From NCBI GenBank assembly GCA_004431415.1, contig QPMI01000641.1, positions 114,079-178,078 of the forward strand: a stretch of 64,000 bases of DNA, in the 5' to 3' direction. Positions 1 through 64,000 of this stretch are shown here, in pieces. This stretch comes from Cyanophora paradoxa CCMP329 (Eukaryota; Plantae; Glaucophyta). The translations under genes and the position numbers were made by a program. Positions within the stretch are counted from its first letter, which is position 1; each line of letters opens with the position of its first letter. The notes below the pieces were generated by a model. It had not been told where the DNA came from. It saw only the letters and a list, made by a program, of their open reading frames with translations, and ran no database searches.

Positions 1-130
1 CGATTCCCTCAATGAGACTTTTAGCGTGTTGGTATGTGATCGTTTTTAGACCGCCTGTTACCGCTCTAATAAAGTAACGGTTGCGGTGGTCTTTCTCAGA
101 ATAGGTTGAGTATAGACGTTCACCGCCATC
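1..130 (-). pseudogene. 3' continuation of element A basic protein gene, split by the fold-back element
   Basis: Minus strand reads DGGERLYSTYSEKDHRNRYFIRAVTGGLKTITYQHAKSLIEGI, matching the paralog 40719..41480 (DGGERLYSTYSEKDHRNRYFIRSTTGGLKSVTYQYAKSLVDGI). Confidence 0.92.
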
Positions 131-160
131 TATATCTGCACTTTTGGAGTATTGCAATAC

Positions 161-510
161 CTTCGACAGAATCTGCGACAGAATCAGTCGATAAAATTCG
201 ACAGAATCGGTCGACCGATTCTGTCGCAGAATCAGTCGATCGACTGATTCTGTCGATCGACTGATTTTGTCGACCGATTCTGTCGCAGAATCAGTCGATA
301 AAATTCGACTGATTCGGTCGACCGATTCTGGCGCAGAATCAGTCGATCGACAGAGTTGGTCGATCGACTGATTTTGTCGACCGATTCTGTCGCAGAGTCA
401 GTCGATAAAATTCGACAGAATCGGTCGACCGATTCTGTCGCAGAATCAGTCGATCGACTGATTCTGTCGATCGACTGATTTTGTCGACCGATTCTGTCGC
501 TGAGTCTGTC
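161..510. repeat. Left subterminal array of TCGA/GTCGAC-centred palindromic repeats
   Basis: Recurring CGACAGAATCGGTCGACCGATTCTGTCG and GCAGAATCAGTCGATCGACTGATT units. Confidence 0.9.
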
Positions 511-950
511 GATCTGTTGTGTTTTTATTTTATTATACTTTCAACCTAATCTGCCGATCCATATCTTAATTATAATAAGCCAGTTTTATATATATTCTTA
601 ATAATTTGTGGCCTGGCCCTAGGCCTAGGCCTCGCCTGCGCATGCTGCATGCGCCTGCTGTCTACGCGTACGTATACTGGGGTCCTGAATCCTGATCGAT
701 ATATATATAATATATACTCTCTCGGGCCCAGGCCAGGCGCCTGCCCGGCTCCAGCAATCCAGCAGGCCCCGGGCGCGCCTTGTGCCCATCTGCCTCTGGT
801 TGCTCTGCAGTCTAGAACTAGAGACCGGCGGACTGTAAATTTAGCTATAGGCAGCACATCAACACTGAATCATGCAGCGTGGGGCCTAGCACGAGCAGGC
901 TGAAGGGAGAGGTACTAGGGATTCACATGTAGTACTAGTAATTAACTAGT

Positions 951-1326
951 AAGGGCGAGTCATAAGCCGGAGGATAACGGGTGAAGCGATGCGGCCCGCA
1001 CCAGGTCGTTCTGCACCTCGCCGCGCTCGCTGCGCCATGCATCGCGGTGAGCGAGAGCTCGAATCGAATGGAAAGAGGCAACGCCGGCACGCAGGCGGAT
1101 ATGCATGCGCACCTCGGCGAGGAGAGGAGAGGGAGAGGAGAGCACGAAAGCGGCTCTCCTAGGGCGCCCGGCAGCCCACGACCGCGACCGCTGATGGCAA
1201 GGGCGACGCGCTCGCTGCGCTTGGAGAGTCAATCGAAAGAAAAGAAGCGTCCGCGCCGGCGAACGACCGCACCTCGGCCCGAGAGGCCGAAAGCATGATC
1301 TCCGAGGCGCCCGGCAGCCCGCGACC

Positions 1327-1358
<32 letters not shown>

Positions 1359-4140
1359 CTCGCTGCGCTCGGATCGAAAGAGAAGAAATATGCGCGACAG
1401 CAAACGACCGCACCTGCGCCCGAGCGGCCGCAAGCATGAACTCCGAGGCCGATCCCAGCAGCCACCGGGCCACACGTCCGGAAAGCGGCACGCGCTGCGC
1501 TGCGCACGCCGCCGGCGTTACAACAAGATCAAAGGGCGAGCAGTGGAGACAAGAGCGAGCACCTGGCCTGCGGAAGAAGGCGCCGGGCGAACTGGGCGGT
1601 GGTGTTCTGCTCGCGGGGACCAGTCACGCCCGCTCCCTGGCCCGCCAGCGAAATGAGGGATTGAATCAAAGGAGAGGAAACGAAAAGCACCTTGCTTCGC
1701 CTCCGCAGCCGCCGCCTACGTTCCGCGCGTGCCTGTCAGCGGCAGAACGCCCACTGGCGACAGCCGCGGGAGGAATGGACAAAAAAGGCAACAAGGAGGT
1801 CGACAGCGATGCGTTCGCGAGCGTTCGCGGCCGCAACCGGGCGCCAGCCACCCTGAAGCAGCGCTCTGCGTTTGAAATCAGGCGGGCGACAGGCGGCGAG
1901 AGGCGCCAGAGGATGCAAGAGAGGACCTTCGAGCATCGTTCGCGCTGGAAGCCGACGAAGTTCGCCGCGGCGGCAGCAAGTCCGTTCGACCTGGTTTGAA
2001 AAGCGGAATCAGAGACGCGGGCAGCGCTGCGAGACCCCGGAGGAGCCAACGAACCGAGCCGTTGTGAGAGTGAAGCGCGTCCGCGCGGCAGCCTTCAGTC
2101 GAGGCTGCAGCTGCTGGCAGCAAGGCACATGAAGGCGCTTCAAGGCAGCAAGTTTGGGGTACACGACTGTTGGGAAAAGCCTTGTGAGGCCCACAGCGGC
2201 AGGGCCGCCGCGGCAGCCGCGCCGTAGTATAGCTTTCCGAAGCCGCCTGAAGCGATTGCCAACGGCTCGACCTGGCCCTCGGTCCAGAGCGCCTCCCGCT
2301 GCGGCACCTTCGCGCGTGCTCGCAGCACGCAGCGCGAGGCAGCTACAAGCACGTGAGCTTGTAACCATGGGTCCAGCTCCCCCCGTAGCGTCGTCCCTGC
2401 GCCGCGCCGATCCACAGCTAGATCGACGTCGACCAGCTGCAGGCCCGCAACCCCGCGCTGGGTGACTTCGCCGTGCTGGCCGGGCTCTTAAGCTTTGCGT
2501 GGCTTTCAGCTCACTTACATCCGCAGTATCTCTACCAGACAGCCCCGCGGTCGATTTGGAGGGTTGAGGTGCACACCGGCCGGCGGAGCTCTCTCACATG
2601 TTTCGGTTCATAGCGCGTCCTCTAAGATGCTCACGCAGTGCCTCTGACTCTGGACTGGCCGGGCGCTGCGTGAGCGCGCGGACCGACGCAACCTCCCGAT
2701 CGGCGGTCGCCTCGGGTGCGCCTACCAAGCACAGCATTTGGCCAGCGACGCGCGAGCGCGTAGCTGACGAGGCCCAGATCGCCAGGATGGGTGAGCCGCC
2801 TCGGATCGTCGCAGTTTGGGAGACATTCTTCTACACTGCCTAGGTGAGCCGGCTGGGCCCGTGCGCGTCGCTGACAGGACGCGTACGCGTCGCTGACGGG
2901 GCGCGCCGGTAACACAGGATACCGGAAGACGCCGCGTGAAGCCCAGGGGCTGGGGTGCGGCGGGTGGCGACGCCGCTCGCGGGGCGGGGCGGATCCGGAG
3001 GCGCGGCAGGCGGCCGCGTGAATTCCAGGATAGGGCGGAGGCGCTTCCTGCGGCGCTGCAGCTCGCGGAGGCGGGCGGGCGGCCGGAGGCGCGGCGCGTG
3101 GCGGCGCGGCTCGCCGGGCGGGGCAGAGGCGCGGCGGGCGGCCGCACGGCTCGCCAGGCGGGCCGGAGGCGCGGCGGGTGGCGTCGGCGGCTCGCCGGGC
3201 GGGGCGGAGGCGCGGCAGGCGGCGGAGGCAGCTTGCCGGGCCGGGCGGAGGCGCGGCGGGCGGCCGCGAGGCTCCGCTGGGCGGGGCGGAGGCGCGGCGG
3301 GCGGCGGCGAGGCTCGCCAGGTGGGCCGGGGGCGCGGCGGGCGGCGGCGCGGCTCGCGGAGCGGGATGGATCCTCGCGGGCGGCGGCGAGGCTCGCCGGG
3401 CGGGGCAGACGCTCGGCGGGCGGCCGCGCGCCTCGCGGGCCGGGGCGGAGGCGCGGCGGGCGGCGGCGCGCCTCGCTGGGCGGGGCGGAGGCGTGGCGGG
3501 CGGCGGCGGCGGCTCGCGGGGCGGGATGGAGGCGCAGCAAGCGGCGTCGGCGGCTCGCCGGGCGGGGCGGAGGCGCGGCAGGCGGCGGAGGCAGCTTGCC
3601 GGGCCGGGCGGAGGCGCGGCGGGCGGCCGCGAGGCTCCGCTGGGCGGGGCGGAGGCGCGGCGGGCGGCGGAGGCGGCTCGCGGGGCGGGACGGAGGCGCG
3701 GCGGGCGGCGGCGGCGGCTCGCGGACCGGGGCAGACGCTCGGCGGGCGGCCGCGCGGCTCGCCAGGCGGGCCGGGGGCGCGGCGGGCGGCGGCGCGGCTC
3801 GCCGGGCGGGCAGGGGGCGCGGCGGGCGGCGGCGCGGCTCGCCGGGCCGGGCGGAGGCGCAGCGGGCGGCCGCGAGGCTCCGCTGGGCGGGGCGGAGGCG
3901 CGGCGGGCGGCGTCGGCGGCTCGCCGGGCGGGGCCGAGGCGCGGCAGGCGGCGGAGGCAGCTCGCCGGGCCGGGCGGAGGCGGGGCGGGCGGCGCGCGGC
4001 TCGCTGGGCGGCCGGAGGCGCGGCGCGCTGCGGCGCGACTCGCCGGGCGGGGCAGAGGGGCGGCGGGCGGCGGTGCGCAGGCGCGGCGGCCGGCTGCGCG
4101 GCTCGCGGGGCAGGGCGGAGGAGTGGCGCGGCGGAGGCTC
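951..4140. repeat. Left long inverted-repeat arm (unique part plus GC-rich minisatellite at about 3070-4140)
   Basis: Reverse complement of about 6150-9695 with scattered substitutions and indels. The ORF track mirrors this (1736..1936- equals 8742..8942+). Confidence 0.9.
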
Positions 4141-4200
4141 GTGGGGAAGCCTGCAGATGCTCGCTCTGTACCGTAGTACTCTTGCGTAGATCATCGGATA

Positions 4201-6148
4201 TGCACCCCGCCCATTTCGAGGGTGGGAAATCCGAATCTGAAGTTCTCGTCAGCTCGTCCGTTCTCATATGCTCAGCGCGGCGACTTCGCACTTCTTTGCA
4301 CATGATCATGATCATGAGTCTCTAGCTGCCATTAAAAGAATACTGGGTTCCTGGCACATGTAAGCACCCGGAGATGATATCAGCGCCCCACTGTGTATCT
4401 GTAGAGTATTTGACGAGAAGCTCAGGGCTCCCGGGCATTGCGGCGGGGAAGAACGACTCCCTTATAGGGTTTCTCCCGAGATCAATTTTGAGAGCCGATT
4501 CCCAGTCCGCCCGTGCCTTTCCAGCTCAGATGCCAACGGATACGAGTCATTTGATAGCGTGTTAGATAGGGCCTCAACGTGATTACCGGCTGCCGGGCTT
4601 CTATTCGCATTTCCTGGCGCGCGGGAAGGCCTCAAAATGCCCGCCAAAAATAATGGCGACTTGCCCTGCAAAATAATGCACGGCACGCTACGAGCTAGCT
4701 TGCGGCCTGCGCCGACCTCAAAATCAAATCCAGCACTGTCAAGAACCCCCGAAAGCGTCTCATCGTCCGGATGTAACTTGTCAGATAAGATGCTATCCTT
4801 GGTGATTTCTGTCCTTGAGGCCTCTTTGGGGCAAGTTGACAGTCTCGGAGAGCTCGCTTGACCTGACGCCGCTCCGTCATCTTGGTCCGCGACTGACTCC
4901 ACATTTGCACCCCGCCCATTTCGAGGGTGGGGAATCCGAATCTGAAGTTCTCGTCAGCTCGTCCGTTCTCATATGCTCAGCGCGGCGACTTCGCACTTCT
5001 TTGCACATGATCATGATCATGAGTCTCTAGCTGCCATTAAAAGAATACTGGGTTCCTGGCACATGTAAGCACCCGGAGATGATATCAGCGCCCCACTGTG
5101 TATCTGTAGAGTATTTGACGAGAAGCTCAGGGCTCCCGGGCATTGCGGCGGGGAAGAACGACTCCCTTATAGGGTTTCTCCCGAGATCAATTTTGAGAGC
5201 CGATTCCCAGTCCGCCCGTGCCTTTCCAGCTCAGATGCCAACGGATACGAGTCATTTGATAGCGTGTTAGATAGGGCCTCAACGTGATTACCGGCTGCCG
5301 GGCTTCTATTCGCATTTCCTGGCGCGCGGGAAGGCCTCAAAATGCCCGCCAAAAATAATGGCGACTTGCCCTGCAAAATAATGCACGGCACGCTACGAGC
5401 TAGCTTGCGGCCTGCGCCGACCTCAAAATCAAATCCAGCACTGTCAAGAACCCCCGAAAGCGTCTCATCGTCCGGATGTAACTTGTCAGATAAGATGCTA
5501 TCCTTGGTGATTTCTGTCCTTGAGGCCTCTTTGGGGCAAGTTGACAGTCTCGGAGAGCTCGCTTGACCTGACGCCGCTCCGTCATCTTGGTCCGCGACTG
5601 ACTCCACATTTGCACCCCGCCCATTTCGAGGGTGGGGAATCCGAATCTGAAGTTCTCGTCAGCTCGTCCGTTCTCATATGCTCAGCGCGGCGACTTCGCA
5701 CTTCTTTGCACATGATCATGATCATGAGTCTCTAGCTGCCATTAAAAGAATACTGGGTTCCTGGCACATGTAAGCACCCGGAGATGATATCAGCGCCCCA
5801 CTGTGTATCTGTAGAGTATTTGACGAGAAGCTCAGGGCTCCCGGGCATTGCGGCGGGGAAGAACGACTCCCTTATAGGGTTTCTCCCGAGATCAATTTTG
5901 AGAGCCGATTCCCAGTCCGCCCGTGCCTTTCCAGCTCAGATGCCAACGGATACGAGTCATTTGATAGCGTGTTAGATAGGGCCTCAACGTGATTACCGGC
6001 TGCCGGGCTTCTATTCGCATTTCCTGGCGCGCGGGAAGGCCTCAAAATGCCCGCCAAAAATAATGGCGACTTGCCCTGCAAAATAATGCACGGCACGCTA
6101 CGAGCTAGCTTGCGGCCTGCGCCGACCTCAAAATCAAATCCAGCACTG
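4201..6148. repeat. Central tandem repeat, 705-bp unit, about 2.8 copies
   Basis: TGCACCCCGCCCATTTCGAGG starts at 4201, 4906 and 5611. Identical ORFs recur at 705-bp spacing. Confidence 0.95.
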
Positions 6149-6149
6149 A

Positions 6150-9100
6150 GAGCCTAGTGCCCGCCCGCCGCACCTCTGCCCCGCCCGGAGAGCCGCGCCT
6201 CCGCCCCGCCCGGCGAGCCGCCGACGCCGCTTGCTGCGCCCCCGGCCCGCCTTGCGAGCCGTGCGGCCGCCCGCCGCGCCTCTGCCCCGCCCGGCGAACC
6301 GCGCCGCCGCCCGCCGCGCCCCGGCCCGCCTGGCGAGCCGCGCGGCCGCCCGCCGAGCGTCTGCCCCGGTCTGCGAGCCGCCGCCGCCGCCCGGCCGCGC
6401 CTCCGTCCCACCCCACGAGCCGCGCCATAGCCCGCCGCGCCTTCGCCCCGCCCGGCGAGCTGCCTCCGCCGCCCGCCGCGCCTCCGCCCGCACGGCGGAG
6501 CCCCGCCGCCGCCCGCCGCGCCACATTCTCGCCCGGCGAGCCGCGCCGCCGCCCGCCGCGCCCCCGGCCCGCCTGGCGAGCCGCACGGCCGCCCGCCGCG
6601 CCTCCGTCCCGCCCCGCGAGCCGCCGCCGCCGCCCGCCGCGCCTCCGCCCCGCCCAGCCGAGCCTTGCGGCCGCCCGCCGCGCCTCCGCCCCGCCCAGCG
6701 GAGCCTCGCGGCCGCCCGCCGCGCCTCCGCCTGGCCCGGCGAGCTGCCTCCGCCTCCTGCCGCGCCTCCGTCACGCCTCGCGAGCCGCGCCGCCGCCCGC
6801 CGCGCCCACGGCCCACCTGGCGAGCCTCGCCGCCGCCCGCCGCGCCACAGTCTCGCCCGGAGAGCCGCGCCGCCGCCCGCCGCGCCCCCGGCCCGCCCGG
6901 CGAGCCGCGCCGCCGCCCGCCGCGCCCCCGGCCCGCCTGGCGAGCCGCGCGGCCGCCCGCCGAGCGTCTGCCCCGGTCCGCGAGCCGCCGCCGCCGCCCG
7001 CCGCGCCTCCGTCCCGCCCCGCGAGCCGCCTCCGCCGCCCGCCGCGCCTCCGCCCCGCCCAGCGGAGCCTCGCGGCCGCCCGCTGCGCCTCCGCCCGGCC
7101 CGGCGAGCTGCCTCCGCCGCCTGCCGCGCCTCCGCCCCGCCCGGCGAGCCGCCGACGCCGCTTGCTGCGCCTCCATCCCGCCCCGCGAGCCGCCGCCGCC
7201 GCCCGCCGCGCCTCCGCCCCGCCCAGCGAGGCGCGCCGCCGCCCGCCGCGCCTCCGCCCCGGCCCGCGAGGCGCGCGGCCGCCCGCCGAGCGTCTGCCCC
7301 GCCACTCGCCGCCGCCCGCGAGGATCCATCCCGCTCCGCGAGCCGCGCCGCCGCCCGCCGCGCCCCGGCCCACCTGGCGAGCCTCGCCGCCGCCCGCCGC
7401 GCCTCCGCCCCGCCCAGCGGAGCCTCGCGGCCGCCCGCCGCGCCTCCGCCCGGCCCGGCAAGCTGCCTCCGCCGCCTGCCGCGCCTCCGCCCCGCCCGGC
7501 GAGCCGCCGACGCCACCCGCCGCGCCCCCGGCCCGCCTGGCGAGCCGTGCGGCCGCCCACCGCGCCTCTGCCCCGCCCGGCGAGCCGCGCCGCCACGTGC
7601 CGCGCCTCCGGCCGCCCGCCCGCCTCCGCGAGCTGCAGCGCCGCAGGAAGCGCCTCCGCCCTATCCTGGAATTCACGCGGCCGCCTGCCGCGCCTCCGGA
7701 TCCGCCCCGCCCCGCGAGCGGCGTCGCCAACCACCGCACCCCAGCCCATGGGCTTCACGCGGCGTCTTCCGGTATCCTGTGTTACCGGCGCGCCCCGTCA
7801 GCGACGCGTACGCGTCCCGTCAGCGACGCGAACGGGCCCAGCCGGCTCACCTAGGCAGTGTAGAAGAATGTCTCCCAAACAGCGACGATCCGAGGCGGCT
7901 CACCCATCCTGGCGATCTGGGCCTCGTCAGCTACGCGCTCGCGCGTCGCTGGCCAAATGCTGTGCTTGGCAGGCGCACCCGAGGCGACCGCCGATCGGGA
8001 GGTTGCGTCGGTCCGCGCGCTCACGCAGCGCCCGGCCAGTCCAGAGTCAGAGGCACTGCGTGAGCATCTTAGAGGGACGCGCTATGAACCGAAACATGTG
8101 AGAGAGCTCCGCCGGCCGGCGTGCACCTCAACCCTCCAAATCGACCGCGGGGCTGTCTGGTAGAGATACTGCGGATGTAAGTGAGCTGAAAGCCACGCAA
8201 AGAACCCGGCCAGCACGGCGAAGTCACCCAGCGCGGGGTTGCGGGCCCGGTCGATCTAGCTGTGGATCGGCGCGGCGCAGGGACGACGCTACGGGGGGAG
8301 CTGGACCCATGGTTACAAGCTCACGTGCTTGTAGCTGCCTCGCGCTGCGTGCTGCGAGCACGCGCGAAGGTGCCGCAGCGGGAGGCGCTCCGGACCGAGG
8401 GCCAGGTCGAGCCGTTGGCAATCGCTTCAGGCGGCCTTGAAAAGCTGTACTGCGGCACGGGCCGCCGCGGCGGCCCTGCCGCTGTGGGCCTCATAAGGCT
8501 TTTCCCAACAGTCGTGTACCCCAAACTTGCTGCCTTGAAGCGCCTTCATGTGCCTTGCTGCCAGCAGCTGCAGCCTCGACTGTAGGCTGCCGCGCGAACG
8601 CGCTTCACTCTCACAGCGGCTCGGTTCGTTGGCTCCTCCGGGGTCTCGCAGCGCTGCCCGCGTCTCTGATTCCGCTTTTCAAACCAGGTCGAACGGACTT
8701 GCTGCCGCCGCAGCGAACTTCGTCGGCTTCCAGCGCGAACGATGCTCGAAGGTCCTCTCTTGCATCCTCTGGCGCCTCTCGCCGCCTGTCGCCCGCCTGA
8801 TTTCAAACGCAGAGCGCTGCTTCAGGGTGGCTGGCGCCCGGTTGCGGCCGCGAACGCTCGCGAACGCATCGCTGTCGACCTCCTTGTTGCCTTTTTTGTC
8901 CATTCCTCCCGCGGCTGTCGCCAGTGGGCGTTCTGCCGCTGACAGGCACGCGCGGAACGTAGGCGGCGGCTGCGGAGGCGAAGCAAGGTGCTTTTCGTTT
9001 CCTCTCCTTTGATTCAATCCCTCATTTTGCTGGCGGGCCAGGGAGCGGGCGTGACTGGTCCCCGCGAGCAGAACACCACCGCCCAGTTCGCCCGGCGCCT

Positions 9101-9695
9101 TCTTCCGCAGGCCAGGTGCTCGCTCTTGTCTCCACTGCTCGCCCTTTGATCTTGTTGTAACGCCGGCGGCGTGCGCAGCGCAGCGCGTGCCGCTTTCCGG
9201 ACGTGTGGCCCGTGGCTGCTGGGATCGGCCTCGGAGTTCATGCTTGCGGCCGCTCGGGCGCAGGTGCGGTCGTTTGCTGTCGCGCATATTTCTTCTCTTT
9301 CGATCCGAGCGCAGCGAGCTCTTCGCCCTCGCCCTCGCCCTCGCGGTCGCGGTCGCGGGCTGCCGGGCGCCTCGGAGATCATGCTTTCGGCCGCTCGGGC
9401 CGAGGTGCGGTCGTTCGCCGGCGCGGACGCTTCTTTTCTTTCGATTGACTCTCCAAGCGCAGCGAGCGCGTCGCTCTCGCCATCAGCGGACGCGGAGCGA
9501 TCGCAAGCTGATCTTCTGCCTCCTCTCCTCGCCGAGGTGCATAGCCGCCTGCGTGCCGGCCTTTTCCTCTTTCCATTCGATTTAAGCTCTCGCTCACCGC
9601 GATGCGCATGGCGCAGCGAGGGCGGCGAGGTGCAGAACGACCTGGTGCGGGCCGCATCGCTTCACCCGTTATCCTCCAGCTTCTGACTCGCCCTT
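6150..9695. repeat. Right long inverted-repeat arm
   Basis: Ends ...TTATCCTCCAGCTTCTGACTCGCCCTT, a near reverse complement of 951 onward. Its GC minisatellite is longer than in the left arm. Confidence 0.9.
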
Positions 9696-10221
9696 TGTTG
9701 CCTAGCAACTAGGGACGAACGACTAATTGAAGCCGCGCGCGAGCGGACGGCGTCGGGCTGGAGTGCGTGCGGCTGCATCCGGGGCCAGGGTAGGGTTTAT
9801 ATTTGCAGGACTAGGCAGGGCTAGGCCAGAGTAGGGATCATATTTGCGATGTGACAGCATGTATGCATAGGTGTGTGCATGCAGATCATGAATTAGGCGG
9901 CCCGCACGATATGTGAAAATAGGTGGCCTGCAGATCAACTAATTTATATAGATGCAAAAAGCCAATGCCAGATGTACATGTGTTCTGGCCCGCCTATAGC
10001 TAGTCATGGGCCGTCAGGGCCTATATATAGCTATATAGGCTATAGTGTAGCTGACCTATGCCTGTGCATGCGACCTGCAGCTGGATCCCCCGGAGATCCT
10101 CCACTAGTACTGGCTCAATATTTATACAAGATAATATACAAATCAATAATCTTAATATGAAGAATATTAATCAATTTATCGACAAACCTGGCGATATATC
10201 AATATATATTAATATATCAAG

Positions 10222-10565
10222 TATCGACAGATTTTGTCGACCGATTCTGTCGCAGAGTCTGTCGATAAAATTCGACAGAATCGGTCGACCGATTCTGGCG
10301 CAGAATCAGTCGATCGACAGAGTTGGTCGATCGACTGATTTTGTCGACCGATTCTGTCGCAGAGTCAGTCGATAAAATTCGACTGATTCGGTCGACCGAT
10401 TCTGGCGCAGAATCAGTCGATCGACAGAGTTGGTCGATCGACTGATTTTGTCGACCGATTCTGTCGCAGAGTCAGTCGATAAAATTCGACTGATTCGGTC
10501 GACCGATTCTGGCGCAGAATCAGTCGATCGACTGATTCTGTCGATCGACTGATTCTGTCGACCAA
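10222..10565. repeat. Right subterminal palindromic repeat array
   Basis: Same GTCGACCGATTCTGTCGCAGA units as 161-510. Confidence 0.9.
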
Positions 10566-10595
10566 GTATTGCAATACTCCAAAAGTGCAGATATA

Positions 10596-10928
10596 GCCAT
10601 CAAGGAGTTTAAGAAGGGTCGACGATGTTGCTACCTTCTCAGTGGTCGATGATTTGAACTGACCCTTTTTAATTCCGCGCTTTGCACCGGGCATACGATT
10701 AAGCGGGACTTGATTAACAAGGGCGTTATCATCATGCACATCTTTTGTTGATGCTTGTGTATATTGGTTTCTGTCTTTGTGAACGTCACGATCAATGTCA
10801 CCATTACCATACGCTGCAACACCCTTGGATTTCTTGTACCAATTCCTTCCTTTCATTTCACCATCGCCAACGTCCGCTTCCACCGCTGGTTTGGCTAAGA
10901 AATTCTTAGGTTGAGTCTTGCGAGGCAT
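10596..10928 (-). pseudogene. 5' part of element A Lys-rich basic protein (interrupted)
   Basis: MPRKTQPKNFLAKP...LLKLLDG matches the N-terminus of 40719..41480. The rest of the track ORF is read-through into the TIR. Confidence 0.88.
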
Positions 10929-10960
10929 TTGAAATAACACAACAAAAATAATTTACAAAA

Positions 10961-11863
10961 TTACATATTACGGGAGAACGGCAAGTAAACGCCTTCTAAC
11001 TCTTTTATGACGTTTTTCAATGCCTTCTTTGTCAGATCCTTGTCATCTTGTGTTATCAGTTCAAGAGTCATCGACCAATCAGTGGTAATATCGGTTTCTA
11101 CACCATTCCAATACGTGAGACGCACTTTCAGTGTTTCAACTTCTACTTCCCCATTCTGCTCATGCAAGATCATAGAGTTATTCGATGAATCATATTTCAG
11201 AAGACTACCTACCGTTTGGTCGATCTCAATTTTAGCAAGCGCTTTATCGTCGCTGGTGTTCTTGCTTACGTAATTGCCTTTGAAGGGGTCAACATGTAGA
11301 AGGATGTAAGAATTGAACAGAAGATCAAGTGGTATTACGCTATCGACGTAATGGTTGTAAGTGATTGAACCAATCTCAACTGGCGCATCAAGTGGAGCGG
11401 AAGCATAACCATTTTCCGAACTTGCAGGTGTAAGATCAGGGAAACCAAGGAAGTTCGCTAAGATCCTACTACCAAATCGTAGGTTAAATACTGCATCCGA
11501 CATGAACCTTAGAGATATGGTAACAGGATCGTATGTCACATGGAAATGGCGAGTGTAGGTAGTTCCAACTGCACCATATGACTGTGAGGCGAGTTTTGCA
11601 TTTAGTAGATTCACCAAACTATCTGTTGTGTATGTACCTTTCGTAATAATATTACTTCTGGTCTTAATCACATTTGCAGCATCGTAAGTAGATGTAATGA
11701 GCGTTCCATTTTCGCTGAGATTGTAGATGTTGTTGAACATTTCGAAATTGGTAACGCGACACGCTTTAACCTTCTGGATTGCATGGGGAAGTTTGTAAGT
11801 AAAGTTTGTTGGGGTTCCATCATCTCGGTCTCTGGAATCAATATTAAGATAATGACGCGTCAT
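10961..11863 (-). CDS. Minor capsid protein (penton), element A
   Basis: N-terminal YLNIDSRDR..F.Y.L...VK..RV..FE..N.YN and C-terminal L.V.L....G.....DWSMTLE pattern typical of PLV/NCLDV pentons. Divergently oriented from the MCP. Confidence 0.8.
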   Translation of the reverse strand: MTRHYLNIDSRDRDDGTPTNFTYKLPHAIQKVKACRVTNFEMFNNIYNLSENGTLITSTYDAANVIKTRSNIITKGTYTTDSLVNLLNAKLASQSYGAVGTTYTRHFHVTYDPVTISLRFMSDAVFNLRFGSRILANFLGFPDLTPASSENGYASAPLDAPVEIGSITYNHYVDSVIPLDLLFNSYILLHVDPFKGNYVSKNTSDDKALAKIEIDQTVGSLLKYDSSNNSMILHEQNGEVEVETLKVRLTYWNGVETDITTDWSMTLELITQDDKDLTKKALKNVIKELEGVYLPFSRNM

Positions 11864-11915
11864 TCTGTTTAATAATGTAAATTAAAAATTTCTTTTCGTA
11901 TTTTAAACATAAGAC

Positions 11916-13053
11916 ATGTCGCTTGCTGGGACAACTTTAAAGGAACTCCTCGTTACTCCCGGATCGGATCAAATTTATCTATCTCCCGGTCTTCAAATCG
12001 GAACCAACCCCAAGTATAAGCCGTTCCTTGAACAAGTCCGTCCACGCGGTAATACCTTTGGGTTTAAGACGACCGCTTACTTCGATCTCCCACGCAAGCA
12101 ACTCCTCAGTGGCGTTTCGCTTTATTTCAAAGTGACCACTGGTGGTGGTGTTGCTTGCACTCTTCCCAATGGCGGCGCTTCATTCATCAATGAGATCCGC
12201 TTCGTACATGGTGGGTTTAAGTACATCATCCCCGGTGATTGGATTACTGTGAATGCCCTTATTGATACTGATCATTCTACCATGGGTAGTCTGCATGCTT
12301 CTCTTGGTTTCTTCAAGGAAATCGAACGTGACAGCACCAATGAATCGATGGAGTACATTGTAAGAATTCCCGCGCAATTCTGGGATGATGCCTATTTCCC
12401 TCTTTGCGTTCTGGCGGATATGCCCACGATTGAGGTTGATTTCCGCGATGTTGGAATAGTCGAAGTCCCTGCTGGTGGATCGGCAAGCATTGCAGACTGT
12501 TCCCTCATCTGTCAATTCGTTAATATTGCTTCTGCGGAGGCTGAGACTCTGTTAAAGACAGCGAATGAGCAAGGCGGTATTCGTATCCCCATTACTGAGG
12601 TGATCCACAAGAAGACTCGTGCGCTGAAAACTGCCGATGCTGGGGAGACCGTCGAGGTGACACTTGCTAATGTTTCTGGTCTGGTTCACAGTGTTCTGAT
12701 GACGGTACGTGAGGTAAACAAACTCAATACTTACACTCACTCTGACTTTTGTGGTCACGTTTCGGATGTTAAAATTGATCAGTTCCAAATCTTCCACAAC
12801 AACCGTTCGCTCGATATTTCCAACAAACCAATTAGCGGTTTCCTCTCCGCTATTAATCACATTCCTACTCATTATAAGGGTGTTACAGTTGGTAATGTCT
12901 CTTATGGATTTGAGGCTGGTAATGTTTACGGAATTGTTCTCAGCAAGAGCGGCAAGGATTCCCTCCACAACTCCGTCATGGGATACCAAGATTTCTTCAA
13001 CTCTTCAAGTTCATACATGGATCTGACTGTTTCCGGTTGCACTGATGCGGCGC
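11916..13053 (+). pseudogene. Major capsid protein of element A, 5' part, split by element B
   Basis: Near-identical to intact 42457..43683 up to GCTDAA. Joined to 47055-47143 it gives 408 aa, the same length as the paralog. Confidence 0.9.
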
Positions 13054-13458
13054 AGCTCAGCACTGCGCCGTGTCTCCAAAAAAATACCCGCGAAAAAAAT
13101 CAAAAACAAATCAGAAAACAAACCATTCCCAGTAACCCAATCTTGAATATCAGTAAATCTCAGTAAGCCTCAGTAACCAAAATTGAATTAATCGAAGTTA
13201 TATCATAATCTCGATTAATTATATCTTATCGAAGTTATATCTTTTTTATGCGCCGTGTCTCCAAAACAATTCCCAAGAAAAACAAACCATTCACAGTAAC
13301 CCAATTCCAAATCTCACTAAATCTCAGTAAGCCTCAGTAACAAAAATCGAATTAATCGAAGTTATATCTTAAATCTTATTTATCGAAGTTATATCATTAT
13401 CTCGATTAATTATATTTAATCGAAGTTATATCCTTTTTATCCGCCGTGTCTCCCATGA
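13054..13458. repeat. Left TIR of element B
   Basis: Reverse complement of 46645-47049. Internal duplication of about 190 bp, three copies of CGCCGTGTCTCC and repeated ATCGAAGTTATATC. Confidence 0.95.
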
Positions 13459-13459
13459 T

Positions 13460-14521
13460 TTAGCGTTTCGTTAAACCACTTCTCAAATTGTATCTCCTCC
13501 GAATTACATTACTCCGATTGGGTTTTATGCCTTCTTTTGCTACCAATCGATTCACTTTATTCGTTTTATTAACCTGCTGAATCCGTTTTTGTGATGGTAT
13601 CTTAATGATATCATCTTTATTCACCTTTTGCAATTCTTGTTTCTTAAATCTCCTCTTCACTTCTTTTGTTTCCTCACCATCATTATCTTCAAGCACTTTG
13701 AAACGATTCCTATCAGCCTTTGCAACAGTGTAGACCTTCTGACTGAATTGCGCACCTTCTTTTTCAAACAATCCCTTTGGTTGCAAAACTCGAACTGTGT
13801 CTCCTGGTTTCACTTGATTAGTATCAGCCTCCTTTACACGATTGTTGTGAACAGTATCCCTCATGTAAATAAATAACTGTTTATCTTCATTTGTATACAC
13901 TGCATTTGGAGAGTCATTTTTCAATGCAGAATGGGGACTGCTATTATACAAGTCAATTACATCACTAAGTAGATCGATCCATTTCGTGGTTCCCTTTGCT
14001 GTCATCGATTTTCTGAGATACTGTTTGAAAGTCCTAGTGAACCTATCAATTATCCCCAGTTTATCTCCTACTGTGATGTGGTCATCCTTTGCCACATCTG
14101 TGTATAGCATTACACCATGTTCACTGCACCAATTTCGGTATACTGCCTGGGAAAACTCATTATCCCCAGAGAGAGCATTAACTTTGCCTGCTTCTTGCTT
14201 GAACCTATTTAAAATGCTCGGGATCTCACTGCTGTTTTTAAAAGGATAAACAAATCCTTTGCGACTAAGTATGTCTACGAAACTAAGCATTTTGAAAATG
14301 CCATTGTTGGCAGTCTGAAACCCTCTGAAATATGTTATATCGATTTGAAACGATCTAGGCTTTGCCACTATGCGAAGAAACGATTTGGGTTTCCTTGGTT
14401 TCTTGTAAATTTGCTGGAGTTCTGAGTTTTTGAACTTCTTTTTCAACTCTTTTTCATCAAAACTCACTTTTTCATTAATCAGTTTCTGCCTATACTTTTT
14501 GAATGATAATACACTATCCAT
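13460..14521 (-). CDS. Retroviral-like (rve) integrase, element B
   Basis: FQID...VDILSRK...SGDNEF...IIDRFTRTFK...YNSSPHSAL...PGDTVRV motifs of Polinton/PLV integrases. Confidence 0.9.
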   Translation of the reverse strand: MDSVLSFKKYRQKLINEKVSFDEKELKKKFKNSELQQIYKKPRKPKSFLRIVAKPRSFQIDITYFRGFQTANNGIFKMLSFVDILSRKGFVYPFKNSSEIPSILNRFKQEAGKVNALSGDNEFSQAVYRNWCSEHGVMLYTDVAKDDHITVGDKLGIIDRFTRTFKQYLRKSMTAKGTTKWIDLLSDVIDLYNSSPHSALKNDSPNAVYTNEDKQLFIYMRDTVHNNRVKEADTNQVKPGDTVRVLQPKGLFEKEGAQFSQKVYTVAKADRNRFKVLEDNDGEETKEVKRRFKKQELQKVNKDDIIKIPSQKRIQQVNKTNKVNRLVAKEGIKPNRSNVIRRRYNLRSGLTKR

Positions 14522-16051
14522 TATTGGGCGGCACAGTTACACTTAATATGAGAGAGGAAACAATTTTTGGTAATGTGAGCCACAGCATTATTAATTCGAT
14601 CTACCGAAATATCTTCAAAGTCCATGGCATTGTAGCATCGCAGGCAATGCCCATACTGCTTCCCATATCGCTGCTTGATCCAATCCCATGTGATGTAATC
14701 ATGCTCATCGAATTGTCTGTTTGCTGCTCGGTCCTGATCCTTGTAAGTCGAAATCTTCTCGTTATTCTCTCTTTTCCACACTTTCCAGTGAGCCATTTCG
14801 AAATTATCATGGTAAATAACAACATCATCCAGCCTTGTGGTTCGAGTGAGAGCAACATATAGCCACTTCTTTGAAACAAATGGCGCCCCAGTTTCGAACA
14901 CGACTACCCTGTTCCCTTTGCAGCGAATCGTATCACCTTGAACAACATGGCAGGTGTTTGCGTAAGCCAGGGCGAAATGTTTGACTGCATCCCTGCTGAG
15001 AACAATCTCATCCTTCTTGTTGGCAATGTCAGCAATAATGAAACTGTCCTTTGAGAGCTTGACAATCTTGTAGACAAATCCATTATGAACTATCTTCCCA
15101 CCCTTTGCAATACGAGTCTTTGCAACAACTTTGATCCCGCCAGCATAAATGGAAACATTATCCCCGTAGTTCATTTTGTGAAGGGCTAGGTTCACCTCTG
15201 CACCCTTGCGGTTTGTATACACAATGCCTTTATCTGTCTTTGCCAATTCGTCCACAACCTTGAACCCGTACTTTGCTAGGACCTCACTTACACTCAAACC
15301 TTTCTCGAATAAATCAATTCGAATTTGCTCAACCTTTCTGCGATCTTCCTCAGTCTCATGGCGCTTGTTCACTTGGAGTAACAATTCGTTGGGGAACAGG
15401 CGATGGAGGATATCAAGGTAATACTCATCTTGATCAACACTCATATCCTGAATGGGTGGGTTCTGATACGGGTCACCTGTGGCAATGTATACCTTATCTG
15501 GGAACTGCTCATTCATGATGTGGTCCAGGGCTGCCAGTTCTCCAATCTTAAACTGACAGATCTCATCAATAACAATGCAATCAAATTCTACCAAACCAGA
15601 TGCATTCCCTCCTACGATTTCATCCATGTTCGACTCATCGATTTTGAGATGAAGGGCATCATAGATTGTCTTCACATTTTTCAATCCTTGCTCTTTCATT
15701 TCCTTCACTCGCTTGTTGGTCGGAACAATATAGAGGGGATTTTTGAAACGCTTCCCATATTCAACTGTCATGTGAGTCTTTCCAACTCCTGGAACTGATC
15801 CGAGAAGAACCCATCGTTTTTGTGTAGCCAGCAAATCACAAATCGCGGTTGTGTCATACTCATCAACCACAGAGTGTTTGGTATAACTGTAGTTCTCGAT
15901 TTTCACAAAGTCAGTCGCTCTCTCAAACTTTCCGTAACGAATTCGTTTTGCCTCGAGGTCTTTCTTCTCACCTGAAAACTTTTTAGAAAAATTGGGGCAG
16001 CATTTCACACTGAATTTTCCAATATTCTCAAAGGCATTGCGATCGAATGAC
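14521..16051 (-). pseudogene. 3' part of element B PolB-SF1 helicase-HNH fusion (helicase plus HNH-like domain)
   Basis: SF1B motifs GSVPGVGKT, IVIDE, GDPYQ, TCHVVQG, LYVALTR. C-terminal CLRC...SVDRINN..H...N...HIKCN. Confidence 0.9.
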
Positions 16052-16428
16052 TGTTGTAAAGGGGAGGACCCCACCCCAAACCAGACCACCGACTAGTCTG
16101 GTTTTACCTTCAGGGATCCACCCCTTCTAGCGTCATCGATCAACAATTTCCCTGAAAGATTTTTAGACGTGCTCCAAGTAGATGTGTTGATGGGAAAAGC
16201 ATGGATATGGAGAATGGAGGGCGTGAGGGTGAGTACAGAGAAGCTAAACGAGGAAAATGTGTTAAGCTATAGCTAGGCGATATTAATGAGTACAGAGAAG
16301 CTAAACGAGGAAACGTGTTAAGCTCTAGCTAGATGTAATTGATGTGTACAGAGAAGCTAAACGAGGAAAAAGCGTTAAGCTATAGCCCCACGTAAGGACG
16401 GGCCCCCAGAGCGGTCTGGTGCGGCCTC
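16052..16428. repeat. Left TIR of element C
   Basis: Reverse complement of 36930-37306 with a few mismatches. Contains three tandem units of about 57 bp (GTACAGAGAAGCTAAACGAGGAAA). Confidence 0.95.
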
Positions 16429-16771
16429 ATTCCACTTGATCTGGTTGCTTTTCCGAAACTGGAGTCTTCTCCTTTCTGAAACTTGATAGCAGGGACTTCT
16501 TTCTTTTCAGGGGCTTTGGGATATTTGGGGGTGGCCAAGACGATCTTCGGTTATCAGAATCAAGCCATGGTACAGGTGAGTCGGATCGTGTAAAAGGAGA
16601 ATTGGACCTTGAAGTCCCAGGTGTGTTATTAGGCGATAGCTGAGTATCAGGGGTGCGCGACCCCTCAGTGTCAGATATTTCGAGGTTAATAGTTGTCTCG
16701 CAGCAGCTGCATTTCAATTTGCTGGTGACGTTGAGATGGAACATCTCCATGCATTTACGGAGCAAATCCAT
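16427..16771 (-). CDS. Hypothetical protein (Cys cluster, Ser/Pro-rich, basic NLS-like KPLKRKK)
   Basis: ORF fills the gap between the TIR and the fibre cassette, with AT-rich upstream sequence. Confidence 0.55.
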   Translation of the reverse strand: MDLLRKCMEMFHLNVTSKLKCSCCETTINLEISDTEGSRTPDTQLSPNNTPGTSRSNSPFTRSDSPVPWLDSDNRRSSWPPPNIPKPLKRKKSLLSSFRKEKTPVSEKQPDQVE

Positions 16772-16802
16772 CTAGTATGGGCTATATATAAAAACAAAGA
16801 TT

Positions 16803-17636
16803 CTATGGGTTGGGATCAGCCCCACCAATTGGGAAATAACGATTCGAATTGAACGTTTCCCCGTACTTGACACCATTTGCAATTGCATCTGTTCTTTCGG
16901 CAAATAGAATAATTTTATAGGCCCCCATGAGCGTAGCCCTCACAATAAACTGGTAATCTTCAACCCCCACTGGAGTAGAATGGAAAGCGACACCAAAATT
17001 GTCGATCGGATTGATTAAAACAGCTATGTTTGGCCGGAGAGCATCATTCCTCCTACAAAGGAAATAGATATCAGGGGGAATATCAACAACACTCTTGAAG
17101 TGATTTCCGAGTGGCTGAACGTTATCTACGATCGATGTTTGCTCATTTATATTTAGCGTGAATAGTTTGATGATATAAGGCAAATTCATACCAGGAACAT
17201 ACGTTCTGATTCTTTCATTAGTGTTTTCAGGGTTAGGTTGATCATTAACAAATATAGGGGCGCAAGCAGCGCCACCCACTCTCAGACCATCTCCAATATA
17301 AGCACCTCCAAATCTGCAGGTCACAGCTCCTATTCTTGATTCGTAGGTAAAAGTATTAACCTTGTTAGCATCGTCATAGCTATCAGGATTGCCATAATGC
17401 GCATTAAAATTAGCATTAGTTACAAGGAGATTAGTCGTTTTAATAGTGCCATTATTTTTGTCACATCGAACCTCTCCTAAACGTAAAATGTGATTTTCTC
17501 GGAAGGTGTTTAGAGTTGGCTGCTGCTCCGTTGATTGTAGGCCGGGGACGTCATCTGAGATGGCGTGCTGCAGGACGTGATTTACTGGGGCCGCAAGGGT
17601 TAAAGTTGGAACAACAATTCTTTCAACAGCTTCCAT
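16803..17636 (-). CDS. Putative fibre/receptor-binding paralog 1
   Basis: Shares the N-terminal module (H..SD..PG..STE...F....LR..E.R.D.N.G..KTT.L.V.N...GGAYIGDG) with three neighbours. Confidence 0.65.
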   Translation of the reverse strand: MEAVERIVVPTLTLAAPVNHVLQHAISDDVPGLQSTEQQPTLNTFRENHILRLGEVRCDKNNGTIKTTNLLVTNANFNAHYGNPDSYDDANKVNTFTYESRIGAVTCRFGGAYIGDGLRVGGAACAPIFVNDQPNPENTNERIRTYVPGMNLPYIIKLFTLNINEQTSIVDNVQPLGNHFKSVVDIPPDIYFLCRRNDALRPNIAVLINPIDNFGVAFHSTPVGVEDYQFIVRATLMGAYKIILFAERTDAIANGVKYGETFNSNRYFPIGGADPNP

Positions 17637-17664
17637 TTTAGAAAACAGAAGATAAAACTTTCAC

Positions 17665-18513
17665 TCAAGCTATAGGATTTTCAGGACTGATCTCGTCGTA
17701 CATATTATTCAGTGCTGGATCTGGGTTTAGTCCTCTAGTAGCCGCTGATGCAGCTACATCGGAGCGATAGCCGATGATTAGGATAGAATACCTGCCTATA
17801 GCGGTAGCATATAAATCGAAAAGATGCCTTGTATTAATATTACGAACAACGTATCCACGTCCTGCGTGTCCTAGACCCTGTACAAAGAACGTATACACAT
17901 GCCCTATCTGATCATTTTGATCTTGACAGAGCGATTGAAGTGCCTTGGGGATTTCTCTGTTTGAAAGCAACCTCTCACCATCCAGACCATTAGGTGTACT
18001 TGAATTAGCTATTGTTATCTCAACTTCTACTAAAGCCTGTGCATAGGGAAGGTCACAGCAGGGTACATACATGCGAACTCGTTTACGATTTTCAGCATTC
18101 TCTAATGAAAAGTCCGGGACATCATTAATGGCAATCGATGACGAAAGCCCTCCACTAACTCGGCAGGCTCCGGTAATAGCTGCCCCTCCGGAACGCACAG
18201 TGAGAGCAGCAGTGTTTTGATCGTAGTTTATGCTTCGGAGGTCAACACTGTACGAATCAACTCCCCCTGTTATGGGCTGGGAGAAATTCGCGTTTGTAAC
18301 TAGTAATCTAGTTGTTTTTACAACCCCAGAGTTTTTATCTGCCCGCAATTCTTTACACCGAATCACTGATCTCTGATCAAATGCATTAGTAGAGTTTGGT
18401 CGCTCGGTGGACTCTAATCCAGCAATAGCATCGCTAACTTCATGCTGCCTCATATGGATGGCTGGGGAGCCCAGCGAGTAGATAGGTAGTTGGACCCGAT
18501 TGTACTCGGTCAT
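17665..18513 (-). CDS. Putative fibre/receptor-binding paralog 2
   Basis: Same N-terminal module. C-terminus related to paralog 1 (RVRMYVP..DLPY; Y.I.....R.D). Confidence 0.65.
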   Translation of the reverse strand: MTEYNRVQLPIYSLGSPAIHMRQHEVSDAIAGLESTERPNSTNAFDQRSVIRCKELRADKNSGVVKTTRLLVTNANFSQPITGGVDSYSVDLRSINYDQNTAALTVRSGGAAITGACRVSGGLSSSIAINDVPDFSLENAENRKRVRMYVPCCDLPYAQALVEVEITIANSSTPNGLDGERLLSNREIPKALQSLCQDQNDQIGHVYTFFVQGLGHAGRGYVVRNINTRHLFDLYATAIGRYSILIIGYRSDVAASAATRGLNPDPALNNMYDEISPENPIA

Positions 18514-18567
18514 TTAATAGAACCGCGAGAGAAAAATAAATGAGGTTGCAGACAAGAGATAGCTTCA

Positions 18568-18831
18568 CTACTCTTCTGTGACATTGTTATACTCGATGCC
18601 TTTCTTTACTGTTCCCCTTTGGAATGCCTGTAACACAATGGCTTCCTTTGAGGTTGGTATTTGAACTCCTGATGAGATGCAAGATTGAATCTCTTTTTGA
18701 ACAATCTCCTCAATTGCAATTCTTGCCCTGTTATGAACAACATTATCAATCCAATCCTGAACAGAAGCAGCGCAATATTCCATTCCCAACTTTTCAATAT
18801 CTGAGAGAGCCACTTGGTATATATTCGACAT
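18568..18831 (-). CDS. Small protein resembling phage fibre-associated proteins
   Basis: MEYCAASVQDWIDNVVHNRARIAIEEI pattern, recalled from small ORFs beside fibre genes of marine phages (not verified). Confidence 0.55.
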   Translation of the reverse strand: MSNIYQVALSDIEKLGMEYCAASVQDWIDNVVHNRARIAIEEIVQKEIQSCISSGVQIPTSKEAIVLQAFQRGTVKKGIEYNNVTEE

Positions 18832-18852
18832 TCCTATTTTATAGAGAGAAAA

Positions 18853-19875
18853 TTATGTGAGACTGAGAAGCTCACCTGTGAATGTTGTTCGATTTGTGTA
18901 GCTACCCCCATTATTTGTTACAAGTGTTACATACTCACCCATAGCAATGTTGAGAATTACACTAATGTAAAGCGGTTTATTCGTGAGAGTGGAGTTATTT
19001 TGTGTTATAATACTTTGACCCCCTGGGTCTTGGTCATTTACTTTTAAAGAGAGACTTATTGGACTACTTGATGTTGAATGGGTATATGCTGTAAATCTGT
19101 AATGACCTGCAACAGGAGCAGTGAACCTACCATTACCCACATTGAATGCCCCCCTATTATTCACAAACACTACCCCCCAATTGATAAGAGCAGTTTCACT
19201 GGTAGCAACATGAGGATAATTAAGTTGAACAGAAAATCGAGGCTGAAAATCATATTTTAAATAACAATTTGTATTAATTGTCAAGCGATTGGCTTCAAGA
19301 GTAGCCAAAACATCACTATTGCGTTTCAAAACAAGATTTACATCTGCTCCTGTATCGATTTCAGGTGTGACCACCTTGGAAGTTGCTGTTATTATCGATT
19401 GTGTTGTTTCTGGAATACTTATGCCTCCATGGGCTGTTACTGAACCTGTAAATGTGCTTGTTCCTGTAATGTTCACTTGATTGGCTGTTAGAGTTCCATC
19501 AATCCTTGCCCCATCTCCAATATATGCCCCTCCACTTCTAACTGAAAGAGCAGCATTATTAATTGTATTATCAAAAGTAACTATTTTGGGTGTGGTGAAC
19601 CCTCCCACATTGTCATAAATTGCTGTATCTGAAACAATTTGACCTGATTGGACTTGGTTCTTGTTAGATACAATGAGACCTGTGGTTCTCACTTTTCCCC
19701 CATTGCGATCACATCGAATTTCTTTACATCTAATCACAGAGTTCTGTGAAAACGAATCAGCCCCTGTTGTTTCTGTGCAAATAAACCCAGGTGTTGCATC
19801 TGTTACTGTATGGTTCAGTTGATGTATTTTTGGGGCGGCATAACAGAAAACAGGAACAGCAATTTGTGTAGACAT
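18853..19875 (-). CDS. Fibre protein with C-terminal C1q-like domain (paralog 3)
   Basis: Shared N-module. C-terminal PRFSV...VFVNNRGAFNVGNGRFTAPVAGHYRF...FTGELL is a C1q signature. Confidence 0.8.
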   Translation of the reverse strand: MSTQIAVPVFCYAAPKIHQLNHTVTDATPGFICTETTGADSFSQNSVIRCKEIRCDRNGGKVRTTGLIVSNKNQVQSGQIVSDTAIYDNVGGFTTPKIVTFDNTINNAALSVRSGGAYIGDGARIDGTLTANQVNITGTSTFTGSVTAHGGISIPETTQSIITATSKVVTPEIDTGADVNLVLKRNSDVLATLEANRLTINTNCYLKYDFQPRFSVQLNYPHVATSETALINWGVVFVNNRGAFNVGNGRFTAPVAGHYRFTAYTHSTSSSPISLSLKVNDQDPGGQSIITQNNSTLTNKPLYISVILNIAMGEYVTLVTNNGGSYTNRTTFTGELLSLT

Positions 19876-19897
19876 TCTTTATACTATACAGATAATA

Positions 19898-20968
19898 TTA
19901 TGTAGCACTAACAAGATCACAAGAAAGATAGTATCTGATATCAAATTGAAGAGTGGCACCAGAACTATTGCGCATATCAAAGGAGTCACCTTGAATAAGA
20001 GAAAGTAAAACTTCAAATGAAATTGGAGTTACAAATGTATTAGAAATCCCCGCGGACGGCATTGAAACTCTTGTTTGGAGGGTTGTAGGATTTCCATTTA
20101 AATAAATGCTGGTAGCAATATGAGTATAAGAGGTTGTGCCAGCTCTCATGCATGCAAAGAACACCCTATATACTCCGGAAACAGGAGCTGTAAATTTTGT
20201 GGATGCAAAGTTTCCCTCATTGTTTACAAAATAAGCTCCACCTGTAAAGGAAAATGCTGTTGCAGTGTTAAGTATTACTGTCCCTGTCATACCAGGAGCT
20301 TGTCTTGATATATTCATTCTTGGACAATAGGTTCGTTTCAGACCACTATTTTCCGGGATTGTGATTACATTCAGATCTGTTATTGTCTTTTCGAGAGTGA
20401 AAATGGTATCTCCGTTTCGTTTGTAATTCATATTCACATTTGTCCCATTGTCTATCTCAGGTGTTTGAACTCTTGTGGTTGCTTTTCGAGTTTCAACGCT
20501 AACAGTTCCCGAGAGTCCGCCATTGAAGGTCATCAATCCTGTAAATGAACTTGTTCCATTCACATTAAATTGATTTGCTGTGACAGTCCCCACCACAATT
20601 GCTCCATCACCAATGTATGCCCCTCCACTCTTGACCACAAGAGCCGAGTTATTACTTGTGTTATCAAAAGTAACTATCTTTGCTGTGGTGAATCCACCCA
20701 CATTATCATATATTGCTGAATCGGGGACTACCTGCCCTGCTTGAACTTGATTTTTATTCGAGATTATAATGCCTGTGGTTCTAATCTTGCCTCCATTTCG
20801 ATCACATCGAATTTCTTTGACTCTGAGTATACTATTCTCTGTGAAAGAGGTATTGCTTGAAGTTTCTGTGGAAATATACTCAGGGGTTGAATCAACTACT
20901 CCATGAGAGGTGCTGTGAAGTGATTTTGCGGCGAGTTCATAGTTTGGGATTTCTAATAGAGAGGTCAT
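19898..20968 (-). CDS. Fibre protein with C-terminal C1q-like domain (paralog 4)
   Basis: Start taken at MTSLLEIP. N-half highly similar to paralog 3. FVNNEGNFASTKFTAPVSGVYRV. Confidence 0.8.
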   Translation of the reverse strand: MTSLLEIPNYELAAKSLHSTSHGVVDSTPEYISTETSSNTSFTENSILRVKEIRCDRNGGKIRTTGIIISNKNQVQAGQVVPDSAIYDNVGGFTTAKIVTFDNTSNNSALVVKSGGAYIGDGAIVVGTVTANQFNVNGTSSFTGLMTFNGGLSGTVSVETRKATTRVQTPEIDNGTNVNMNYKRNGDTIFTLEKTITDLNVITIPENSGLKRTYCPRMNISRQAPGMTGTVILNTATAFSFTGGAYFVNNEGNFASTKFTAPVSGVYRVFFACMRAGTTSYTHIATSIYLNGNPTTLQTRVSMPSAGISNTFVTPISFEVLLSLIQGDSFDMRNSSGATLQFDIRYYLSCDLVSAT

Positions 20969-20987
20969 CTTTATAATTACGAAATAG

Positions 20988-23900
20988 TTAAATTGCGACA
21001 GCAATGTAATGAATTGTAACTGGAAATCCTGGTCTGTCAAAAGAACTTAATGGAACTATGCCAAGCTCACAAGTGAAATAGCTACTGTAAACTTGTTTAA
21101 GCCTAACATACATTCGATAGTAGTAGGCTGTCTCATTGTGTTGTATACCAGTTGTTACAATAGGAGGGTTAGCAAAGCTGCTGTTGAAATTAATAGTGAG
21201 GTTAAACCTATGGTCAGGATTTGCCCAAAGATAAGGAGTAGTGTAAACATACGTTCCTGCTTGGATTTTCCCATTAAAATACGCATTGAGTTGACTGGAT
21301 AGATCCGCTTCTGTAATGCATCTACTGATAGTCTGATTATTTGAAGGGTTCATAGCATAAAAGTTTCTTGCATAGGCATTTCCACGAACAAGTAAGGTTT
21401 TATCGAAGTAATTTTGCGAATTGTGGAAAAACCATGTTTCATCAAACATAGGTCCTGCTGGTTCTACAATCTGACCTGATCCTACATACATTGTGTTGTT
21501 CGCTCTGATGGTGGTAGCTGTAAAGGGATCGAGGGTGGGTTTATTGGTCAGGTCATTGTAGTTGCCCGAAAAAATCGCTGGTTTGTTATAAATATCTGTA
21601 TTCCAATCATGAGTGTGTGCAAAATCTGTAATCTCTGCCTTTGTGTGGGTGTGACCTACATACGCAACATTTCCAAGATCTGTAATCTCTGCCTTAGTGT
21701 GGGTGTGCCCAACATATGCAACATTTCCAAGATCTAGAATCTCTGATTTAACATGAGTGTGGGCGAAATTCGTAATATCTGCTCGGGTGTGATAGTGTGC
21801 AAAATCTGTTATTTGGGACTTGGTGTGAGTGTGTGCGAAATCTGTAATCTCTGCTCTTGTGTGGGTGTGGGATCTATTATTAAGATCGAGGAAACTCCCG
21901 AAAATGCAACAGGGTGTAGATTCGCCGCAGTAGGTTTGTTAATAAGATCATTATAGTCTCCTGAGAACGAAACGGTTTTCAGTTCACCCCTTCCTACATA
22001 ATCCGAAGGGAGATCGATTTTGATGGGCATGATAGCAGGATCAATAGGAATTTCGTATTCGGCTCCTGGGTGAATCACAGGGAAGACTTGATCATTTTCA
22101 GTGTGAACAAAAAGTTGTCGGCAGTCACTGTTCCGTCAATAGTTCCTCCTGTCAAGGGAAGGTAATTTCCTGTCACAGCTAGACCTGCAATAACTAATGC
22201 GAGCTCTGCTTCGTCTACGTAGTTTTGGGCTTGAAGATAATCCTCTGTAACCACTCTGGATATTGTCTCGTTGTGAATGTTCTTTGCTGCTGCCCTCTGA
22301 TTTATTTCTAAAACTCCCTCGCCAACTCCACCATTATAATTCGTTTTAATCCATGCTATTTCACATTTTTTATAATCGTCTCGGTTTCCAATTAAAGCTT
22401 CGGGTAAAAGGCGTTCACGGCTAAATACCAATTTCGGTCTCGATGAATCTAAATCGCTAACATCTGTTACATTAATCTGGATTGCAGAATGAAAATCAGC
22501 ATGGGAGAGAGGATCTAACGGCAGTGAAGGCAAAGGAGGTAGAACAGATGTCATTTCGATGTCAGAGGCGTAGTAGTTTGTGACATAAATACTTGGGAAC
22601 GTGTCCTGCAAACCGATATTCCCGCCAGCAGCAACTATCTCCATTCCACGGGGAATCCTTATAAACAAAGAGCCTGACATGTCAGTGTTAGCACGAATTC
22701 CCTGCCTGTGGACATAGTGGTCATTCAAATATAACCTTTCAGGGGTGTTAATTGATTTGTAGAGAGAGACAGCTAGTGTGACAGGAAGCTCAATCTTTGC
22801 GAACTCGGGCTGCTCATCTATTTCGCTCCAAATGTGTCTGTGATCTTCCGGTGGAAATTCAAGCGGAACATTATCAAGGTCACCCCAGTCGTGTCTATGA
22901 TCCTCTGGAGGAAATTTAAGCGGTTTATTATCGATATCATCCCAGTCGTGTCTATGATCTTCTGGTGGAAATTGCAACGGTTTATTATCGATTTCATCCC
23001 AGTTATGTCTGTGATCTTCCGGTGGAAAATTCTCAGGTTTGTTGTTAATAGATTCCCAGTCCACTGTGAACTCCAAGGGGAAGAAAATAGGATCAAAGCC
23101 GTCTGGAAGCAGCTGCTCATGCGGAATCACAGGCTGCTCGTACTCGAGTTCTTGAACATCTAAGCCATCAGGAAGTAACTGCTCTTCCGGCTCTGTGTAC
23201 ATCTCGAGTGGAAAAACTTCTATATCAGGCGGTAGGTATTCTTCATGCGGATGCTTATAGGGTTCAATCACTGGGCGATTCCTGACAGCCTCCCACGATA
23301 TAATATTTTGACCAAATGGGATTGTTTCATCAGCAACTCGCTCTCGACCTGGTCCATCCGGGATTGGCGGCTTTGGTAACCCTGGAAGAGGCGGTATAGG
23401 TGGTATAGGGACAATAGGTCCGAAGTAGTAGTTGAAAATGTTGATCACCTCCTCTTCAGTGCTAACCTTCTTACCATCCTGATAAATATTAGTTCCATGA
23501 ATATTTCTCCACTGCCTGGTGCGAAGCCCTAGGTCATATCTATCATGCAATGCGGGGAGCAGGTGCCTGTCAGCCTCAATCAAGATAGAGCCAAAGGTGC
23601 ATCCAGGAATATCTAACCTGGTGGCTGGCTCGGTATCGATTTGATTAACATCGAAACCGTACAAAATATTTGTCTCTCTTGCAGCAGTATATAGTAAATC
23701 CCAGGGAAACGGCTGAATTTGTGATGCTAGCACTGATATTCCTGCATCTTCACCAAGGAGAATTCTCCCTGTAATTTGGGCCGCAGTTTTGTTTGTGACA
23801 TCATTGGATTCATCAATTAGACGTAGAGCTGATGTGTGGACCCCTCTATCATTTTGGAGCCTAAAGATTAATCTACCAGAATCATATTTGGAAACTGTGC

Positions 23901-24186
23901 CTGAGGAGGCAATTCGCAGGTGCCGCGGCAACGCCCTGGATCCGATTATTTCAGCAACATAATTCTCAGCTGGACCCAGACAAAATCTCTGTGCGATATT
24001 TGGGGCACCGACGTGTGAATTGCGCAGAATTAATGCAGCTGGTCGATTAAACTCGGTCCTGTGGATGTCACGATCAGCATTGTAGTCAGCCAAGATGCTT
24101 CCGAAAACGCGAATATTTATATGTCGATCATCCACGAGATCTGGAGCTTTACGAAGTGGCACTGGCTTCTTCAAGATGTAGGACAT
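20988..24186 (-). CDS. Long tail-fibre-like protein (about 1066 aa after correcting two 1-nt deletions)
   Basis: PPEDHRHxWxxIDNKP x4, YLPLTGGT, FSGDYNDL.NKP and HTHT.AEITDF repeats, with a C-terminal INFNSSFANPPIVT lectin-like tip. Frameshifts near 22110 and 21897 join track ORFs 22075..24186, 21809..22078 and 20988..21491. Confidence 0.75.
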
Positions 24187-24210
24187 TTTTATATAAGCCC
24201 CCTTTTAAAA

Positions 24211-25695
24211 ATGAAGGTCATTCTCTCACTATCAGGTGGAGGTGCTCGTGGAATAGTCATAGCCCGAATTCTACAGCGGATTGAGGCGATTACTGGGAAA
24301 GCAATACCACAGCTGTTTGATTTCTTTGCAGGCACCTCAACAGGGGCAATAATAGCGGCCGGATTGGCGATCCCATCAACTCCAGGCTCTGTTCTTGCTT
24401 ACCGATATTCTGCAGGTGATATCTTGAGTCTCTACCAGACGAACCTGCCAACAATATTTGCAAATCCAAGATCACTGACAAGCTTGCTCTCAGGCAGCCG
24501 CTATGATGCAAACCCTCTGGAGTCGGTGCTCACAGACGTTGCCCTGGACTACACAATTGCAGAATCGACCAAAGACATATTAATTACAGCGTTTGATACA
24601 GTTCGGATGCAGCCCGTAGTTTTCACCAAAGATGGGCCATACTCGAGCACGCTGATTCGTGATGCAGTTAGAGCATCTTCTGCAGCGCCAACATTCTTTC
24701 CACCGAAGGTTCTAGGGGACAAAAACCTTGTTGACGGGGCAATTGCCTGTTTGAATAATCCATCAGTTGCTGCACTCAGCCACGCCAGTAAAATTTACGA
24801 TGCAGAAGATCCAATTGTTCTTGTGAGCATTAGCTGTGGTGAAGTCCAAGCCAGTGAGCAATTGACTGCAGGCTTTTCGAATTCGGAGACGTCAGGCTGG
24901 GGCGCTCTGGGCTGGATCCTATCCCTCTCAGGCAGCCCAATAATTTCTATGCTAATGGCTGGTAGCGAGCTGGAATCCCACTTTCAAATGCAGGAGCTGC
25001 TTCCAGTTGATGCAGATAGGAATCTCACTAGATACTGGCGTTTAAGTGTTCCGCTGCCAGCTGCAGTCATGAGCAAGCTTGATGATGCCTCTCCATCGAA
25101 TATTTCTTATTTGATTTCCACAACTGACTTATGGCTGAAACAAATCGAAATAAATGCTAAAATAAATGCACTCTGCAGCTTTCTATTGGCGAACTACGAC
25201 CTACTGAACGATGAGAGACTTATCATATCGTCTACTTTAACAGTTGAGCCTCCATTTGATGTCAACTGGTTTATAATTCCAGATGCGAATATCACAAGCA
25301 ACGACTTTGAGGAATTGCACCCACCTTCTCATGTGCGACCCAACTCTACAGGGTTTCAGGGGGGAACATTACCTAATCCCTGGATCAAAGTCGAGTTTTC
25401 CAAGCCTTTTGAGCTACATCAAATCATTATGTATGGGCCAGCCTTTGCTGCCGGAGTCCTATTTAATTTCAGCATTCTGACCAACTTAGGATATGTCCAA
25501 GATGGGAGGCTTTTTGAAAATACGGTCCTAGCAAATGTGCTTGCTGCAAACCCATCTATGACAGGCTTTGATCTAATGCATAGTGACTCGCATTTGATCA
25601 CCCCACAGGTTTATAACTATGTGCAAATTATAACAAACGAATTTATAAATGTGAATGCATTCCGGCTTGATTTCCGGGGACGTTACATTAATTAG
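24211..25695 (+). CDS. Patatin-like phospholipase with C-terminal beta-sandwich (discoidin-like) domain
   Basis: SGGGARG, GTSTG, SSAAPTFFPP and DGA motifs. C-terminal PWIKVEF.KP..LHQI.MYG...FRLDFRG. Confidence 0.9.
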   Translation: MKVILSLSGGGARGIVIARILQRIEAITGKAIPQLFDFFAGTSTGAIIAAGLAIPSTPGSVLAYRYSAGDILSLYQTNLPTIFANPRSLTSLLSGSRYDANPLESVLTDVALDYTIAESTKDILITAFDTVRMQPVVFTKDGPYSSTLIRDAVRASSAAPTFFPPKVLGDKNLVDGAIACLNNPSVAALSHASKIYDAEDPIVLVSISCGEVQASEQLTAGFSNSETSGWGALGWILSLSGSPIISMLMAGSELESHFQMQELLPVDADRNLTRYWRLSVPLPAAVMSKLDDASPSNISYLISTTDLWLKQIEINAKINALCSFLLANYDLLNDERLIISSTLTVEPPFDVNWFIIPDANITSNDFEELHPPSHVRPNSTGFQGGTLPNPWIKVEFSKPFELHQIIMYGPAFAAGVLFNFSILTNLGYVQDGRLFENTVLANVLAANPSMTGFDLMHSDSHLITPQVYNYVQIITNEFINVNAFRLDFRGRYIN

Positions 25696-26050
25696 GCGGC
25701 GGCATGAATGCCCAGGAAATCAGAGAGAGTCCAAGACGTGTTGGAATAGTTCTGCCAGATTTATCTTTCTCCCAAAATGGTGCTCCATTACGCCCTCCCA
25801 GTCGCCTCTTAATGTAATTCTCTCTTCGCTGATACCAAGTTTGGGCGCCGCCGAGGCTGCTTGTCTGCCGACTGTTTTTGGTTGCGAGCTCCTTTTTGAT
25901 TCCGTCAGGACCAAATCGGCGGTAAGCTTGCAAAAATCCTATGCTCGTTTGCGTGCTTGGCTTATCTCCAATAGCAACTAGTGATACGTTTTTATCCCGC
26001 ATCAACTGCAAGTACTTTTCAATATGAGCTAAAGGCATTAATTGAAACAT
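25688..26050 (-). CDS. Hypothetical viral protein
   Basis: 120-aa ORF convergent with the patatin gene, AT-rich upstream. Function unknown. Confidence 0.65.
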   Translation of the reverse strand: MFQLMPLAHIEKYLQLMRDKNVSLVAIGDKPSTQTSIGFLQAYRRFGPDGIKKELATKNSRQTSSLGGAQTWYQRRENYIKRRLGGRNGAPFWEKDKSGRTIPTRLGLSLISWAFMPPPN

Positions 26051-26169
26051 AGTTATATATATTCATGCAAGAAATTCGGTGACTCGCTCAGTACAGCTCA
26101 GTGCAAAGCCAAGAAGGCGAAAACCAAGATGGGCATTCTTGCCCTTCGGGCTCCTTAGGCGCAGCGTCG

Positions 26170-27114
26170 CTACTCGTCTGCGACCCTTCGGCTTGCACTG
26201 GTAATAAACTGCAGTTCACCAGACCAAGGCAGGCCGTTCAGTGATACATCATCACCATCTCTGTCTACAATGCGCAGTCGCAAGGAAGTCAACACAAGAC
26301 GCTCTTCGATGGGGATCCATTCGCCGTTGTGATCCTGATTTATGTAAACGAACTTGCCAACGTCCTGGCTCATTTGAATTCGAGCAAGCCCATAATTGCA
26401 CATTGTTTTGGCCCCACGGCGAAGCTTTGAAGCAAATGGTCGAAGCTCTTCACAGACTAGGAATAGATACTGTTCGCTGTTCATGTCAATTATCTTTGGA
26501 AATTCGACAGCATAGCCAAGTGGCTCACTCCGCATTCTTTCGGTGAAATCAACGCCATATTCAGGGTGTGAAGGTGTTACTGGAATGCCAGCAACCTCGA
26601 GATATCGCTCAGCTGCAGTTACTGATCTTTGCCCTCCTTCAATCACGATAGGAGACAGCTGGAGGGGCTCATTTCGGTTCAGCCCTAGCAGATTCGATAG
26701 AGCTTTGAACTGGCAGGTCACTGTGCAGGAACGGTTGCAATAGGCAGACATCTTCAGTGTCTCTGGGTCCCGAAACAATTTGAAATATGCTATTACGATT
26801 CCCCCCAGTTCAAACTTAAACGATAGGCCAAAGTTGTAAAGATCTGTTTCGCCCATATTTGCAGTAGTAATTATACCAGGCTCAAAAACTGCCAGATTTT
26901 CCGTCCAAATGTTGGGGAAGGTGATCGAAAGATACTCATCTTTAATGCTCGTGTAAAGGCTATTTGCGAACTCACACTGGGTAAGTCGAACAGCAACTGG
27001 ATTGATTATAGGTTCATTTATTTCTAGCACAAAGTTTGCCTCTGAATCGATTGGCCTTCTGTCTCTACTGTCAAAGCTGAGCCTGGCGCAGCGTCGATGC
27101 TTGTCTTCGACCAT
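26170..27114 (-). CDS. Penton-like minor capsid protein 1, element C
   Basis: FDSRDR...F...I..P.AVRL...EF.NSLY and LRLRIVDRDG....LNGLPWS.EL. Confidence 0.78.
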   Translation of the reverse strand: MVEDKHRRCARLSFDSRDRRPIDSEANFVLEINEPIINPVAVRLTQCEFANSLYTSIKDEYLSITFPNIWTENLAVFEPGIITTANMGETDLYNFGLSFKFELGGIVIAYFKLFRDPETLKMSAYCNRSCTVTCQFKALSNLLGLNRNEPLQLSPIVIEGGQRSVTAAERYLEVAGIPVTPSHPEYGVDFTERMRSEPLGYAVEFPKIIDMNSEQYLFLVCEELRPFASKLRRGAKTMCNYGLARIQMSQDVGKFVYINQDHNGEWIPIEERLVLTSLRLRIVDRDGDDVSLNGLPWSGELQFITSASRRVADE

Positions 27115-27141
27115 TTTTATTCTCTAACTGATATAAAAAAG

Positions 27142-28098
27142 ATGCCGACGGACTACGTCTGCATTGCAAGCCACCAAGCGGATGAGCTGACATCCACCTC
27201 AAAATTTAAAGTAAGACTGCCTAAAGTTTATCAGGATGTAAAAGCCGTGCGCCTGGTATCTGCTGAGATCCCCAACACAATGAGCACAGTTGATGCACTC
27301 GATCCAGCAGAGGATTTAGTGTTTGACACCTATATATATTGGTGCAAATATGATCCTGCAAATGAGGGACCCGACCCACCTCAGCCAGGTTTTGGAGCGT
27401 GGAATAACATTGCAATTCCACCTGGAAATTACGACGTCACCTCGCTTGTGACAAATATAAACCAAAGGTTGACGGGGACTGGTCTCACGTGCACGTATAA
27501 TTCAGCGGTTAAATTAATAGGGTTCACAGCTAACTTCGAGTTCTTTATTGCTCTGATGTTGCCAACGAACCAGGGTGGGCGGGAAGTCAGAAACTACCAG
27601 GCCGTTGCAAGGGCTCAGCGAACTGCAAAGCTGCTAGGCTTGCGATCAATTCTACCGATTCGGTCTAAGGATTTAACTGTCGATATTCAATATATAGAGG
27701 GCGCTTATGAACCCGATGTCACTCCCGATGATCATGTGCTACTTCGCATTCCTGAAATTGGTGACCTTGTCAGTATGCCAAATACTTCAATTCCTGGCTT
27801 CTTCTCAAAGCTCAGCATTCCAAGCGCCCTCCGTCCTGGTGAGACAGCCTACTACGATTCAACTGAAGCAACTCCTTTGTATAAGTATGTTTATTCAAAG
27901 CTGGACCTCTACTCTGTGACTATTGAGATATACGATTTTATGCAGCGAATCGCTGATTTAAATGGAGCTCCTGTGTCATTTATTCTCGAAATTCGTTATG
28001 GTCCTGACGAACCCAATGGTGATGTTGTCTACGAACTTGCAAAACTTCAGCTCCAGAAAAGGTCAAAGACATATCCTTGGATCAATTCGTCAAACTGA
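27142..28098 (+). CDS. Penton-like minor capsid protein 2, element C
   Basis: FKVRLPKVYQDVKAVRLVSAEIPNT, IPPGNY, and DLNGAPVSFILEI. Confidence 0.82.
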   Translation: MPTDYVCIASHQADELTSTSKFKVRLPKVYQDVKAVRLVSAEIPNTMSTVDALDPAEDLVFDTYIYWCKYDPANEGPDPPQPGFGAWNNIAIPPGNYDVTSLVTNINQRLTGTGLTCTYNSAVKLIGFTANFEFFIALMLPTNQGGREVRNYQAVARAQRTAKLLGLRSILPIRSKDLTVDIQYIEGAYEPDVTPDDHVLLRIPEIGDLVSMPNTSIPGFFSKLSIPSALRPGETAYYDSTEATPLYKYVYSKLDLYSVTIEIYDFMQRIADLNGAPVSFILEIRYGPDEPNGDVVYELAKLQLQKRSKTYPWINSSN

Positions 28099-28210
28099 GT
28101 CTTGGTGAAGCGGGCGGAGCCAGAAGGCGGAAGCCAAGATGGGCATCCTTGCCCTTCGGGCCCCTGACTTCGTCCAGAATTATTTTCTTTCACTGCAATT
28201 ATATACTTCG

Positions 28211-29599
28211 ATGGATGTTACTCAGAATTTGCAGCGGCTCGGCCTCAAAGAGCTCCTCACCACACCTCAGGAAGCGAAGGACTTCTTCATGAACAACGAG
28301 CTTATGTTAGGTCTAACGAGCCAAACCAAGCCTGTTCGTGTTGTTGTCAACCCAAGCAATGACTATGGAGACTGCTTCGGAAAGAGGGTTACTTATTTCC
28401 TGCCCCGATACAATTTCCTTCAGGGACTCGAACTCCAGTTTACCCTTCCCGAGCTGACAGCATTTACTGGTGACACTGACCTGGTTCGCACTGGTTATTT
28501 GCGATCGGTTGGTGCTCTCGTAAAGCGAATCGAAATCAAATATGCTTCCTACAGCTACATTGTCCCCGAGGACTGGCTTGTTCACAGCGCACTGATTTAC
28601 AATGATGATGCTCAGCTTAAAAAGAAGTACCGATCCGGTGGCTGGCTCCATGGAACACCACCTCAGGGGAGCAATCGCACTGGAGGTATTTTCAGTGTAA
28701 AAATCCCCTGTCCCTGGGAGGGTTCTGTGCTTCCGATTGGTGCTCTATCTGGCGAGGTTTCCGTCGAGGTTTGGTTCCGTGATCGTGCCCAGGGCTTCGT
28801 CGAAACCAGCTATGGTGGTAGGTTTGTAACAGAATATGCCATAGGCGGTGATGCTTCTAAAGAAGATGGACTTGGGAGCGTGGGAGCTGCTGCTGCATCC
28901 CCTGCAAACATCGGCCAGAATATAACTCCCAATGTTCTCAGTGTCACCCCTGCCAATCCGGAGCTTTCGAATCCAAAGATTATTGCTCATTGCATCAACG
29001 TTGATGAGGCCACTTTTGCCCAGGTGATTGAGAAAGTCAAAACGTCTGGAATCGCAATTCCCGCTACCGATGTCGGCTGGGTTGATGCTGATTCAATTAC
29101 TTATGCTGGTGCTGGTGCGCCCACCCGAATTAATCTGTCTCAAATCAGTGGACTTTGTTACGGCCTATTCGTTAGCATTCGCAAGCAGCCAAACATGAAC
29201 CAAACTGATGGAAAACACAGTGTCCTCAAAACCGAGGCTAATGCTCGCGATATTACTATTTCCTGCGAATTGAATGGACAGCGGCTTTATTCAAATGAGC
29301 CTGTTCCTCTATTGCAAGGTGCTGAACTCATCGCTGATGTCTTCAAGTGCTCCAATCTCGACGCACCCCTTAATCGGTATGTTCTGACTGGATTGCCATT
29401 TTGCATTAGTGGGGATAAATCGATTCGAAATGCTGCTCAAACTGGTTTCGTAGATCTGACGAACTCCAGCAGCTGCTTCCTGAATATCATGAACCCTGCT
29501 GCGTATGATGCTAACAACAAGATTTACGTCCAAATTCGCGCTCTCCTTCACACTGTCCTAATTGTTGATGCTGCGGGACTGCGGAAAGTTAATCTCTAG
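28211..29599 (+). CDS. Major capsid protein (double jelly roll), element C
   Basis: 462 aa, located between penton and ATPase. Shares LKELL.TP, LPR...L.G..L.F and Y.IP.DW motifs with the MCPs of A and B. Confidence 0.82.
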   Translation: MDVTQNLQRLGLKELLTTPQEAKDFFMNNELMLGLTSQTKPVRVVVNPSNDYGDCFGKRVTYFLPRYNFLQGLELQFTLPELTAFTGDTDLVRTGYLRSVGALVKRIEIKYASYSYIVPEDWLVHSALIYNDDAQLKKKYRSGGWLHGTPPQGSNRTGGIFSVKIPCPWEGSVLPIGALSGEVSVEVWFRDRAQGFVETSYGGRFVTEYAIGGDASKEDGLGSVGAAAASPANIGQNITPNVLSVTPANPELSNPKIIAHCINVDEATFAQVIEKVKTSGIAIPATDVGWVDADSITYAGAGAPTRINLSQISGLCYGLFVSIRKQPNMNQTDGKHSVLKTEANARDITISCELNGQRLYSNEPVPLLQGAELIADVFKCSNLDAPLNRYVLTGLPFCISGDKSIRNAAQTGFVDLTNSSSCFLNIMNPAAYDANNKIYVQIRALLHTVLIVDAAGLRKVNL

Positions 29600-29707
29600 T
29601 CACAGTGTCGCCAGACAAGCCGAAGGCAAGGAGCCTTCTTGGCTCCGCACTGACTCGCCTGCGGTCGCGGTTGTGTTTGCCTGCGAATATCAATAGTTAA
29701 TTTTTTG

Positions 29708-30448
29708 ATGGATGAGTCTCAAGAGCTCGCAAAGTTCCAGCCTAGCGATATGAGGGTCCCATTCAAAGCCCTGTTTATTTCAAAGTCTAATAGCGGCAAA
29801 TCCTTCTATTGCACAAAGCATTTACTTAGACTGCTTTATCCGAAGATTAATCGAGTCGTTGTGTTTACCGCCACCAAATTCAACGGCGAGTATTCTGCAA
29901 TAACAAATGAGCTTTATGACGATTTTCAGCCATCTATCGTTGCAGAAATCATTGATTCACAGCGAAATTTGATTGAAAACAAAAAGAAAGCGCCGCAGAT
30001 ATTGCTAGTCTTAGATGATCTTGTTGCCGCCTCTGAAACAGTGGATCTGCGAAATAGCAAGGCTGTAAATCGACTTTTTACGCAGGGTCGCCATTTTAAT
30101 ATAAGTACAATTCTAATGACGCAAAAACTAACAGCTTTGAGTCAATCTATAAGATCGAACTCCGACTATTGTTTTTTCTTCAGTTACTCTAATCATACTG
30201 AACTCGAGGCCATTTATAGAGAATTTAGCCATCTCCCAAAAGAAGAATTTATAGCTTTATTTGAAACCTGGGCGCACGATTATCAGTGCCTAGTCCTTGA
30301 TGGGACCAAGTACGATACGGCCTGGTACGTTGATAAAGCTGTTGAAGATAAGAGTTTTCGTTTCTCTAAATGGCTAAGACAAGAAGAAGAGTCTAAGAAA
30401 GAATCGCCTGTTATCCCTAAAAAGAAGCGTTTTAAAATCTTAGCTTAA
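29708..30448 (+). CDS. A32/FtsK-like genome packaging ATPase, element C
   Basis: SKSNSGKS, LLVLDD, GRH...I...Q, IRSN. Confidence 0.92.
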   Translation: MDESQELAKFQPSDMRVPFKALFISKSNSGKSFYCTKHLLRLLYPKINRVVVFTATKFNGEYSAITNELYDDFQPSIVAEIIDSQRNLIENKKKAPQILLVLDDLVAASETVDLRNSKAVNRLFTQGRHFNISTILMTQKLTALSQSIRSNSDYCFFFSYSNHTELEAIYREFSHLPKEEFIALFETWAHDYQCLVLDGTKYDTAWYVDKAVEDKSFRFSKWLRQEEESKKESPVIPKKKRFKILA

Positions 30449-30457
30449 GAACAGAAG

Positions 30458-31096
30458 ATGGGCAGAGGCATTCCTAAAAAGGGTTATCGCGAACGACGCA
30501 AGATTAATCCTATAGAGCCAAATGCTCCACTGATTGAAAGCGGCTCAACTGAGGGCGCAGCTGTTGCTGATCCTAGCGGTGAGCTAGCTAGTGACCCCCG
30601 TCTAAATGCACCTGTAGCTAAAACGATTGCCTCCGCAGCTGCTAATGCCAGTGCGGTTGACGACCGCCACGCCCAGGCTAAAATCGTTACTGAAATTCAG
30701 TCCGATATCGATGAGGATGCAGCCCGGATCATTCGTGCGATGGCGTCTGAACCGAGATACTCCGGTCCAAAAATCAAGACAGCAACAGTATCAAAGAGTC
30801 AGATCGAGGAACTAACAGCTAAATTGCGAGATCTCGAGGCTCGATCGGCTAATATCGAATCGTATGTAAAAGAGAAGCAAGAGAGAGCGAAGATCCGCGA
30901 GATGTTGCGCAGCGAGATGTTTAAACATAGACCTATGGACGTACCAGATTTACGCTATCTCAAAAACGAAAAAGAGAAGGCTTCACAAGCTCTCGATGAC
31001 GCTGCTGTAAAGCCCGCAACGCCTTATGTGTCTGAAGCGAATTCTACAAGCTCACAGATGAAGGGAGCTCTGGGTGGACGGCGGATTCGGTTGTGA
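30458..31096 (+). CDS. Hypothetical protein (basic N-terminus, coiled coil)
   Basis: 212-aa ORF starting 9 nt after the ATPase stop. Confidence 0.7.
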   Translation: MGRGIPKKGYRERRKINPIEPNAPLIESGSTEGAAVADPSGELASDPRLNAPVAKTIASAAANASAVDDRHAQAKIVTEIQSDIDEDAARIIRAMASEPRYSGPKIKTATVSKSQIEELTAKLRDLEARSANIESYVKEKQERAKIREMLRSEMFKHRPMDVPDLRYLKNEKEKASQALDDAAVKPATPYVSEANSTSSQMKGALGGRRIRL

Positions 31097-31607
31097 AATT
31101 CAGACGCAGAAATGGACGGTCCTCGGCGGAAGTTTGATCAAGGGCATAGGTGTCTCTGGCTTTAGCAGCGGCTTCAGCAGTGGTAAAGTAGCCGATCGAC
31201 TTTTGGCGCCCATTCATCTTACAATACGCCTGCCATTTACCACGCTGCTGATGGAACGATACACCAATGAAACCGCTGGTGTTATTGCGCTGCTGGCCAC
31301 GGTTTAGAGTCTGCTGCCGCTTTGTTGCCAGTCGAAGATTTTCGCGACGATTATCTTTTGGATCGTTGTTGATATGATCGATAGTTAAACCGTTTTCGAG
31401 TTCGCCGCTGATGAAGTTATGCAACAACACGGTCTTTCTGTTGATCGTGGTTTGAGCATATCCAAAATTATGTAAACTCCAGCGGAATCCAAGCACGCGC
31501 TGAGCATCATCCTGTGAAACAAGAGCATAAGCAACGATGACTCGACGATGATTGCGAATTCCACCAAGCGGTATCGCTACAGCGCCTTCTGGAATTGTGA
31601 CCTCCAT
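31044..31607 (-). CDS. HNH-AP2 endonuclease
   Basis: HNH: LHNFI...IDHINNDPKDNRRENLR. AP2: NTSGFIGVS....KWQA.......IGYF.T.E.AA.ARD. Confidence 0.92.
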   Translation of the reverse strand: MEVTIPEGAVAIPLGGIRNHRRVIVAYALVSQDDAQRVLGFRWSLHNFGYAQTTINRKTVLLHNFISGELENGLTIDHINNDPKDNRRENLRLATKRQQTLNRGQQRNNTSGFIGVSFHQQRGKWQAYCKMNGRQKSIGYFTTAEAAAKARDTYALDQTSAEDRPFLRLNFTTESAVHPELPSSVSL

Positions 31608-31636
31608 CTTCTTTACAATCTGAGATTGAGATCTCT

Positions 31637-32059
31637 TTAAGGCAAGTCAAAATCGGGCAAATCTGTAAGATCTTCTACAGTTGGTTTCCTCTCTCGCTCT
31701 ACATATTCAAGCATCCCGTTTACTGTTGACAGATCGTTCGATTGACATATTTCAAAAGCACGCTGCAATTGCCTCTTATCGTACTCACGCAGATGTTCCC
31801 AAGACAATAACCATTCGGCGTATTTTGGATCGGATAAAACTACTTTAAGATGAGTTTCACCTTTATACTTCCCAAATCGAATTGTTCCTGCGGGCATTAT
31901 TTGAATTATATCTCGGATTTTATGTTCGAAATTTAACGCAACACAAACCTGCGATTTATGCCATAAAAAGATTTCGCACATTGTTTGTGACGAAAAACCC
32001 GCAAACATGGATGCTGAATCATCACCTAAGCGTTCTGGGCGTAAGCCAATTGTTGTCAC
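31637..32059 (-). CDS. Small protein with FGKYKG..P.Y..W motif (DUF3820-like); true start probably internal (MPAGT)
   Basis: IRFGKYKGE.....LSDPKYAEWL. Confidence 0.6.
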   Translation of the reverse strand: MTTIGLRPERLGDDSASMFAGFSSQTMCEIFLWHKSQVCVALNFEHKIRDIIQIMPAGTIRFGKYKGETHLKVVLSDPKYAEWLLSWEHLREYDKRQLQRAFEICQSNDLSTVNGMLEYVERERKPTVEDLTDLPDFDLP

Positions 32060-32282
32060 CCCTGAAATCGCTGCGGCAAGGAAAGCAAAGCGTGCAGAAT
32101 ACCATCGCCGTCGTTACAATGAAGATCCTGATTATCGGCAACGTCATATTGAAGCCAGTTTGAAATATCAACGCAATAACAGTGAGAATCACTTAGAGGC
32201 AAATCGCCGCTATCGCAATCGAATTTACGAAAAGTTAGCGTTGCTAGAGTCCCTCCAACAATGCGTTGTTATAGCGCTGTAA
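32007..32282 (+). CDS. Small basic helical protein
   Basis: 91 aa, Arg/Tyr-rich. Resembles 40112..40369 in character. Confidence 0.6.
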   Translation: MDAESSPKRSGRKPIVVTPEIAAARKAKRAEYHRRRYNEDPDYRQRHIEASLKYQRNNSENHLEANRRYRNRIYEKLALLESLQQCVVIAL

Positions 32283-32330
32283 TGGATGACAATTTGTAAA
32301 AAGAGGGGCACGAATGAAGCCCTTTCTTTT

Positions 32331-33518
32331 TCACGCTCGTGGGCGAAGAGTCCGTGTATTGCCAGGGGCTGAGTACGCTGCAGTTTTATTCTGGAACGAC
32401 GAATACCAGCGCGCTGTTGCACCTCCTGGGTTCAATTTCTCTTTACCTGCAGTCAATAATTGCTTTTGCAAACGCTCGAGTTTGCGCGCTTTCTCTATAT
32501 CACTCTTGTCTAGTTTCTCTCGCATCAGATTTTGCTCCTTCTTTCGTCGTTGCATAGCTCTCTGTGCTGCTCCTCCAGCACGACGTTCCTCTGAATCTGC
32601 CGCTACTTTCAATAGTCGCTGGTAGGTCACCGCTTTGTCGTAGCCCGAAAGCGTAAATTTGAGCAGCGGTCCAAAGCCACCTATCTCCATAATCGTATAG
32701 ATTTCTTTTGAATACGTCGGCTTTGAAGATTTGTCGAAACGTTTTTTCTCTAGCTGTACCCGCACGCGATCGCCTACTTTAAATTCGGCCTGTGCAAAGT
32801 AGTGCTGTTGCTCGTACGCTTCTCTCTGGTAGTCATTGCGTGCAATTGTCTCCTTCGGATTTTCTGCTGCAGCGTTCGGCGACGTACCGATCGACCTATG
32901 CTCTGATGAATTATAGTTGCGCACAAAAGCAGGCAGCTTTTCAATATATCTGTCCGTGTCGTACGCATCCATGTACTTCGCAATGATGCGCTTAAGCGTA
33001 CCATTAAATCTTTCTATTTTGCCGTTTGCTTGCGGGCGATGCGCCTCCACTGCATTATGCTTGATTCCCATACTCGCCAGCATTGCTGCTGCGGTTCCCT
33101 TAAACTCCTGATCTGTCTGAATGACGTCCGGCTTCGAGGGCAGTTCATCAATCAATTTCTTCAAACTGGCTAGCAGAGTGCTTTCCGATTTCGTCTTCAT
33201 AGGGATGCTATACGCTTTGCGCGTCGTCACATCTATTCCGTTCATAATAAATGTAATCCCTCGATTTGATCTTGCATACGGGGTGACATCAATCAAATCA
33301 ACTTCATAATACTTTTCGGGCTCCTCGTAAATAATGCTGGTGGACGGCTTTTCCTTTACAGTTTTCGCAAAACGCTGTGCCGTCGTTAATTTTGAAAGCA
33401 CGTCCTGCACTTTTGAGAGCGGCAGATTAAGCCGCTTAGCTAAACGTGCTGCAGACTGAAAACCAGTTTCAGGATCATAATAAGCTTGTTTAATTCGACT
33501 CGCTTGCTCGGTACTCAT
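32331..33518 (-). CDS. Retroviral-like (rve) integrase, element C
   Basis: YYDPETG, EVDLID, IQTDQEF, IERFNGTLK, YNSSEHRSIG, FKVGDRVRV. DDE triad intact. Confidence 0.95.
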   Translation of the reverse strand: MSTEQASRIKQAYYDPETGFQSAARLAKRLNLPLSKVQDVLSKLTTAQRFAKTVKEKPSTSIIYEEPEKYYEVDLIDVTPYARSNRGITFIMNGIDVTTRKAYSIPMKTKSESTLLASLKKLIDELPSKPDVIQTDQEFKGTAAAMLASMGIKHNAVEAHRPQANGKIERFNGTLKRIIAKYMDAYDTDRYIEKLPAFVRNYNSSEHRSIGTSPNAAAENPKETIARNDYQREAYEQQHYFAQAEFKVGDRVRVQLEKKRFDKSSKPTYSKEIYTIMEIGGFGPLLKFTLSGYDKAVTYQRLLKVAADSEERRAGGAAQRAMQRRKKEQNLMREKLDKSDIEKARKLERLQKQLLTAGKEKLNPGGATARWYSSFQNKTAAYSAPGNTRTLRPRA

Positions 33519-36500
33519 GAGGGACACTACTATAGTACTCGTCTGGAATTATCTTGCGCTTTGTATACTGCGACTTGTTGAGTTGACGCGCAAATGGTAT
33601 CTGAATAATCGAACTAAAGCCGATTCCACTGTCCCGCTGACGCCCGTTTGGCCTATAAACACGCGCTAGCTTTGATTCAATCATGCACTGAGGTTGATAT
33701 GTTGAGTCCTCCAGCATGCGTTTGTAAGCGTCAAGAGCAGTCCTGTTCGCGATGGTTTCCTTCCTTGCTTCTGTTTCGTCCGGCAGCCAGTGCTCCTGGA
33801 TCCACGATTGCGGAATCCCCTTTGCGCGTACATGCAGGTCAAGCTGTGCGTCGCTGTCACGTACAAATGAACATGTATAAAGCTTCGGCCCAATGAAGTA
33901 CGCTTCCACAATCCGCCCTTTTATATCGCAGTCAAGTTTCCCTAATTCCTGCCTGCAAATGTCCGCATCTGTTGCCGTCGCTATATCATATGCTGGCTTC
34001 ATATACCCTTTCGCCCGCAGCAGATCAGCGTATTTTCGATGGACAATCAAAGAGTCCGTATCAGTATAAAACGGCATTGCATCAATGCTCCAGTATGCGC
34101 CTATTTCAACCAGAAATCTGTCCATGATCTCCCGCGAATATGACAGAATGAATGCACCAATAAAGCACGGTTTAGTGACAGCTCTATCACGCTTGGAGTC
34201 CTCAATCTCGTACGTGACAAACATCCGCGTGTCTGACTCAATTGAAATGTCTGTGATCTGCGCTGATCGCTGAATTTCTCGAAATCGCTTGTATGATGTC
34301 ACCAGATCCGAGGTTGTGATCACAGGCCGCTGGCAATACTTACCGTAAAGGCCATTCATGGAAATCTTTGATGTTGCATACTGAGCTGTTCCCTTGCGAG
34401 ATCTAGCTTTCTGGCAGTACATCCGCTCCATGTAGGTCTTAAACATCTGATCTTTACCATCAAACAGGTATACCTCATGCACCTTCGTCACCTCGCATCC
34501 CAGTTTAATTGCACGATTAATATCGACTGACGTATACCAACCACGCTCAATTGGCTTGAGATTAGACCAGCCTAGGTTTGATTCATGCCGCGGCAGCGGA
34601 GAGAGCAGCAGATTTTGCGGAATTGTCACGTCCACGCACGCTATAAACATCAGCGAACGCTGACTCGATTGGACAAATTTGCAGAATCTGTCCAGTGCAT
34701 CGGGCGACGTAATATGCTTGTACTTACCAGTCGGAAACCAATTCTCGTACATAGCCGTCGGATACAAGCTTACAACATCCAGGTCGACTAAATAATCATC
34801 CGGGCCCGATGAGACGAATTTGCGTTTAAATGGGAGACACCGACCACCATATATTGCTTGGCGCAGCACCTGATCATCCTTGTAGGTCGGCAGCGAAATC
34901 GGATTGATCAAAGTCTGCCGATGAATCTGGAACGCCATTGCCGAAGCTGTGGTTGTTTGCGTCGTGTTCACGTTTAAGCCGTACAGATCAAAGACTGCTG
35001 TCGAATATTTAATGTAAAGCTCTGTCATTGCCTTAACGTCGTCTTCCACGTACGGCTCCCATTCAGATTTAAAACGCTCAACATCCTCCCACGTTTTAAT
35101 CTTGTTATGATCAAAATCTCCCTTTACATTCGTGCACCCGTAATCTTTGCATGCCGACTTTAGCGAGGCCTGGATGTGAAGACATGGATCAAACGTGCTG
35201 ATTTTCCCTCCCGCACCAGTCTTCCACGACATACTCTTAATTTTTCCGTTCGATCTCAGAACGTTCACGGCAGTCTCCGCTCGATTAAGCACAAGCCATT
35301 TGTAGACGAATATATAATCAAACCCAGACCCGTTGTAGAAAATCAACGTGGTATTCTCGTTGCGTTGCTCGAGCCATCGCATGAATGTCTCCAGTGTTTG
35401 CTCACCATATACAACCTCGCAAGGTGATATCTCCCCATTATCGATCGTGCAATAGCTCATAGCGTATGGAACATGCGTCTTGCTATCAGGAGCAAACGTC
35501 TCGAAATCCGCGCAGACAACGCTGTCCAACGCTGAAAATTCTGTCTCCGGTTTGCAGGGCTTGATTTGTCGCCCGATCACATTTTGCCGCCGCGTCATTT
35601 TCTGACATTCCGATGTGTGGTCCTTCCGCGGGTCGTAAGCACGCTTGCACTGATTGCAAAAGCTGCAGTTTGCTCGGTGCGTCGCCAAATCAAACATCTT
35701 TCCGCAACAAGGGCACTTCTCAAGAGACAGTGTTGCTTCGTTCTTTACGAGGAAACAATGTCCGTCTATATTGCAAAGTATCGCTCGCTTTGAAAAGCTC
35801 AGCTCAGTTCGAAAAAGCTCCTTAAACTTTGTTGCTTCCCACTCCGTCACGGTTGCATCAATCGAATAAAACCTGCAGATCGTTTCCACTGTCCTGCAAT
35901 CGAGAGATATCATTCCCTTCGCTAGTCCCATCTGCTCTCGAATAGACGTATAGGGCGCCTTCGCTAATTTTTCAATCACTGTCTTCAGACTTAAACCCCG
36001 TGGATTTAATTTTACGTACTCAAAACACTCCAGCACGCAATCATTAGCTGGTGACATCGGGCAGTACAGTTTATCTACTGTCCTGTGGTAAAACGGCAGT
36101 TTCGGGATGTTCCCCAGGGCGCCTGCCGCGTTGTCTGCAATCAACACCTCAATCGATGTTACTACCCAGAAATCATCTTCCTCGTACGACATTTGAGCTG
36201 CCATCCACTGCGCGATGCGCTCATCCAAACTCTCGGTCAAAACTCGAAGCCCGTTTTGCCCAATTTGAATCAGCTGAGTTGTGTACATTTGATTTTTTTC
36301 GAAGCGGAAGCGGATAATCACAAACCGGCCTATCATTCCCGCCACACCCAAGTGATCAAGAATGTCGATCGCTATGGTTTTTACCTCCTCCGGGTTCCAA
36401 TTTGGTGCGATCGCAAACACATGCTTATCAAACAACAAATTCGGATAGCGATGGTGTCTGTGAGAAAGCACGCCGTCTAGGACTTCTGTTACTCGAACAT

Positions 36501-36816
36501 CTTCGACTTCCTGAAATATGTTCGGAACGTCCTCTAGGATTGCCTCCTCGGCTTGAACAGCGTTTGCACGCGCTGCTGCTATTGCACCAAAATGCCCCGC
36601 TACCCTTGACTCAGGCAAACGACGAGCAGGACGAACTGTGCTCCGCAGTCGCAGCATTGTCGCAATGTATTTACGAATCGTTCCGGACCAGGTCCGTCCG
36701 CTTGTATCGGTCAGACGAAGCAGCTTGTTTCGAAAGGAGCCACGAATATATCCACGCTCATAGAGTTCGATCGCTAAATTCCTAAGCTCAGCTTTGAGTA
36801 ATGCGGTGCTTGCCAT
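33490..36816 (-). CDS. polB: Protein-primed family B DNA polymerase
   Basis: Exonuclease: ADFET, YNGSGFDY, Y..DDV. Polymerase: YGGR, DVVSLYP, K..MNGLYGK, YTDTDS, KLY, KGIP. Confidence 0.96.
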   Translation of the reverse strand: MASTALLKAELRNLAIELYERGYIRGSFRNKLLRLTDTSGRTWSGTIRKYIATMLRLRSTVRPARRLPESRVAGHFGAIAAARANAVQAEEAILEDVPNIFQEVEDVRVTEVLDGVLSHRHHRYPNLLFDKHVFAIAPNWNPEEVKTIAIDILDHLGVAGMIGRFVIIRFRFEKNQMYTTQLIQIGQNGLRVLTESLDERIAQWMAAQMSYEEDDFWVVTSIEVLIADNAAGALGNIPKLPFYHRTVDKLYCPMSPANDCVLECFEYVKLNPRGLSLKTVIEKLAKAPYTSIREQMGLAKGMISLDCRTVETICRFYSIDATVTEWEATKFKELFRTELSFSKRAILCNIDGHCFLVKNEATLSLEKCPCCGKMFDLATHRANCSFCNQCKRAYDPRKDHTSECQKMTRRQNVIGRQIKPCKPETEFSALDSVVCADFETFAPDSKTHVPYAMSYCTIDNGEISPCEVVYGEQTLETFMRWLEQRNENTTLIFYNGSGFDYIFVYKWLVLNRAETAVNVLRSNGKIKSMSWKTGAGGKISTFDPCLHIQASLKSACKDYGCTNVKGDFDHNKIKTWEDVERFKSEWEPYVEDDVKAMTELYIKYSTAVFDLYGLNVNTTQTTTASAMAFQIHRQTLINPISLPTYKDDQVLRQAIYGGRCLPFKRKFVSSGPDDYLVDLDVVSLYPTAMYENWFPTGKYKHITSPDALDRFCKFVQSSQRSLMFIACVDVTIPQNLLLSPLPRHESNLGWSNLKPIERGWYTSVDINRAIKLGCEVTKVHEVYLFDGKDQMFKTYMERMYCQKARSRKGTAQYATSKISMNGLYGKYCQRPVITTSDLVTSYKRFREIQRSAQITDISIESDTRMFVTYEIEDSKRDRAVTKPCFIGAFILSYSREIMDRFLVEIGAYWSIDAMPFYTDTDSLIVHRKYADLLRAKGYMKPAYDIATATDADICRQELGKLDCDIKGRIVEAYFIGPKLYTCSFVRDSDAQLDLHVRAKGIPQSWIQEHWLPDETEARKETIANRTALDAYKRMLEDSTYQPQCMIESKLARVYRPNGRQRDSGIGFSSIIQIPFARQLNKSQYTKRKIIPDEYYSSVPHEYRASESN

Positions 36817-36929
36817 TATACTAGGCTTTCAGAATGAATATTGGGAGGCCTATTGTTTTTGGCGTTTCAACGCATCAATCTCTGATCGATAACATAGTGT
36901 GCGTTTCCTTTATAACGTGTCCATCTCCA

Positions 36930-37306
36930 GAGGCCGCAGCAGACCGCTCTGGGGGCCCGTCCTTACGTGCGGCTATAGCTTAACGCTTTTTCCTCGTTTA
37001 GCTTCTCTGTACACATCAATTACATCTAGCTAGAGCTTAACACGTTTCCTCGTTTAGCTTCTCTGTACTCATTAATATCGCCTAGCTATAGCTTAACGCA
37101 TTTTTCTCGTTTAGCTTCTCTGTACTCGCCCTCACGCCCTCCATTCTCCATATCCATGCTTTTCCCATCAACACATCTACTTGGAGCACGTCTAAAAATC
37201 TTTCAGGGAAATTGTTGATCGATGACGCTAGAAGGGGTGGATCCCTGAAGGTAAAACCAGACTAGTCGGTGGTCTGGTTTGGGGTGGGGTCCTCCCCTTT
37301 ACAACA
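36930..37306. repeat. Right TIR of element C
   Basis: Reverse complement of 16052-16428. Confidence 0.95.
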
Positions 37307-39870
37307 AATGACACTGGGGCAATGGGTTCATAAGCGATCCCATAAACACAATCGGTGTTCAAAGCGAGTGGTCGGATCTGCTGTTTAGCGAGTTCGACAC
37401 ACTTCTCATACATACACATCCTCATAATTGACAAGAGGGTAGTGTACAATGGCATGAAGCCATCAATGAGCTGCTTTTCTGCTACCTGATTGACATAGTA
37501 GATATGGGGTTCGGTCATCTCTTCCTCACACAGAACGAACTCTGTCTCCTCATAAGTGGCAAGAGTCTCACCAAAGAGGTAAATTTTAACCTCCCCTCCG
37601 TTCTGTTTCTGGAACTCGATCGCATCGTCTCTGTTGTGGAAAATGGTGGTTTTCACTCTGCTATTTCGTTGCTTTCCAGTTTGCCCAATTGCACTCACCA
37701 AGATCTGCTTCTTATCAACAGGATCGAGGTCGCTATCTAAGATTCGAGCAACTGTGTTGCCTGCAAGGTTGGGAATGAGTTTGTAAGGTCGCAGAACCGC
37801 TTTGATGGAGATGTCATCCTTGAAATCCTCGAAATGCTTTTTGAGAACCAAACCAGGAACGACATTGTACTTGGAATCAATGATCATCCTCTTGTATCTG
37901 TTGTAGGTGTTTGCTTCGTACTCCTTTCCGTTCTTGTCTTTGGCTTTGAAAAAGTATTTGTCGTCCAGTTTCACGTAATAGAAGCTGTATTCCTCGATTT
38001 GCTCTGCATCTGTGATTGTCACACTCTTGAAGACATCGAACTTGCTGAGAACAGGAACGAATTTGATCATCAAGGCTACAATGTAAGGGTATGCTTTGCA
38101 CATATCGAACTCGTAAATATCTGTGTTATAGCGAATTTCATCAAAGGTCTCCTCATCCACATCAAAGAGACCACGAAGGGCAGTCTGCACTCCATTCTTG
38201 AATGCATTTATGGTTTGCTCATTGTAAGTACTCTTGTTGGAAGTGTTGATTAGAGACCTATACATATCCAGATTTAGTTTCTCGAATTTATCTCTGTACT
38301 CAGCATTCTTGAAGCTAATCTCGAAAGCTGTTTCCACATCTGTATCGTTACCAGGTGGGGTCACGACAACATCCTTATCGTCAATAGTGAAACGAATATG
38401 GGTTGCCTTTCCGATTTGGGAGAACCCAGGTTGGACCTGATAATTATGCACCACAATGAACTCTCTGAGTAGTTCATCCAGTGAACCACCATAGCAGATT
38501 CGAATGCTCGATTGGTTCTTTGGATTGTCAGACCTGACAATTCTCAGAATGTCATCGGGATTTGTGGCAAACTCCTTGAACCTTCTTTGCTTTATAATCT
38601 TGTAACGAGAACTGAGTGGAACATTGGTATCTTTTGGCTTGGAGCCATTGAAGGACTGTGTGAGAGCCTTAATATTGTGATTTAACAAATACATGTGACC
38701 ATTCTCAATCTTCACATATGCAACAGAAGGGGTCAAGTGTGTGTTCCTGGTCTTGGGCAGGAAAGTCAGTTCAGGGACAGGGGTTCTGTCGTCCTTTCCA
38801 ATTGTAACCATGCCTAGGCGCAGTGGGTCAAGAACCTTCTCCGAAATGGACTTGAAAGAAATGCCCCAATCATCTCCTTCAACAGGGTCTCGCCCATTCA
38901 CCATCTTAAAGAGTCCGTTGTAAGACCAATCGATTCGCTTGTATTTCCCTTTGGTCTTAGCCTTCTCAAACGCTCCTCCAAACCATTTGATGAGGACATC
39001 GAAAACACACTTCCCAACCTTGAATGAATCACCTTTCAAGAACATTTCCTTGAATGTGGTGGCTTGGGGGTTCCCTTCGTTTTTAATGAAATTCGAAATA
39101 ATCATTGGAGCGTTTGTATTGTCTCTGAGGACTTGTTCATTTCTTGGGATGTATTCTTCATTATCTGTCGTGATGACTCTTTCAATTGTCATAATATCGG
39201 GGTAGGTATCTTGCTCAATTAGTTTTAGGTAGCGGAAATCTTGATTGGTCGAGTTAAACTCAATAACTGCTGCAATAAATTCAGCAATGACAGTCCCCTC
39301 AACACATGGGAACGTATTGAAGGTGGATTGAACCAGACCGAGAGCATTCAGAAAAGCTGCCTTGGTACACTGGATACCAAAGGGGCGATTGTTCCGAAGC
39401 CTCTTCGATTCAATGTAGGTCACACCATTCTCAGTGACCCTGTTTGCATTTGCAGGGGTCTGTTCTCCCTCTTGCAACTCACGGAAGAGTCTCACATTCA
39501 GGGTGACCATGTTTCCAGGTGAGTTTTCAACAAACTCACGGAGGTTAGCAATCATCTGCTGGAAAGGAGTCAAGCGCTTCCGCTCTCTCGCTTGCTCCGC
39601 TTTCTTGTTTTGCTTCTCAACATTCTTAGCGGCTCTCTCAGCCCTCTTCTCCTTCTTCTCCTGCTTGCGATACAAACGAGGCTCTACGATACCTCTCAGT
39701 GTATCTCTGATATCAATCAACTTTGGAATTCTAATTGCTTTGAAAGTAAATTCTCTCAAGAAATAGATATCCTGCTCTCGGGTCAATTTGTCTTCTACTT
39801 TTGCTTGCATGTAGTAGCCAAGAATCTCATCCTGCAAATTTTTCGAAATTCGATTACTTGGTCGAGGCAT
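37307..39870 (-). pseudogene. 5' part of element B PolB-helicase-HNH fusion (divergent PolB domain)
   Basis: DMCKAYP, K..L...IG..GK and NTDC motifs. Joins in frame (..APVSF|DRNAF..) to 16045-14521, giving about 1362 aa. Confidence 0.85.
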
Positions 39871-40111
39871 TTCTTTGTTCACTCTATTAATATATACCTA
39901 CAAAAGTTTTCTTTAAATACTTTTATACTCGCGTCAAATTTTACCGACAAAACCAAAAGTCTCCAACAAAATAAATTTAGTCGAGGGCATTCATAAAAAT
40001 AACAAAGGGTTGGCTCGATCATCGAACTCTAAAAATAACAGAATGATTATATTTGTGGTTCCAGCGCGTTTCCCACGGGTTTCTCAGAGCAGATCGCGCT
40101 GAGAAAAACGA

Positions 40112-40369
40112 TTAACAGAGATATTTCGATTTGCGACCACGGTTAGAATACGGGACACCATAGAGATACTTCACAAAGCAGACTGCATTGGAAGCATAGA
40201 GACGCTGGGAACTCTCAACGATCTTCATGGCTCTGTAACACTCATCAGTATGGTATAAGTCACGCATTTGCTTTGCAAATCTGGCATTGTACTTTTTCAA
40301 ATATTCCTGACCTTTTTCAGTTTTACGATAACGATAAGTAGCACGCTTCTGAGCCTCACTGATTGGCAT
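40112..40369 (-). CDS. Small basic protein, element B
   Basis: MPISEAQKRATYRYRK.., AT-rich upstream sequence. Confidence 0.65.
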   Translation of the reverse strand: MPISEAQKRATYRYRKTEKGQEYLKKYNARFAKQMRDLYHTDECYRAMKIVESSQRLYASNAVCFVKYLYGVPYSNRGRKSKYLC

Positions 40370-40718
40370 GTTGTCCTTTTCTACTCTCTTAATATATGTT
40401 AAGAAATCTTTAAGTAGTTTTTCTGTCTGTATATAGCGAATAAACTCCTGTCAAATTTTGGTCCCGATTGCAGAGCATCCAGTACGAAAGAAGATGCTGG
40501 AAAAATGATAAAGCCACCGATACCCAGAAGGTTCACTTGTCGGCTGCAAGTTTCTACCACTGAACCCGGTAGAACAGGTGATTAAAGTGATTTACCTATG
40601 GATATTTCACTTCGCTCTACAACGCCTCCATAAAAATGAAGAAGTTTTGAGCCTACGGGATAGGATTGGTTACGTAGCGCTAACAATGTTTGAGAAATTA
40701 TATTATTCAGATTGATCC

Positions 40719-41480
40719 TTAACGGCGATAACCGGGTCTTATACCAAGCTTGGCGAATCCAGAGACCATTGGGGCAGCATTTGGAATCGAGTTGACTGGA
40801 TCAGCCTGCGAAGTGGCAACCCGAAGGATCGACTTATTGAGAACCGGCAAATCCGTTTTGTTGGAGTCTTGATACTCAATGGTCTTTGCAATCAATTCTG
40901 TAGGTGAGTCTTTTGCCACATGAACAGGTTCGGGAATAACTTCATGGGTTACTTCTGGTTTCTTCTCAACCTTTTCCTTTGTGATTGGCTGTTCCTTGAT
41001 CTTGTTTTCGTTTTTGGTCTCTGCTGCAATACCATCAACAAGACTCTTAGCATACTGATATGTTACAGATTTCAGTCCACCAGTGGTTGAACGAATAAAG
41101 TAGCGGTTGCGATGGTCTTTCTCGGAATAGGTTGAGTAGAGTCGCTCACCACCATCAAGCAGTTTCAGCAGTGTCGATGATGAGGCAACCTTGTCCTTTG
41201 TGGATGATTTGAACTGTCCTTTCTTGATTCCTCGTTTGGCTCCGGGCATGCGGTTCAGTGGGACTTGGTCAACAAGGGCATTATCATCATTACTGTTTTT
41301 CGTAGTGGCTTGGGTGAATTGGTTTCGTTCTTTATGGACTTCCTTTTCGAGGTCACCAGTTCCGTATGCAGCGAGTCCTTTCGATTTCTTATACCAGTTC
41401 CTTCCATTCTCACCATTGCCAACATCCGCTTCAGCGGCTGGTTTGGCTAAGAAATTCTTGGGTTGAGTCTTGCGAGCCAT
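40719..41480 (-). CDS. Lys-rich basic protein (possible virion core protein), element B
   Basis: Conserved with the element A copy, with many synonymous differences. Function is a guess. Confidence 0.8.
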   Translation of the reverse strand: MARKTQPKNFLAKPAAEADVGNGENGRNWYKKSKGLAAYGTGDLEKEVHKERNQFTQATTKNSNDDNALVDQVPLNRMPGAKRGIKKGQFKSSTKDKVASSSTLLKLLDGGERLYSTYSEKDHRNRYFIRSTTGGLKSVTYQYAKSLVDGIAAETKNENKIKEQPITKEKVEKKPEVTHEVIPEPVHVAKDSPTELIAKTIEYQDSNKTDLPVLNKSILRVATSQADPVNSIPNAAPMVSGFAKLGIRPGYRR

Positions 41481-41516
41481 TTGTAATATTGAAACAAATT
41501 TATTCTACAGTATTTC

Positions 41517-42404
41517 CTATGACCGTGAGAACGGCAGGTAGAGTCCCTCCAACTCTTTTATGACATTCTTCAATGCTTTTTTCGTCAGATCTTTATCATC
41601 TTCAGTAATCAGTTCAAGAGTCATCGACCAGTCGGTAGTAATGTCTGCTGTGGCTCCATTCCAGTAAGAAAGTCTCACATCTAGAGTCTCAACCTCAACC
41701 AAGCCATTCTGCTCGTGAACGATCATGGAATTATTCGATGAATCATATTTTAATAGACTGCCAACCGTTTGGTCAATCTCAATTTTCGCGATAGCATTGT
41801 TATCTCGTTTGTTATTGCTCACATATCTTCCTTTCAGTGGATCAACATGAAGAAGCAAATAGGAATTAAATAGTAGATCTAATGGCATTTCACTATCAAT
41901 GTAGTGAGCATAAGTAAAGGCTCCAACTGTGACATTAGATGATAGAGGACTCGATTGGTACAGTGTGTTAGCATTTTCAAAACCACAGAAATTGGCTAAG
42001 AGTTGAGTGTTCATAGTGATTGAGAATGGAACCTCACACATGAACCTTAGAAGCAATGTTGTGGGATCATAGGTTACATAGAAATGGCGAGTGTAAGTTC
42101 CGCCACCCGCTTGATTATAGGGCTGGGATCCAATGCGAGCGATCAGATAATTCACCAGTGAATCCGGTGTATATGCACCTCGGAGGACTTCGTTGTTTCT
42201 ATTCTTTGGGTTCCCAGCATTATCGAGTGTTTGTGTGGTGAGGGTTCCTACTTCAGAGAGGTTGTAAAGATTGTGAAACATCTCAAAGTTCGTTACTCGA
42301 CAGGCTCTGACCTTTTGGATCGCATAAGGGAGTCTGTATGTGAAATTAGTTGGGGTTCCATCCGATCGGTCCCTGGAATCAATATTGAGATAGTAACGCG
42401 TCAT
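41517..42404 (-). CDS. Minor capsid protein (penton), element B
   Basis: Paralog of 10961..11863. Confidence 0.8.
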   Translation of the reverse strand: MTRYYLNIDSRDRSDGTPTNFTYRLPYAIQKVRACRVTNFEMFHNLYNLSEVGTLTTQTLDNAGNPKNRNNEVLRGAYTPDSLVNYLIARIGSQPYNQAGGGTYTRHFYVTYDPTTLLLRFMCEVPFSITMNTQLLANFCGFENANTLYQSSPLSSNVTVGAFTYAHYIDSEMPLDLLFNSYLLLHVDPLKGRYVSNNKRDNNAIAKIEIDQTVGSLLKYDSSNNSMIVHEQNGLVEVETLDVRLSYWNGATADITTDWSMTLELITEDDKDLTKKALKNVIKELEGLYLPFSRS

Positions 42405-42456
42405 TCTGTTTAATAAAGCATTTTAAAAATTTCTTTTGGTATTTTAAACATAAGAG

Positions 42457-43683
42457 ATGGCACTCACTGGAACTACCCTGAAGGAACTCCTCGTAACTCC
42501 CGGTTCCGATCAAATTTATCTTTCCCCTGGTCTCCAAATCGGAACCAACCCCAAATACAAACCATTCCTCGAGCAAGTTCGTCCCCGGGGCAACACTTTT
42601 GGCTTCAAGAATACCGCTTACTTTGATCTACCTCGCAAGCAACTCCTTGCTGGTGTTTCGCTCTATTTCAAGATTGCCACTGGTGGTGGTGTAGCCTGCA
42701 CCCTCCCCAATGGTGGTTCTTCTTTTATTAATGAGGTCCGTTTCGTTCATGGTGGTTTCAAGTATATTATCCCTGGTGATTGGATCACTGTAAACGCCCT
42801 GGTCGATAATGATCACGCTACCATGAGCAGCATGTATGCTTCTCTCGGTTACTTCAAAGAGACAGATCGTGAAAGCACAGATGAAGCAATGGAATACATC
42901 GTTAGAATCCCCGCTGCTTTCTGGGAAGAAGCTTATTTCCCATTATGTACGCTAGCCGATATGCCAACAATCGAGGTTGATTTCCGTGATGCTGCGATTG
43001 TCCAAGTTCCGGCTGGTGGATCTGTAACCTTTGCGGATTGCTCTCTGATCTGCCAATTCGTAAACATTGCTTCGGCTGAGGCTGAGACACTCCTTAAAAT
43101 GGCGAACGAACAAGGTGGCATTCGCATCCCGATCACAGAGGTCATTCACAAGAAGACCCGAGCGCTCAAAACCGCTGATGCTGGTGAATCTGTTGAGGTT
43201 ACACTCGCTAATGTTTCTGGTCTGGTTCACTCGATTCTGATGACTGTTCGAGAGGTGAACAAACTTAACACCTACACTCACTCGGATTTCTGCGGTCATG
43301 AATCTGCTGTTAAGATTGATCAGTTCCAGATCTTCCACAACAATCGCTCCCTGGATATATCTAACAAACCCATTTCCGGTTTCCTCTCTGCTGTCAATCA
43401 CATTCCTTCTCACTACAAGGGTGTTACTGTGGGCAATACCACGTACGGATTCGAGTCTGGAAATGTTTACGGAATTGTTCTTTCCAAGTCTGGAAAAGAT
43501 TCGCTTCGGAACTCGGTTATGGGTTACCAGGATTTCTTCAACAGCAGCTCGAGTTACATGGATCTCACTGTTTCCGGATGCACTGATGCCGCTCCTGTTC
43601 AGGTTGATATCTATGCCCTCCGACACAATGTTATGGTACTTAATGGCTACAACATCTCTACCCTGAAAGTCTCGAACTTCTAA
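42457..43683 (+). CDS. Major capsid protein, element B (intact)
   Basis: 408 aa, between penton and ATPase, highly conserved with the A copy. Confidence 0.85.
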   Translation: MALTGTTLKELLVTPGSDQIYLSPGLQIGTNPKYKPFLEQVRPRGNTFGFKNTAYFDLPRKQLLAGVSLYFKIATGGGVACTLPNGGSSFINEVRFVHGGFKYIIPGDWITVNALVDNDHATMSSMYASLGYFKETDRESTDEAMEYIVRIPAAFWEEAYFPLCTLADMPTIEVDFRDAAIVQVPAGGSVTFADCSLICQFVNIASAEAETLLKMANEQGGIRIPITEVIHKKTRALKTADAGESVEVTLANVSGLVHSILMTVREVNKLNTYTHSDFCGHESAVKIDQFQIFHNNRSLDISNKPISGFLSAVNHIPSHYKGVTVGNTTYGFESGNVYGIVLSKSGKDSLRNSVMGYQDFFNSSSSYMDLTVSGCTDAAPVQVDIYALRHNVMVLNGYNISTLKVSNF

Positions 43684-43763
43684 AGTTCTTTTCTTTTGTT
43701 AGTGTAGGAAGCGCAATTATTTGTAGGTGTGTACTTTATTTTGTTTTTTATCTTATTACTGTA

Positions 43764-44522
43764 ATGGATAACACAGTAAATCTTGATGATATTCCGGAGT
43801 TCGATCCGAGTAAGACGGTTCGAATCCCGACAAGAATTTTGAATGTTGGTCGCTCCAATACAGGTAAGACAATGTTCACAAAATACTTACTTTACGAGCT
43901 TCGTGACAAGATCGATCAAATCGTTATATTTAGTTCAACAGCTTTTACTGGACAATTCAATGACATCACCCATCCCGATAACATCTATGAAGAGTGGGAT
44001 GATAACATTGTTTTGAGATTGATCAGTATGCAAAAGAAACGAATTGAGAATAACGAAAAGCGAAATAACCTAGTTATCATACTCGATGACATGATAGGTT
44101 CAAATTTGGATATGCATAATTCGGCTGTGTTATCTAAATTAGTAACGAGTGGAAGACATTATTCAATCTCGGTAATCTTTAATGTTCAGCGTTTGTGTTC
44201 TATTTCTACTACCATTCGTCGCAATGTGGAGTTCGTTGTATTTTTCAATATTCTTGGGAACGAGAAAGAGTTCAATTGCGCCTTTGATGAGTACAATGGT
44301 GGTTTGGATAAGAAGACCTACAAGGAATTGCATAGACTATGGGGTTATAATTACCAAACTGTCATAGCTAGCCTGCAAGGTTATGATATCAAGACCTATA
44401 CTGATAGAGCAGTACTCACTGATGATGATATAAAGGGCTTTAAGAAGTTTGTGAAGAGAAAAGCAATTAAAAGGAGTCAGATGGCTCGGATTCAGCGAGA
44501 AATGACCACAATCAGTGTGTAA
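43764..44522 (+). CDS. Packaging ATPase, element B
   Basis: GRSNTGKT, IILDD, SGRH...Q, IRRN. Confidence 0.92.
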   Translation: MDNTVNLDDIPEFDPSKTVRIPTRILNVGRSNTGKTMFTKYLLYELRDKIDQIVIFSSTAFTGQFNDITHPDNIYEEWDDNIVLRLISMQKKRIENNEKRNNLVIILDDMIGSNLDMHNSAVLSKLVTSGRHYSISVIFNVQRLCSISTTIRRNVEFVVFFNILGNEKEFNCAFDEYNGGLDKKTYKELHRLWGYNYQTVIASLQGYDIKTYTDRAVLTDDDIKGFKKFVKRKAIKRSQMARIQREMTTISV

Positions 44523-44766
44523 AAGGTCGATTTTTGAGAAATGTTGTATAATAAGGTAGCTTGAAATACTGTGGGGATTGCACAGTTGCGTAGAGCTTAA
44601 ACAGCGCTTCAAACCGATATGCAGAACGTTGCGAGATCATAATCTGGTGATGAGATACAAGCGTTTGAAGATGCCGATAATCGATTTACCGAAACTTCGG
44701 TGAAACGTGAGCGAAACTTGAACCGTGAGATCATATACCCTACTATGGTTTATTCCCCGGGTTTTC

Positions 44767-44853
44767 ATGGCGCATTTAATGGCGCATTTAATGGCGCATT
44801 TAATGGCGCATTTTATGGCGCATTTTATGGCGCATTTTATGGCGCATTTGATG
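44767..44853. repeat. 12-bp tandem repeat ATGGCGCATTT(A/T) x7
   Basis: Directly visible. Confidence 0.95.
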
Positions 44854-44911
44854 AAAAGTCCCTACTCTGTGGCATGAACCAATCAGAAGCCAGCAAATTT
44901 AAAATTAATAT

Positions 44912-45000
44912 ATGAGGTATTATCTGAGATATAATCTGAGGTATTATCTGAGATATAATCTGAGGTATTATCTGAGGTATTATCTGAGATGTTATCTGTG
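44912..45000. repeat. 12-bp tandem repeat TGAG(G/A)TAT(T/A)ATC, about x7
   Basis: Directly visible. Confidence 0.9.
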
Positions 45001-45145
45001 ATGTAAACCTGGGGAGAAGTTGAAGGGGGATACATTGAAAGTCAGTGAGCCAATCAGATTGCGTCACACATATATACATATACATCATGACAATATACAC
45101 ATCGCCGTGATCGTCATAATCTCCCGAGTCACGTGGTATGTCATA

Positions 45146-46349
45146 CAAGATCCGTGCTCCTGCGGAGCACTAAGTACGGCGAAGCCTCGCGGACGCCCTC
45201 GCGGTTGTCACAGTAGGCCTATAGGGCACTCAGCGACTGGCCAGCGGCCTGGCCGATCGCGAACAGGTTTCTGGCTGGAAGCTGGCTGGCTGACGGCCAG
45301 TCCAGCTACCGCTGGCCGGCTAGAGGAATATAACTAGAGGAATATTAATGTACTGAGGAAATAAAGGGAGGCCGGAGCAGGTTGAGATTAGAGGAGATGA
45401 ATTATATATAATATTGTTGAGAGGGAGGCCCGGGAGGGGCAAGGTTCTCGCGGCCAGGCGCATGCACAGAGCTTGCGAATCGCTTAAACAGAATCTTGAA
45501 TGCATATAGCTATAGCATCGATGTGCGGGGCTGCGGAGCTCGAGGCGAGGGCGCGCGGAAAGATGTGCAGGTCCATGCAGGATCGCATTTTCGGGGTCGG
45601 CTGGGTCCTCGCGGCCCGTCGCATACGCAAAGCGTGCGGAAGACTTTGCCTACATCTTAAATGCTTATGCTATCGTTCCGCGCATGCGCCGCGGCGTGGG
45701 CGCGCGGAAAGATGTCAGGGCGCGTGCAGGATCGAATTTTGGCCGTCGGGTACCTTCCTGCGCTGTTCCGGCTCCGAAAAGCGGATTTCGGGGGTGCGCA
45801 GGCCCTGCTATGTCCATGCGCGCCAGTACGCATCGATTGCGCGCGTCGCGGGACCGGGCGGGACCGGCTAGCGCTGGATCAAATTTTCGGCCGACTCTTC
45901 GCACTGGAGCGTCGACGGCGCTTGAAATCGAGCTTGCGGCGATGCGCTCGCCCTCGCGCGGCATTCTGTATCGTTCTGGGGCGTCCCTGGCGCGATTTCG
46001 TCGCGGGACCGGGCGGGACCGGGTCCCACCTTCTGACTCGGACTGCATTTGTCGGAGGTTAAGTACCGGAATTGATCCAGAGGGAAATTCGATTTTCGCG
46101 CGACGCCCACGGGCGAGCGGTCGTCTTAGGGGAGCCACGACGCTAAAAATGGATCTAGAGAGGTCTGTGGGGGTTAGGGTAGCTGAGTATTAGCGGCAAT
46201 CGCGTCCGTGTCGAGGCAGAATTAATAATTCGTCCTCGAGGGAGTGCGACGCGGAAATTATTTAGCAGGGGGGATCTTGAGTGGAAAAAAAGGTTAAAAA
46301 AGGAATTTATATCGGCGGTTTTTGGGTTTGAGAAAGAGGCTTCGCCTGA
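45146..46349 (-). mobile_element. Non-autonomous Helitron/Helentron-like element (1204 bp)
   Basis: Minus strand A|TC...CTTG|T with no TSD. Hairpin GTGCTCC-TGC-GGAGCAC at 45154-45170. 11-bp asymmetric IR GGCGAAGCCTC at 45178-45188 and 46336-46346. GC-rich within AT-rich flanks. Confidence 0.75.
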
Positions 46350-46644
46350 TATATCATATACATATACATCGTCATCATGACGTCATATATGAATATATAT
46401 CACATATACACAAATTGATATGTTATAGGTTTGACTATAAATCGATTTCCTATGATATATATGATATATATTACAGTGATATATTGACGTATATACGATT
46501 CAAAAACAATTAAAATTCTATTGTTTTTATTGTCGTTTCTATTGTTGTTTCTAGTGTAACAAATACAGTAAAAAATCGTTCAAAAAATACAGTAAAAAAT
46601 GAGAGGTTTTTCTTTCGAGGTTTTAACTAAACTTACTTAGTTAT

Positions 46645-47049
46645 TCATGGGAGACACGGCGGATAAAAAGGATATAACTTCGATTAAATATAATTAATCG
46701 AGATAATGATATAACTTCGATAAATAAGATTTAAGATATAACTTCGATAAATTCGATTTTTGTTACTGAGGCTTACTGAGATTTAGTGAGATTTGGAATT
46801 GGGTTACTGTGAATGGTTTGTTTTTCTTGGGAATTGTTTTGGAGACACGGCGCATAAAAAAGATATAACTTCGATAAGATATAATTAATCGAGATTATGA
46901 TATAACTTCGATTAATTCAATTTTGGTTACTGAGGCTTACTGAGATTTACTGATATTCAAGATTGGGTTACTGGGAATGGTTTGTTTTCTGATTTGTTTT
47001 TGATTTTTTTCGCGGGTATTTTTTTGGAGACACGGCGCAGTGCTGAGCT
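46645..47049. repeat. Right TIR of element B
   Basis: Reverse complement of 13054-13458. Confidence 0.95.
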
Positions 47050-47143
47050 GGCGCCGGTTCAGGTAGATATTTACGCGCTCCGTCACAATGTCATGGTTCT
47101 CAATGGCTATAACATTTCCACACTGAAAGTTTCTAACTTCTAA
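47050..47143 (+). pseudogene. 3' end of element A MCP
   Basis: Reads APVQVDIYALRHNVMVLNGYNISTLKVSNF*, identical to the C-terminus of B's MCP. Confidence 0.95.
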
Positions 47144-47279
47144 GCGCGGTTTCGCCCGCGCGCAACGACCGAAGGAAGTAAAGTTCTTTTCGTTCTTTAA
47201 AGTAGGAAGCCTGCGAATTGCGTATAGGTTAGCGTGTGATTTTGTTTTTTATCTTATTACTGTAACGGACACACAGTAA

Positions 47280-48032
47280 ATGGATATAGATTTAAACGAT
47301 ATTCCCGAATTCGAGCCGGTAAAAACAGCTAAACTCCCTTCGCGTTTTTTGCTTGCTGGGCGCTCTAATTCTGGTAAGACAACATATTGTAAATATCTAC
47401 TTTATGAACTGCGGGATAAGATCGATCACATTGTTATATTTAGTTCCACTGCGTTCACTGGTCAATTCAGAGATATTACGCATCCCGATAACATCTACGA
47501 GGAATGGGATGATAATGTAGTAGTGAAACTCATTAGTATGCAAAAGAAACGAATCGAGAACAATGAAAAGCGCAATAGTTTAGTAATTATACTTGACGAT
47601 ATGATAGGTTCTAATTTGGATATGCATAATTCAGCTGTGTTATCTAAACTGGTAACAAGTGGAAGACATTATGGTATAACTGTTATTTTCAATGTCCAAC
47701 GTATATGCTCTATTTCTACTACAATTCGTCGTTACGTGGAATTCGTGGTATTTTTCAATATTCTTGGGAACGAAAAAGAGTTTAACTGTGCATTCGATGA
47801 ATATAACGGTGGATTGGACAAGAAGACTTATAAAGAACTACATAGACTTTGGGGTTACAATTACCAAACAGTCATAACTGGACTGCAAGGTTATGATATA
47901 AAGACCTATACAGATCGGGCGATTTTAACAGATGATGATATGAAGGCTTTTCGCAAGTTTGTGAAGCGACGAGCGATAAAAAAGAGAGTATCAATACGAA
48001 TAAGTAACGAGCCGACAACGATAACGGTGTAG
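47280..48032 (+). CDS. Packaging ATPase, element A
   Basis: GRSNSGKT, IILDD, SGRH. Paralog of 43764..44522. Confidence 0.92.
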   Translation: MDIDLNDIPEFEPVKTAKLPSRFLLAGRSNSGKTTYCKYLLYELRDKIDHIVIFSSTAFTGQFRDITHPDNIYEEWDDNVVVKLISMQKKRIENNEKRNSLVIILDDMIGSNLDMHNSAVLSKLVTSGRHYGITVIFNVQRICSISTTIRRYVEFVVFFNILGNEKEFNCAFDEYNGGLDKKTYKELHRLWGYNYQTVITGLQGYDIKTYTDRAILTDDDMKAFRKFVKRRAIKKRVSIRISNEPTTITV

Positions 48033-48760
48033 ATGGAGAGCGCTTTTCACGAGCGTTCCCGCGCTTTTTTCAGATTTTAGAGGCGATGATCTGGTGAAGA
48101 GTTACGATTATTTCCGTACTTCCGGTAGTTCGTGTATATATGCACATATATATACACTTTTTTACCAGAAATTCCGTTCGCGTCAAACGGCAATCAGGAA
48201 ATTTCATCTGCATCATCAATGAGTCTTCTGCAACCTATCGACATCAACACTCATTCGCAGAGTTCCATCGACCTCAACACTGATTCATAATTCTATCTGC
48301 ATCAACAATCATGGACATCATCGAAATCATAGAAAGTCAAGCCAGAGTACGAGTTTAGTATCGAATACAACAATCACTGATGTTGCGTATCGAATACAAC
48401 AGTCATCACTCTTCGAAATCGTCATCGAATCTGATTGGTCGTCATCGAAATCCATCAGACAACTTTTGACATATATATCACATATATACACAAAACCTCC
48501 GCATTCCTGGTTTGGTCAAACGGAATTTCTGGTGAAAATGTGTGTATATATATGCACATATATACACGGAGACGTCGACTCTATCGCCGGCAAGTCAAGT
48601 TGAGTCAACCGATAAACGCATGTAACTCTTCACCAACTGCTCCGTTTCTAATTCTGAAAACAGATTCGGAATCGTCGCGACGCCCTCTTCAAGGTTCGAG
48701 TATAATCTAAGAAGTCGTGCATGATTTATTTTTATTAAACTTTTGGTTAAAAGTTACTGT

Positions 48761-48918
48761 GAATCGTGGGAGAAGAGGCATTCTGCCGACTTAACGAAGT
48801 CACCGCGCGAAAAAAGACGAATTCTTACTGTGTATCGAGCGGAATCGATCGTCTTACTGTTTATTGTGCGGAATCGTGGGAGAAGAGGCATTCTGCCGAC
48901 TTAACGAAGTCACCGCGC
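48761..48918. repeat. 48-bp direct repeat x2 in the right terminal region of element A
   Basis: GAATCGTGGGAGAAGAGGCATTCTGCCGACTTAACGAAGTCACCGCGC at 48761 and 48871. Confidence 0.9.
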
Positions 48919-51900
48919 ATAAAAAGATGAATTGGGTCGAGTTAATCGATGAAGTTGTATTATATCGATTGTGAAACCGAAATTATCGATCGTGACACTG
49001 AGCCTTACGGTGATTTTCGATTAGATTCGATGCTGTTACGGTGAATCGTAAGGATCCGCGGATTTAATTGTTGGAGACACCGCGCCAAGCTGAGCTTATG
49101 CATGCATATGAACCGTTGCAGACCGCGGGGAGAGTTCGAAGTCAAGATGCTCTATGACGCAAACACGGCTGTGCGAATTTTGAACGAGCTCGCCGATGCT
49201 GGCAAGGTCGGTCCCAAACTCTTTGCAATCTTCAATCTTTCACGTACATCAGATTCTGGGAGCGTTCGAGGTGTGCGACTCGGACCCAGAGAAACAGCGC
49301 AAGCAGTTTCATGCCATGTATTGCGCTTTGGTGAGCATGCGCAATGTTAGAGTAATGGACGCGCAGACGGCTGGCTAACTCATTATCTCGCGCATAACCT
49401 CGAGCTCAGTTCCAAAATATGAAGGTCAGACAATCGAAATCTATGAGCTGCGGAATGCTTGTCCTGACGCGGCACGCAGCTCGCTGGCGCATCCGACGCG
49501 CATAAGCCAAGGAAAGCGAGCTCGGACGGCTTCGAGCTCGAGCTCGAGTGGGCAAGCGGCTTCGCCGCCTACTCAGCGGCCGCGGTGCGCATTCGGAATT
49601 GCAGCCCGATTAATATTTCTCAGAAGTGCATGCATATAGTTTAGTCAACGTTACACACTCTTGATTTAAATTTGTGACGGGGCCAGCAGGGTATGGAACG
49701 GATTCGCTCGTTCCTCATCTCCTCTGATGCCTTCAAAACAGCTAAACCGGTGCGTGCAGGGGTACCCGCTTCGCTATAGAAGCTGGACCTTACATTAATT
49801 CTTCGCGTGCTTTCAGAGCGAGCCTCTCGGCGCACAACTCCAATCCCTCTTTCTAGAAAGCTCTCGGGGCATGGACACCCGGCGCCGGCCGCGGTTCTTC
49901 CTGATATTCGCCCACAAAGACGACTTGACGCCTCTGACCCGTGACACGGTCCGAAACTTGGAAACGCGAGCATATGCAGGTTCCTCCCTCTGTATTTCAT
50001 ACCACGTGATGCTGTTTTTCGGGCTTTCAGGTCGTGAAATCGAAGCACCGTCGACGACGTTCCGGGCCAGCCCCGGACGAAGCAACTCGCGATCGTCCCG
50101 CGGCCGCCGCCGCCGCGAGTTTGGACTCAGCTCCCGGCTCCCACTGCACGCCAGCGACGGGGGCCATTCCATCTGCAGTTGCAAGGATCAGTGATCACTC
50201 GTGTACGTATACTCTCCTCCGGATCGGATCCGAGCTTCGAATCCCCTCATTAGTCAATTCAGACAACTCCGCCGAGCGCATGGTCGCCCGCGATATCGAT
50301 CTCCGTCAGGCGCCCGCTGCAGCAGATGCAGCCGCGGCCGTTCGTGTGGAGCTCGAGACCCCAAACTCCGCTAAGCTCGACCAATTGCGGTACGTAAACG
50401 GTCGAGCGTAATTGCGAGCGCGGATCCGGATCCCGGATTCCACCACCTGGAGACCTCGTTTAATTTCTGGCTTGTGCGCATGCAGGCCTGATATTGACAG
50501 AGTTTCCCCGCTGATCGCCGAGACTGCGAGCTGCTTCGAATTTCCCGAAGACAGTACGGTTGAGTTCAACCGCATCTTCCGCCTCGCGCAAATTCTGAAG
50601 GTCAGCGCCGGTGCACTCGCTTCGATCGAAAGGCGATGGCGCACCAGAGCTCACGGTCAGCGACAGCTGCGACACTTGCACAATCCGGACGATGGAATCT
50701 TCAAATACAGTTCGCTGGTAGAGGATTACCAGACTCTGTGGGCGAATGCCGACCCCGGCTTCAACGTGGCAGCCTGCAGGAAACTCGTGGCGTGCGCGCG
50801 CGTCTACTCATGCGTGATCGGCTTTTCTGTGCGCCTGCCGTTGCACCCGGCCCACTGTGCAGCGCCGCATGCGCAGTTTTTACTTCAAGGAATCTCTGCC
50901 GCGCTCGAGTGCGAGCATCTGCAAGTGCAAGAGCGATCGCGACGGTCCGGGCGGCTTCGAGGGCGCGGTGAGCAGCCTTTTATTTATTCCTTTCCACGCG
51001 CCGCCAATGTGCAACTCGCCGCCACGCGCTGCGTCCAACCACAATTCGCAACGCGCGAATTCGAATTCGAACGCGCGCAGCTGCACGCGGACGTGGAACG
51101 CTGCGCCGGCGCCGCAATCTCAGACTGCTCCGCAACCTGCGACCCCGACCGCGGCCTGCGGCTGCTCCAGAACCTCCTCGCGGCGTTCACGGGTGCGAAT
51201 TCGAAGGCCGGAGCAGAAGCAGCCAGCAACCCAGTTGCGGATCCAGAGGTTCGACCCGGAACTTGTGCCGCGCTTTCGATCGCTCAGAATTTGAAGACGT
51301 CGACCCTCCCTGCAGCAGGTTTCGCGGCCGAATGAAAGCGCGAGCGCCTGCGAAAAAGGCGAAATTCACGATCAGCCTTTCCTCGGCCTTCCTCCCAAGA
51401 TAGTGCCCAAGTCGTTCGCGCGTACGCCGACTTCCTTTACACATGAGCGAACCCGCTGCAGACCGATCTGACTTGACCGCAGCTCCTGTCCGCGAATCCG
51501 AAGGGAGCGTTTGCTCTGTTCAAGACCAGGGCGCCTCTTCCCCTAAGATCCCCTCTCAAGTCCTGGAGCTTGCCCGCAAGCTCAAAGAAATCATCGAAAA
51601 CGGGCTCAGCGCGGTGCAGAGCCCTATGCATATGCTTACGCTCCGATCTAAACCAACATTAACATGGCGCATTCGAAATTCGCATTCGCAGTGCCCAACG
51701 CTCTCGTGTGGAATAATTGGAGAGGAACTTCAGAAAGCGGGCTTCGACATCCAAGTAAATCGAAGCGCTAATCGAGAAATCAATCGAAGCACTAATTCTT
51801 TTTGTTGCTCTCTTCTCACAGAGCATCTTGACTGCTCACCCTGAAGTTGAGGAGACGATCCAAGATTCGTTGTGCATCCCACGAGGTACACATGCGCACA

Positions 51901-52192
51901 GTTGACGTTTGCTTTAATTAATATGATTCGGATCAGTCTTAACTTAGTAGTAAAGACTTGCGATTGAACTTAAACCTTTGTCGTACGCGGTTTGACGTAC
52001 CGCATGCAGTGAAATCAGTCGGGCTGAAAGATCTCCTCAAGGCCTTGTTTCCACAGTCCCTTTCTGTTTCGAATAGGTCACATACAAAGGTACGTATAGC
52101 GCAATTGGTTTCGAAGGATCCGGAGCATTTCCGTCATAACTAAGTGTACGTATACGTGTGTACGTATCTCTCAGAATCGGTACAATTACGGG

Positions 52193-52597
52193 GTGTCCCT
52201 CGTCACTGATATCGACGGCCGCGGATTCGAGCGGCTGGAGTGGGCCATCCGGGCGCTGGAGGAGGGCAGCGCGCCGCTGTGCAACGGCCTGGCCGCGCGC
52301 GACGCGCTCGCGAAGCGCGAGCGGGCCGAGCGCGAGCGTGCGGCATCGATCGCGAGGGCGGTCGACGCCGCTCCGGCCCCGCGGAAGCGTGCCCGGAGCC
52401 CGGGCCGCAGCCGCAGCCGCAGCCGCAGCCGCAGCAGAGACCGGGGCGGAGGAGGACGCGGCCCGCCACGCAAAGTGTGCAGGCGCAGCCGGAGCCGGTC
52501 CAGATCTGGAGGCCGAAGCCGTAGCTGGAGCCCGAGCCCCGAGCGCGAGCGCCGCACGTCGACCCGCCACGGAAGGTGCGAGTCCTCGAATTGTTAA
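52193..52597 (+). CDS. Possible host exon encoding an RS-repeat region; gene model unresolved
   Basis: RARSPGRSRSRSRSRSRDR...RSWSPSPER. Could be only a GCAGCC microsatellite. Confidence 0.3.
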   Translation: MSLVTDIDGRGFERLEWAIRALEEGSAPLCNGLAARDALAKRERAERERAASIARAVDAAPAPRKRARSPGRSRSRSRSRSRDRGGGGRGPPRKVCRRSRSRSRSGGRSRSWSPSPERERRTSTRHGRCESSNC

Positions 52598-54323
52598 CTA
52601 TTAATATTTATCTGCAATTTGGACGCGAACATCCCTAGCCTTGTCTAAATAACAGTCCCGTCTTGCGCGAATGCAGGGGCAGTGGCAGCCGCGAGCTCGA
52701 GGTGCGCTGCAGAAGTTCAAAATTAAATGTGGAGCCGATTTATAATTTTGCCTGCGTACATTTTCTAATTCACGGCGAATATTAATGCCGGCGCCGGCGC
52801 GAAAGAGCGCGAAAGATGGCCGGATCCGGAGTCGGAAGAGGAGCCGACCCCGCAGCCGACCCCGCCACCCTGATCGCGACCACACGTAAGACCGAAGCGC
52901 GCGGCTCGAATGTGAATCGTATTGAATTCCGGATCACGGGCGTGCCAGCTACCGGTCACCATGGCCACCGGCCCCTCGAGTCAGAACGCCGGCGCCAGAG
53001 CTGGAGACGCGGGGACGGTACCTCCGGATCCGTTCCCCGCCTGTTTGCTTGTATGCAATTAATATTCCCAAGATTAACTGCGCGCGTCCCCTGCAGAGTG
53101 GCCGCTCCAGACTTGAGCTCGAGCTTCACTCGCGGCTCTTCGGCGTCCTCCGCGCCACGAACCGCGATCGCGAGGGCCCATGGCCAGGGCTTCAGCCCCC
53201 CGCCAGAACAGCCTGGACCCGCTGCAGGCGCATCCGCGCAGGTGCGGCGAGACTTCCACCACATCTGATCTCGTTCGAATTCTGCCGAACTCCATTCTTC
53301 TTTCATTCCAATCTCTTCTTCGAATTCCGCCTGCAGCCCCACAGCTAGGCCCGGGAGAGACCAGGATCCAGATCTAGAGGTCCTTCTGCAACAGACTTCA
53401 AATTCATCTCTTCCAACAGGCGCGCCCGACGTCCCCTGCAGGTGCGATGGGGCATCCGCGCCTTAGCTTGGTGTTGAGAATTTGAATTTGAGGACGCGGA
53501 TTCGCAGCTTGGCGGGCGATCGGGGCTTGCAATCGGACGCGCAGCGGACGCCCTTCCTTGCTGGCGCCGCGGCCGGCTACAGCGTGTCCCCTCTGCGCGA
53601 CGCTGATCGCGATCGCGAGCCCGCGGCCGCCGACCTCCCTCTCCACGGCCCCCTGCGCATGCCCCGGGCTCCGGACCCCGTCTCGCCCATCCGGAGCGAG
53701 CTCCCGATCCGCCGGGCCCCGCCTCCCGTCTCGCCCGTCCGAGGCGCCGGCGAGCTCCTGGTCACGCAGGGGTCTCCAGCCGCGCCCCGATCGCGAGGCG
53801 TCTCCGTCTCCCCCGTTCGAGGGTCCGGAGGAGCCGCCAGCTAGCGCTACTGTATATATAAATTAGCTTCGTCGACGTCTTATGGCGTCTTCGCGATCGG
53901 AGTCCGCGACGCAGGCGGAAATATATAAGTGCGCGTCGAGCGGAAATATCGAGAGGGCGTCAGATCTAGAGATCTAGAGACGCGAACTGCAGCTGCATGC
54001 CCGCTAGGGTCGACGTCGACGAGTACGTATACGTCGACATCGACGTCGACGTCGGACGCCGACGCGTACGGCGCCGGATGCGCATGCCGCAGTGCTTCGC
54101 GCAGCTATAGCTAGCGCTGCGCATGCGGTCGCCGCCAGGCCGTATACGCGTATTAGTCGCCGCGCCGGCGCCGCGGACCGAAGCTCTCGCTAATAGAGTC
54201 GCTATCAATATCAATCAGCCGTACGCGTGGCGGGCCTAGCTATAGATCACGCTTCCTCCCTGTACCCCTTGAGCCGTGCCGGGGGGGGGGGGGGGCAGGG
54301 GGGAGTGAGCAGGAGCACAAAGC

Positions 54324-57300
54324 ATGGCGTTCTCGGCGTCCCTCGTGCCGGCGTCTGCGGGGCGCCAGATCAGTGCCGTCCTCACTCCACTGCGCTCGGT
54401 ACACGTGCAGAGAGCTCCATGTCGCCTACGTGCGAGCAACAGCAAACAAAGGCGCGTAATTGCGCGCTTCCCGGAGGGCGCAGCTGAGGCCCTGCTTCGA
54501 ACAGGGCTTTCTTCTCTGGAGCCCGCTCGCTGCGCCCCTACGGCGGCGGCGGTTCCCGTTTCACTTGTACACGTGCCGTGCACGCCGAGGCCGCCGCCCC
54601 CGTCGCCACGCCAAGCGGCGCCGGCACAGCTTTCAGGTGAGAGCGTTTCACGTCTACGCGTCGCGGAGCGTCGCTCTCCGGCGGCGCCGCGGCCGCCCCG
54701 TCTGACCACGACCTCGACCGGGGCCCGGCGCCGGCGTCGCTCGGCAGGGAGCTCTACCCGGCGGTGGACGCGCGGGAGGCCGGCAGCAGCGTGCGGGAGC
54801 TCCTCGAGTTCGCGCGCATCCGCGGCGAGGTCGGCCGCGGCCTCCGCGACCCCGACGCCTTCAGGCGCGCGCCCCGGCGCTTTGGCCTGCGCCTTCGAGC
54901 GCCGAGCGCTCACGGGGCGGTGCGGGGCGGGGCGGGCAGGCACATGGCGGCGCACGCGCTGCGGTCGTCGTACTTCTGGCTGCACCTGGACGCGGCGTTC
55001 CGGGCCTCGCAGCTCGGGGGCTCCCTCGGCGCTTCTCTCCCCGACATGTGGTCCTCCTTCCGCTCCGCCATGGGCGCCTCCCGCGTGCGGCCCCGCCCCC
55101 GCCCCTTCCCCGCGCCGTGCGCCTCCGCCCACGGAGCTCGGCTCCCGCCGCAGAACTACAACACGCTGTTCGCGGAGCTGCTCGTGCTCTTCAAGCAGGA
55201 CTACGAGAACATCCAGCGCGGGTGCCCCGCCCCGCCCCGCCCCGCCCTGCTTTCCCCGCCCCGGCCCCGGCCCCGGCCCCGCTCACGCAGGCCCCGCTGA
55301 TGCCGGTTTCCCTCGCGCGCAGCTGCTACAAGATGCCGTGCGCCTTCCCGAGCGCGCCCCCCCGGCCTCTCCCGCCCCGCCGGCCGACGCTGGCGCCGCA
55401 GGTACGACATCGACCCGAACCCGCTCCGCAACCCCCAGGCACGCCCCGCCGCAACCCCTCCCGCCCCGCTGCCCCACCCAGCCGCACGCCTTCCGGATCC
55501 GGGCCGATGCGGGGCGGCCCGGCAGTTCAACCCGGGGACGGTCCTCTCGAGCGTCGCCTCCTTCCTCCGCGAGGGCCGCCGCGTCCGCCCCGCCCCTCCC
55601 GCCCGCCCGCCACGCCCGGCCCGGCCCGGGCCGACGGCTCCGTGTCTCAGGTGCTGGAGCGGCGGCGGGCGGGGCGCTTCGACGACGTCTGGCTCGAGGA
55701 GGCCGAGTTCCTCCCCGCCGTCCGCCCCGCCCCCGCCCCCGCCCCCGCCCCCGCCCCAGCCAGCCCCTCCGCACTTCCGCCATGCGCGCCCCGACGCTGA
55801 CGCGGGGGGTCGCCGGGCCGGCAGTACTACAAGCGCACCTTCCACTACCAGACCGTGCGCGCCCGGCGCCCCCTCCGCCTGCCCCTCCCCCCGCCCCCGC
55901 CCCTCACCCCGCGTTCGTGCAGGACGGGTACCTGAGCCAGTACAGCGCCGAGAAGTGGGCGCCCCGCACCCGCCCCGCCCCGCTCGCTCGCCTCACGCCC
56001 CTCAACTCGGCCCCGCCGCCCCCGCCCCCGCCGCCAGCTACGACTACCTCGTCGAGGCGCTCTTCGTCGGCGGTGCGGCCGCCCCCGGCCCCGCGCCCCG
56101 CGCCGGGCCTGGCGAGCTCGGGGGCGGGGCGTGTGCGCAGGGGCGGACGCGATGCGGCGGCACTGCATGGTGCCCCTCGCCGAGTTCATGCGGGGGCGCG
56201 ACCCCGCCGCCACCTCCTACCTCGAGGCCCGCCGCCCCCGCCCCGCCCCTCCCCTCCCACCCCTCCACGATAGACGGGAGGCCGCCACTCGTCCCGCCCA
56301 GGAGCCCGCCTCGCGCTACGCGTCGCGCCCTGCGGGCCGCTCCGCCCCTCCTACCCCCGCTCCACCCTTAACATAGGAGGCCGCCGCTCCGCCCAGGAGC
56401 CCGCGCCGGCCCTTCACTCCGCCCGCCCCGCCCGCCCCGGCTCCGAGGAGTCCGCCTCGCGCTACGCCTCCTCTGCGACCGCCCGGCGGACATTCCACCT
56501 AGGGCGTAAACCCTTATCTCCGCCTCCACCTCCTACCCCGAGGTCGCCCCGGCAGCCCCGGCGCCTCCCCTCCTCCCCCCTTCTCCTCCCGCCCCCCCCC
56601 CCTCCCCCCCCCCCCCACCCCCCTTCCCCCCCATCCTCACCCACCGGGACGGCAGGTCGCCTGCGGGACGGGGCGCTCCCTCACCTTCGTCAAGCAGTCC
56701 TACCCCGACCTCCAGGCACCGCCCCGCCCCGCCCCGCCCGGGCCCCCGCCCCCGCGAGCGGCCGATCCTCCCCGCAGATCACTGCGACGGACCTCTCGCC
56801 CTTCTACCTCGGTGCCCCTCCCCCGCCCCCCTCCCGCCCTCCCTCCCTCCCTCCCTCCCTCCCGCCGCCGCCGCCGGCCTGAGTCGCTGGGGCGGGGCCG
56901 GGGGCAGCGGAGGCTCGTAAGAAGCTGGAGGGGATGGCGGGGGCGCCGGTGCGGTTCGCGCAGGGGCGGGCGGAGCGCCTGCCCTTCCCCGACGCCTCCT
57001 TTGACGTCCTCAACTGGTGCCCCCCGCCCCCCTCGAACTCGACCCCCCGGCCCCCGCGCGCCGGCCGCCCCCGGGGCCGCCCCCGGCCCGCCGGGCGCCT
57101 GCGGCGTGCAGCTGACGGGGCTGACCGTGGCGGGGCCCGCGGGGCAGCGTCTACCTCTTCCACGAGATCCCGAGCCCGTGCGCCGCTCTCGGCCCCTCTC
57201 TCGCCCGCCCCGCCGCCCGACGCCGCCGGCGGGGGCGGGGGTCAGATCCGGGAGCAGGCGGCGCGGGAGTTCTTCCGCGTGCTCAAGCCCGGCGGCCTCC

Positions 57301-57972
57301 TCGTCTTCATGGACTCCATCCAGGCCCGCCCCGCCCCCCGCCGCCCCCGGCGCCCGGCCCCGGCCCCGCAGCCCCGGCGGGCATGCGACCGACGCCTCGG
57401 GCGGGGCGCAGCTGGGGGACCGCGAGTACCTCGACCCCTACCTCGAGCTCTTCCCCAGGGCTACCACGAGGCGCGTACCCCCCCCTCCCCCCTGCCCCGG
57501 CCGCTGACGGGCGGGCAGCCGTTCTACGTGAGCTACGTGAAGCAGGACCTGGCGGAGCTCTTCGTCGGCACAGCCGGCTTCCAGGTCCCCCCCCCCCCCC
57601 CCCCCCCCCCCGCCCCCGCCCCTCCTCCCCCCTTAGGCCTCCGCGCCCCTCTACCCGCCCCGCTCCCCGCGCCCCGCCCTTCGGCCTCCCCGCCCCCTCC
57701 CCACCCCGGGCCCCGCCCGCCCCCGCCCCGCGCGCTGAGCTCGGGTCGGGGCCGGGGCCGGGGCGCAGGCGGACTCGGCGGCGATCGCCTTCCGATCCAA
57801 GCTCCTCTCCTTCCGGCCCGCCCGCCCCCACCCCGCCCCGCCCGGCAGCCCCTGACGGCCCCGCAGGAAGCCCCTCGAGGAGGCGGCCCCGGCCCCGCCA
57901 CCGGCTCCCCCGGCGCCCGAGGCGGCGGCCAGCGTCGACGCGCTGGAGCAGGGCCCCCAGCCGGCCCCGTGA
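54324..57972 (+). CDS. Host multi-exon class I SAM-dependent methyltransferase, probably plastid-targeted
   Basis: Short exons splice to [38 protein letters not shown]...LEVACGTG...TDLSPFYL...AERLPFPDASFD..CVYLFHE...EFFRVLKPGG...YHEPFY. MAF- Ser/Ala-rich N-terminus. Confidence 0.88.
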
Positions 57973-59946
57973 TGGGCCTCGGGGCCTCCGGCCGCCAGCT
58001 GTCCCGTCCTCGCCATCACGCCTCGCCGCGCACGCGAGCTTTGTATTTCGCGACACGTCACGGCGTGCTTTCTCGTTAGGAGCTGAACGCATCCGACAAG
58101 AGCGTATATATATGTGTGTGTGTGTGTATGTTTCGGCCGAGCAGCAGACCTTCGTTCGCCTAGCCTTGTTATGCTATCGACATCGAATCTTTGGGTGCCA
58201 CGTATGTATACGTAGGTAGGTACCTGCAGCTTCTTGCAATTGTCGCAGTGCAATGAGGTTTCGAAATCGCAACCAGTGAATTCAAGTACATTGAAATCGA
58301 ATCTGTCTAGCTTTTGGAAATGTAAATATGGCAAATCTGTCTTTTCGATGCGGCATGTACATGTCGGCCGCCGCGGCCGCCCGTCGTGCCCTCCGCGCCC
58401 CGCCCCGCCGCCCCCACGTGCACCGCACCCTCAATCTCAGGGATTCTCAGAGTCTCAGCGGCCTCTAGATCTACTAGTAGATCTGCTTTGTCGTTAAACG
58501 TTGGCACTCGTTGCCGACCGTCGGACACTCGTTGCCGAACTACATATGCATCCGTAAAATATTTAACATGGTACACGTCGTCTCGCCTGTTCTATGCCGA
58601 AAACATGTACAGATGCTCAATTACTGTGAAGTATACGCGTACGGGTACTGTACGGCTAGTGAGATATTTAGAATTTCGAATTCTGTACGTATGTGCCCAA
58701 GCCGACAAAGCCTCTGGCCAGCGGGCCAGGCTGGCCGCCAGCTTCCAGCGAAAACTTAGCTTGGCCGGCCAGCTGGCGGCCAGCCTTCCGCTAGGAGCTG
58801 AAGACTTGGACAGGCCAGCTGGCCAGCCGACCAGCCGCAGAGCCCACCTTCATAAATGAAATCGGTGTCTTAGAGACGCTTTTATAACTGTTTTATTGTG
58901 CACTGTTAAGATTATCCGTAGTTGATCTTATCAAGCCACGACCTCAAGCCCCACTTCTAGCCCCGAGCCAGCCCAAGCAATGCCAACGATTGGTCCACGT
59001 CGATCCGCGGGCGCGGGCGCCGGCCGCGGCCCGCGGGCCGCGGCCGGCCGGCGCCGGCATGTATATATTACTAGTCTTTATTTAAATTTCAAAAAGTTAT
59101 CAACTTTTCATGGTACTAATCGACTCGCGATATATATCGATCGGATATCGAGCCTTCTCATCGCTTCGGCGACCGCCAGGCCCTGGTACCGAGTACTCCG
59201 GGGCAATCGCTAGCGCGAACCGTCGGACGACGGACGCGGCGCCGGCGATCGCTTAAAAAAGGCCCCGGCCCGATCCGAGCCCATGGCCGGCGGGCATAGT
59301 GAACATAGTGCCAAAATGTCGCCCCGAAATCACGGTTTTTAGAAGGATCGGAAGAAAGCGCGCCCAAGCAGGACCGAGGGGCGGTTCCGGCACGTACCTA
59401 CTGACTCAGAGCTGCTTGCGCTGGGCCCGCCGGCCGACGCCATGAGACCCGGTTGAGAGCTCGAATCCCTGCGCGCCGCCTTACAGCGGCCGAGGATGGG
59501 GCGAAGGCTGCAGAATTCGATGATGTGCACCTCGGACAAGCGAAAGCGCGTAGCTAGCGCGCCGCCGGCGCCGCGGGTGAGCCGATGAAGCCAGCGATGT
59601 GTACTCCTCGCGTGCGCGGGCGCGGCGACGTCGCCTGCCGGGCGGGCGTGGCGCCGCGGGGCTGAGCACGGCGCGCGCACGGCAGTGCACATGCGCATCG
59701 GGCGGTGTTGACGTTCGCGCGCTGCAGCTGCATGCATGGCGCCGGCCGGGCGCGCGGAAGTTGGTTTTTTTTGCTATTCGTCCCCCCTGCGCTTCTCCCC
59801 CCCTTCATTCCCCCGAAGTTAGCCACCGGTGGCTAACTTGCGATCGAAGGGTACAGGGATCACCCTCCTGAAATTGATCTCTTACAAAACCAACGCTGTC
59901 GTAGAACCCTACACTATCTGCAAGCGGAATCAGGCAATCTGCAGTC

Positions 59947-62900
59947 CTACGAAAGCCTTGCACCGCTGCAGGAGCCCTTTTGCCTGCTCTTCGTTCGCGA
60001 AGATGTCAGGATGCCCGCGCGGGGCGCGCGGAACCACTCTGTGGAGGCGGCCACAAATGGTGCGCATGCTGTGGGATCGCGCAGGTGGTGGCCACTACAC
60101 ACCACCCGGCCCCAGCGCGGGGAAAACAGGACCTCCAGGACGCGGTCGACCCGGCACTTCGCTTTGAAAGTAGACCCAGCGGTCGTGCGCGCGTTCATCT
60201 GGTATGCTGGATCAGAGAGCTCGACGATCGCATGCACCACCCTGCAACCAGTGTCATGATCGGCACGCTGCGCAACGACACCGTTACAGATAGAAAAAGG
60301 AAAGGAAAGGAAGAGAAAGTAAGAAAGAGAAGGGGGAAGAAAGACAGAATGAAAGAAAAGAAAGGAAAGGACGCACGGCCAGTGGTCCCACTCCAGGTTC
60401 TTGAAGCTCTTCAGGATGTGCATGATCGCCTCCGGCGTAACGTTCACGTCGTCGAGCCGTCGGACTTCGCATGCGACGGTGCATGCACCTAGGCCTTGCC
60501 GGGCCGTGCACGCCAGGTCTCCGTCGTTGGGTGGGAGTCGGGCAAGAACCTCCACGTATGCGCGCACTGCAGGGCTCGAGGCTCTCGCCCCGCGCACCGC
60601 AGTTGCGATTTCCGCAACGCTGTCGCGCACTGAACGATAGCCGTTCTCCTCCCGCGTCATTGCGGGAAACATGTGCAGCTTCGCCTTCAGGGTGGTGCTC
60701 ATCTGGTTAAGGAAGCGGTTCTCGGTGTTCGCGACTCTGCGACGAGAAATCAGAAAAGACCGCTGACAGAGGACATGACGGGCGGGGGTACACATACCGT
60801 CTGTAGAGCAAGGAGAGGAGGGGTATTGGAATGGGGCGCTCGGCTGTTCCCATCCACACGGCCTTGTTCCGTCGCGTGTACGGTGGGCGGACGTACAGCT
60901 CGACCTCTTGCTCCACCTCCTCCATAATCCCCTGCGCATTTGGCTGCGAATTGCGTGAGCCGCCGCGACGACGATGGCGCCAGGAACGTGCTCACCTCCT
61001 GTACTTTGTCGACCCTCACCTTGAACGCGGTCGCCCCAGTTCGTCCACCTCCGGATACTCCTCTCCGGAGCTGTGGGATCGGTCCCCGCGGTTCAAGAGG
61101 CGGTGATTGGGGACGTCCGACTTTGCACCGATCTGCTCCAGCGCCGCTGTGACTTGCTTCAGCGCTGGCATGCTGTTGTGTGATACACGGCCTGTCCCGT
61201 ACTTCTCCTGCGTCGAAGTTCAGTTCATGTACGTACCCCCCCCACGCTCCCTTACCCCCCGGGCGCACCACTATCTCGGGCTTGGAGCGTATCCTTGTGA
61301 AGGCCTCGTTCTCCGGGTCCTCGCGATAGACAGCCGCCGGATTCGCGAGCGCCTCGTGGCACGCCTGCCAAGAGACCGAAAGGCAGGCACGGTTCGGTTG
61401 TGGGTTAATCGCTAGGGGGTATCGAAGATTCTGTACCTTCAGCGGCCTCGGTGCTGGGTGGGGGGCTGCTCCGGGGTCCTCCCGGCATCCCGCCTTGCCT
61501 CCCACTGAGCTCGGGCCCTCCTTGCATCTCCGTGTTCATCCTCGTCGATTGCCAGTGCGAGATCGACGAGGCCCTTGAAGATGAGCTGGTTGATGGTTGT
61601 TGCCCACCGTCGGAATCGAGCGATGCGGACAAGGCTTGAGAAGAAGATGCCAATGGAGATGCTGCTCGCTGGCCCGGCAAGCAGGCGCAGGACCTCCATC
61701 CCACTCGTGCGGATGCGCTGCAAAGCCTTTTCGTCGATTGGTCTGCCGGCGCCGCTGTTGACGTTCTTGTTTCCTGTTCCCGACTGGCACTTCTCCACCA
61801 GCCTCTTGACTTCTTCGAACTCCGAGAGACCCGCCCGCGCCTTTCTCTTACGCCCCTTCTCTCTTGGCATCTCTTGCGCCAACATGTCCTCCACAGCCGC
61901 TGCCGTAAGCTCGATACATGCATGCAACCTGTGACAGGAAGATCAGATCAGAAACGATGGCGTACCCCCCCCCCCCCCCCGCGGCCCCCCGCGCACCAAA
62001 GTTGGAGTGACTCGCCTTCGCTTGTCTGCTGTTGCGCTGACTGAAGTAAGCGGATCAGACTTCGGAGCTGCTCCTTTGCTTCTTCTGTTGTGCCTAGATT
62101 TAAAGCTTGCTGGCTGAGCCCGAGAGTTGCCTGCATGCGTGGCAGATTGACTTGGGCCTGACCATTCTTAACCTGAGCGTGAAGTTGAGCTCGACGAAGT
62201 ACAAGATTTAGATGAAGAATGTCACCTCCAGGAATGCATCAGCAAGAGACTGAGCTCGAGCTGGCTCGCGCTCCATATCTGCCTCTGCAGGTCGCCAGGC
62301 AAGAAGTTGTGTGAGCACCGCTGCAGCTGACCGGATATCGCCATCGACAGGAGCTGCAATGCAGTTAGACCACAACGAAGCGCCACTTAGCAGTCATTCA
62401 AATGCAACTCACAGTAGAAATCAAGCGACTCGCCGCCTGACTGACCAAAGAAGTACAGCTCGATCCATTGGGAGAGGTACAGCTTCGATTGTACAGCATA
62501 CGAGCGGCTATCTGCACGAGGCGCTGCGGGTTCCTGGAACTCCAGAGCCAAGATTACCTGCACACAAAGACACAATCAGCAGATGCAGCAAGCAGCAAGC
62601 ATGTCAAACTTGCCAGGTCTATTTCACGCAATCTCCTCTCACGGGCGTAGATCTTGTTCTTGTAGAACCACTTGGCTCGCTCCTTTAGCCAATCGTGATG
62701 CTTGTCTCGCATTTCCTTGTCCACTTCGAATTGCCCGTGCTCGCCTACAGAACCAAGGCCAAGAAATGCGCACTGCATCGGCATTCAGTACATTCACACG
62801 ATGGAAGAACAATAGAAGCTCACATCAATGTCAATGAGTTCCTCGTAATGCGAAGAACTCTTTGTCTCGTCACCGTTGCCGTCGTTTACATTGCGTGCAG

Positions 62901-63881
62901 CCTCTTGCTGGCGTGTCGACTCGAGCGCCACCTAAGATCATATTCAGAACAGAATCGCAAGATAAGTTGCAGTAAGAACTGCACCGAGCTCAAGAATTGC
63001 TTCAGAGCATTGAGCTCGTCCAGGGTCCGGTCCCGGGCCGGTTCGCCGCGAAACCGCACTCGGCAAGACCTAGCCTGAGCTTGAGCCGCCTGTGCTGTTA
63101 TCTACACGAGCATGAGCTGACATCATAGGTACTCTGACAAATCGTGCACCAGATCGAGCCAATCAACACAACTTTGAAATATGTCGCCTCGCTGTTCTCC
63201 ATTCGTTTCCACGAACAAGTCCCGCAGCGCTTGCAAGGCTTGAGGTGGGGGCAAGTTGATGAGAACGCCCTCTACGTAGTGCAGCATGGGGTCCAAAGCT
63301 GCACAACATATGAGAGATGCAGCAGTTAGGCCTCCGGGCTCGTGCACCAACATCGTGGCGGCGGTGTACACTGGGTCCGGGCCGGGGGGAGGGCAGGGCC
63401 GGGGGAGGGCAGGGCCGGGGGAGGGGCAGGGCCGGGGGAGGGGCGGGGTCGGGGGAGATGGAGGGCGGGGCCCGGGGGATGGGCGGGGTCGGGGGAGGGG
63501 CGGGGCCGGGGGAGGGGCGGGGTCGGGGGGAGATGGAGGGGCGGGGCCCGGGGATGGGCGGGGTCGGGGGAGGGGCGGGCCGGGGGAGGGGCGGGCAGTA
63601 CCCCTCTCCCCGCGTCGCACCGGCCCCGCCGCGCCGGTCAGCGTGGGGACAAGCTCAAGGCTGGAGCGAGCGCCGCCGCTTGCCGTGCTGCCCCCGAGGC
63701 CGCCCCCGAGGCCACCACCCGCCGTGCGGCCCGCCAGAAGGGGATTGGGAGATGAGCTGGAGGTCCACTCCATCTCTTCCTCCCCAAAGAGAGTGCTCCT
63801 GGGGTCGACATGCTGCGGAGTCGGGCATAAGACACCGAAAAGCAGCGATCGCTTGGCCAATGAGAAGGCGGTGGACGTCAA
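59947..63881 (-). other. Unresolved minus-strand coding-like fragments (host gene or decayed transposon)
   Basis: Several moderately complex minus-strand ORFs separated by intron-like C-rich or pyrimidine tracts. No motif recognised. Confidence 0.25.
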
Positions 63882-64000
63882 GCCCGCGGCGACCGTTAGA
63901 ACTGAGAACCCAGAAGCGATCGCCGGCCCAGCAGCTCTTTGTTAGAGGTCGGACTCGCTGGGTATGGCGCCGAACACAAAGCGATCGCCGAGCAATGAGA

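What the first reader, a model, noticed from the sequence alone, without database searches (positions are those of the whole stretch)
1..49096. Three-level nest of Polinton-like viruses, each inserted in a core gene of the previous one
Seen: C (TSD AATGAC) splits B's replication gene. B (TSD GGCGC) splits A's major capsid gene. A third insert (TSD GCCATC) splits A's basic protein gene. Every junction restores the frame exactly, so the nesting is unambiguous. Established: rve integrases give 5-6 bp TSDs. Inference: these viruses preferentially integrate into other PLVs, either in the chromosome (AT-rich or silenced sink) or in co-replicating viral DNA. That would be a virus-on-virus hyperparasitism or superinfection-knockout system, or a host trap locus analogous to piRNA clusters.
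Basis: partly seen in the sequence, partly recalled or inferred. Interest (0 to 1): 0.92.

Follow-up and report, generated by a model that had tools for sequence, protein, structure and literature searches.

The report
Nested viruses in an algal genome
One small integrated DNA virus sits inside a second, which sits inside a third, in what is likely a glaucophyte alga; the stack is real, but it is likely an ordinary pile-up in expendable, probably silenced viral DNA rather than proof that these viruses hunt each other.

Summary
The nest is real. C (16052-37306, TSD AATGAC) splits B's helicase gene; B (13054-47049, TSD GGCGC) splits A's capsid gene; D (131-10595, TSD GCCATC) splits A's basic gene. 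Frames fit, and public contigs carry the empty C and D sites. Corrections: D is a non-coding, IS3EU-like foldback element, not a virus; only two insertions are virus-in-virus; A's left end is outside the window; a ~1000-copy Helitron2-like insert in B was missed. B is Tlr1-like, a sister of A; C is Polinton-like with pPolB. The host is probably Cyanophora paradoxa, where 366 such capsid genes (~7% of the genome) are already catalogued. At that load random insertion gives ~10-14 nested elements and an 18-27% chance of a three-level nest (49-100% if only part of the host tolerates insertions); core genes fill 76% of B. CpG-biased mutations suggest methylation. Targeting is neither shown nor needed; I could not run the genome-wide test. 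Three-level nests are published for Halocafeteria, and this scan noted similar pile-ups in a chytrid. Open leads: B's target mimics its own TIR motif; B's depth differs twofold between runs.

The parts
1..130 (-). Element A: 3' part of the basic-protein gene, with one TSD copy GCCATC at 125-130
   Evidence: Frame and match to B's intact gene
131..10595 (.). Insert D: non-coding foldback element, 30-bp TIR with TA..TA ends, 6-bp TSD; IS3EU-like ends
   Evidence: empty-site contig
163..513 (.). D: 107-bp array (3.3 copies); a second array at 10223-10563 in direct orientation
951..9695 (.). D: inverted arms of about 3.2 kb (95% alike, 41-bp GC-rich repeats) around a 705-bp tandem unit at 4198-6148
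10596..10928 (-). A: 5' part of the basic-protein gene (TSD copy 10596-10601)
   Evidence: 82% amino-acid identity to B's gene
10961..11863 (-). A: predicted minor capsid (penton) protein
   Evidence: 70% to B's; profile of four pentons hits PBCV-1 P1, E 1e-4
11916..13053 (+). A: 5' part of the major capsid gene (TSD GGCGC 13049-13053)
   Evidence: 89% to B's capsid
13054..47049 (.). Element B: Tlr1-like virus, sister subfamily of A, same orientation; 11.5 kb without C and F; TIRs 13054-13458 and 46645-47049
13460..14521 (-). B: rve-type integrase, intact
   Evidence: Weak Pfam rve hits; 25 homologs, conserved D/D/E columns
14521..16051 (-). B: 3' part of the replication gene (superfamily 1, Dda-like helicase); TSD AATGAC 16046-16051
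   Evidence: Pfam AAA_19, Viral_helicase1; PHROG Dda-like E 2e-18
16052..37306 (.). Element C: 21.3-kb Polinton-like virus; TIRs 16052-16428 and 36930-37306
16803..24186 (-). C: fibre-like genes (C1q, H-lectin, phage tail repeats)
24121..25695 (+). C: patatin-like phospholipase
   Evidence: Pfam E 9e-26
26170..28098 (.). C: two predicted minor capsid genes (26170-27114 minus, 27097-28098 plus)
   Evidence: 21% to B's penton
28139..29599 (+). C: major capsid protein
   Evidence: 26% to B's capsid, E 1e-26; Atlas capsid clusters 0.98
29708..30448 (+). C: A32-like packaging ATPase
   Evidence: Pfam Pox_A32
31044..31607 (-). C: HNH-AP2 endonuclease
32331..33518 (-). C: rve integrase
   Evidence: Pfam rve_3 E 5e-9
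33490..36816 (-). [quoted passage not shown]
   Evidence: Pfam DNA_pol_B_2 E 4e-52; motifs
37307..39870 (-). B: 5' part of the replication gene, with degenerate polymerase-like motifs (TSD copy 37307-37312)
   Evidence: Motifs by pattern only; no profile, homolog or fold support
40719..41480 (-). B: basic protein, intact
   Evidence: no family hit
41517..42404 (-). B: predicted minor capsid protein
42457..43683 (+). B: double jelly-roll major capsid protein, intact
   Evidence: Model pLDDT 64; Foldseek to PBCV-1 capsid E 9e-16
43764..44522 (+). B: A32-like packaging ATPase
   Evidence: Pfam Pox_A32 E 1e-15
45145..46348 (-). Insert F: very high-copy non-coding element with 11-bp subterminal inverted repeats and a terminal hairpin (Helitron2-like)
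   Evidence: Depth about 1000-1900x single copy and joints that skip it; anatomy
47050..47143 (+). A: TSD copy GGCGC and 3' end of the major capsid gene
47280..48032 (+). A: A32-like packaging ATPase
   Evidence: Pfam; 83% to B's
48123..48606 (.). Segment G: MITE-like, absent from some A copies
   Evidence: Joint 48122 to 48607 in 3 of 3 DNA runs; inverted repeats
48630..49096 (.). A: right terminal region, ending like B's TIR; single-copy host DNA follows
   Evidence: contigs 49068-52391 at single-copy depth

Best explanation
This is a real stack of successive insertions (A first, then D, B, C and F into the viral DNA) that likely persists because integrated, probably methylated viral DNA is a large and expendable target in a genome heavily loaded with such viruses, not because the viruses seek each other out. 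Shown: the order of nesting, the duplicated target sites, the intact integrases of B and C, the empty sites for C and D in sibling copies. Inferred: B's and C's own rve integrases made their insertions; D and F were moved by host transposases in trans; insertions in host genes are removed by selection while those in a silenced provirus are kept; each hit disables the outer copy (A cannot make capsid, B cannot make its helicase) but siblings elsewhere can, so C is the only complete virus left in the stack.
For: Probable host holds 366 capsid hits, est. 7.3% of 99.94 Mb (PMC10120064 Table S4). Sequential random insertion with N = 366 gives 10-14 nested elements and P(three levels) 0.18-0.27; 0.49-1.0 if 50-20% of host DNA tolerates insertion. 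Core genes are 76% of B. Non-viral D and F sit in the same DNA. A itself is inserted next to single-copy host DNA, and one C-family end in an RNA contig is followed by GC-rich letters found on nothing in the stretch laid. CpG-context excess 30 of 49; methylation of repeats and viral genes in the probable host. Halocafeteria: 14 nested elements including a three-level case, read as landing 'where they are tolerated'. No sequence-specific integration found for mavirus-like elements (PMC8547959).
Against: With the stricter count of 156 elements (PMC12220804 Table S6), P(three levels) falls to 0.03 under uniform insertion and 0.09-0.43 with selection. B is nearly identical to its siblings (0-2 differences over 1.3-2.1 kb), so it had little time to collect both C and F. 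Counting only the roughly 40 copies of these subfamilies, a three-level nest is very unlikely. In Halocafeteria 14 nested exceeds the 3.4-4.0 of my uniform model. B's target resembles its TIR motif. The host is inferred from homologs, not proven.
Confidence: 0.62

Rival explanations
1. True insertion bias: the integrases favour viral DNA, either silenced proviral chromatin or free genomes replicating together after reactivation, so C may have entered a free B and the composite then entered A.
For: Two hits in a very young B copy; B's integrase and TIRs are intact; C has about 3 near-identical copies whose sites are unknown; B depth differs about twofold between runs; precedent of strong bias in Ngaro type 1, 91% inside endogenous virophages (PMC8547959); excess nesting in Halocafeteria.
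Against: No chromodomain hit in either integrase; A sits in unique host DNA; host-type elements D and F show the same pattern; the load alone can explain the nest.
Confidence: 0.24
2. Sequence-guided capture: the A/B integrase prefers palindromic targets that mimic the motif repeated in its own TIRs, which would steer it to kin DNA.
For: Both flanks of B match the TIR motif GACACGGCGC at 8 of 10 bases, in inverted arrangement across the palindrome CGGCGCCG; in A/B coding DNA only one other such match was listed; the left junction folds into a 12-pair hairpin, z -3.8; 0.37% of sites have a 6-base flank complementary to the TIR start.
Against: Found after the fact, one site. A's right flank has no such match (z +1.3). 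Window-wide the motif with 2 mismatches is no more common than chance (58 vs 67).
Confidence: 0.07
3. Host trap locus like a piRNA cluster that collects viral copies to make guide RNAs.
For: Several unrelated elements in one locus; methylation signature.
Against: The 3.8 kb of right flank laid is single-copy and an intron-rich methyltransferase gene lies about 5.6 kb away; all inserts are inside A, none in the flank laid; no small-RNA evidence seen.
Confidence: 0.04
4. Assembly artefact: repeats from different loci were joined into one stack.
For: All parts are multi-copy; contigs bridging the internal junctions were not among the rows shown.
Against: Exact 5-6 bp duplications at exact TIR ends at three sites, with frames that fit, are not made by mis-joining; at most the linkage between real junctions could be chimeric.
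Confidence: 0.03

Closest known systems
Nested PLVs and virophages of Halocafeteria seosinensis (bioRxiv 10.64898/2026.07.28.741278)
   Same: Viral elements inside one another (5 PLVs, 9 virophages), one three-level case, transposons inside the viruses, TIRs and TSDs at the borders; authors call viral DNA a hotspot where elements are tolerated.
   Different: Other host lineage and capsid groups; here two of the three viruses are sister subfamilies and no virophage is involved.
Endogenous capsid-encoding elements of Cyanophora paradoxa (Bellas et al. 2023, PMC10120064; Bulzu et al. 2025, PMC12220804)
   Same: A listed capsid differs from B's at about 7 of its first ~300 residues (read by eye); a 65% relative of C's capsid is in that proteome; patatin and H-lectin fibres are reported for glaucophyte PLVs.
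   Different: The word 'nested' does not occur in the main text of PMC10120064; PMC12220804 uses it for retrotransposons inside PLVs. Nesting in this species was not found described.
Tlr1 elements of Tetrahymena and PLVs with Tlr1-like helicase (Krupovic et al. 2016, PMC5499653)
   Same: B has major and minor capsid, ATPase, rve integrase and a long superfamily 1 helicase protein, and no protease or intact polymerase.
   Different: The inactivated-polymerase domain is seen only as motifs; capsid group differs; no relative of the N-terminal part was found.
Polintons/Mavericks
   Same: C has pPolB, rve integrase, ATPase, capsids, long TIRs and a 6-bp TSD.
   Different: No maturation protease found; TG..CA ends rather than the AG-type ends recalled for Polintons; PLV-type fibres and patatin.
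Ngaro retrotransposons in EMALEs of Cafeteria (Hackl et al. 2021, PMC8547959)
   Same: A mobile element nested in integrated viruses.
   Different: There the preference was counted genome-wide (91% for type 1); here no preference is measured and the inserts are viruses and DNA transposon-like elements.

Membership tests
Polinton-like virus, Tlr1-type (B) | Double jelly-roll major capsid protein | tested here: met
   Foldseek to PBCV-1 capsid E 9e-16, prob 1.0; Atlas 0.98
Polinton-like virus, Tlr1-type (B) | Minor capsid protein and A32-like ATPase | tested here: met
   ATPase Pfam E 1e-15; penton profile to PBCV-1 P1 E 1e-4, weak
Polinton-like virus, Tlr1-type (B) | rve integrase, TIRs, 5-6 bp TSD | tested here: met
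   (Pfam scores below cut-off, but conserved catalytic columns)
Polinton-like virus, Tlr1-type (B) | Superfamily 1 helicase | tested here: met
Polinton-like virus, Tlr1-type (B) | Inactivated pPolB fused to the helicase | tested here: inconclusive
   Motif-like strings in the right order; no Pfam, BLAST, homolog or usable model
Polinton-like virus, Tlr1-type (A) | Left TIR, TSD, integrase, replication gene | not testable with these tools
   Outside the window; no genome held
Polinton/Maverick (C) | pPolB and rve integrase | tested here: met
   motifs intact
Polinton/Maverick (C) | Capsid, ATPase, long TIRs, 6-bp TSD | tested here: met
Polinton/Maverick (C) | Adenovirus-type maturation protease | tested here: not met
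   No protease family among C's ORFs scanned; a very divergent one could be missed. C is filed as a pPolB-bearing PLV, not a canonical Polinton
Polinton-like virus (D) | Capsid, ATPase, integrase or replication genes | tested here: not met
   Only repeat-derived open frames; 0 of 3 tested have Pfam hits
IS3EU/GingerRoot non-autonomous element (D) | TA..TA termini and 6-bp TSD | tested here: met
   definition from PMC10045372 passages
IS3EU/GingerRoot non-autonomous element (D) | Autonomous partner with the same ends and an IS3EU transposase | not testable with these tools
   No genome held
Helitron2-type non-autonomous element (F) | Short inverted repeats of about 11-18 nt and a 3' stem-loop, no TSD | tested here: met
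   11-bp repeat and 7-pair hairpin, no TSD found; definition in PMC11417382 passages
Helitron2-type non-autonomous element (F) | Insertion between T and T | tested here: inconclusive
   Borders uncertain by a few bases (joints 45127 or 45144 to 46349)
Virus-targeting hyperparasite | Insertion sites enriched in viral DNA beyond its share and beyond selection | not testable with these tools
   No genome; contigs lose junctions between repeats; published coordinates not held
piRNA-cluster-like trap | Locus-derived small RNAs, repeat-dense surroundings | tested here: inconclusive
   Right flank single-copy; small RNA not available

The most novel reading that the evidence does not exclude
The A/B family is still amplifying in culture and its integrase, or C's, favours viral DNA: B chose a palindrome that mimics its own TIR motif, and C entered a very young B copy, possibly as free co-replicating DNA. 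Viruses would then knock out their kin and rivals by insertion, a virus-on-virus parasitism with a measurable targeting rule.
Probability: 0.15. Interest if true: 0.72.

Novelty: new member of a known kind. Interest (0 to 1): 0.33.

Why it matters
As it stands, it is a clean, base-exact example of how endogenous viruses are retired by later insertions in a virus-rich alga, and it shows that capsid counts can overstate the number of working proviruses. It also points to a testable system: a cultured alga with a very young, about 20-copy family whose target sites can be aligned to ask whether nesting comes from selection or from targeting, a question that the Halocafeteria preprint leaves open. 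If targeting were found, it would add a new layer of conflict among the small viruses thought to defend protists against giant viruses.

Tried and rejected
TIR patterns found nothing in metagenome or viral contigs; capsid queries found no related loci (one search gave one spurious bacterial match); the integrase alignment gave one contig, L001, with a similar helicase-integrase pair but no capsid. Homolog searches for B's capsid and for the replication N-terminus were blank; none of 10 window proteins is in the collection. The single-sequence model of the replication N-terminus was unusable (pLDDT 30). No joint from a TIR end to another viral gene was listed (1 joint; 15 of 18 shown), but this is no test: the window's own C-in-B junction did not break the B contig, so such junctions are dropped. 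No RNA holder was listed; one RNA run was laid and gave 10 small pieces, which says nothing on expression. Capsid coordinates for the probable host are not in the held part of the cut supplement. AT-rich target preference was tested and rejected at local scale: the D, B and C sites fall in the 69th-100th GC percentile of A/B DNA, only F and G in AT-rich parts. TIR identity as a clock was rejected: inner C has 5 of 377 mismatches, outer B 1 of 405. Earlier findings of this scan held nothing for this genome or look-alike DNA (one search gave one unrelated hit).


Full report
Anatomy. The first 49 kb are AT-richer (40-45% GC) blocks set in a host of about 64% GC. Self-comparison shows two long inverted pairs, 13054-13458/46645-47049 and 16052-16428/36930-37306, and 76-80% DNA identity between 10.6-13.0 kb plus 47.2-48.0 kb and 41.1-44.5 kb. 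So A and B are sister subfamilies in the same orientation: orthologs are 70-89% identical in protein and differ at 43-51% of codons for shared residues. B carries integrase, a long helicase gene, an 85-codon ORF, a basic protein, a penton, a capsid and an ATPase. B's capsid model (8 sequences, pLDDT 64) matches the PBCV-1 capsid at E 9e-16. This is the gene set of Tlr1-like elements (PMC5499653, passages). C is a 21,255-bp element with pPolB, rve integrase, HNH-AP2, ATPase, capsid, two pentons, patatin and fibre genes, and no protease hit.

Junctions. All three TSDs are exact and all three split genes fit in frame when the halves are read separately. Contigs of 2 of 2 public DNA runs cross the C site with a single AATGAC and go on into the other half of B's gene, and cross the D site. 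These prove empty sibling copies. The B site's empty allele and the window's own internal junctions were not among the rows shown (6714 and 416 pieces hidden). The A-host junction lies at the start of 3.3-kb single-copy contigs in 3 of 3 DNA runs, with under 31 letters on the A side, so it is touched rather than bridged.

Corrections. D is not a virus. It has a 30-bp TIR with TA..TA ends and a 6-bp TSD, as described for IS3EU (PMC10045372, passages), two 107-bp arrays, 3.2-kb inverted arms and a 705-bp tandem core, and no recognisable gene. The chain of viruses is therefore A > B > C, two virus-in-virus events. B also holds F, 1.2 kb at 1000-1900 times single-copy depth, skipped by joints in 3 of 3 DNA runs and built like a Helitron2-type element; A holds a variable segment G.

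Copy numbers (ratios of single-contig depth to the host flank; rough, the tool warns that depth is not copy number). B: about 10 in X1 but 22-29 in X9 and X19; A: about 4-5; the near-identical C group: about 3 in all three runs. B contigs match the window with 0-2 differences over 1.3-2.1 kb: a very recent burst.

Host. The nearest relative of C's capsid (65%) is annotated in Cyanophora paradoxa, and a published capsid from that species is nearly B's (PMC10120064, supplement Table S2 rows, compared by eye). The flank holds a methyltransferase gene cut into many short exons. I infer a glaucophyte host. Table S4 of that paper gives 366 capsid hits in 99.94 Mb, 7.3% of the genome at their assumed length; PMC12220804 Table S6 counts 156 capsid genes in its glaucophyte set (one row seen).

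Is the nest more than chance? Landing in a core gene is expected: core genes fill 76% of B, so three of three has p = 0.44. In a sequential model with 366 elements of 15-20 kb, uniform insertion gives 10-14 nested elements and P(at least one three-level nest) = 0.18-0.27; with half to a fifth of host DNA tolerant, 0.49-1.0. With 156 elements the values are 0.03 and 0.09-0.43. With only the about 40 copies seen here it is near zero, which is the wrong null for 'any virus in any virus' but shows that the answer depends on the true load. The window was also picked from very many. For Halocafeteria the same model gives 3.4-4.0 nested against 14 reported, an excess that either selection or bias could make.

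Sink or target? For a silenced sink: 30 of the 49 transitions among the 80 variant rows shown (342 more rows hidden, transversions left out) are in CpG context against 32% at third codon positions (p = 3e-5), and the window copy has the deaminated base in 22 of the 30; CpG methylation of repeats and viral genes is reported for the probable host (PMC12344493, abstract and passages). Against AT-seeking: the three large sites are GC-rich for A/B DNA. Against chromatin tethering: no chromodomain hit in either integrase, although 3 of 25 distant homologs have one. Against a trap locus: the flank laid is single-copy. For a real bias: a very young B has already taken two inserts; Ngaro elements show that such bias can exist (PMC8547959, passages); and B's target is an 8-bp palindrome whose two flanks each match B's repeated TIR motif at 8 of 10 bases, though A's flank does not.

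Prior art. Three-level nests of PLVs and virophages are described for Halocafeteria, with viral DNA called a hotspot where elements are tolerated (sections 5 and 8 read, discussion passages; its supplements are closed and may hold target-site data). Nested retrotransposons in PLVs are described for cryptophytes (passages). My searches found no paper on nesting in Cyanophora and no genome-wide test of PLV-into-PLV preference; the library lacks most subscription journals. Papers 10.1101/2025.10.09.676808, 10.64898/2026.10.13.758929 and PMC8502044 were seen as passages and added nothing on nesting. The AG-type ends of canonical Polintons are recalled, not checked.

Verdict. Observation real with corrections; best read as tolerated accumulation in silenced proviral DNA (0.62), with true bias as the main rival (0.24). 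A new member of a known kind; interest 0.33.

Noticed in passing
window 13460-16051 and 37307-42425: B-family contig depth relative to single-copy flank is about 10 in run X1 but 22-29 in X9 and X19, while C stays near 3 and A near 4-5: possible copy-number difference between cultures or free replicating B DNA.
   Followed up: partly
window 13044-13074 and 47050-47060: B's target is the palindrome CGGCGCCG; both flanks match B's thrice-repeated TIR motif at 8 of 10 bases and the left junction forms a 12-pair hairpin. A's right flank is a different palindrome (49097-49108).
   Followed up: partly
window 45145-46348: Helitron2-like non-coding element at about 1000-1900 times single-copy depth, inside B's non-coding arm; most B copies lack it.
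   Followed up: partly
window 131-10595: D is an unusual 10.5-kb non-coding foldback: outer 30 bp inverted, subterminal 107-bp arrays in direct orientation, 3.2-kb inverted arms, 705-bp tandem core. Its mobilising partner is unknown.
   Followed up: partly
window 1-124: The empty-site contig for D is 711 nt in both runs and its unlaid part is 124 nt, exactly the distance to the window's first base; coincidence or a structural branch at the window start.
   Followed up: no
window 33300-35100: This part of C differs by about 4% from the majority of its family while 35116-36879 is identical to a 3-copy group: mosaic C copies.
   Followed up: no
window 40117-40378 and 44677-44920: Joints show B copies lacking the 85-codon ORF region and a 242-bp repeat-bearing stretch.
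   Followed up: no
window 54700-57970: Host class I SAM methyltransferase gene broken into many short exons by C-rich introns, about 5.6 kb from A's end.
   Followed up: no
L001:1621-7657: A contig binned with a giant-virus genome carries a long superfamily 1 helicase with an internal HNH-like motif near a B-type integrase and no capsid gene: a transpoviron- or Tlr1-like element.
   Followed up: partly

Follow-up and report, generated by a model that had tools for sequence, protein, structure and literature searches.

Long, internally repetitive inverted arms with scant or no coding capacity are known from Drosophila FB, Tetris, the nematode element Tm1 (MULE-related; Mutator/Foldback) and Galileo (P superfamily), which also carry internal satellite-like arrays and many short repeated sites near their ends. 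Target-site duplications (TSDs) are typically 9 bp in FB and MULE elements, 9 bp in Tm1, 7 bp in Galileo and 7-8 bp in Galileo/P elements as a group, and we know of no FB/MULE or Galileo/P family with TA..TA termini. Dada elements make TSDs of 6-7 bp and target small-RNA genes. In Galileo, one study describes multiple THAP sites within the repetitive terminal inverted repeats (TIRs), bound by the THAP domain of the transposase (PMC3688188).

A 6-bp TSD is typical for integrase-like DDE enzymes, according to a recent survey (Kojima and Bao 2023, PMC10045372). In the same text, complete IS3EU families always have TA..TA ends and mostly a 6-bp TSD, GingerRoot elements have a 6-bp TSD and in most cases TA..TA ends, and the TSDs of MuDR relatives range from 4 to 10 bp. 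For GingerRoot, another account gives TA..TA ends in 72 of 77 elements, GC-rich TSDs, frequently carried gene fragments and, in Selaginella, TIRs of 100-150 bp (PMC6839031). In the literature consulted we found no statement on fold-back arms in IS3EU or GingerRoot elements, nor any on the presence of such elements in the organism studied here. In protists, retrotransposons often lie near virophage or Polinton-like insertions, as another study reports (PMC10120064).

Here we describe a fold-back element in a window of 64,000 nucleotides, the whole stretch of DNA that was analysed. We consider it to be, with reasonable though far from complete confidence, a non-autonomous host fold-back transposon in a Polinton-like virus gene, likely mobilised in trans by an IS3EU/GingerRoot-type integrase-like DDE transposase.

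Target site and architecture of the element

Three viruses (A, B and C) are nested in the window, and virus C, the target of the element, is the outermost. The element begins with TATATCTG and ends with CAGATATA, which gives TA..TA termini. In its TIR (left copy), the inner 12 bp, GTATTGCAATAC, are palindromic, and the window holds exactly two copies of the 30-mer, with 0 mismatches (0 expected, 100 shuffles). The hexamer GCCATC, present on both sides, has 67% G+C within a virus of 43% G+C. On the minus strand, an ORF spanning the element reads ...LLKLLDG before it and DGGERLY... after it. The intact virus B paralogue (253 aa, 40719-41480), which is the orthologue of the interrupted gene (identity 90/111 and 36/43), has one DG where the virus C gene has DG duplicated across the element. 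Neither a Pfam nor an atlas search gave a match for the interrupted gene. In 4/4 further DNA runs from this organism, a contig (663-781 nt, 0-2 differences) joins 124 to 10596 with 6 letters in common, and GCCATC is single both in these empty-site contigs and in the paralogue. Given the perfect 30-bp TIR, the 6-bp TSD, the ORF read-through with doubled DG codons and the empty-site contigs, the element is a genuine insertion with a 6-bp TSD. The TIR, the TSD and the position inside a virus gene had all been proposed from the letters alone and hold. Recent activity is the best reading, and the locus offers a clean natural case of a recently mobile DNA transposon, with an empty site that is segregating or persisting in other samples.

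Table 1. Features of the element and its target site (window coordinates)
Feature	Position	Strand	Remarks
Fold-back DNA transposon	131-10595		10.5 kb, without genes
TSD, left copy	125..130		GCCATC, 6 bp
Left TIR	131..160	+	30 bp, first letters TATAT
Left subterminal array	163..513		107-bp unit x 3.3
Left spacer	514..950	-	48.7% G+C; 3' part of left-arm outward spliced transcription unit
Left arm, non-satellite part	951..2945		66.1% G+C
Left-arm introns	1030-1112, 1500-1562, 1636-1689	read on -	CT..AC joints in contigs; ends checked
Left arm, 41-bp GC-rich satellite	2946..4141		88.5% G+C; period 41 at 3076-4077, 24.9 copies
Central tandem core	4198..6148		53.7% G+C; covered by RNA-guess run contigs
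Right arm, 41-bp GC-rich satellite	6150..7748		87.7% G+C; period 41 at 6192-7618, 35.5 copies
Right arm, non-satellite part	7749..9695
Right-arm inward unit introns	8056-8126, 8169-8227	read on -	contig joints; ends checked
Right-arm outward unit introns	about 9537-9616, 9645-9705	read on +	contig joints, ends, mirror mapping
Right spacer	9696..10222	+	46.1% G+C; 3' part of right-arm outward unit
Right subterminal array	10223..10563		107-bp unit x 3.2
Right TIR	10566..10595	-	30 bp, last letters ATATA
TSD, right copy	10596..10601		GCCATC, 6 bp
Interrupted virus C gene, 5' part	10596..10928	-	rest at 130..1 and past window edge

Inside the TIRs, the units of the subterminal arrays are made of 18-bp and 22-bp palindromes centred on TCGA, and each array is self-complementary at 72-77%. 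All 41 matches to the half-site GAWTCNGTCGA that the window contains (0.32 expected) fall within the arrays (22 left, 19 right), a parallel to the THAP sites of Galileo. The palindromes are predicted transposase-binding sites, and these candidates are defined enough for biochemistry. Palindromic arrays had been recognised before; what is new is that the two align as direct copies (94.8% over 327 nt, without gaps) and not as inverted ones (only 77% in that sense). The spacers 514-950 and 9696-10222 have nothing in common except an AT-rich run of 21 nt, in agreement with their earlier description as non-identical.

The inverted arms (951-4141 versus 9695-6542; length 3.2 kb) are 94.0% identical over 3218 columns and hold blocks at 98-99% identity, the longest of 753 nt. 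Outside the satellite they agree at 95.0% (42 mismatches, 58 gap positions), and the satellite is longer in the right arm than in the left. The core has a period of 705 bp (2.77 copies, 99.8% identical). Both the arms of over 3 kb and the 705-bp tandem core are as first described. Unique non-satellite sequence amounts to about 2 kb of arm, 0.7 kb of core and about 1 kb of spacers.

Terminal features and superfamily

The element is probably of the IS3EU/GingerRoot type, given its TA..TA termini and 6-bp TSD, two end features of one insertion. These fit a known cellular superfamily, and a type that matches nothing known is not supported. It has in common with IS3EU/GingerRoot the 6-bp TSD (one insertion measured), the TA..TA termini, the TIRs and a GC-rich target hexamer, and non-autonomous derivatives and transcribed non-transposase cargo DNA occur there as well. 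On the other hand, it has no recognisable transposase, its TIR is 30 bp long and not 100-150 bp, and it has 3.2-kb inverted arms, satellites, a tandem core and palindromic subterminal arrays that are directly oriented. In addition, its host is a GC-rich eukaryote, not a clubmoss or animal.

That the element is instead a non-autonomous member of another, perhaps undescribed DDE superfamily (MULE-related Foldback, P/Galileo or a new one), with the IS3EU/GingerRoot match a coincidence, is possible but unlikely in our judgement. Long internally repetitive inverted arms, as in Foldback elements, are indeed present (951-4141, 6542-9695, 41-bp satellites), the TSD lies within the range given above for MuDR relatives, and the element itself has no transposase that would decide. 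However, the TSD is 6 bp, against 9 bp in FB and Tm1 and 7 bp in Galileo, and the termini are TA..TA, which to our knowledge is not so in the FB, MULE, Galileo and P families; both end features fit IS3EU/GingerRoot. The end arrays are also direct, palindrome-built copies outside any extended inverted repeat, unlike in FB, Tetris, Tm1 or Galileo.

Under the IS3EU/GingerRoot assignment, a transposase multimer would bind the array palindromes (18 bp and 22 bp) together with the 30-bp ends, excise the element and cut the target with a 6-bp stagger, and gap repair would then produce the 6-bp duplication. The arms, satellites and 705-bp repeats would be passenger DNA, dispensable for movement and perhaps derived from host sequence by capture or rearrangement, and promoters in the arms may read outward over the element ends. 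If the assignment is true, a little-studied integrase-like superfamily gains a new host group and a fold-back architecture. A bolder possibility, which we regard as rather doubtful, is that this GC-rich protist or alga harbours the founder of a new 6-bp/TA..TA superfamily or of a fold-back branch within the integrase-like, IS3EU/GingerRoot-type transposons, with recognition via orientation-independent palindrome arrays and arm promoters driving spliced RNAs outward over both ends. If so, each insertion, virus-disrupting ones included, would add read-out transcription to the adjoining DNA. Though well preserved, the element is fairly ordinary as mobile elements go and opens no long-standing question.

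The element departs from several candidate groups. The 6-bp TSD is not the 9 bp of Foldback (FB/MULE-related) elements, nor the 7-8 bp of the P superfamily (Galileo-like), whose THAP transposase has no counterpart here, no transposase having been found. Unlike in Dada, the insertion hit a virus gene that codes for protein, and no tRNA or Rfam families were found across the whole window.

Host or virus origin

The G+C content of the element is 66.5%, that of the host-like flank 64.0% and that of viruses A, B and C 39-45%; this host-like composition had escaped the sequence-only reading. BLAST of the element against everything else in the window, viruses included, gave 0 matches. Searches with the TIR (viral_contigs, metagenome_contigs) and with the array palindrome (metagenome_contigs) also gave 0. 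Because host-like G+C is combined with short GT..AG introns (see below) and a lack of resemblance to other sequence in the window, the best reading is a host transposon in an endogenous virus, not a virus satellite.

The sequence-only reading had proposed a non-autonomous satellite moved by a PLV-type or other DDE integrase and possibly packageable. That a Polinton-like virus (PLV) moves the element in trans with its rve integrase, and perhaps packages it, now appears improbable. Virus A (16052-37306) does encode an rve integrase and has its own 6-bp TSD, AATGAC; virus B matches rve weakly; and the element lies inside a virus, its 10.5 kb fitting PLV size. Against this, the viruses end in TG..CA (A) or AG..CT (B and C), a difference from the element that had been seen correctly, and virus B made a 5-bp TSD. 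Beyond the disparity in G+C and the lack of common sequence or database matches, 0/41 half-sites lie outside the element, whose introns are spliceosomal and whose satellites are host-type. Non-autonomy and an integrase-like 6-bp TSD survive from the proposal, while the PLV satellite is not supported, in view of G+C, introns and the absence of common sequence. Packaging likewise finds no support, given the host-like G+C, the GC-rich satellites, the introns and the absence of virus sequence.

Polintons/Mavericks and Polinton-like viruses (A, B, C) resemble the element in having TIRs and, for virus A, a 6-bp TSD. The TSD agrees with the 5-6 bp of Polinton and Polinton-like derivatives, a value that is not family-specific, and the element has neither resident-virus termini nor virus-derived sequence. 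It differs further in the absence of pPolB, capsid, ATPase and integrase, in composition and in its spliceosomal introns. As a counterpoint to IS3EU/GingerRoot, Polinton integrases also make 6-bp TSDs, and virus A did so in the window.

As with host elements in endogenous virophage or Polinton-like elements of protists, a resident host element breaks an integrated small dsDNA virus. In the present case a TIR DNA transposon has invaded, and it struck the outermost of three nested viruses. Integrated Polinton-like viruses are struck by host transposons, besides by one another.

Coding capacity, transcription and further copies

In Pfam searches, 0/20 ORFs (81 aa or more) and 0/71 stop-to-stop frames (35 aa or more) reached the family cut-off, in agreement with the earlier statement that no transposase or integrase is recognisable. 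Among the reading frames of the core (4198-6148), none was convincing, and partial spliced models yield only low-complexity frames rich in Arg, Ala and Gly. Since neither ORFs and frames nor spliced models gave anything else, the element is non-autonomous. An autonomous element, with an intron-rich transposase gene in the arms or core missed by the ORF and Pfam scans, is very improbable: with seven or more short GT..AG introns and the contig coverage, ORFs alone do not suffice for gene models, but the frames down to 35 aa and the spliced models argue against such a gene, as does the small amount of unique non-satellite DNA. As to an inverted chimera of long reads, large inverted arms do flank a central segment, but this artefact has practically no probability left and is not what the element is, as 42 substitutions and 13 gaps separate the arms within their 2 kb of unique sequence, their satellites are of unequal length, the spacers are unrelated, the TIR and TSD are exact, and short-read contigs of independent runs cover the element's parts, including the arm-core junction 4125-4506; it had already been judged less likely on the differing arms and the TSD.

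Contigs of four runs (X15-X20), whose 'RNA' status is a guessed label backed only by GT..AG joints and zero depth over the virus flank, contain GT..AG-spliced transcription units from the arms, with at least seven short introns. Spliced units in both arms are a new observation relative to the sequence-only reading. In these RNA-guess runs, the left spacer is represented by contigs 477/514-1029 joined to 1113-1216 and the right spacer by contigs 9778-10089 and 9821-10252; the deepest bin is 9601-9984 (X15 and X20). Splice-site orientation indicates same-sense units from both arms, some reading outward and some inward. This speaks against the kilobases of dsRNA once expected, and no hairpin transcript was seen among the RNA-guess contigs, a data type that could miss one.

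The element is a family member with at least one further insertion locus. Copy number is about 1-4 per genome, as a depth ratio versus a flank whose own copy number may vary. At the left array-spacer-arm junction (477/514-998), 4/4 DNA and 4/4 RNA-guess runs show a variant form that differs by T789C and a 6-bp deletion, and an X15 contig of 942 nt consists of 830 nt of unrelated flank followed by the left TIR and 80 nt of array.

Insertion of the fold-back element into a gene of virus C

The gene-less 10.5-kb fold-back element lies in virus C, one of three integrated Polinton-like viruses (A, B and C) in the window. Its 30-bp terminal inverted repeat (TIR), TATATCTGCACTTTTGGAGTATTGCAATAC, occurs as two perfect copies in the 64-kb window, with none expected from shuffled sequence, and the inner 12 bp of the repeat form a palindrome. 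GCCATC is present at both borders as a 6-bp duplication of the target site (TSD). The interrupted minus-strand ORF of virus C reads ...LLKLLDG up to the element and DGGERLY... beyond it. An intact orthologue in the sibling virus B (40719-41480, 253 aa) has a single DG at the insertion point, with identities of 81% (111 residues) and 84% (43 residues) between the interrupted and intact proteins. No protein family in Pfam or the atlas matched the interrupted gene.

The empty site was found in four DNA runs of the same organism (X1, X7, X9 and X14). In contigs of 663-781 nt, with 0-2 differences from the window flanks, position 124 is joined straight to 10596 with six letters shared. Together, the ORF running across the borders, the single DG of the orthologue and the empty-site contigs establish the insertion, its 6-bp duplication and the pre-insertion state. 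The borders proposed by a sequence-only reading of this DNA are exact, and its 6-bp TSD is borne out by the single GCCATC of the empty site.

Coordinates of the fold-back element, its intron joints and the three viruses
Feature	Position	Strand	Details
Fold-back element	131-10595		
Left TIR	131-160	+	perfect 30-mer
Right TIR	10566-10595	-	perfect 30-mer
Intron joint	1029>1113	-	CT..AC (GT..AG on minus); 3/4 RNA-guess runs
Intron joint	1499>1563	-	CT..AC; 2/4 RNA-guess runs
Intron joint	1635>1690	-	CT..AC; 2/4 RNA-guess runs
Intron joint	8055>8127	-	CT..AC; 2/4 RNA-guess runs
Intron joint	8168>8228	-	CT..AC; 1/4 RNA-guess runs
Intron joint	9534>9615	+	GT..AG; 3/4 RNA-guess runs
Intron joint	9643>9705	+	GT..AG; 4/4 RNA-guess runs
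Virus A	16052-37306		377-bp TIRs; ends TG..CA; TSD AATGAC (6 bp)
Virus B	13054-47049		~405-bp TIRs (13054-13458, 46645-47049); ends AG..CT; 5-bp TSD GGCGC
Virus C	beyond window start to 49096		AG..CT terminus, as virus B

Palindromic arrays and spliced units in the arms

From each end inward, the element consists of TIR, 107-bp array, spacer, inverted arm and core, all components that the sequence-only reading had described. The subterminal arrays hold 3.3 units on the left and 3.2 on the right, and the spacers (437 and 527 bp) are mutually unrelated. Each inverted arm of ~3.2 kb comprises ~2 kb of unique sequence followed by a 41-bp satellite of 88% G+C (24.9 copies left, 35.5 right). The unique parts are 95.0% identical between arms, with 42 substitutions and 13 gaps, and the core is a 705-bp unit repeated 2.77 times at 99.8% identity. 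In the arrays, copies of the half-site GAWTCNGTCGA form palindromes of 18 and 22 bp; its 41 matches in the window all fall inside the arrays, against 0.32 expected. The two arrays are direct copies of each other (163-489 and 10237-10563, 94.8% identical, gapless) and match at only 77% when compared inverted. Therefore, they do not extend the TIR; since their units are palindromic, they nevertheless offer identical sites in both orientations.

As had been noted, no transposase or integrase is recognisable: none of the 20 ORFs of at least 81 aa reached the Pfam cut-off, nor did any of 71 stop-to-stop frames of at least 35 aa, taken from the element's left half, its core unit and the right spacer. 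No frame is open through the 705-bp repeat, and Rfam and tRNA scans of the whole window gave no match.

Contigs from four runs of the X15-X20 group, whose RNA label is a guess and none of which is recorded as RNA, were mapped onto 1-11500. They yielded seven intron joints in the arms (see the table), with intron ends GTGC...GCAG. The DNA runs gave 178 joints, and the 15 of them listed include none of this kind; the virus flank at 10753-11500 has zero cover in the four RNA-guess runs. With the canonical form of the joints, this makes RNA the likelier source of these runs. Judged by splice orientation, each arm carries one outward-reading unit and one reading inward toward the satellite. The unlike spacers form the 3' part of the outward units, with left-hand contigs extending to 477-549 and right-hand ones to 10252. 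These orientations mean that the arms yield same-sense copies and not complementary RNAs, which gives no support to an earlier expectation of kilobases of dsRNA upon transcription. Arm joints on "opposite strands" in the RNA-guess contigs were attributed to ambiguous mapping across near-identical arms and repeat-number variants rather than to hairpin RNA. Partial spliced models of the arm units, built by script, contained low-complexity frames only.

A probable resident host transposon and its likely superfamily

The G+C content of the element (66.5%) is close to that of the host-like flank (64.0%) and far from that of the viruses (39-45%), and the element has no similarity to the viruses of the window. 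Together with the spliceosomal introns and the GC-rich satellites, these features favour insertion of a transposon resident in the host into a previously integrated virus, and speak against the virus satellite first proposed. Very probably, then, the element is a non-autonomous cut-and-paste transposon of the host.

Its termini are 5'-TA...TA-3', unlike those of the three viruses, as had been seen from the sequence. In the account of Kojima and Bao (2023, PMC10045372), complete IS3EU families always have TA..TA ends and usually 6-bp TSDs; GingerRoot, placed with IS3EU in one lineage, has 6-bp TSDs and mostly TA..TA ends. A GingerRoot description (PMC6839031) gives TA..TA ends for 72 of 77 elements, gene fragments as frequent cargo and a TSD G+C above that of the genome. 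Both diagnostics testable here, the 6-bp TSD and the TA..TA ends, are found in the fold-back element. It is thus plausibly, and on balance probably, a non-autonomous IS3EU/GingerRoot-type transposon with fold-back architecture, the superfamily being read from the ends alone. Fold-back-like non-autonomous transposons and host elements within endogenous Polinton-like viruses are known kinds; what would be new is the family to which this element belongs, the superfamily likely represented in this host, the palindromic arrays in direct orientation and the spliced units that read outward.

Mobilisation by another, or a new, DDE superfamily is an unlikely alternative. The Polinton-type integrase of the earlier proposal is less probable still: virus A also made a 6-bp TSD, but the element differs from the viruses in termini and base composition and has no sequence in common with them. 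That a transposase hides in an intron-rich gene of the element itself is very improbable. An assembly artefact, including the long-read fold-back considered earlier, is extremely improbable and runs counter to the divergence of the arms, the unrelated spacers, the precise TIR and TSD and the short-read contigs of independent runs.

For a non-autonomous host transposon, a transposase made elsewhere would bind the array palindromes, likely in dimeric or higher multimeric form; for Galileo, multimer binding has been proposed for many THAP sites in repetitive ends (PMC3688188). The transposase would then pair the 30-bp ends, excise the element and insert it with cuts 6 bp apart, while arms, satellites and core would travel as passengers.

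Other copies and the surrounding viruses

A variant left array-spacer-arm junction (T789C, with 6 bp deleted at 637) was present in all eight runs, and its 37 nt of array mark it as a copy of the element rather than just a parental gene. A contig of 942 nt in X15 has 830 nt without match in 1-11500 followed by two bases of flank, the left TIR and 80 nt of the array, indicating a second insertion locus. The depth ratio of spacer to virus flank is ~2 in X1, X9 and X14 and ~0.5 in X7, which hints at few copies, varying in number between runs, relative to that flank. At 9701-9778, another copy has 15 different letters replacing 76 nt (three DNA runs and RNA-guess runs), and RNA-guess contigs use 9645>9778 as an alternative joint, with 12 intervening letters; the final intron and exon of the outward unit thus vary between copies. 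The terminal 24-mer of the TIR had no match in viral_contigs or metagenome_contigs, nor the 22-bp array palindrome in metagenome_contigs, and TIR and array strings were absent from the literature text searched.

The three small dsDNA viruses are nested, A within B within C. Virus C is a sibling of B (69-89% protein identity, conserved gene order), and B sits within its capsid-like gene. The nearest atlas clusters of the 408-aa capsid-like protein are viral, a minority carrying Capsid_N or Capsid_NCLDV, making a capsid assignment a lead, not a proof. Besides a capsid-like gene and an A32 ATPase, virus B shows a weak match to rve. The 353-aa ORF at its left end (13460-14521, minus strand), with sub-threshold rve and rve_3 matches only (E 0.0025-0.0097), probably encodes a divergent integrase responsible for the 5-bp TSD. 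Downstream of the A32 ATPase gene lie two adjoining 12-bp tandem arrays (44751-45017; units TTTAATGGCGCA and ATCTGAGGTATT). A 1.27-kb GC-rich island (45087-46355, 55-65% G+C) in the AT-rich virus B has on either side a perfect direct repeat of 15 nt, ATATACATATACATC (45072-45086 and 46356-46370); it could be another host element, e.g. a fragment of a non-LTR element whose target duplication is long. In the host-like flank, a stretch of ~3 kb (55000-58000) with a G+C content of 79-81% and a strongly negative GC skew resembles the right-arm satellite in composition, without similarity to the element (BLAST, E <=1e-10).

Virus A sits in frame within the large helicase gene of virus B and encodes pPolB, an rve integrase and an A32 ATPase. 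Its pPolB had only two distant matches in a homologue search (28% and 27% identity), neither of them carrying a name. A giant virus from the literature (60.6% G+C, ACC..GGT ends) was rejected as an identity here, its composition and ends not fitting. Further ORFs of virus A (18853-21491 and 31044-31607) encode a C1q domain, an H-type lectin domain that falls just short of the cut-off, and a fusion of an HNH endonuclease with an AP2-like region; a patatin-like phospholipase of the virus lies at 24121-25695.

What the first reader, a model, noticed from the sequence alone, without database searches (positions are those of the whole stretch)
13054..47049. Element B reconstructs to a minimal PLV of about 11.5 kb and 7 genes, integrated in its own relative
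33,996 minus C (21,255+6) minus the Helitron (1,204) gives 11,531 bp. Genes: integrase, Pol-helicase-HNH, small basic ORF, basic protein, penton, MCP and ATPase. No maturation protease or fibre is visible. It lies in the same orientation as A and supplies an intact copy of the MCP it disrupted.
Basis: partly seen in the sequence, partly recalled or inferred. Interest (0 to 1): 0.7.

Follow-up and report, generated by a model that had tools for sequence, protein, structure and literature searches.

The report
Compact 11.5-kb Polinton-like virus, multi-copy
An unusually small integrated DNA virus (about 11.5 kb, six core genes plus one variable gene) of a known Polinton-like kind sits inside a related virus in what is likely a glaucophyte alga's genome; near-identical copies elsewhere lack the two insertions that break this one, so it likely spread recently as a compact unit.

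Summary
B (13054-47049) has 405-bp TIRs and a 5-bp TSD, and splits A's MCP in frame. Subtracting C (21,255+6) and a 1,204-bp Helitron-like insert leaves 11,531 bp. Public contigs back both subtractions: one contig in 3 of 3 DNA runs crosses the C site, at 10-23x host-flank depth, and contigs skip the 1,204-bp insert.

B encodes an rve integrase, a 1,362-aa vOTU/pPolB-palm/SF1-helicase (Tlr1-type) protein, a basic protein, a penton, a double-jelly-roll MCP and an A32 ATPase. The small ORF looks variable. B shares gene order and strong purifying selection (dN/dS about 0.05) with A, so its right half is natively compact.

The parts are known. A nearly identical Cyanophora paradoxa MCP is already in print, PLVs normally lack the protease, and PLV-in-PLV nesting has precedent. 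'Supplying' A's MCP has no functional support. What stands out is the size: below the 14-40 kb usually quoted for PLVs, with a full gene set. No complete second copy or longer parent could be examined, so a deletion origin in the left half is not excluded. Verdict: new compact variant of a known kind; interest 0.45.

The parts
13049..13053 (.). Left TSD of B (GGCGC), inside A's MCP gene; repeated at 47050-47054
13054..13458 (+). B left TIR, 405 bp, begins AG, has internal ~160-bp repeat
13460..14521 (-). rve-type integrase, 353 aa; acidic triad D61/D120/D159 by motif (third residue Asp where C has Glu); stop lies 1 bp from the TIR
   Evidence: Pfam rve_3 E 0.0025, below gathering score; tblastn to C integrase E 3e-13; motifs
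14521..16051 (-). 3' part of Pol-helicase gene: SF1 helicase plus C-terminal HNH-like Cys/His motif; stop overlaps the integrase ATG by one base
   Evidence: Pfam AAA_19 5e-8, Viral_helicase1 4e-6; PHROG Dda-like 1.7e-18; HNH by eye only, Pfam blank
16052..37306 (.). Element C: separate 21,255-bp pPolB/rve Polinton-type element with 377-bp TIRs and 6-bp TSD, inserted in B's Pol gene; carries C1q, H-lectin and patatin genes
   Evidence: bridged by C-free contigs
37307..39870 (-). 5' part of Pol-helicase gene: candidate vOTU (C288, H392), pPolB palm motifs A (589), B (721), C (838, NTD); no exonuclease I motif; 1,362 aa in total by arithmetic
   Evidence: ESM Atlas DNA_pol_B_2 clusters 0.92-0.94; motifs; length
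40112..40366 (-). Small basic ORF, 84 aa, pI 9.8; region skipped or replaced in part of the family
   Evidence: joint 40117-40378 in 3 of 3 DNA runs; no family hit
40719..41480 (-). Basic protein, 253 aa, pI 9.7; likely virion core or DNA-binding protein (inferred)
   Evidence: 82% identical to A's copy over 109 codons, dN/dS 0.058; pI
41517..42404 (-). Penton (minor capsid protein), 295 aa
   Evidence: ESM Atlas 0.97 to a Sputnik V18/19 cluster and viral clusters, recognition score below threshold; 70% to A
42457..43683 (+). [quoted passage not shown]
   Evidence: AF2 pTM 0.68; Foldseek PBCV-1/EhV E 1e-17; VIA Z 25.2, rmsd 3.3, 336 aligned to PBCV-1
43764..44522 (+). A32-like packaging ATPase, 252 aa
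   Evidence: Pfam Pox_A32 1e-15; 83% to A, dN/dS 0.049
45146..46349 (-). Non-autonomous Helitron-like insert, 1,204 bp, 58% GC, A|T site, 5' TC, 3' hairpin then CTTG, no TSD; very high copy
   Evidence: (skip joint; depth 25,767 against about 20 in X1)
46645..47049 (-). B right TIR
10596..13053 (.). Host element A, part left of B: 5' part of basic gene, penton, MCP codons 1-379
   Evidence: 75% nt to B 41152-43592
47050..49096 (.). Host element A, part right of B: MCP C-terminus (stop 47141-47143), ATPase 47280-48032, terminus at 49096 with B-like terminal motif

Best explanation
B is an integrated Polinton-like virus of about 11.5 kb that likely belongs to a natively compact lineage and likely spread recently, being predicted to copy itself with a Tlr1-type polymerase-helicase, insert with its rve integrase and package into its own capsid. 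Shown: ends, TSD, gene set, MCP fold, C-free and insert-free copies, purifying selection against A. Inferred steps: (1) the vOTU domain cleaves a terminal protein from the 1,362-aa protein; (2) the exonuclease-less palm with the SF1 helicase replicates the linear genome from the TIRs; (3) the A32 ATPase fills a DJR/penton capsid, with the basic protein as core; (4) the integrase inserts without needing homology, giving the 5-bp TSD. This copy landed in relative A's MCP, likely because viral DNA is a large, harmless target, and it carries C and a Helitron-like insert; C breaks its Pol gene. It has no fibre, lipase or transcription genes, so entry and transcription would rely on the penton and host, or on a helper.
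For: C-free contigs in 3 of 3 DNA runs, at depth 446, 962, 38.6 against 19.2, 94.7, 2.62 for a host-flank contig: ratios 23, 10, 15. In X1 these contigs differ from B at 2 of 2,105 and 0 of 567 bases, and the integrase contig at 0 of 1,761. Genes are tightly packed: Pol stop overlaps integrase start, integrase stop is 1 bp from the TIR, and gaps in the capsid module are 36, 52 and 80 bp. A, at dS 1.5-2.4, has the same order basic-penton-MCP-ATPase-end, the same 52-bp penton/MCP gap and no long ORF in the 1,064 bp after its ATPase (B: 1,323 bp). dN/dS is 0.049-0.058 for MCP, ATPase and basic gene; penton dS is saturated. The domain order matches TP-vOTU-palm-S1H-(HNH/GIY) with RVE in PMC11071308. 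His-to-motif-A spacing is 197 aa in B and 327 aa in C, which has an exonuclease I motif.
Against: No second complete copy was read; the evidence is short-read contigs, and summed depth is not a copy number (host flank is also GC-richer). A's left half is outside the window, so compactness of the integrase-Pol-small ORF side has no outgroup. Capsid-module contigs run about 1.0-1.9x deeper than the Pol contig and are more fragmented, so some B-like capsid modules may sit in other, perhaps longer, elements. Polymerase activity of this class is disputed: inactive in PMC5499653, predicted active in PMC11071308. The Pol model failed (pLDDT 33) and vOTU/HNH rest on motifs only. The integrase is below Pfam's cut-off and has Asp at the third acidic position.
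Confidence: 0.6

Rival explanations
1. B is an internal-deletion derivative of a longer close relative that lost accessory genes (fibre, lipase, others) between Pol and the basic gene, kept its core, and then amplified inside the genome like a transposon.
For: The variable zone lies there: joints skip 40118-40377 and 44701-45092. Capsid-module depth exceeds Pol depth. Neighbour C, with a 25%-identical MCP, has C1q, lectin and patatin genes in 21 kb; 89 of 156 glaucophyte elements score in the lipase column of PMC12220804 Table S6 by my column count.
Against: No truncated or frameshifted remnant gene; no ATG ORF over 47 aa in 39871-40718. Right-half layout is shared with A at saturated synonymous divergence. 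The joints listed point to shorter variants, none to longer ones, though both tables were cut.
Confidence: 0.2
2. B is a compact helper-dependent satellite: it keeps capsid and replication genes but borrows fibre or entry proteins from larger co-resident PLVs such as C, or needs a giant virus for transcription.
For: No fibre, lipase or transcription gene. Several cultured PLVs need a giant virus (10.64898/2026.06.19.733378). A recent burst of near-identical copies fits reactivation and reintegration.
Against: No helper was identified. Penton-only entry or purely intracellular spread is not excluded. B and C capsid proteins are far apart (MCP 25%; penton not alignable), which makes sharing vertex proteins doubtful.
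Confidence: 0.17
3. The nested arrangement is an assembly artefact made from collapsed repeats.
For: The family is highly repetitive and fragments in short-read contigs.
Against: Exact TSDs at B, C and the 131-10595 insert, with in-frame genes on both sides. Independent contigs reproduce the empty C site and the empty Helitron site.
Confidence: 0.03

Closest known systems
Cyanophora paradoxa endogenous PLV-type elements (PMC10120064 Tables S1, S2, S4; PMC12220804 Table S6)
   Same: An MCP listed there matches B's MCP at about 98% over ~300 aa (7 differences, counted by eye). 366 MCP hits in two clusters (272 + 94). Of 156 complete elements: 139 A32, 85 rve, 34 SF1 helicase, 0 protease (my column count).
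   Different: In the passages and tables I saw, no element sizes, gene maps or compact form are given for this host. The 33,996-bp span here would read as an ordinary-sized element unless the nests are removed.
Tlr1 element and pPolB-S1H ('Tlr1-like helicase') PLVs (PMC11071308, PMC5499653, PMC4642659)
   Same: RVE integrase, palm-plus-SF1-helicase fusion without exonuclease, C-terminal nuclease-like domain, MCP, mCP, ATPase, TIRs, no maturation protease gene.
   Different: B is 11.5 kb against 18-28 kb for the first PLV set. No Tlr6F or other accessory gene was found. No sequence-level link to Tlr1 was found or tested directly.
Nested virophages and PLVs of Halocafeteria seosinensis (10.64898/2026.07.28.741278)
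   Same: PLVs (n=5) and virophages (n=9) embedded in other viral elements, including a three-level nest, plus transposon insertions.
   Different: Different host and families. Here the nest is in a 75%-identical relative.
Short EMALEs of Cafeteria (PMC8547959) and short cryptophyte PLVs (PMC12220804 Table S3)
   Same: TIR-bounded elements down to 5.5 kb (EMALE) and 6.8 kb (PLV) exist.
   Different: [quoted passage not shown] Gene content of the short cryptophyte elements was not checked.

Membership tests
Polinton-like virus (PLV) | Double-jelly-roll MCP, not of virophage type | tested here: met
   VIA Z 25.2 PBCV-1, 24.1 faustovirus, against 14.4 Sputnik and 13.9 mavirus; Foldseek E 1e-17
Polinton-like virus (PLV) | Minor capsid protein (penton) | tested here: met
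   ESM Atlas 0.97 to a Sputnik V18/19 cluster (26% of members carry the family; recognition 2190, under 2300); next to MCP; conserved in A. Not folded.
Polinton-like virus (PLV) | A32-like packaging ATPase | tested here: met
   Pfam Pox_A32 58 bits, cut-off 22.8
Polinton-like virus (PLV) | TIRs and short TSD when integrated | tested here: met
   405-bp TIR, 5-bp TSD
Polinton-like virus (PLV) | Forms virions | not testable with these tools
   Only indirect: intact genes, dN/dS about 0.05
Polinton-like virus (PLV) | Placement in a named MCP cluster or class | tested here: inconclusive
   Published PLV HMMs are not on hand. Only 5 relatives at 24-28% among 1.84 billion representatives; near-identical to a C. 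paradoxa MCP in PMC10120064 Table S2
Tlr1-like (pPolB-S1H) PLV | pPolB palm fused to C-terminal SF1 helicase, exonuclease absent | tested here: met
   One frame across the C site, bridged by contigs; DNA_pol_B_2-like 0.94; SF1 hits; short His-to-motif-A spacing, no exo I motif
Tlr1-like (pPolB-S1H) PLV | vOTU and terminal-protein domains upstream of the palm | tested here: inconclusive
   Cys288/His392 motifs parallel C's; Pfam blank; fold failed
Tlr1-like (pPolB-S1H) PLV | C-terminal HNH or GIY-YIG domain | tested here: inconclusive
   CxxC..DRI..H..N motif by eye (motif reading recalled); no Pfam HNH hit
Tlr1-like (pPolB-S1H) PLV | RVE integrase | tested here: met
   Pfam rve_3/rve weak, E 3e-13 to C's integrase, 5-bp TSD; third acidic residue is Asp
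Polinton/Maverick sensu stricto (Polintoviricetes) | Full pPolB with exonuclease | tested here: not met
   No PF03175 hit, no exo I motif; C meets this feature, B does not
Polinton/Maverick sensu stricto (Polintoviricetes) | Capsid-maturation cysteine protease gene | tested here: not met
   All seven ORFs have no protease family hit and no further ATG ORF over 83 aa lies in B's gaps
Helitron (1,204-bp insert) | A|T site, 5' TC, no TSD, 3' hairpin | tested here: met
Helitron (1,204-bp insert) | 3' CTRR terminus | tested here: not met
   Ends CTTG; so 'Helitron-like'. The defining features of Helitrons are recalled.

The most novel reading that the evidence does not exclude
B is the leanest self-contained capsid-forming integrating dsDNA virus of the Polinton supergroup: six core genes in about 11.3-11.5 kb (integrase, polymerase-helicase, basic core protein, penton, MCP, ATPase), recently amplified to some 10-20 copies in a culturable alga, and so a natural minimal model of this supergroup.
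Probability: 0.3. Interest if true: 0.7.

Novelty: new variant of a known kind. Interest (0 to 1): 0.45.

Why it matters
If the compact form is a true lineage, it lowers the working size floor for complete PLVs (14-40 kb in the abstracts of PMC10120064 and PMC12220804) and shows that the conserved morphogenetic trio plus one replication fusion, an integrase and a basic protein suffice. It gives a small target for two open questions: whether exonuclease-less pPolB-S1H proteins are active polymerases, and how fibre-less, protease-less PLVs mature and enter cells. It also shows that TIR-to-TIR lengths in catalogues can be inflated threefold by nested elements.

Tried and rejected
Whole genome: none held, so no census of copies. 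Relatives with genomic context: none found. Blank searches: protein word search with MCP, ATPase (E 1e-20) and Pol 250-860; IMG/VR with MCP, ATPase, helicase, P0005, P0004 and the terminal motif; JGI metagenomes with MCP and ATPase alignments; phage tblastn with Pol; PDB sequence search with MCP; exact look-up of 10 window proteins, 0 of 10 present. These searches have limited sensitivity and are no evidence that longer relatives are absent. The longest contigs of distant MCPs P0004 and P0005 are 15,531 and 11,726 nt but could not be fetched. Single-sequence fold of the Pol part failed (pLDDT 33). BLASTP of B Pol against C Pol and of B penton against a C penton candidate gave nothing significant. 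Expression: no RNA holder listed. Earlier findings: three look-ups, nothing. Rejected: 'no protease' as a novelty; functional rescue of A by B; same orientation as meaningful (one event, even odds); homologous recombination as the insertion route (clean 5-bp TSD and intact TIRs). Claim that the compact form is not in print rests on 7 full-text searches and term look-ups in 14 papers; bioRxiv supplements, the cut part of the PMC10120064 spreadsheet and the Zenodo sequence sets (which hold the 156 Cyanophora elements) were not seen and may contain it.
Full report
1. Observation. The window holds a three-level nest. Inverted repeats mark B at 13054-47049 (405-bp arms, 404 matching) and C at 16052-37306 (377-bp arms, 372 matching). 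B is flanked by GGCGC and C by AATGAC. B interrupts the MCP of element A after codon 379, and A's frame resumes after the right TSD to a stop at 47141-47143. C interrupts B's Pol-helicase gene with the phase kept. A GC-rich 1,204-bp insert lies at 45146-46349. The sum 33,996 - 21,255 - 6 - 1,204 = 11,531 is right. About 78% of that is coding.

2. Independent check. Of 24 runs listed, 19 hold at least half of B's sampled words, all labelled organism A; one may be the window's own source. I laid three of these DNA runs, plus one possible RNA run in each call. In 3 of 3, a single contig lies on both sides of C with a 6-letter overlap, and its loose end at 16051 equals window 37313-37342. So copies with an unbroken Pol-helicase exist. 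Their depth is 23, 10 and 15 times that of a host-flank contig, against about 3-5 for A and 3 for C. These ratios are rough, because contig depth is not a copy number and GC differs. In X1 the contigs differ from B at 2 of 2,105, 0 of 567 and 0 of 1,761 bases, which points to a very recent spread. The 1,204-bp insert is skipped exactly in X3 and by a variant joint in all three, and has over 1,000 times host depth in X1. It has an A|T site, 5' TC and a 3' hairpin but ends in CTTG, so it is Helitron-like. Other joints skip the small ORF region (40117 to 40378, about half the Pol depth) and 392 bases of the right arm; the letters between are not known.

3. Genes. The MCP model (8-sequence alignment, pTM 0.68) is a double jelly roll closest to NCLDV capsids, Z 25 against 14 for virophages. 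The ATPase is A32-like and the helicase SF1. The Pol part has no Pfam hit but resembles DNA_pol_B_2 clusters in the ESM Atlas (0.94; family on 14-45% of members). It shows palm motifs A, B and C, a Cys/His pair like C's, and 130 fewer residues between that His and motif A than C's exonuclease-bearing pPolB. This is the TP-vOTU-palm-S1H-nuclease layout of Tlr1-like PLVs (PMC11071308, passages). The penton call rests on the Atlas, position and conservation. The integrase is a weak rve match, clearly related to C's. HNH and vOTU remain motif-level calls.

4. Native compactness or deletion. A and B are 75% identical over the capsid module. Amino-acid identity is 70-89% with dN/dS 0.049-0.058 and dS 1.5-2.4. 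Both run basic-penton-MCP-ATPase-terminus, share a terminal motif (3 matches, 0 expected), and have no long ORF after the ATPase. The right half has therefore been compact for a long time. The left half has overlapping Pol and integrase genes and an integrase stop 1 bp from the TIR, with no remnants, but A's left half is outside the window. Capsid-module contigs are up to 1.9 times deeper than the Pol contig, so some B-like capsid modules may belong to other elements. No relative with context was found in any collection (see Tried and rejected). The deletion rival stays at about 0.2.

5. Host and prior knowledge. P0002, a relative of C's MCP, is a named Cyanophora paradoxa protein. Table S2 of PMC10120064 lists a C. 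paradoxa MCP about 98% identical to B's by eye, and that genome has 366 MCP hits (supplement rows). The host is therefore most likely this glaucophyte alga or a close relative. PMC12220804 Table S6 counts 156 complete glaucophyte elements with no protease in any of nine protease columns. PLVs lack the protease as a rule (PMC4642659 passages), Gosseviruses being the exception (10.64898/2026.06.19.733378, parts 1-3 of 5 read). Nesting of PLVs in each other is reported (10.64898/2026.07.28.741278 passages). Sizes quoted are 14-40 kb (abstracts), but TIR-bounded minima of 6.8-13 kb appear in 8 of the 11 PLV rows of Table S3 of PMC12220804, and complete EMALEs go down to 5.5 kb (PMC8547959 passages and section 7). 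A complete Drosophila adintovirus is 14.6 kb with twelve proteins (PMC8363768 passages). Other papers seen: PMC12721341 (part 1 of 7), PMC5499653 (passages), 10.64898/2026.10.13.758929, PMC11131425, PMC11296320 (passages), PMC13215967 (term look-up, no hits).

6. Mechanism. Most likely (0.6) B is a compact Tlr1-type PLV that replicates by protein priming with helicase help, packages into its own capsid and integrates without homology. Those steps are inferred from gene content and the papers cited; polymerase activity of this class is disputed between PMC5499653 and PMC11071308. Landing in A needs no special targeting: PMC10120064 Table S4 puts such elements at about 7% of that genome, and one event gives even odds on orientation. 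B's MCP does not rescue A in any shown sense. A's basic gene is split by a further 10.5-kb insert, this B copy lacks a whole Pol gene, and other A-type copies exist (one X16 contig runs 25 letters past the B site without the TIR, too short to count as a bridge).

7. Verdict. Real feature, correct arithmetic, known architecture and a catalogued MCP family. The compact, intact, recently amplified form is the new part. New variant of a known kind; interest 0.45; 0.7 if a census confirms it as a minimal autonomous lineage (probability 0.3).

Noticed in passing
window 131-10595: A 10.5-kb insert with 6-bp TSD (GCCATC), short perfect terminal repeats, 3.2-kb internal inverted arms (951-4141 and 6542-9695, 94%) and 705-bp tandem repeats, with no clear gene, splits A's basic gene. 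It looks like a non-autonomous foldback element. An X1 contig continues 124 letters beyond 10596, the length expected for the empty site.
   Followed up: partly
window 16052-37306: Element C is an intact-looking Polinton-type element with full pPolB, rve, A32, an MCP 25% identical to B's, patatin, HNH-AP2 and several fibre-like genes (C1q, H-lectin), and no protease hit; about 3x host depth.
   Followed up: partly
window 13460-14521: B's integrase has Asp (IDRF) where C has the usual Glu (IERF) at the third acidic position, and the high-depth contig carries the same sequence.
   Followed up: no
window 10580-16700, run X21 (RNA is a guess): Contigs of 710-1,397 nt match short stretches of the A-type MCP, integrase, helicase end and C's end at about 90%, then run on unlike; one continues the MCP past the B site. 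A weak hint that relatives, not B itself, may be transcribed.
   Followed up: no
window 37300-39500 and 44590-46334, run X20 (organism B): A second organism's run holds short, low-depth matches to B's Pol and to the Helitron-like insert; may be contamination or a related species.
   Followed up: no
window 54324-58079: GC-rich host genes with short introns: one starts with a glaucophyte-like transit peptide (recalled pattern), and a methyltransferase type 11 fragment hits Pfam.
   Followed up: no
window 44745-45017: Two 12-bp tandem arrays in B's right arm; a joint skipping 44701-45092 has higher depth than the Pol contig in 3 of 3 runs, so most family members differ here.
   Followed up: partly

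Follow-up and report, generated by a model that had tools for sequence, protein, structure and literature searches.

The window analysed here, a 64,000-nucleotide stretch of DNA from Cyanophora paradoxa CCMP329, holds virus-like elements nested within one another, and one gene of the middle element is cut in two by the innermost. This raises the question of what replicase the gene encoded, and whether that enzyme polymerises DNA.

Nested elements and the interrupted gene

The coordinates of the three elements A, B and C and of their genes are listed in Table 1. The likely capsid gene of the outer element A is 89% identical to that of B; the left end of A was not found, and within the window no replicase or integrase belongs to A itself. 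The two candidate capsid genes of B, putatively for a double jelly-roll major and a single jelly-roll minor protein, have no Pfam match and were assigned by size, position and identity to the C candidates (31% and 27%). Element C also carries patatin and C1q/H-lectin fibre genes. The interrupted replicase is probably the single replication gene of element B.

Table 1. Features of the nested elements and of the divided replicase gene (positions in the window)
Feature	Position	Strand	Description
Outer element A, relative of B	10597..49096	.	likely capsid gene cut by B
A, likely capsid gene	11916..13053, continues past 47054		split by B
A, ATPase	47280..48032		
Element B (holds C), polinton-like virus	13054..47049	.	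12,735 bp without C; inverted ends ~405-406 nt, 1 mismatch, termini AG..CT; 5-bp duplication GGCGC
B, integrase	13460..14521		rve_3 0.0025, below cut-off; 30% identity to C integrase
B, replicase gene 3' part	14521..16045	-	residues 855-1362 + stop: palm end, SF1B helicase, HNH-like tail
HNH-like (His-Me finger) tail	14524..14757	-	CxxC, DR, H, N, HxxC; named matches through relatives
SF1B helicase (Pif1/RecD/Dda-type), residues ~930-1267	14809..15822	-	Pfam, PHROG, family profile, motifs
Target-site duplication of C, left copy	16046..16051	+	adjoins C inverted end
Inner element C, Polinton-type virus	16052..37306	.	21,255 bp; inverted ends 377 nt (16052-16428 / 36930-37306), 5 mismatches, ends TG..CA
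C, likely MCP	28139..29599		
C, A32 ATPase	29708..30448		
C, rve integrase	32331..33518		
C, canonical pPolB	33490..36816		1108 aa; PF03175 3.8e-52
Target-site duplication of C, right copy	37307..37312	+	adjoins C inverted end
B, replicase gene 5' part	37307..39870	-	residues 1-854 + two bases: N-terminal helical + alpha/beta domains, vOTU, exonuclease remnant, most of pPolB palm
Protein-primed PolB palm/fingers	37309..38235	-	motifs A (D589), B (K721, V725 in place of Asn, G729), C (NTD840C)
Likely exonuclease domain remnant, residues ~430-545	38236..38583	-	fold + profile alignment; likely catalytically dead
vOTU-like cysteine protease domain, residues ~255-400	38671..39108	-	C288 + H392; OTU fold matches
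N-terminal region, residues 1-250	39121..39870	-	helical ~1-116, alpha/beta domain ~120-250 (model secondary structure)
B, likely mCP	41517..42404		size, position, identity to C candidate
B, likely MCP	42457..43683		size, position, identity to C candidate
B, A32 ATPase	43764..44522		Pox_A32 1.1e-15

The first-pass annotation had proposed a hidden replicase of about 1362 aa that becomes visible only after excising C, and both the coordinates and the length proved right. Joining 39870-37307 to 16045-14521, with C and one duplicate removed, yields 4089 nt, a stop-free frame of 1362 codons plus the stop. Excision of 0, 3, 6 or 9 bases at the join preserves the frame and other amounts introduce 21-45 stops; since several lengths are tolerated, the 6 bp are set not by the frame but by the target-site duplication AATGAC, which is perfect at both ends of C (chance of such a 6-mer match ~2.4e-4). 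The motifs noted earlier are all present, namely C288 (GKCVF), H392 (NGHMY), D589 (DMCKAYP) and D840 (NTDC), together with the Walker A K944, DE 1015-1016, helicase motifs III, V and VI, and a Cys/His tail at 1322-1358. Because C lies within the palm just past motif C, the gene at this locus is dead and each half encodes an incomplete enzyme; replication of this copy of B would have to draw on enzyme supplied by intact copies.

An uninterrupted allele was found in public sequencing data. Contigs from three of the four runs examined (X1, X2 and X8) cross the empty site, matching the window through 16051 and continuing with letters unique in the window, at 37313; the fourth run, X20, hardly covers the stretch. 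These contigs are evidence independent of the computed join. Among the contigs listed none bridges the B/C junction itself, and the evidence for the interrupted allele is the window sequence with its target duplication. Protein or RNA splicing across C was considered and discarded, as none was seen and none is needed: the empty-site DNA accounts for the intact gene.

A full HMMER scan revealed 144 relatives at 50% clustering. Among 100 relatives of at least 1100 aa that were found with the N-terminal half alone, 99 carry the C-terminal half in the same chain and in order. A word-based homolog search with residues 250-854 returned nothing among 6513 candidates, and one scan of viral contigs with a single protein gave no related locus.

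N-terminal domains and a probable exonuclease remnant

Searches of Pfam, PHROGs and PDB sequences gave no match for the 854-aa N-terminal half. The alignment-based structure model of this half has a pLDDT of 83.7 and a pTM of 0.79; a single-sequence fold (pLDDT 33) was not used. Residues 1-250 have no profile match to the canonical pPolB N-terminus, and atlas matches for this region score 0.79-0.83, below 0.9, and serve as leads only. Comparison of the whole model yields no fold match for residues 120-250 among those listed; this absence does not speak for a new fold. From its position alone, the alpha/beta domain is a candidate terminal protein.

The vOTU-like Cys/His pair suggested from the letters is borne out by the model. 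Residues ~255-400 superpose on OTU proteases with Z 5.0-6.7 over 87-115 residues (at least five rows in one fold search and many in another), and C288 is kept in 104 of 110 relatives and H392 in 109.

No exonuclease motifs had been recognised in the first reading. The catalytic motifs are indeed absent, but a remnant of the exonuclease fold is likely kept at residues ~430-545. The ExoII region of canonical pPolBs aligns with this segment with a profile score of 24.4, against at most 14.7 in 20 shuffles. The canonical ExoII Asp falls on a Leu, and within residues 395-585 no acidic position is invariant among the relatives, the best being 75% D/E. The segment is thus likely a catalytically dead remnant of a proofreading exonuclease, and may already appear in Fig. 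6 and Figs S6-S7 of PMC11161782.

Polymerase palm

The absence of a PolB palm from the N-terminal half was checked as the case that would overturn the proposal, and the palm fold was found. The best solved-structure match is phi29 DNA polymerase, with Z 13.1 and an rmsd of 4.5 over 331 residues; model residues 430-854 align to residues 6-473 of phi29 and 136-561 of the KOD-type enzyme. At E ≤ 0.001 the PDB search gave nine matches, each of them to phi29 polymerase. The top BFVD match, H6WBE3 (999 aa, E 2.4e-15), carries no name; the best named ones come from bidna-like viruses, mavirus and phi29-like phages and are all pPolBs. Pol alpha, an RNA-primed PolB, reaches only Z 7.8 over 145 residues. 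This difference in fold scores indirectly suggests that the modelled palm belongs to the protein-primed type, which is otherwise defined by the TPR1/TPR2 insertions.

Sliced profiles align D589, K721/G729 and D840 with motifs A-C of canonical pPolBs, at probabilities that are low (2.8-8.8%) even for a true palm and were counted only together with the fold result; when the whole-length profile was set against the single C pPolB sequence, nothing but a spurious Cys-rich alignment came out. Among 110 relatives of 18-27% overall identity, D589 is conserved in 109 and K721, G729 and D840 in all, in agreement with the claim of a divergent palm that keeps both catalytic Asp residues. In motif C the replicase has Asn in place of the first Asp, a position held by K, N, R or H in 105/110 relatives. 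The motif-B Asn, here Val, is retained in 93 relatives and lost in 17, and in six of the seven members of the protein's own group in a rough FastTree tree; the losses fall in several places of that tree, which does not support a single clade defined by the loss.

Because both catalytic Asp residues are kept in 109-110 of the 110 relatives, sequence conservation favours a polymerase predicted to be active where the gene is uninterrupted. A more tentative idea, for which we see slightly less than even chances, is that this branch, keeping a dead exonuclease remnant of ~115 residues, stands between Polinton pPolBs and the published helicase fusions, and that the window sub-lineage polymerises without the motif-B Asn.

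Helicase and HNH-like tail

The SF1B helicase placed in the same chain by the earlier reading was confirmed. It matches Pfam AAA_19 (5e-8) and a Dda-like PHROG (1.6e-18), the family profile hits Pif1/RecD/Dda structures at 3e-22 to 1e-11, and the helicase motifs are invariant in the alignment of relatives.

The C-terminal HNH is likewise present as an HNH-like tail, identified through relatives. Their tails match endonuclease VII and HNH PHROGs (down to 2.9e-8), Pfam HNH was found in 3 of 29, and the family profile gave a PacI match at E 0.2; the tail encoded in the window aligns to those of the relatives but matches no named library family directly. Some relatives lack the tail or carry a different one, so the HNH-like tail is probably dispensable.

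Proposed mechanism and alternative explanations

We propose that the gene encodes a pPolB-S1H fusion of element B, cut by C, which in its uninterrupted form is, with good confidence, predicted to be a protein-primed polymerase with its own helicase; the activities, the role of the terminal protein and the cleavage are taken over from the family. The N-terminal domain would serve as the terminal protein and prime synthesis at the inverted ends of B, and the vOTU protease would release it from the chain. The palm would then extend without proofreading, the exonuclease being only a dead remnant, while the SF1B helicase would unwind the duplex ahead of it. The HNH tail may be an accessory or passenger endonuclease, dispensable for initiation.

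The same gene could instead carry its palm as a dead scaffold, in which case only the helicase and the protease would be active and the element would be copied by a polymerase of the host or of a giant virus. The missing first Asp of motif C, the Val in motif B and the dead exonuclease agree with this, as does the 2016 reading in parts of PMC5499653, where palms of this family are taken as inactivated. However, both metal-binding Asp residues and the motif-B Lys persist in 109-110 of 110 distant relatives while the exonuclease remnant has lost its acidic residues, the motif-B Asn loss recurs in 17 relatives and in most of the protein's own group, and PMC11161782 lists, in the part concerned, PolBs that are active although this motif-C Asp is missing; its section 9 describes the same layout and predicts activity for such palms. 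A dead palm is therefore improbable in our view. Even less credence, close to none, goes to the possibility that each half is a gene of its own or that the nesting is an assembly artefact. Each half does form its own long ORF in the window and the B/C junction is unbridged among the contigs listed, but the empty-site contigs and the one-chain relatives refute two separate genes, and the perfect 6-bp duplication sits exactly at the inverted ends, into which both ORFs run.

The first-pass annotation had also suggested that the HNH nicks for initiation or resolution. An HNH tail essential for replication, nicking the inverted ends or resolving intermediates, is unlikely, although 78 of the 100 full-length relatives show its pattern, the rest mostly resemble degenerate forms of it, and endonuclease VII, which the relatives match, belongs to a junction resolvase family. 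Against it, among the 81 relatives in which the motif VI pattern was recognised, 7 stop at most 16 residues past it (some could be truncated calls), and one carries a GIY-YIG in place of the HNH (E 8e-8). In the window copy a His replaces the third zinc Cys, a residue kept in 22/22 tail-bearing alignment rows, and passages of PMC5499653 and PMC11161782 read such tails as appended homing endonucleases. Protein priming, as in the fusion proposed above, is the better account of initiation.

The architecture itself adds little, being published and common. The value of the locus lies in the question whether pPolB-S1H proteins polymerise DNA, answered 'no' in 2016 (PMC5499653) and 'yes, predicted' in 2024 (PMC11161782), as far as the relevant parts of both papers go; the near-invariance of the catalytic residues supports the latter at the level of sequence, and the natural uninterrupted copy would offer an enzyme for this question. 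The locus also shows how such genes escape annotation, with one half lacking any Pfam or PDB sequence match, and illustrates one integrated virus disabling another.

Comparison with known systems

The layout of candidate terminal protein, vOTU, palm, S1H and HNH is that of pPolB-S1H ('Tlr1-like helicase') of polinton-like viruses, as described in parts of PMC5499653 and PMC11161782. As in the pPolB-S1H proteins described there from PLVs, Tlr1 and transpovirons, the replicase is a single chain within ~1000-1400 aa (1362 codons) with N-terminal domains, the vOTU Cys/His, protein-primed palm motifs A-C with the first motif-C Asp replaced, no functional exonuclease, an SF1B helicase in the C-terminal part and, as in PLVs, an HNH at the end. 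Homolog searches returned no named sequence from Tlr1, transpovirons, TVS1 or the B. natans PLV, and the assignment was made via these published descriptions. The protein is an ordinary new pPolB-S1H member. The partial novelty granted earlier, on the ground that PolB-helicase fusions are known, does not hold, since the two papers already describe the complete four-domain layout, in which a vOTU is present, the exonuclease is missing and an HNH closes the C-terminus; a categorically new replicase was rejected likewise. The window protein differs from these relatives in the Val of motif B, in being split by another virus, and in the likely exonuclease fold remnant between vOTU and palm, a domain said to be lacking in parts of these papers, although PMC5499653 in places suggests diverged remnants.

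Compared by description in PMC5499653/PMC11161782, as far as these sources cover it, the Tlr1 element of Tetrahymena thermophila shares the rve integrase, capsid genes (likely ones in B), packaging ATPase and pPolB-S1H with the 12.7-kb element B, but ends in GIY-YIG instead of the HNH-like tail. Mavirus has a separate SF3 helicase, without fused SF1 helicase or HNH. Canonical Polinton pPolBs, such as the 1108-aa enzyme of C, align in order with the replicase in vOTU, ExoII region and palm motifs. However, they and phi29 polymerase retain the exonuclease and a complete DTDS motif and lack a fused helicase, whereas the N-terminal half of the replicase has no PF03175 match in Pfam and lacks the exonuclease acidic residues. 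Similar to the nested virophage/PLV arrays of Halocafeteria seosinensis (bioRxiv 10.64898/2026.07.28.741278), which in the portion of the preprint concerned include a three-level case, elements lie here within elements; in contrast to those arrays, B sits inside a close relative of itself and C lands in the replicase.

Nested elements in the window

Three elements lie nested within 10-49 kb of the window, a region of 42-45% GC versus 64% in the right flank. The Polinton-type virus C sits in the replicase gene of the polinton-like virus B, and B interrupts the likely capsid gene of the outer element A, whose final 28 codons continue past B. Without C, B measures 12,735 bp and encodes its own integrase and ATPase together with likely capsid genes. 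A and B share identities of 89% (likely capsid), 83% (ATPase) and 70% (minor capsid), and by sequence A is a close relative of B. Within the window, neither a replicase nor an integrase of A was found, nor was its left end. The termini and duplications of C (TG..CA, 6 bp) and B (AGCT, 5 bp) point to two integrase specificities in one nest. Judging by the style of the sequence, the host may be a unicellular alga.

Among contigs of the public sequencing runs X1, X2 and X8, variants at 12000-18000 are many for C and A and few for the left part of B. The B-to-A contig depth ratio also varies among these runs; as depth does not measure copy number, this is no more than a hint that copies were gained or lost or that viral DNA occurs free.

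Coordinates of features in the window
Feature	Position	Inverted ends	Termini	Duplication	Remarks
Fold-back structure	1182-9495	long arms, 97-99% complementary			oppositely oriented, GC-rich 41-nt tandem arrays; three central 705-nt direct repeats; region adjoins a disrupted A/B gene copy
107-nt repeat region	56-569, 10130-10643				two copies, flanking the fold-back
Element A	10597-49096		right end (49096) shares the terminal motif of B		outermost of three nesting levels
Element B	13054-47049	406 nt, 1 mismatch	AG..CT (AGCT..AGCT)	5 bp (13049-13054, 47049-47054)	
Element C	16052-37306	377 nt, 5 mismatches	TG..CA	6 bp, perfect	canonical pPolB (PF03175, 3.8e-52), rve integrase, A32 ATPase, patatin, C1q and H-lectin genes
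B replicase stop/integrase start	14519-14523 (-)				TAATG overlap
Likely fibre/entry genes of C	16803-25695				long series: two C1q-domain proteins, H-lectin protein, two unknown proteins related to each other, internally repetitive 703-aa protein, patatin lipase with C-terminal extension
C pPolB start/integrase start	33490-33518				overlap
Host gene, right flank	54324-57970				SAM-dependent methyltransferase; intron-rich, short C-rich introns; likely plastid-targeting leader

A single replicase gene in B

Excision of C and one copy of the duplication leaves a stop-free frame of 1362 codons; in the window, its two halves (residues 1-854 and 855-1362) both read into the inverted ends of C. Contigs of four runs were compared with the window, which X20 covers hardly at all. 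In X1, X2 and X8 a contig matches the window to 16051 and then jumps to sequence unique in the window, starting at 37313, indicating B without C; the X1 record (2666 nt) has zero mismatches across its aligned part. With residues 252-854 as query, a HMMER search across 1.84 billion representatives yielded 144 relatives at E<=0.001, and 99 of the 100 with at least 1100 residues also match the C-terminal half, downstream and in order. Searching with the C-terminal half for longer proteins gave 18 further matches (1043-1527 aa), whose names are all uninformative.

The contigs and the one-chain relatives, both independent of the in-silico join, confirm a single gene. It is highly improbable that the halves are separate genes or that the nesting is an assembly artefact. 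The hidden one-chain replicase of the first-pass annotation was thereby confirmed. No contig among those listed bridges the B/C junction, and the contigs give no confirmation of the interrupted allele; the target duplication (chance about 2.4e-4) speaks for a genuine integration. Because C entered 14 codons past the motif-C Asp, within the palm, the replicase copy at this locus is dead.

Protease and polymerase domains

The model of the N-terminal half, built from 60 of the 144 relatives, has a pLDDT of 83.7 and a pTM of 0.79. Every PDB match at E<=0.001, nine in total, is to phi29 polymerase, and VIA-align superposed residues 430-854 on phi29 residues 6-473 with a Z of 13.1 and an rmsd of 4.5 over 331 aligned residues, compared with Z 7.8 over 145 for Pol alpha. 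An independent wide structure search returned phi29 as the sole match at Z>=8 (Z 12.9), and the best named BFVD matches are pPolBs, including that of mavirus. OTU domains, both cellular and viral, align with residues ~255-400 at a middling Z of 5.0-6.7 (87-115 aligned); the many matches, their common range and a Cys/His pair support the assignment.

In an alignment of 110 relatives, from which 32 sequences were dropped as short fragments and 2 as long outliers, the vOTU residues Cys288 and His392 are kept in 104 and 109 sequences, the motif-A Asp589 in 109, and Lys721 and Gly729 of motif B and Asp840 of motif C in all. These results uphold the protease-like domain and divergent PolB proposed earlier. 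The first motif-C position is Lys, Asn, Arg or His in 105 of 110. The motif-B Asn, present in 93, is Val in the window protein; the 17 relatives without it are scattered across a rough tree and make up 6 of the 7 in the window protein's group (SH 0.92), which suggests that the loss marks the lineage and does not reflect decay of the window copy.

A probable exonuclease remnant

Structural alignments to phi29 (from residue 6) and KOD-type enzymes (from 136) begin at model residues 430-432; we take both starting points to be inside the exonuclease domains. Sliced family profiles, compared with 96 relatives of the pPolB of C, align in the order vOTU, ExoII region, motifs A-C. In the ExoII region, B 436-496 aligns with C 473-533 and scores 24.4, whereas 20 column shuffles reached no more than 14.7. 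The profile probability is 2.8%, and that of the true palm itself 4.1%; at such low values the evidence for a remnant is moderate. Exonuclease motifs, which the first-pass annotation had not recognised, are indeed absent: Leu stands opposite the ExoII Asp in the B family, and no column at 395-585 of the family alignment is acidic above 75%. However, a dead remnant of the fold, about 115 residues long, likely persists.

Helicase, nuclease tail and proposed mechanism

The family profile matches Pif1, RecD and Dda structures at 3e-22 to 1e-11, and the helicase motifs of the window protein are intact. At the tail, the family profile matches PacI weakly (E 0.2), and tails of relatives match endonuclease VII and HNH PHROGs, down to 2.9e-8; these results uphold the predicted SF1B helicase and, through relatives, an HNH-like tail. 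An HNH-like pattern occurs in 78 of 100 full-length relatives. One relative carries GIY-YIG instead, and 7 of the 81 with a recognised motif VI end at most 16 residues past it, indicating a swappable module (the GIY-YIG or tail-less variants are P0132, P0011, P0018, P0021, P0025, P0045, P0047 and P0118). The TAATG overlap suggests that replicase and integrase may be translated in a coupled manner.

We propose that the replicase of B is probably protein-primed, each activity being predicted. A terminal-protein-like domain would prime at the inverted ends and be freed by the vOTU, the palm would elongate without proofreading, the helicase would open the duplex, and the HNH tail would be accessory. 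An essential HNH, compatible with protein-primed replication, is doubtful given the swapped and missing tails. A dead palm is less probable still. PMC5499653 judged the palm of Tlr1-like helicases inactivated, whereas PMC11161782 predicts activity under the new name pPolB-S1H.

Comparison with known systems

In the available parts of the sources, viral elements nested three deep are described in bioRxiv 10.64898/2026.07.28.741278, and fibre/entry-type genes in glaucophyte PLVs are mentioned by PMC12220804. The accessible text of bioRxiv 10.64898/2026.10.13.758929 and PMC8547959 contributes nothing specific. A fusion retaining an exonuclease remnant is not stated in the text passages on exonuclease of PMC11161782 (12 of 15 mentions), PMC13215967, bioRxiv 10.64898/2026.06.19.733378 and 10.64898/2026.10.13.758929; the accessible part of PMC5499653 suggested that the N-terminal part may contain diverged exonuclease or terminal-protein remnants. 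There, Tlr1-like helicases are proteins of 1000-1400 aa with a pDNAP palm and an SF1B helicase, lacking an exonuclease, and PLV members bear a C-terminal HNH. To this PMC11161782 added a vOTU with conserved Cys/His and the layout TP-vOTU-PALM-S1H. Polymerase-helicase fusions are treated as common in the corresponding portions of PMC13215967, PMC12721341, PMC12220804 and bioRxiv 10.64898/2026.06.19.733378. The partial novelty first claimed was overrated, the layout being already in PMC5499653 and PMC11161782, and the replicase of B belongs to the published pPolB-S1H family.
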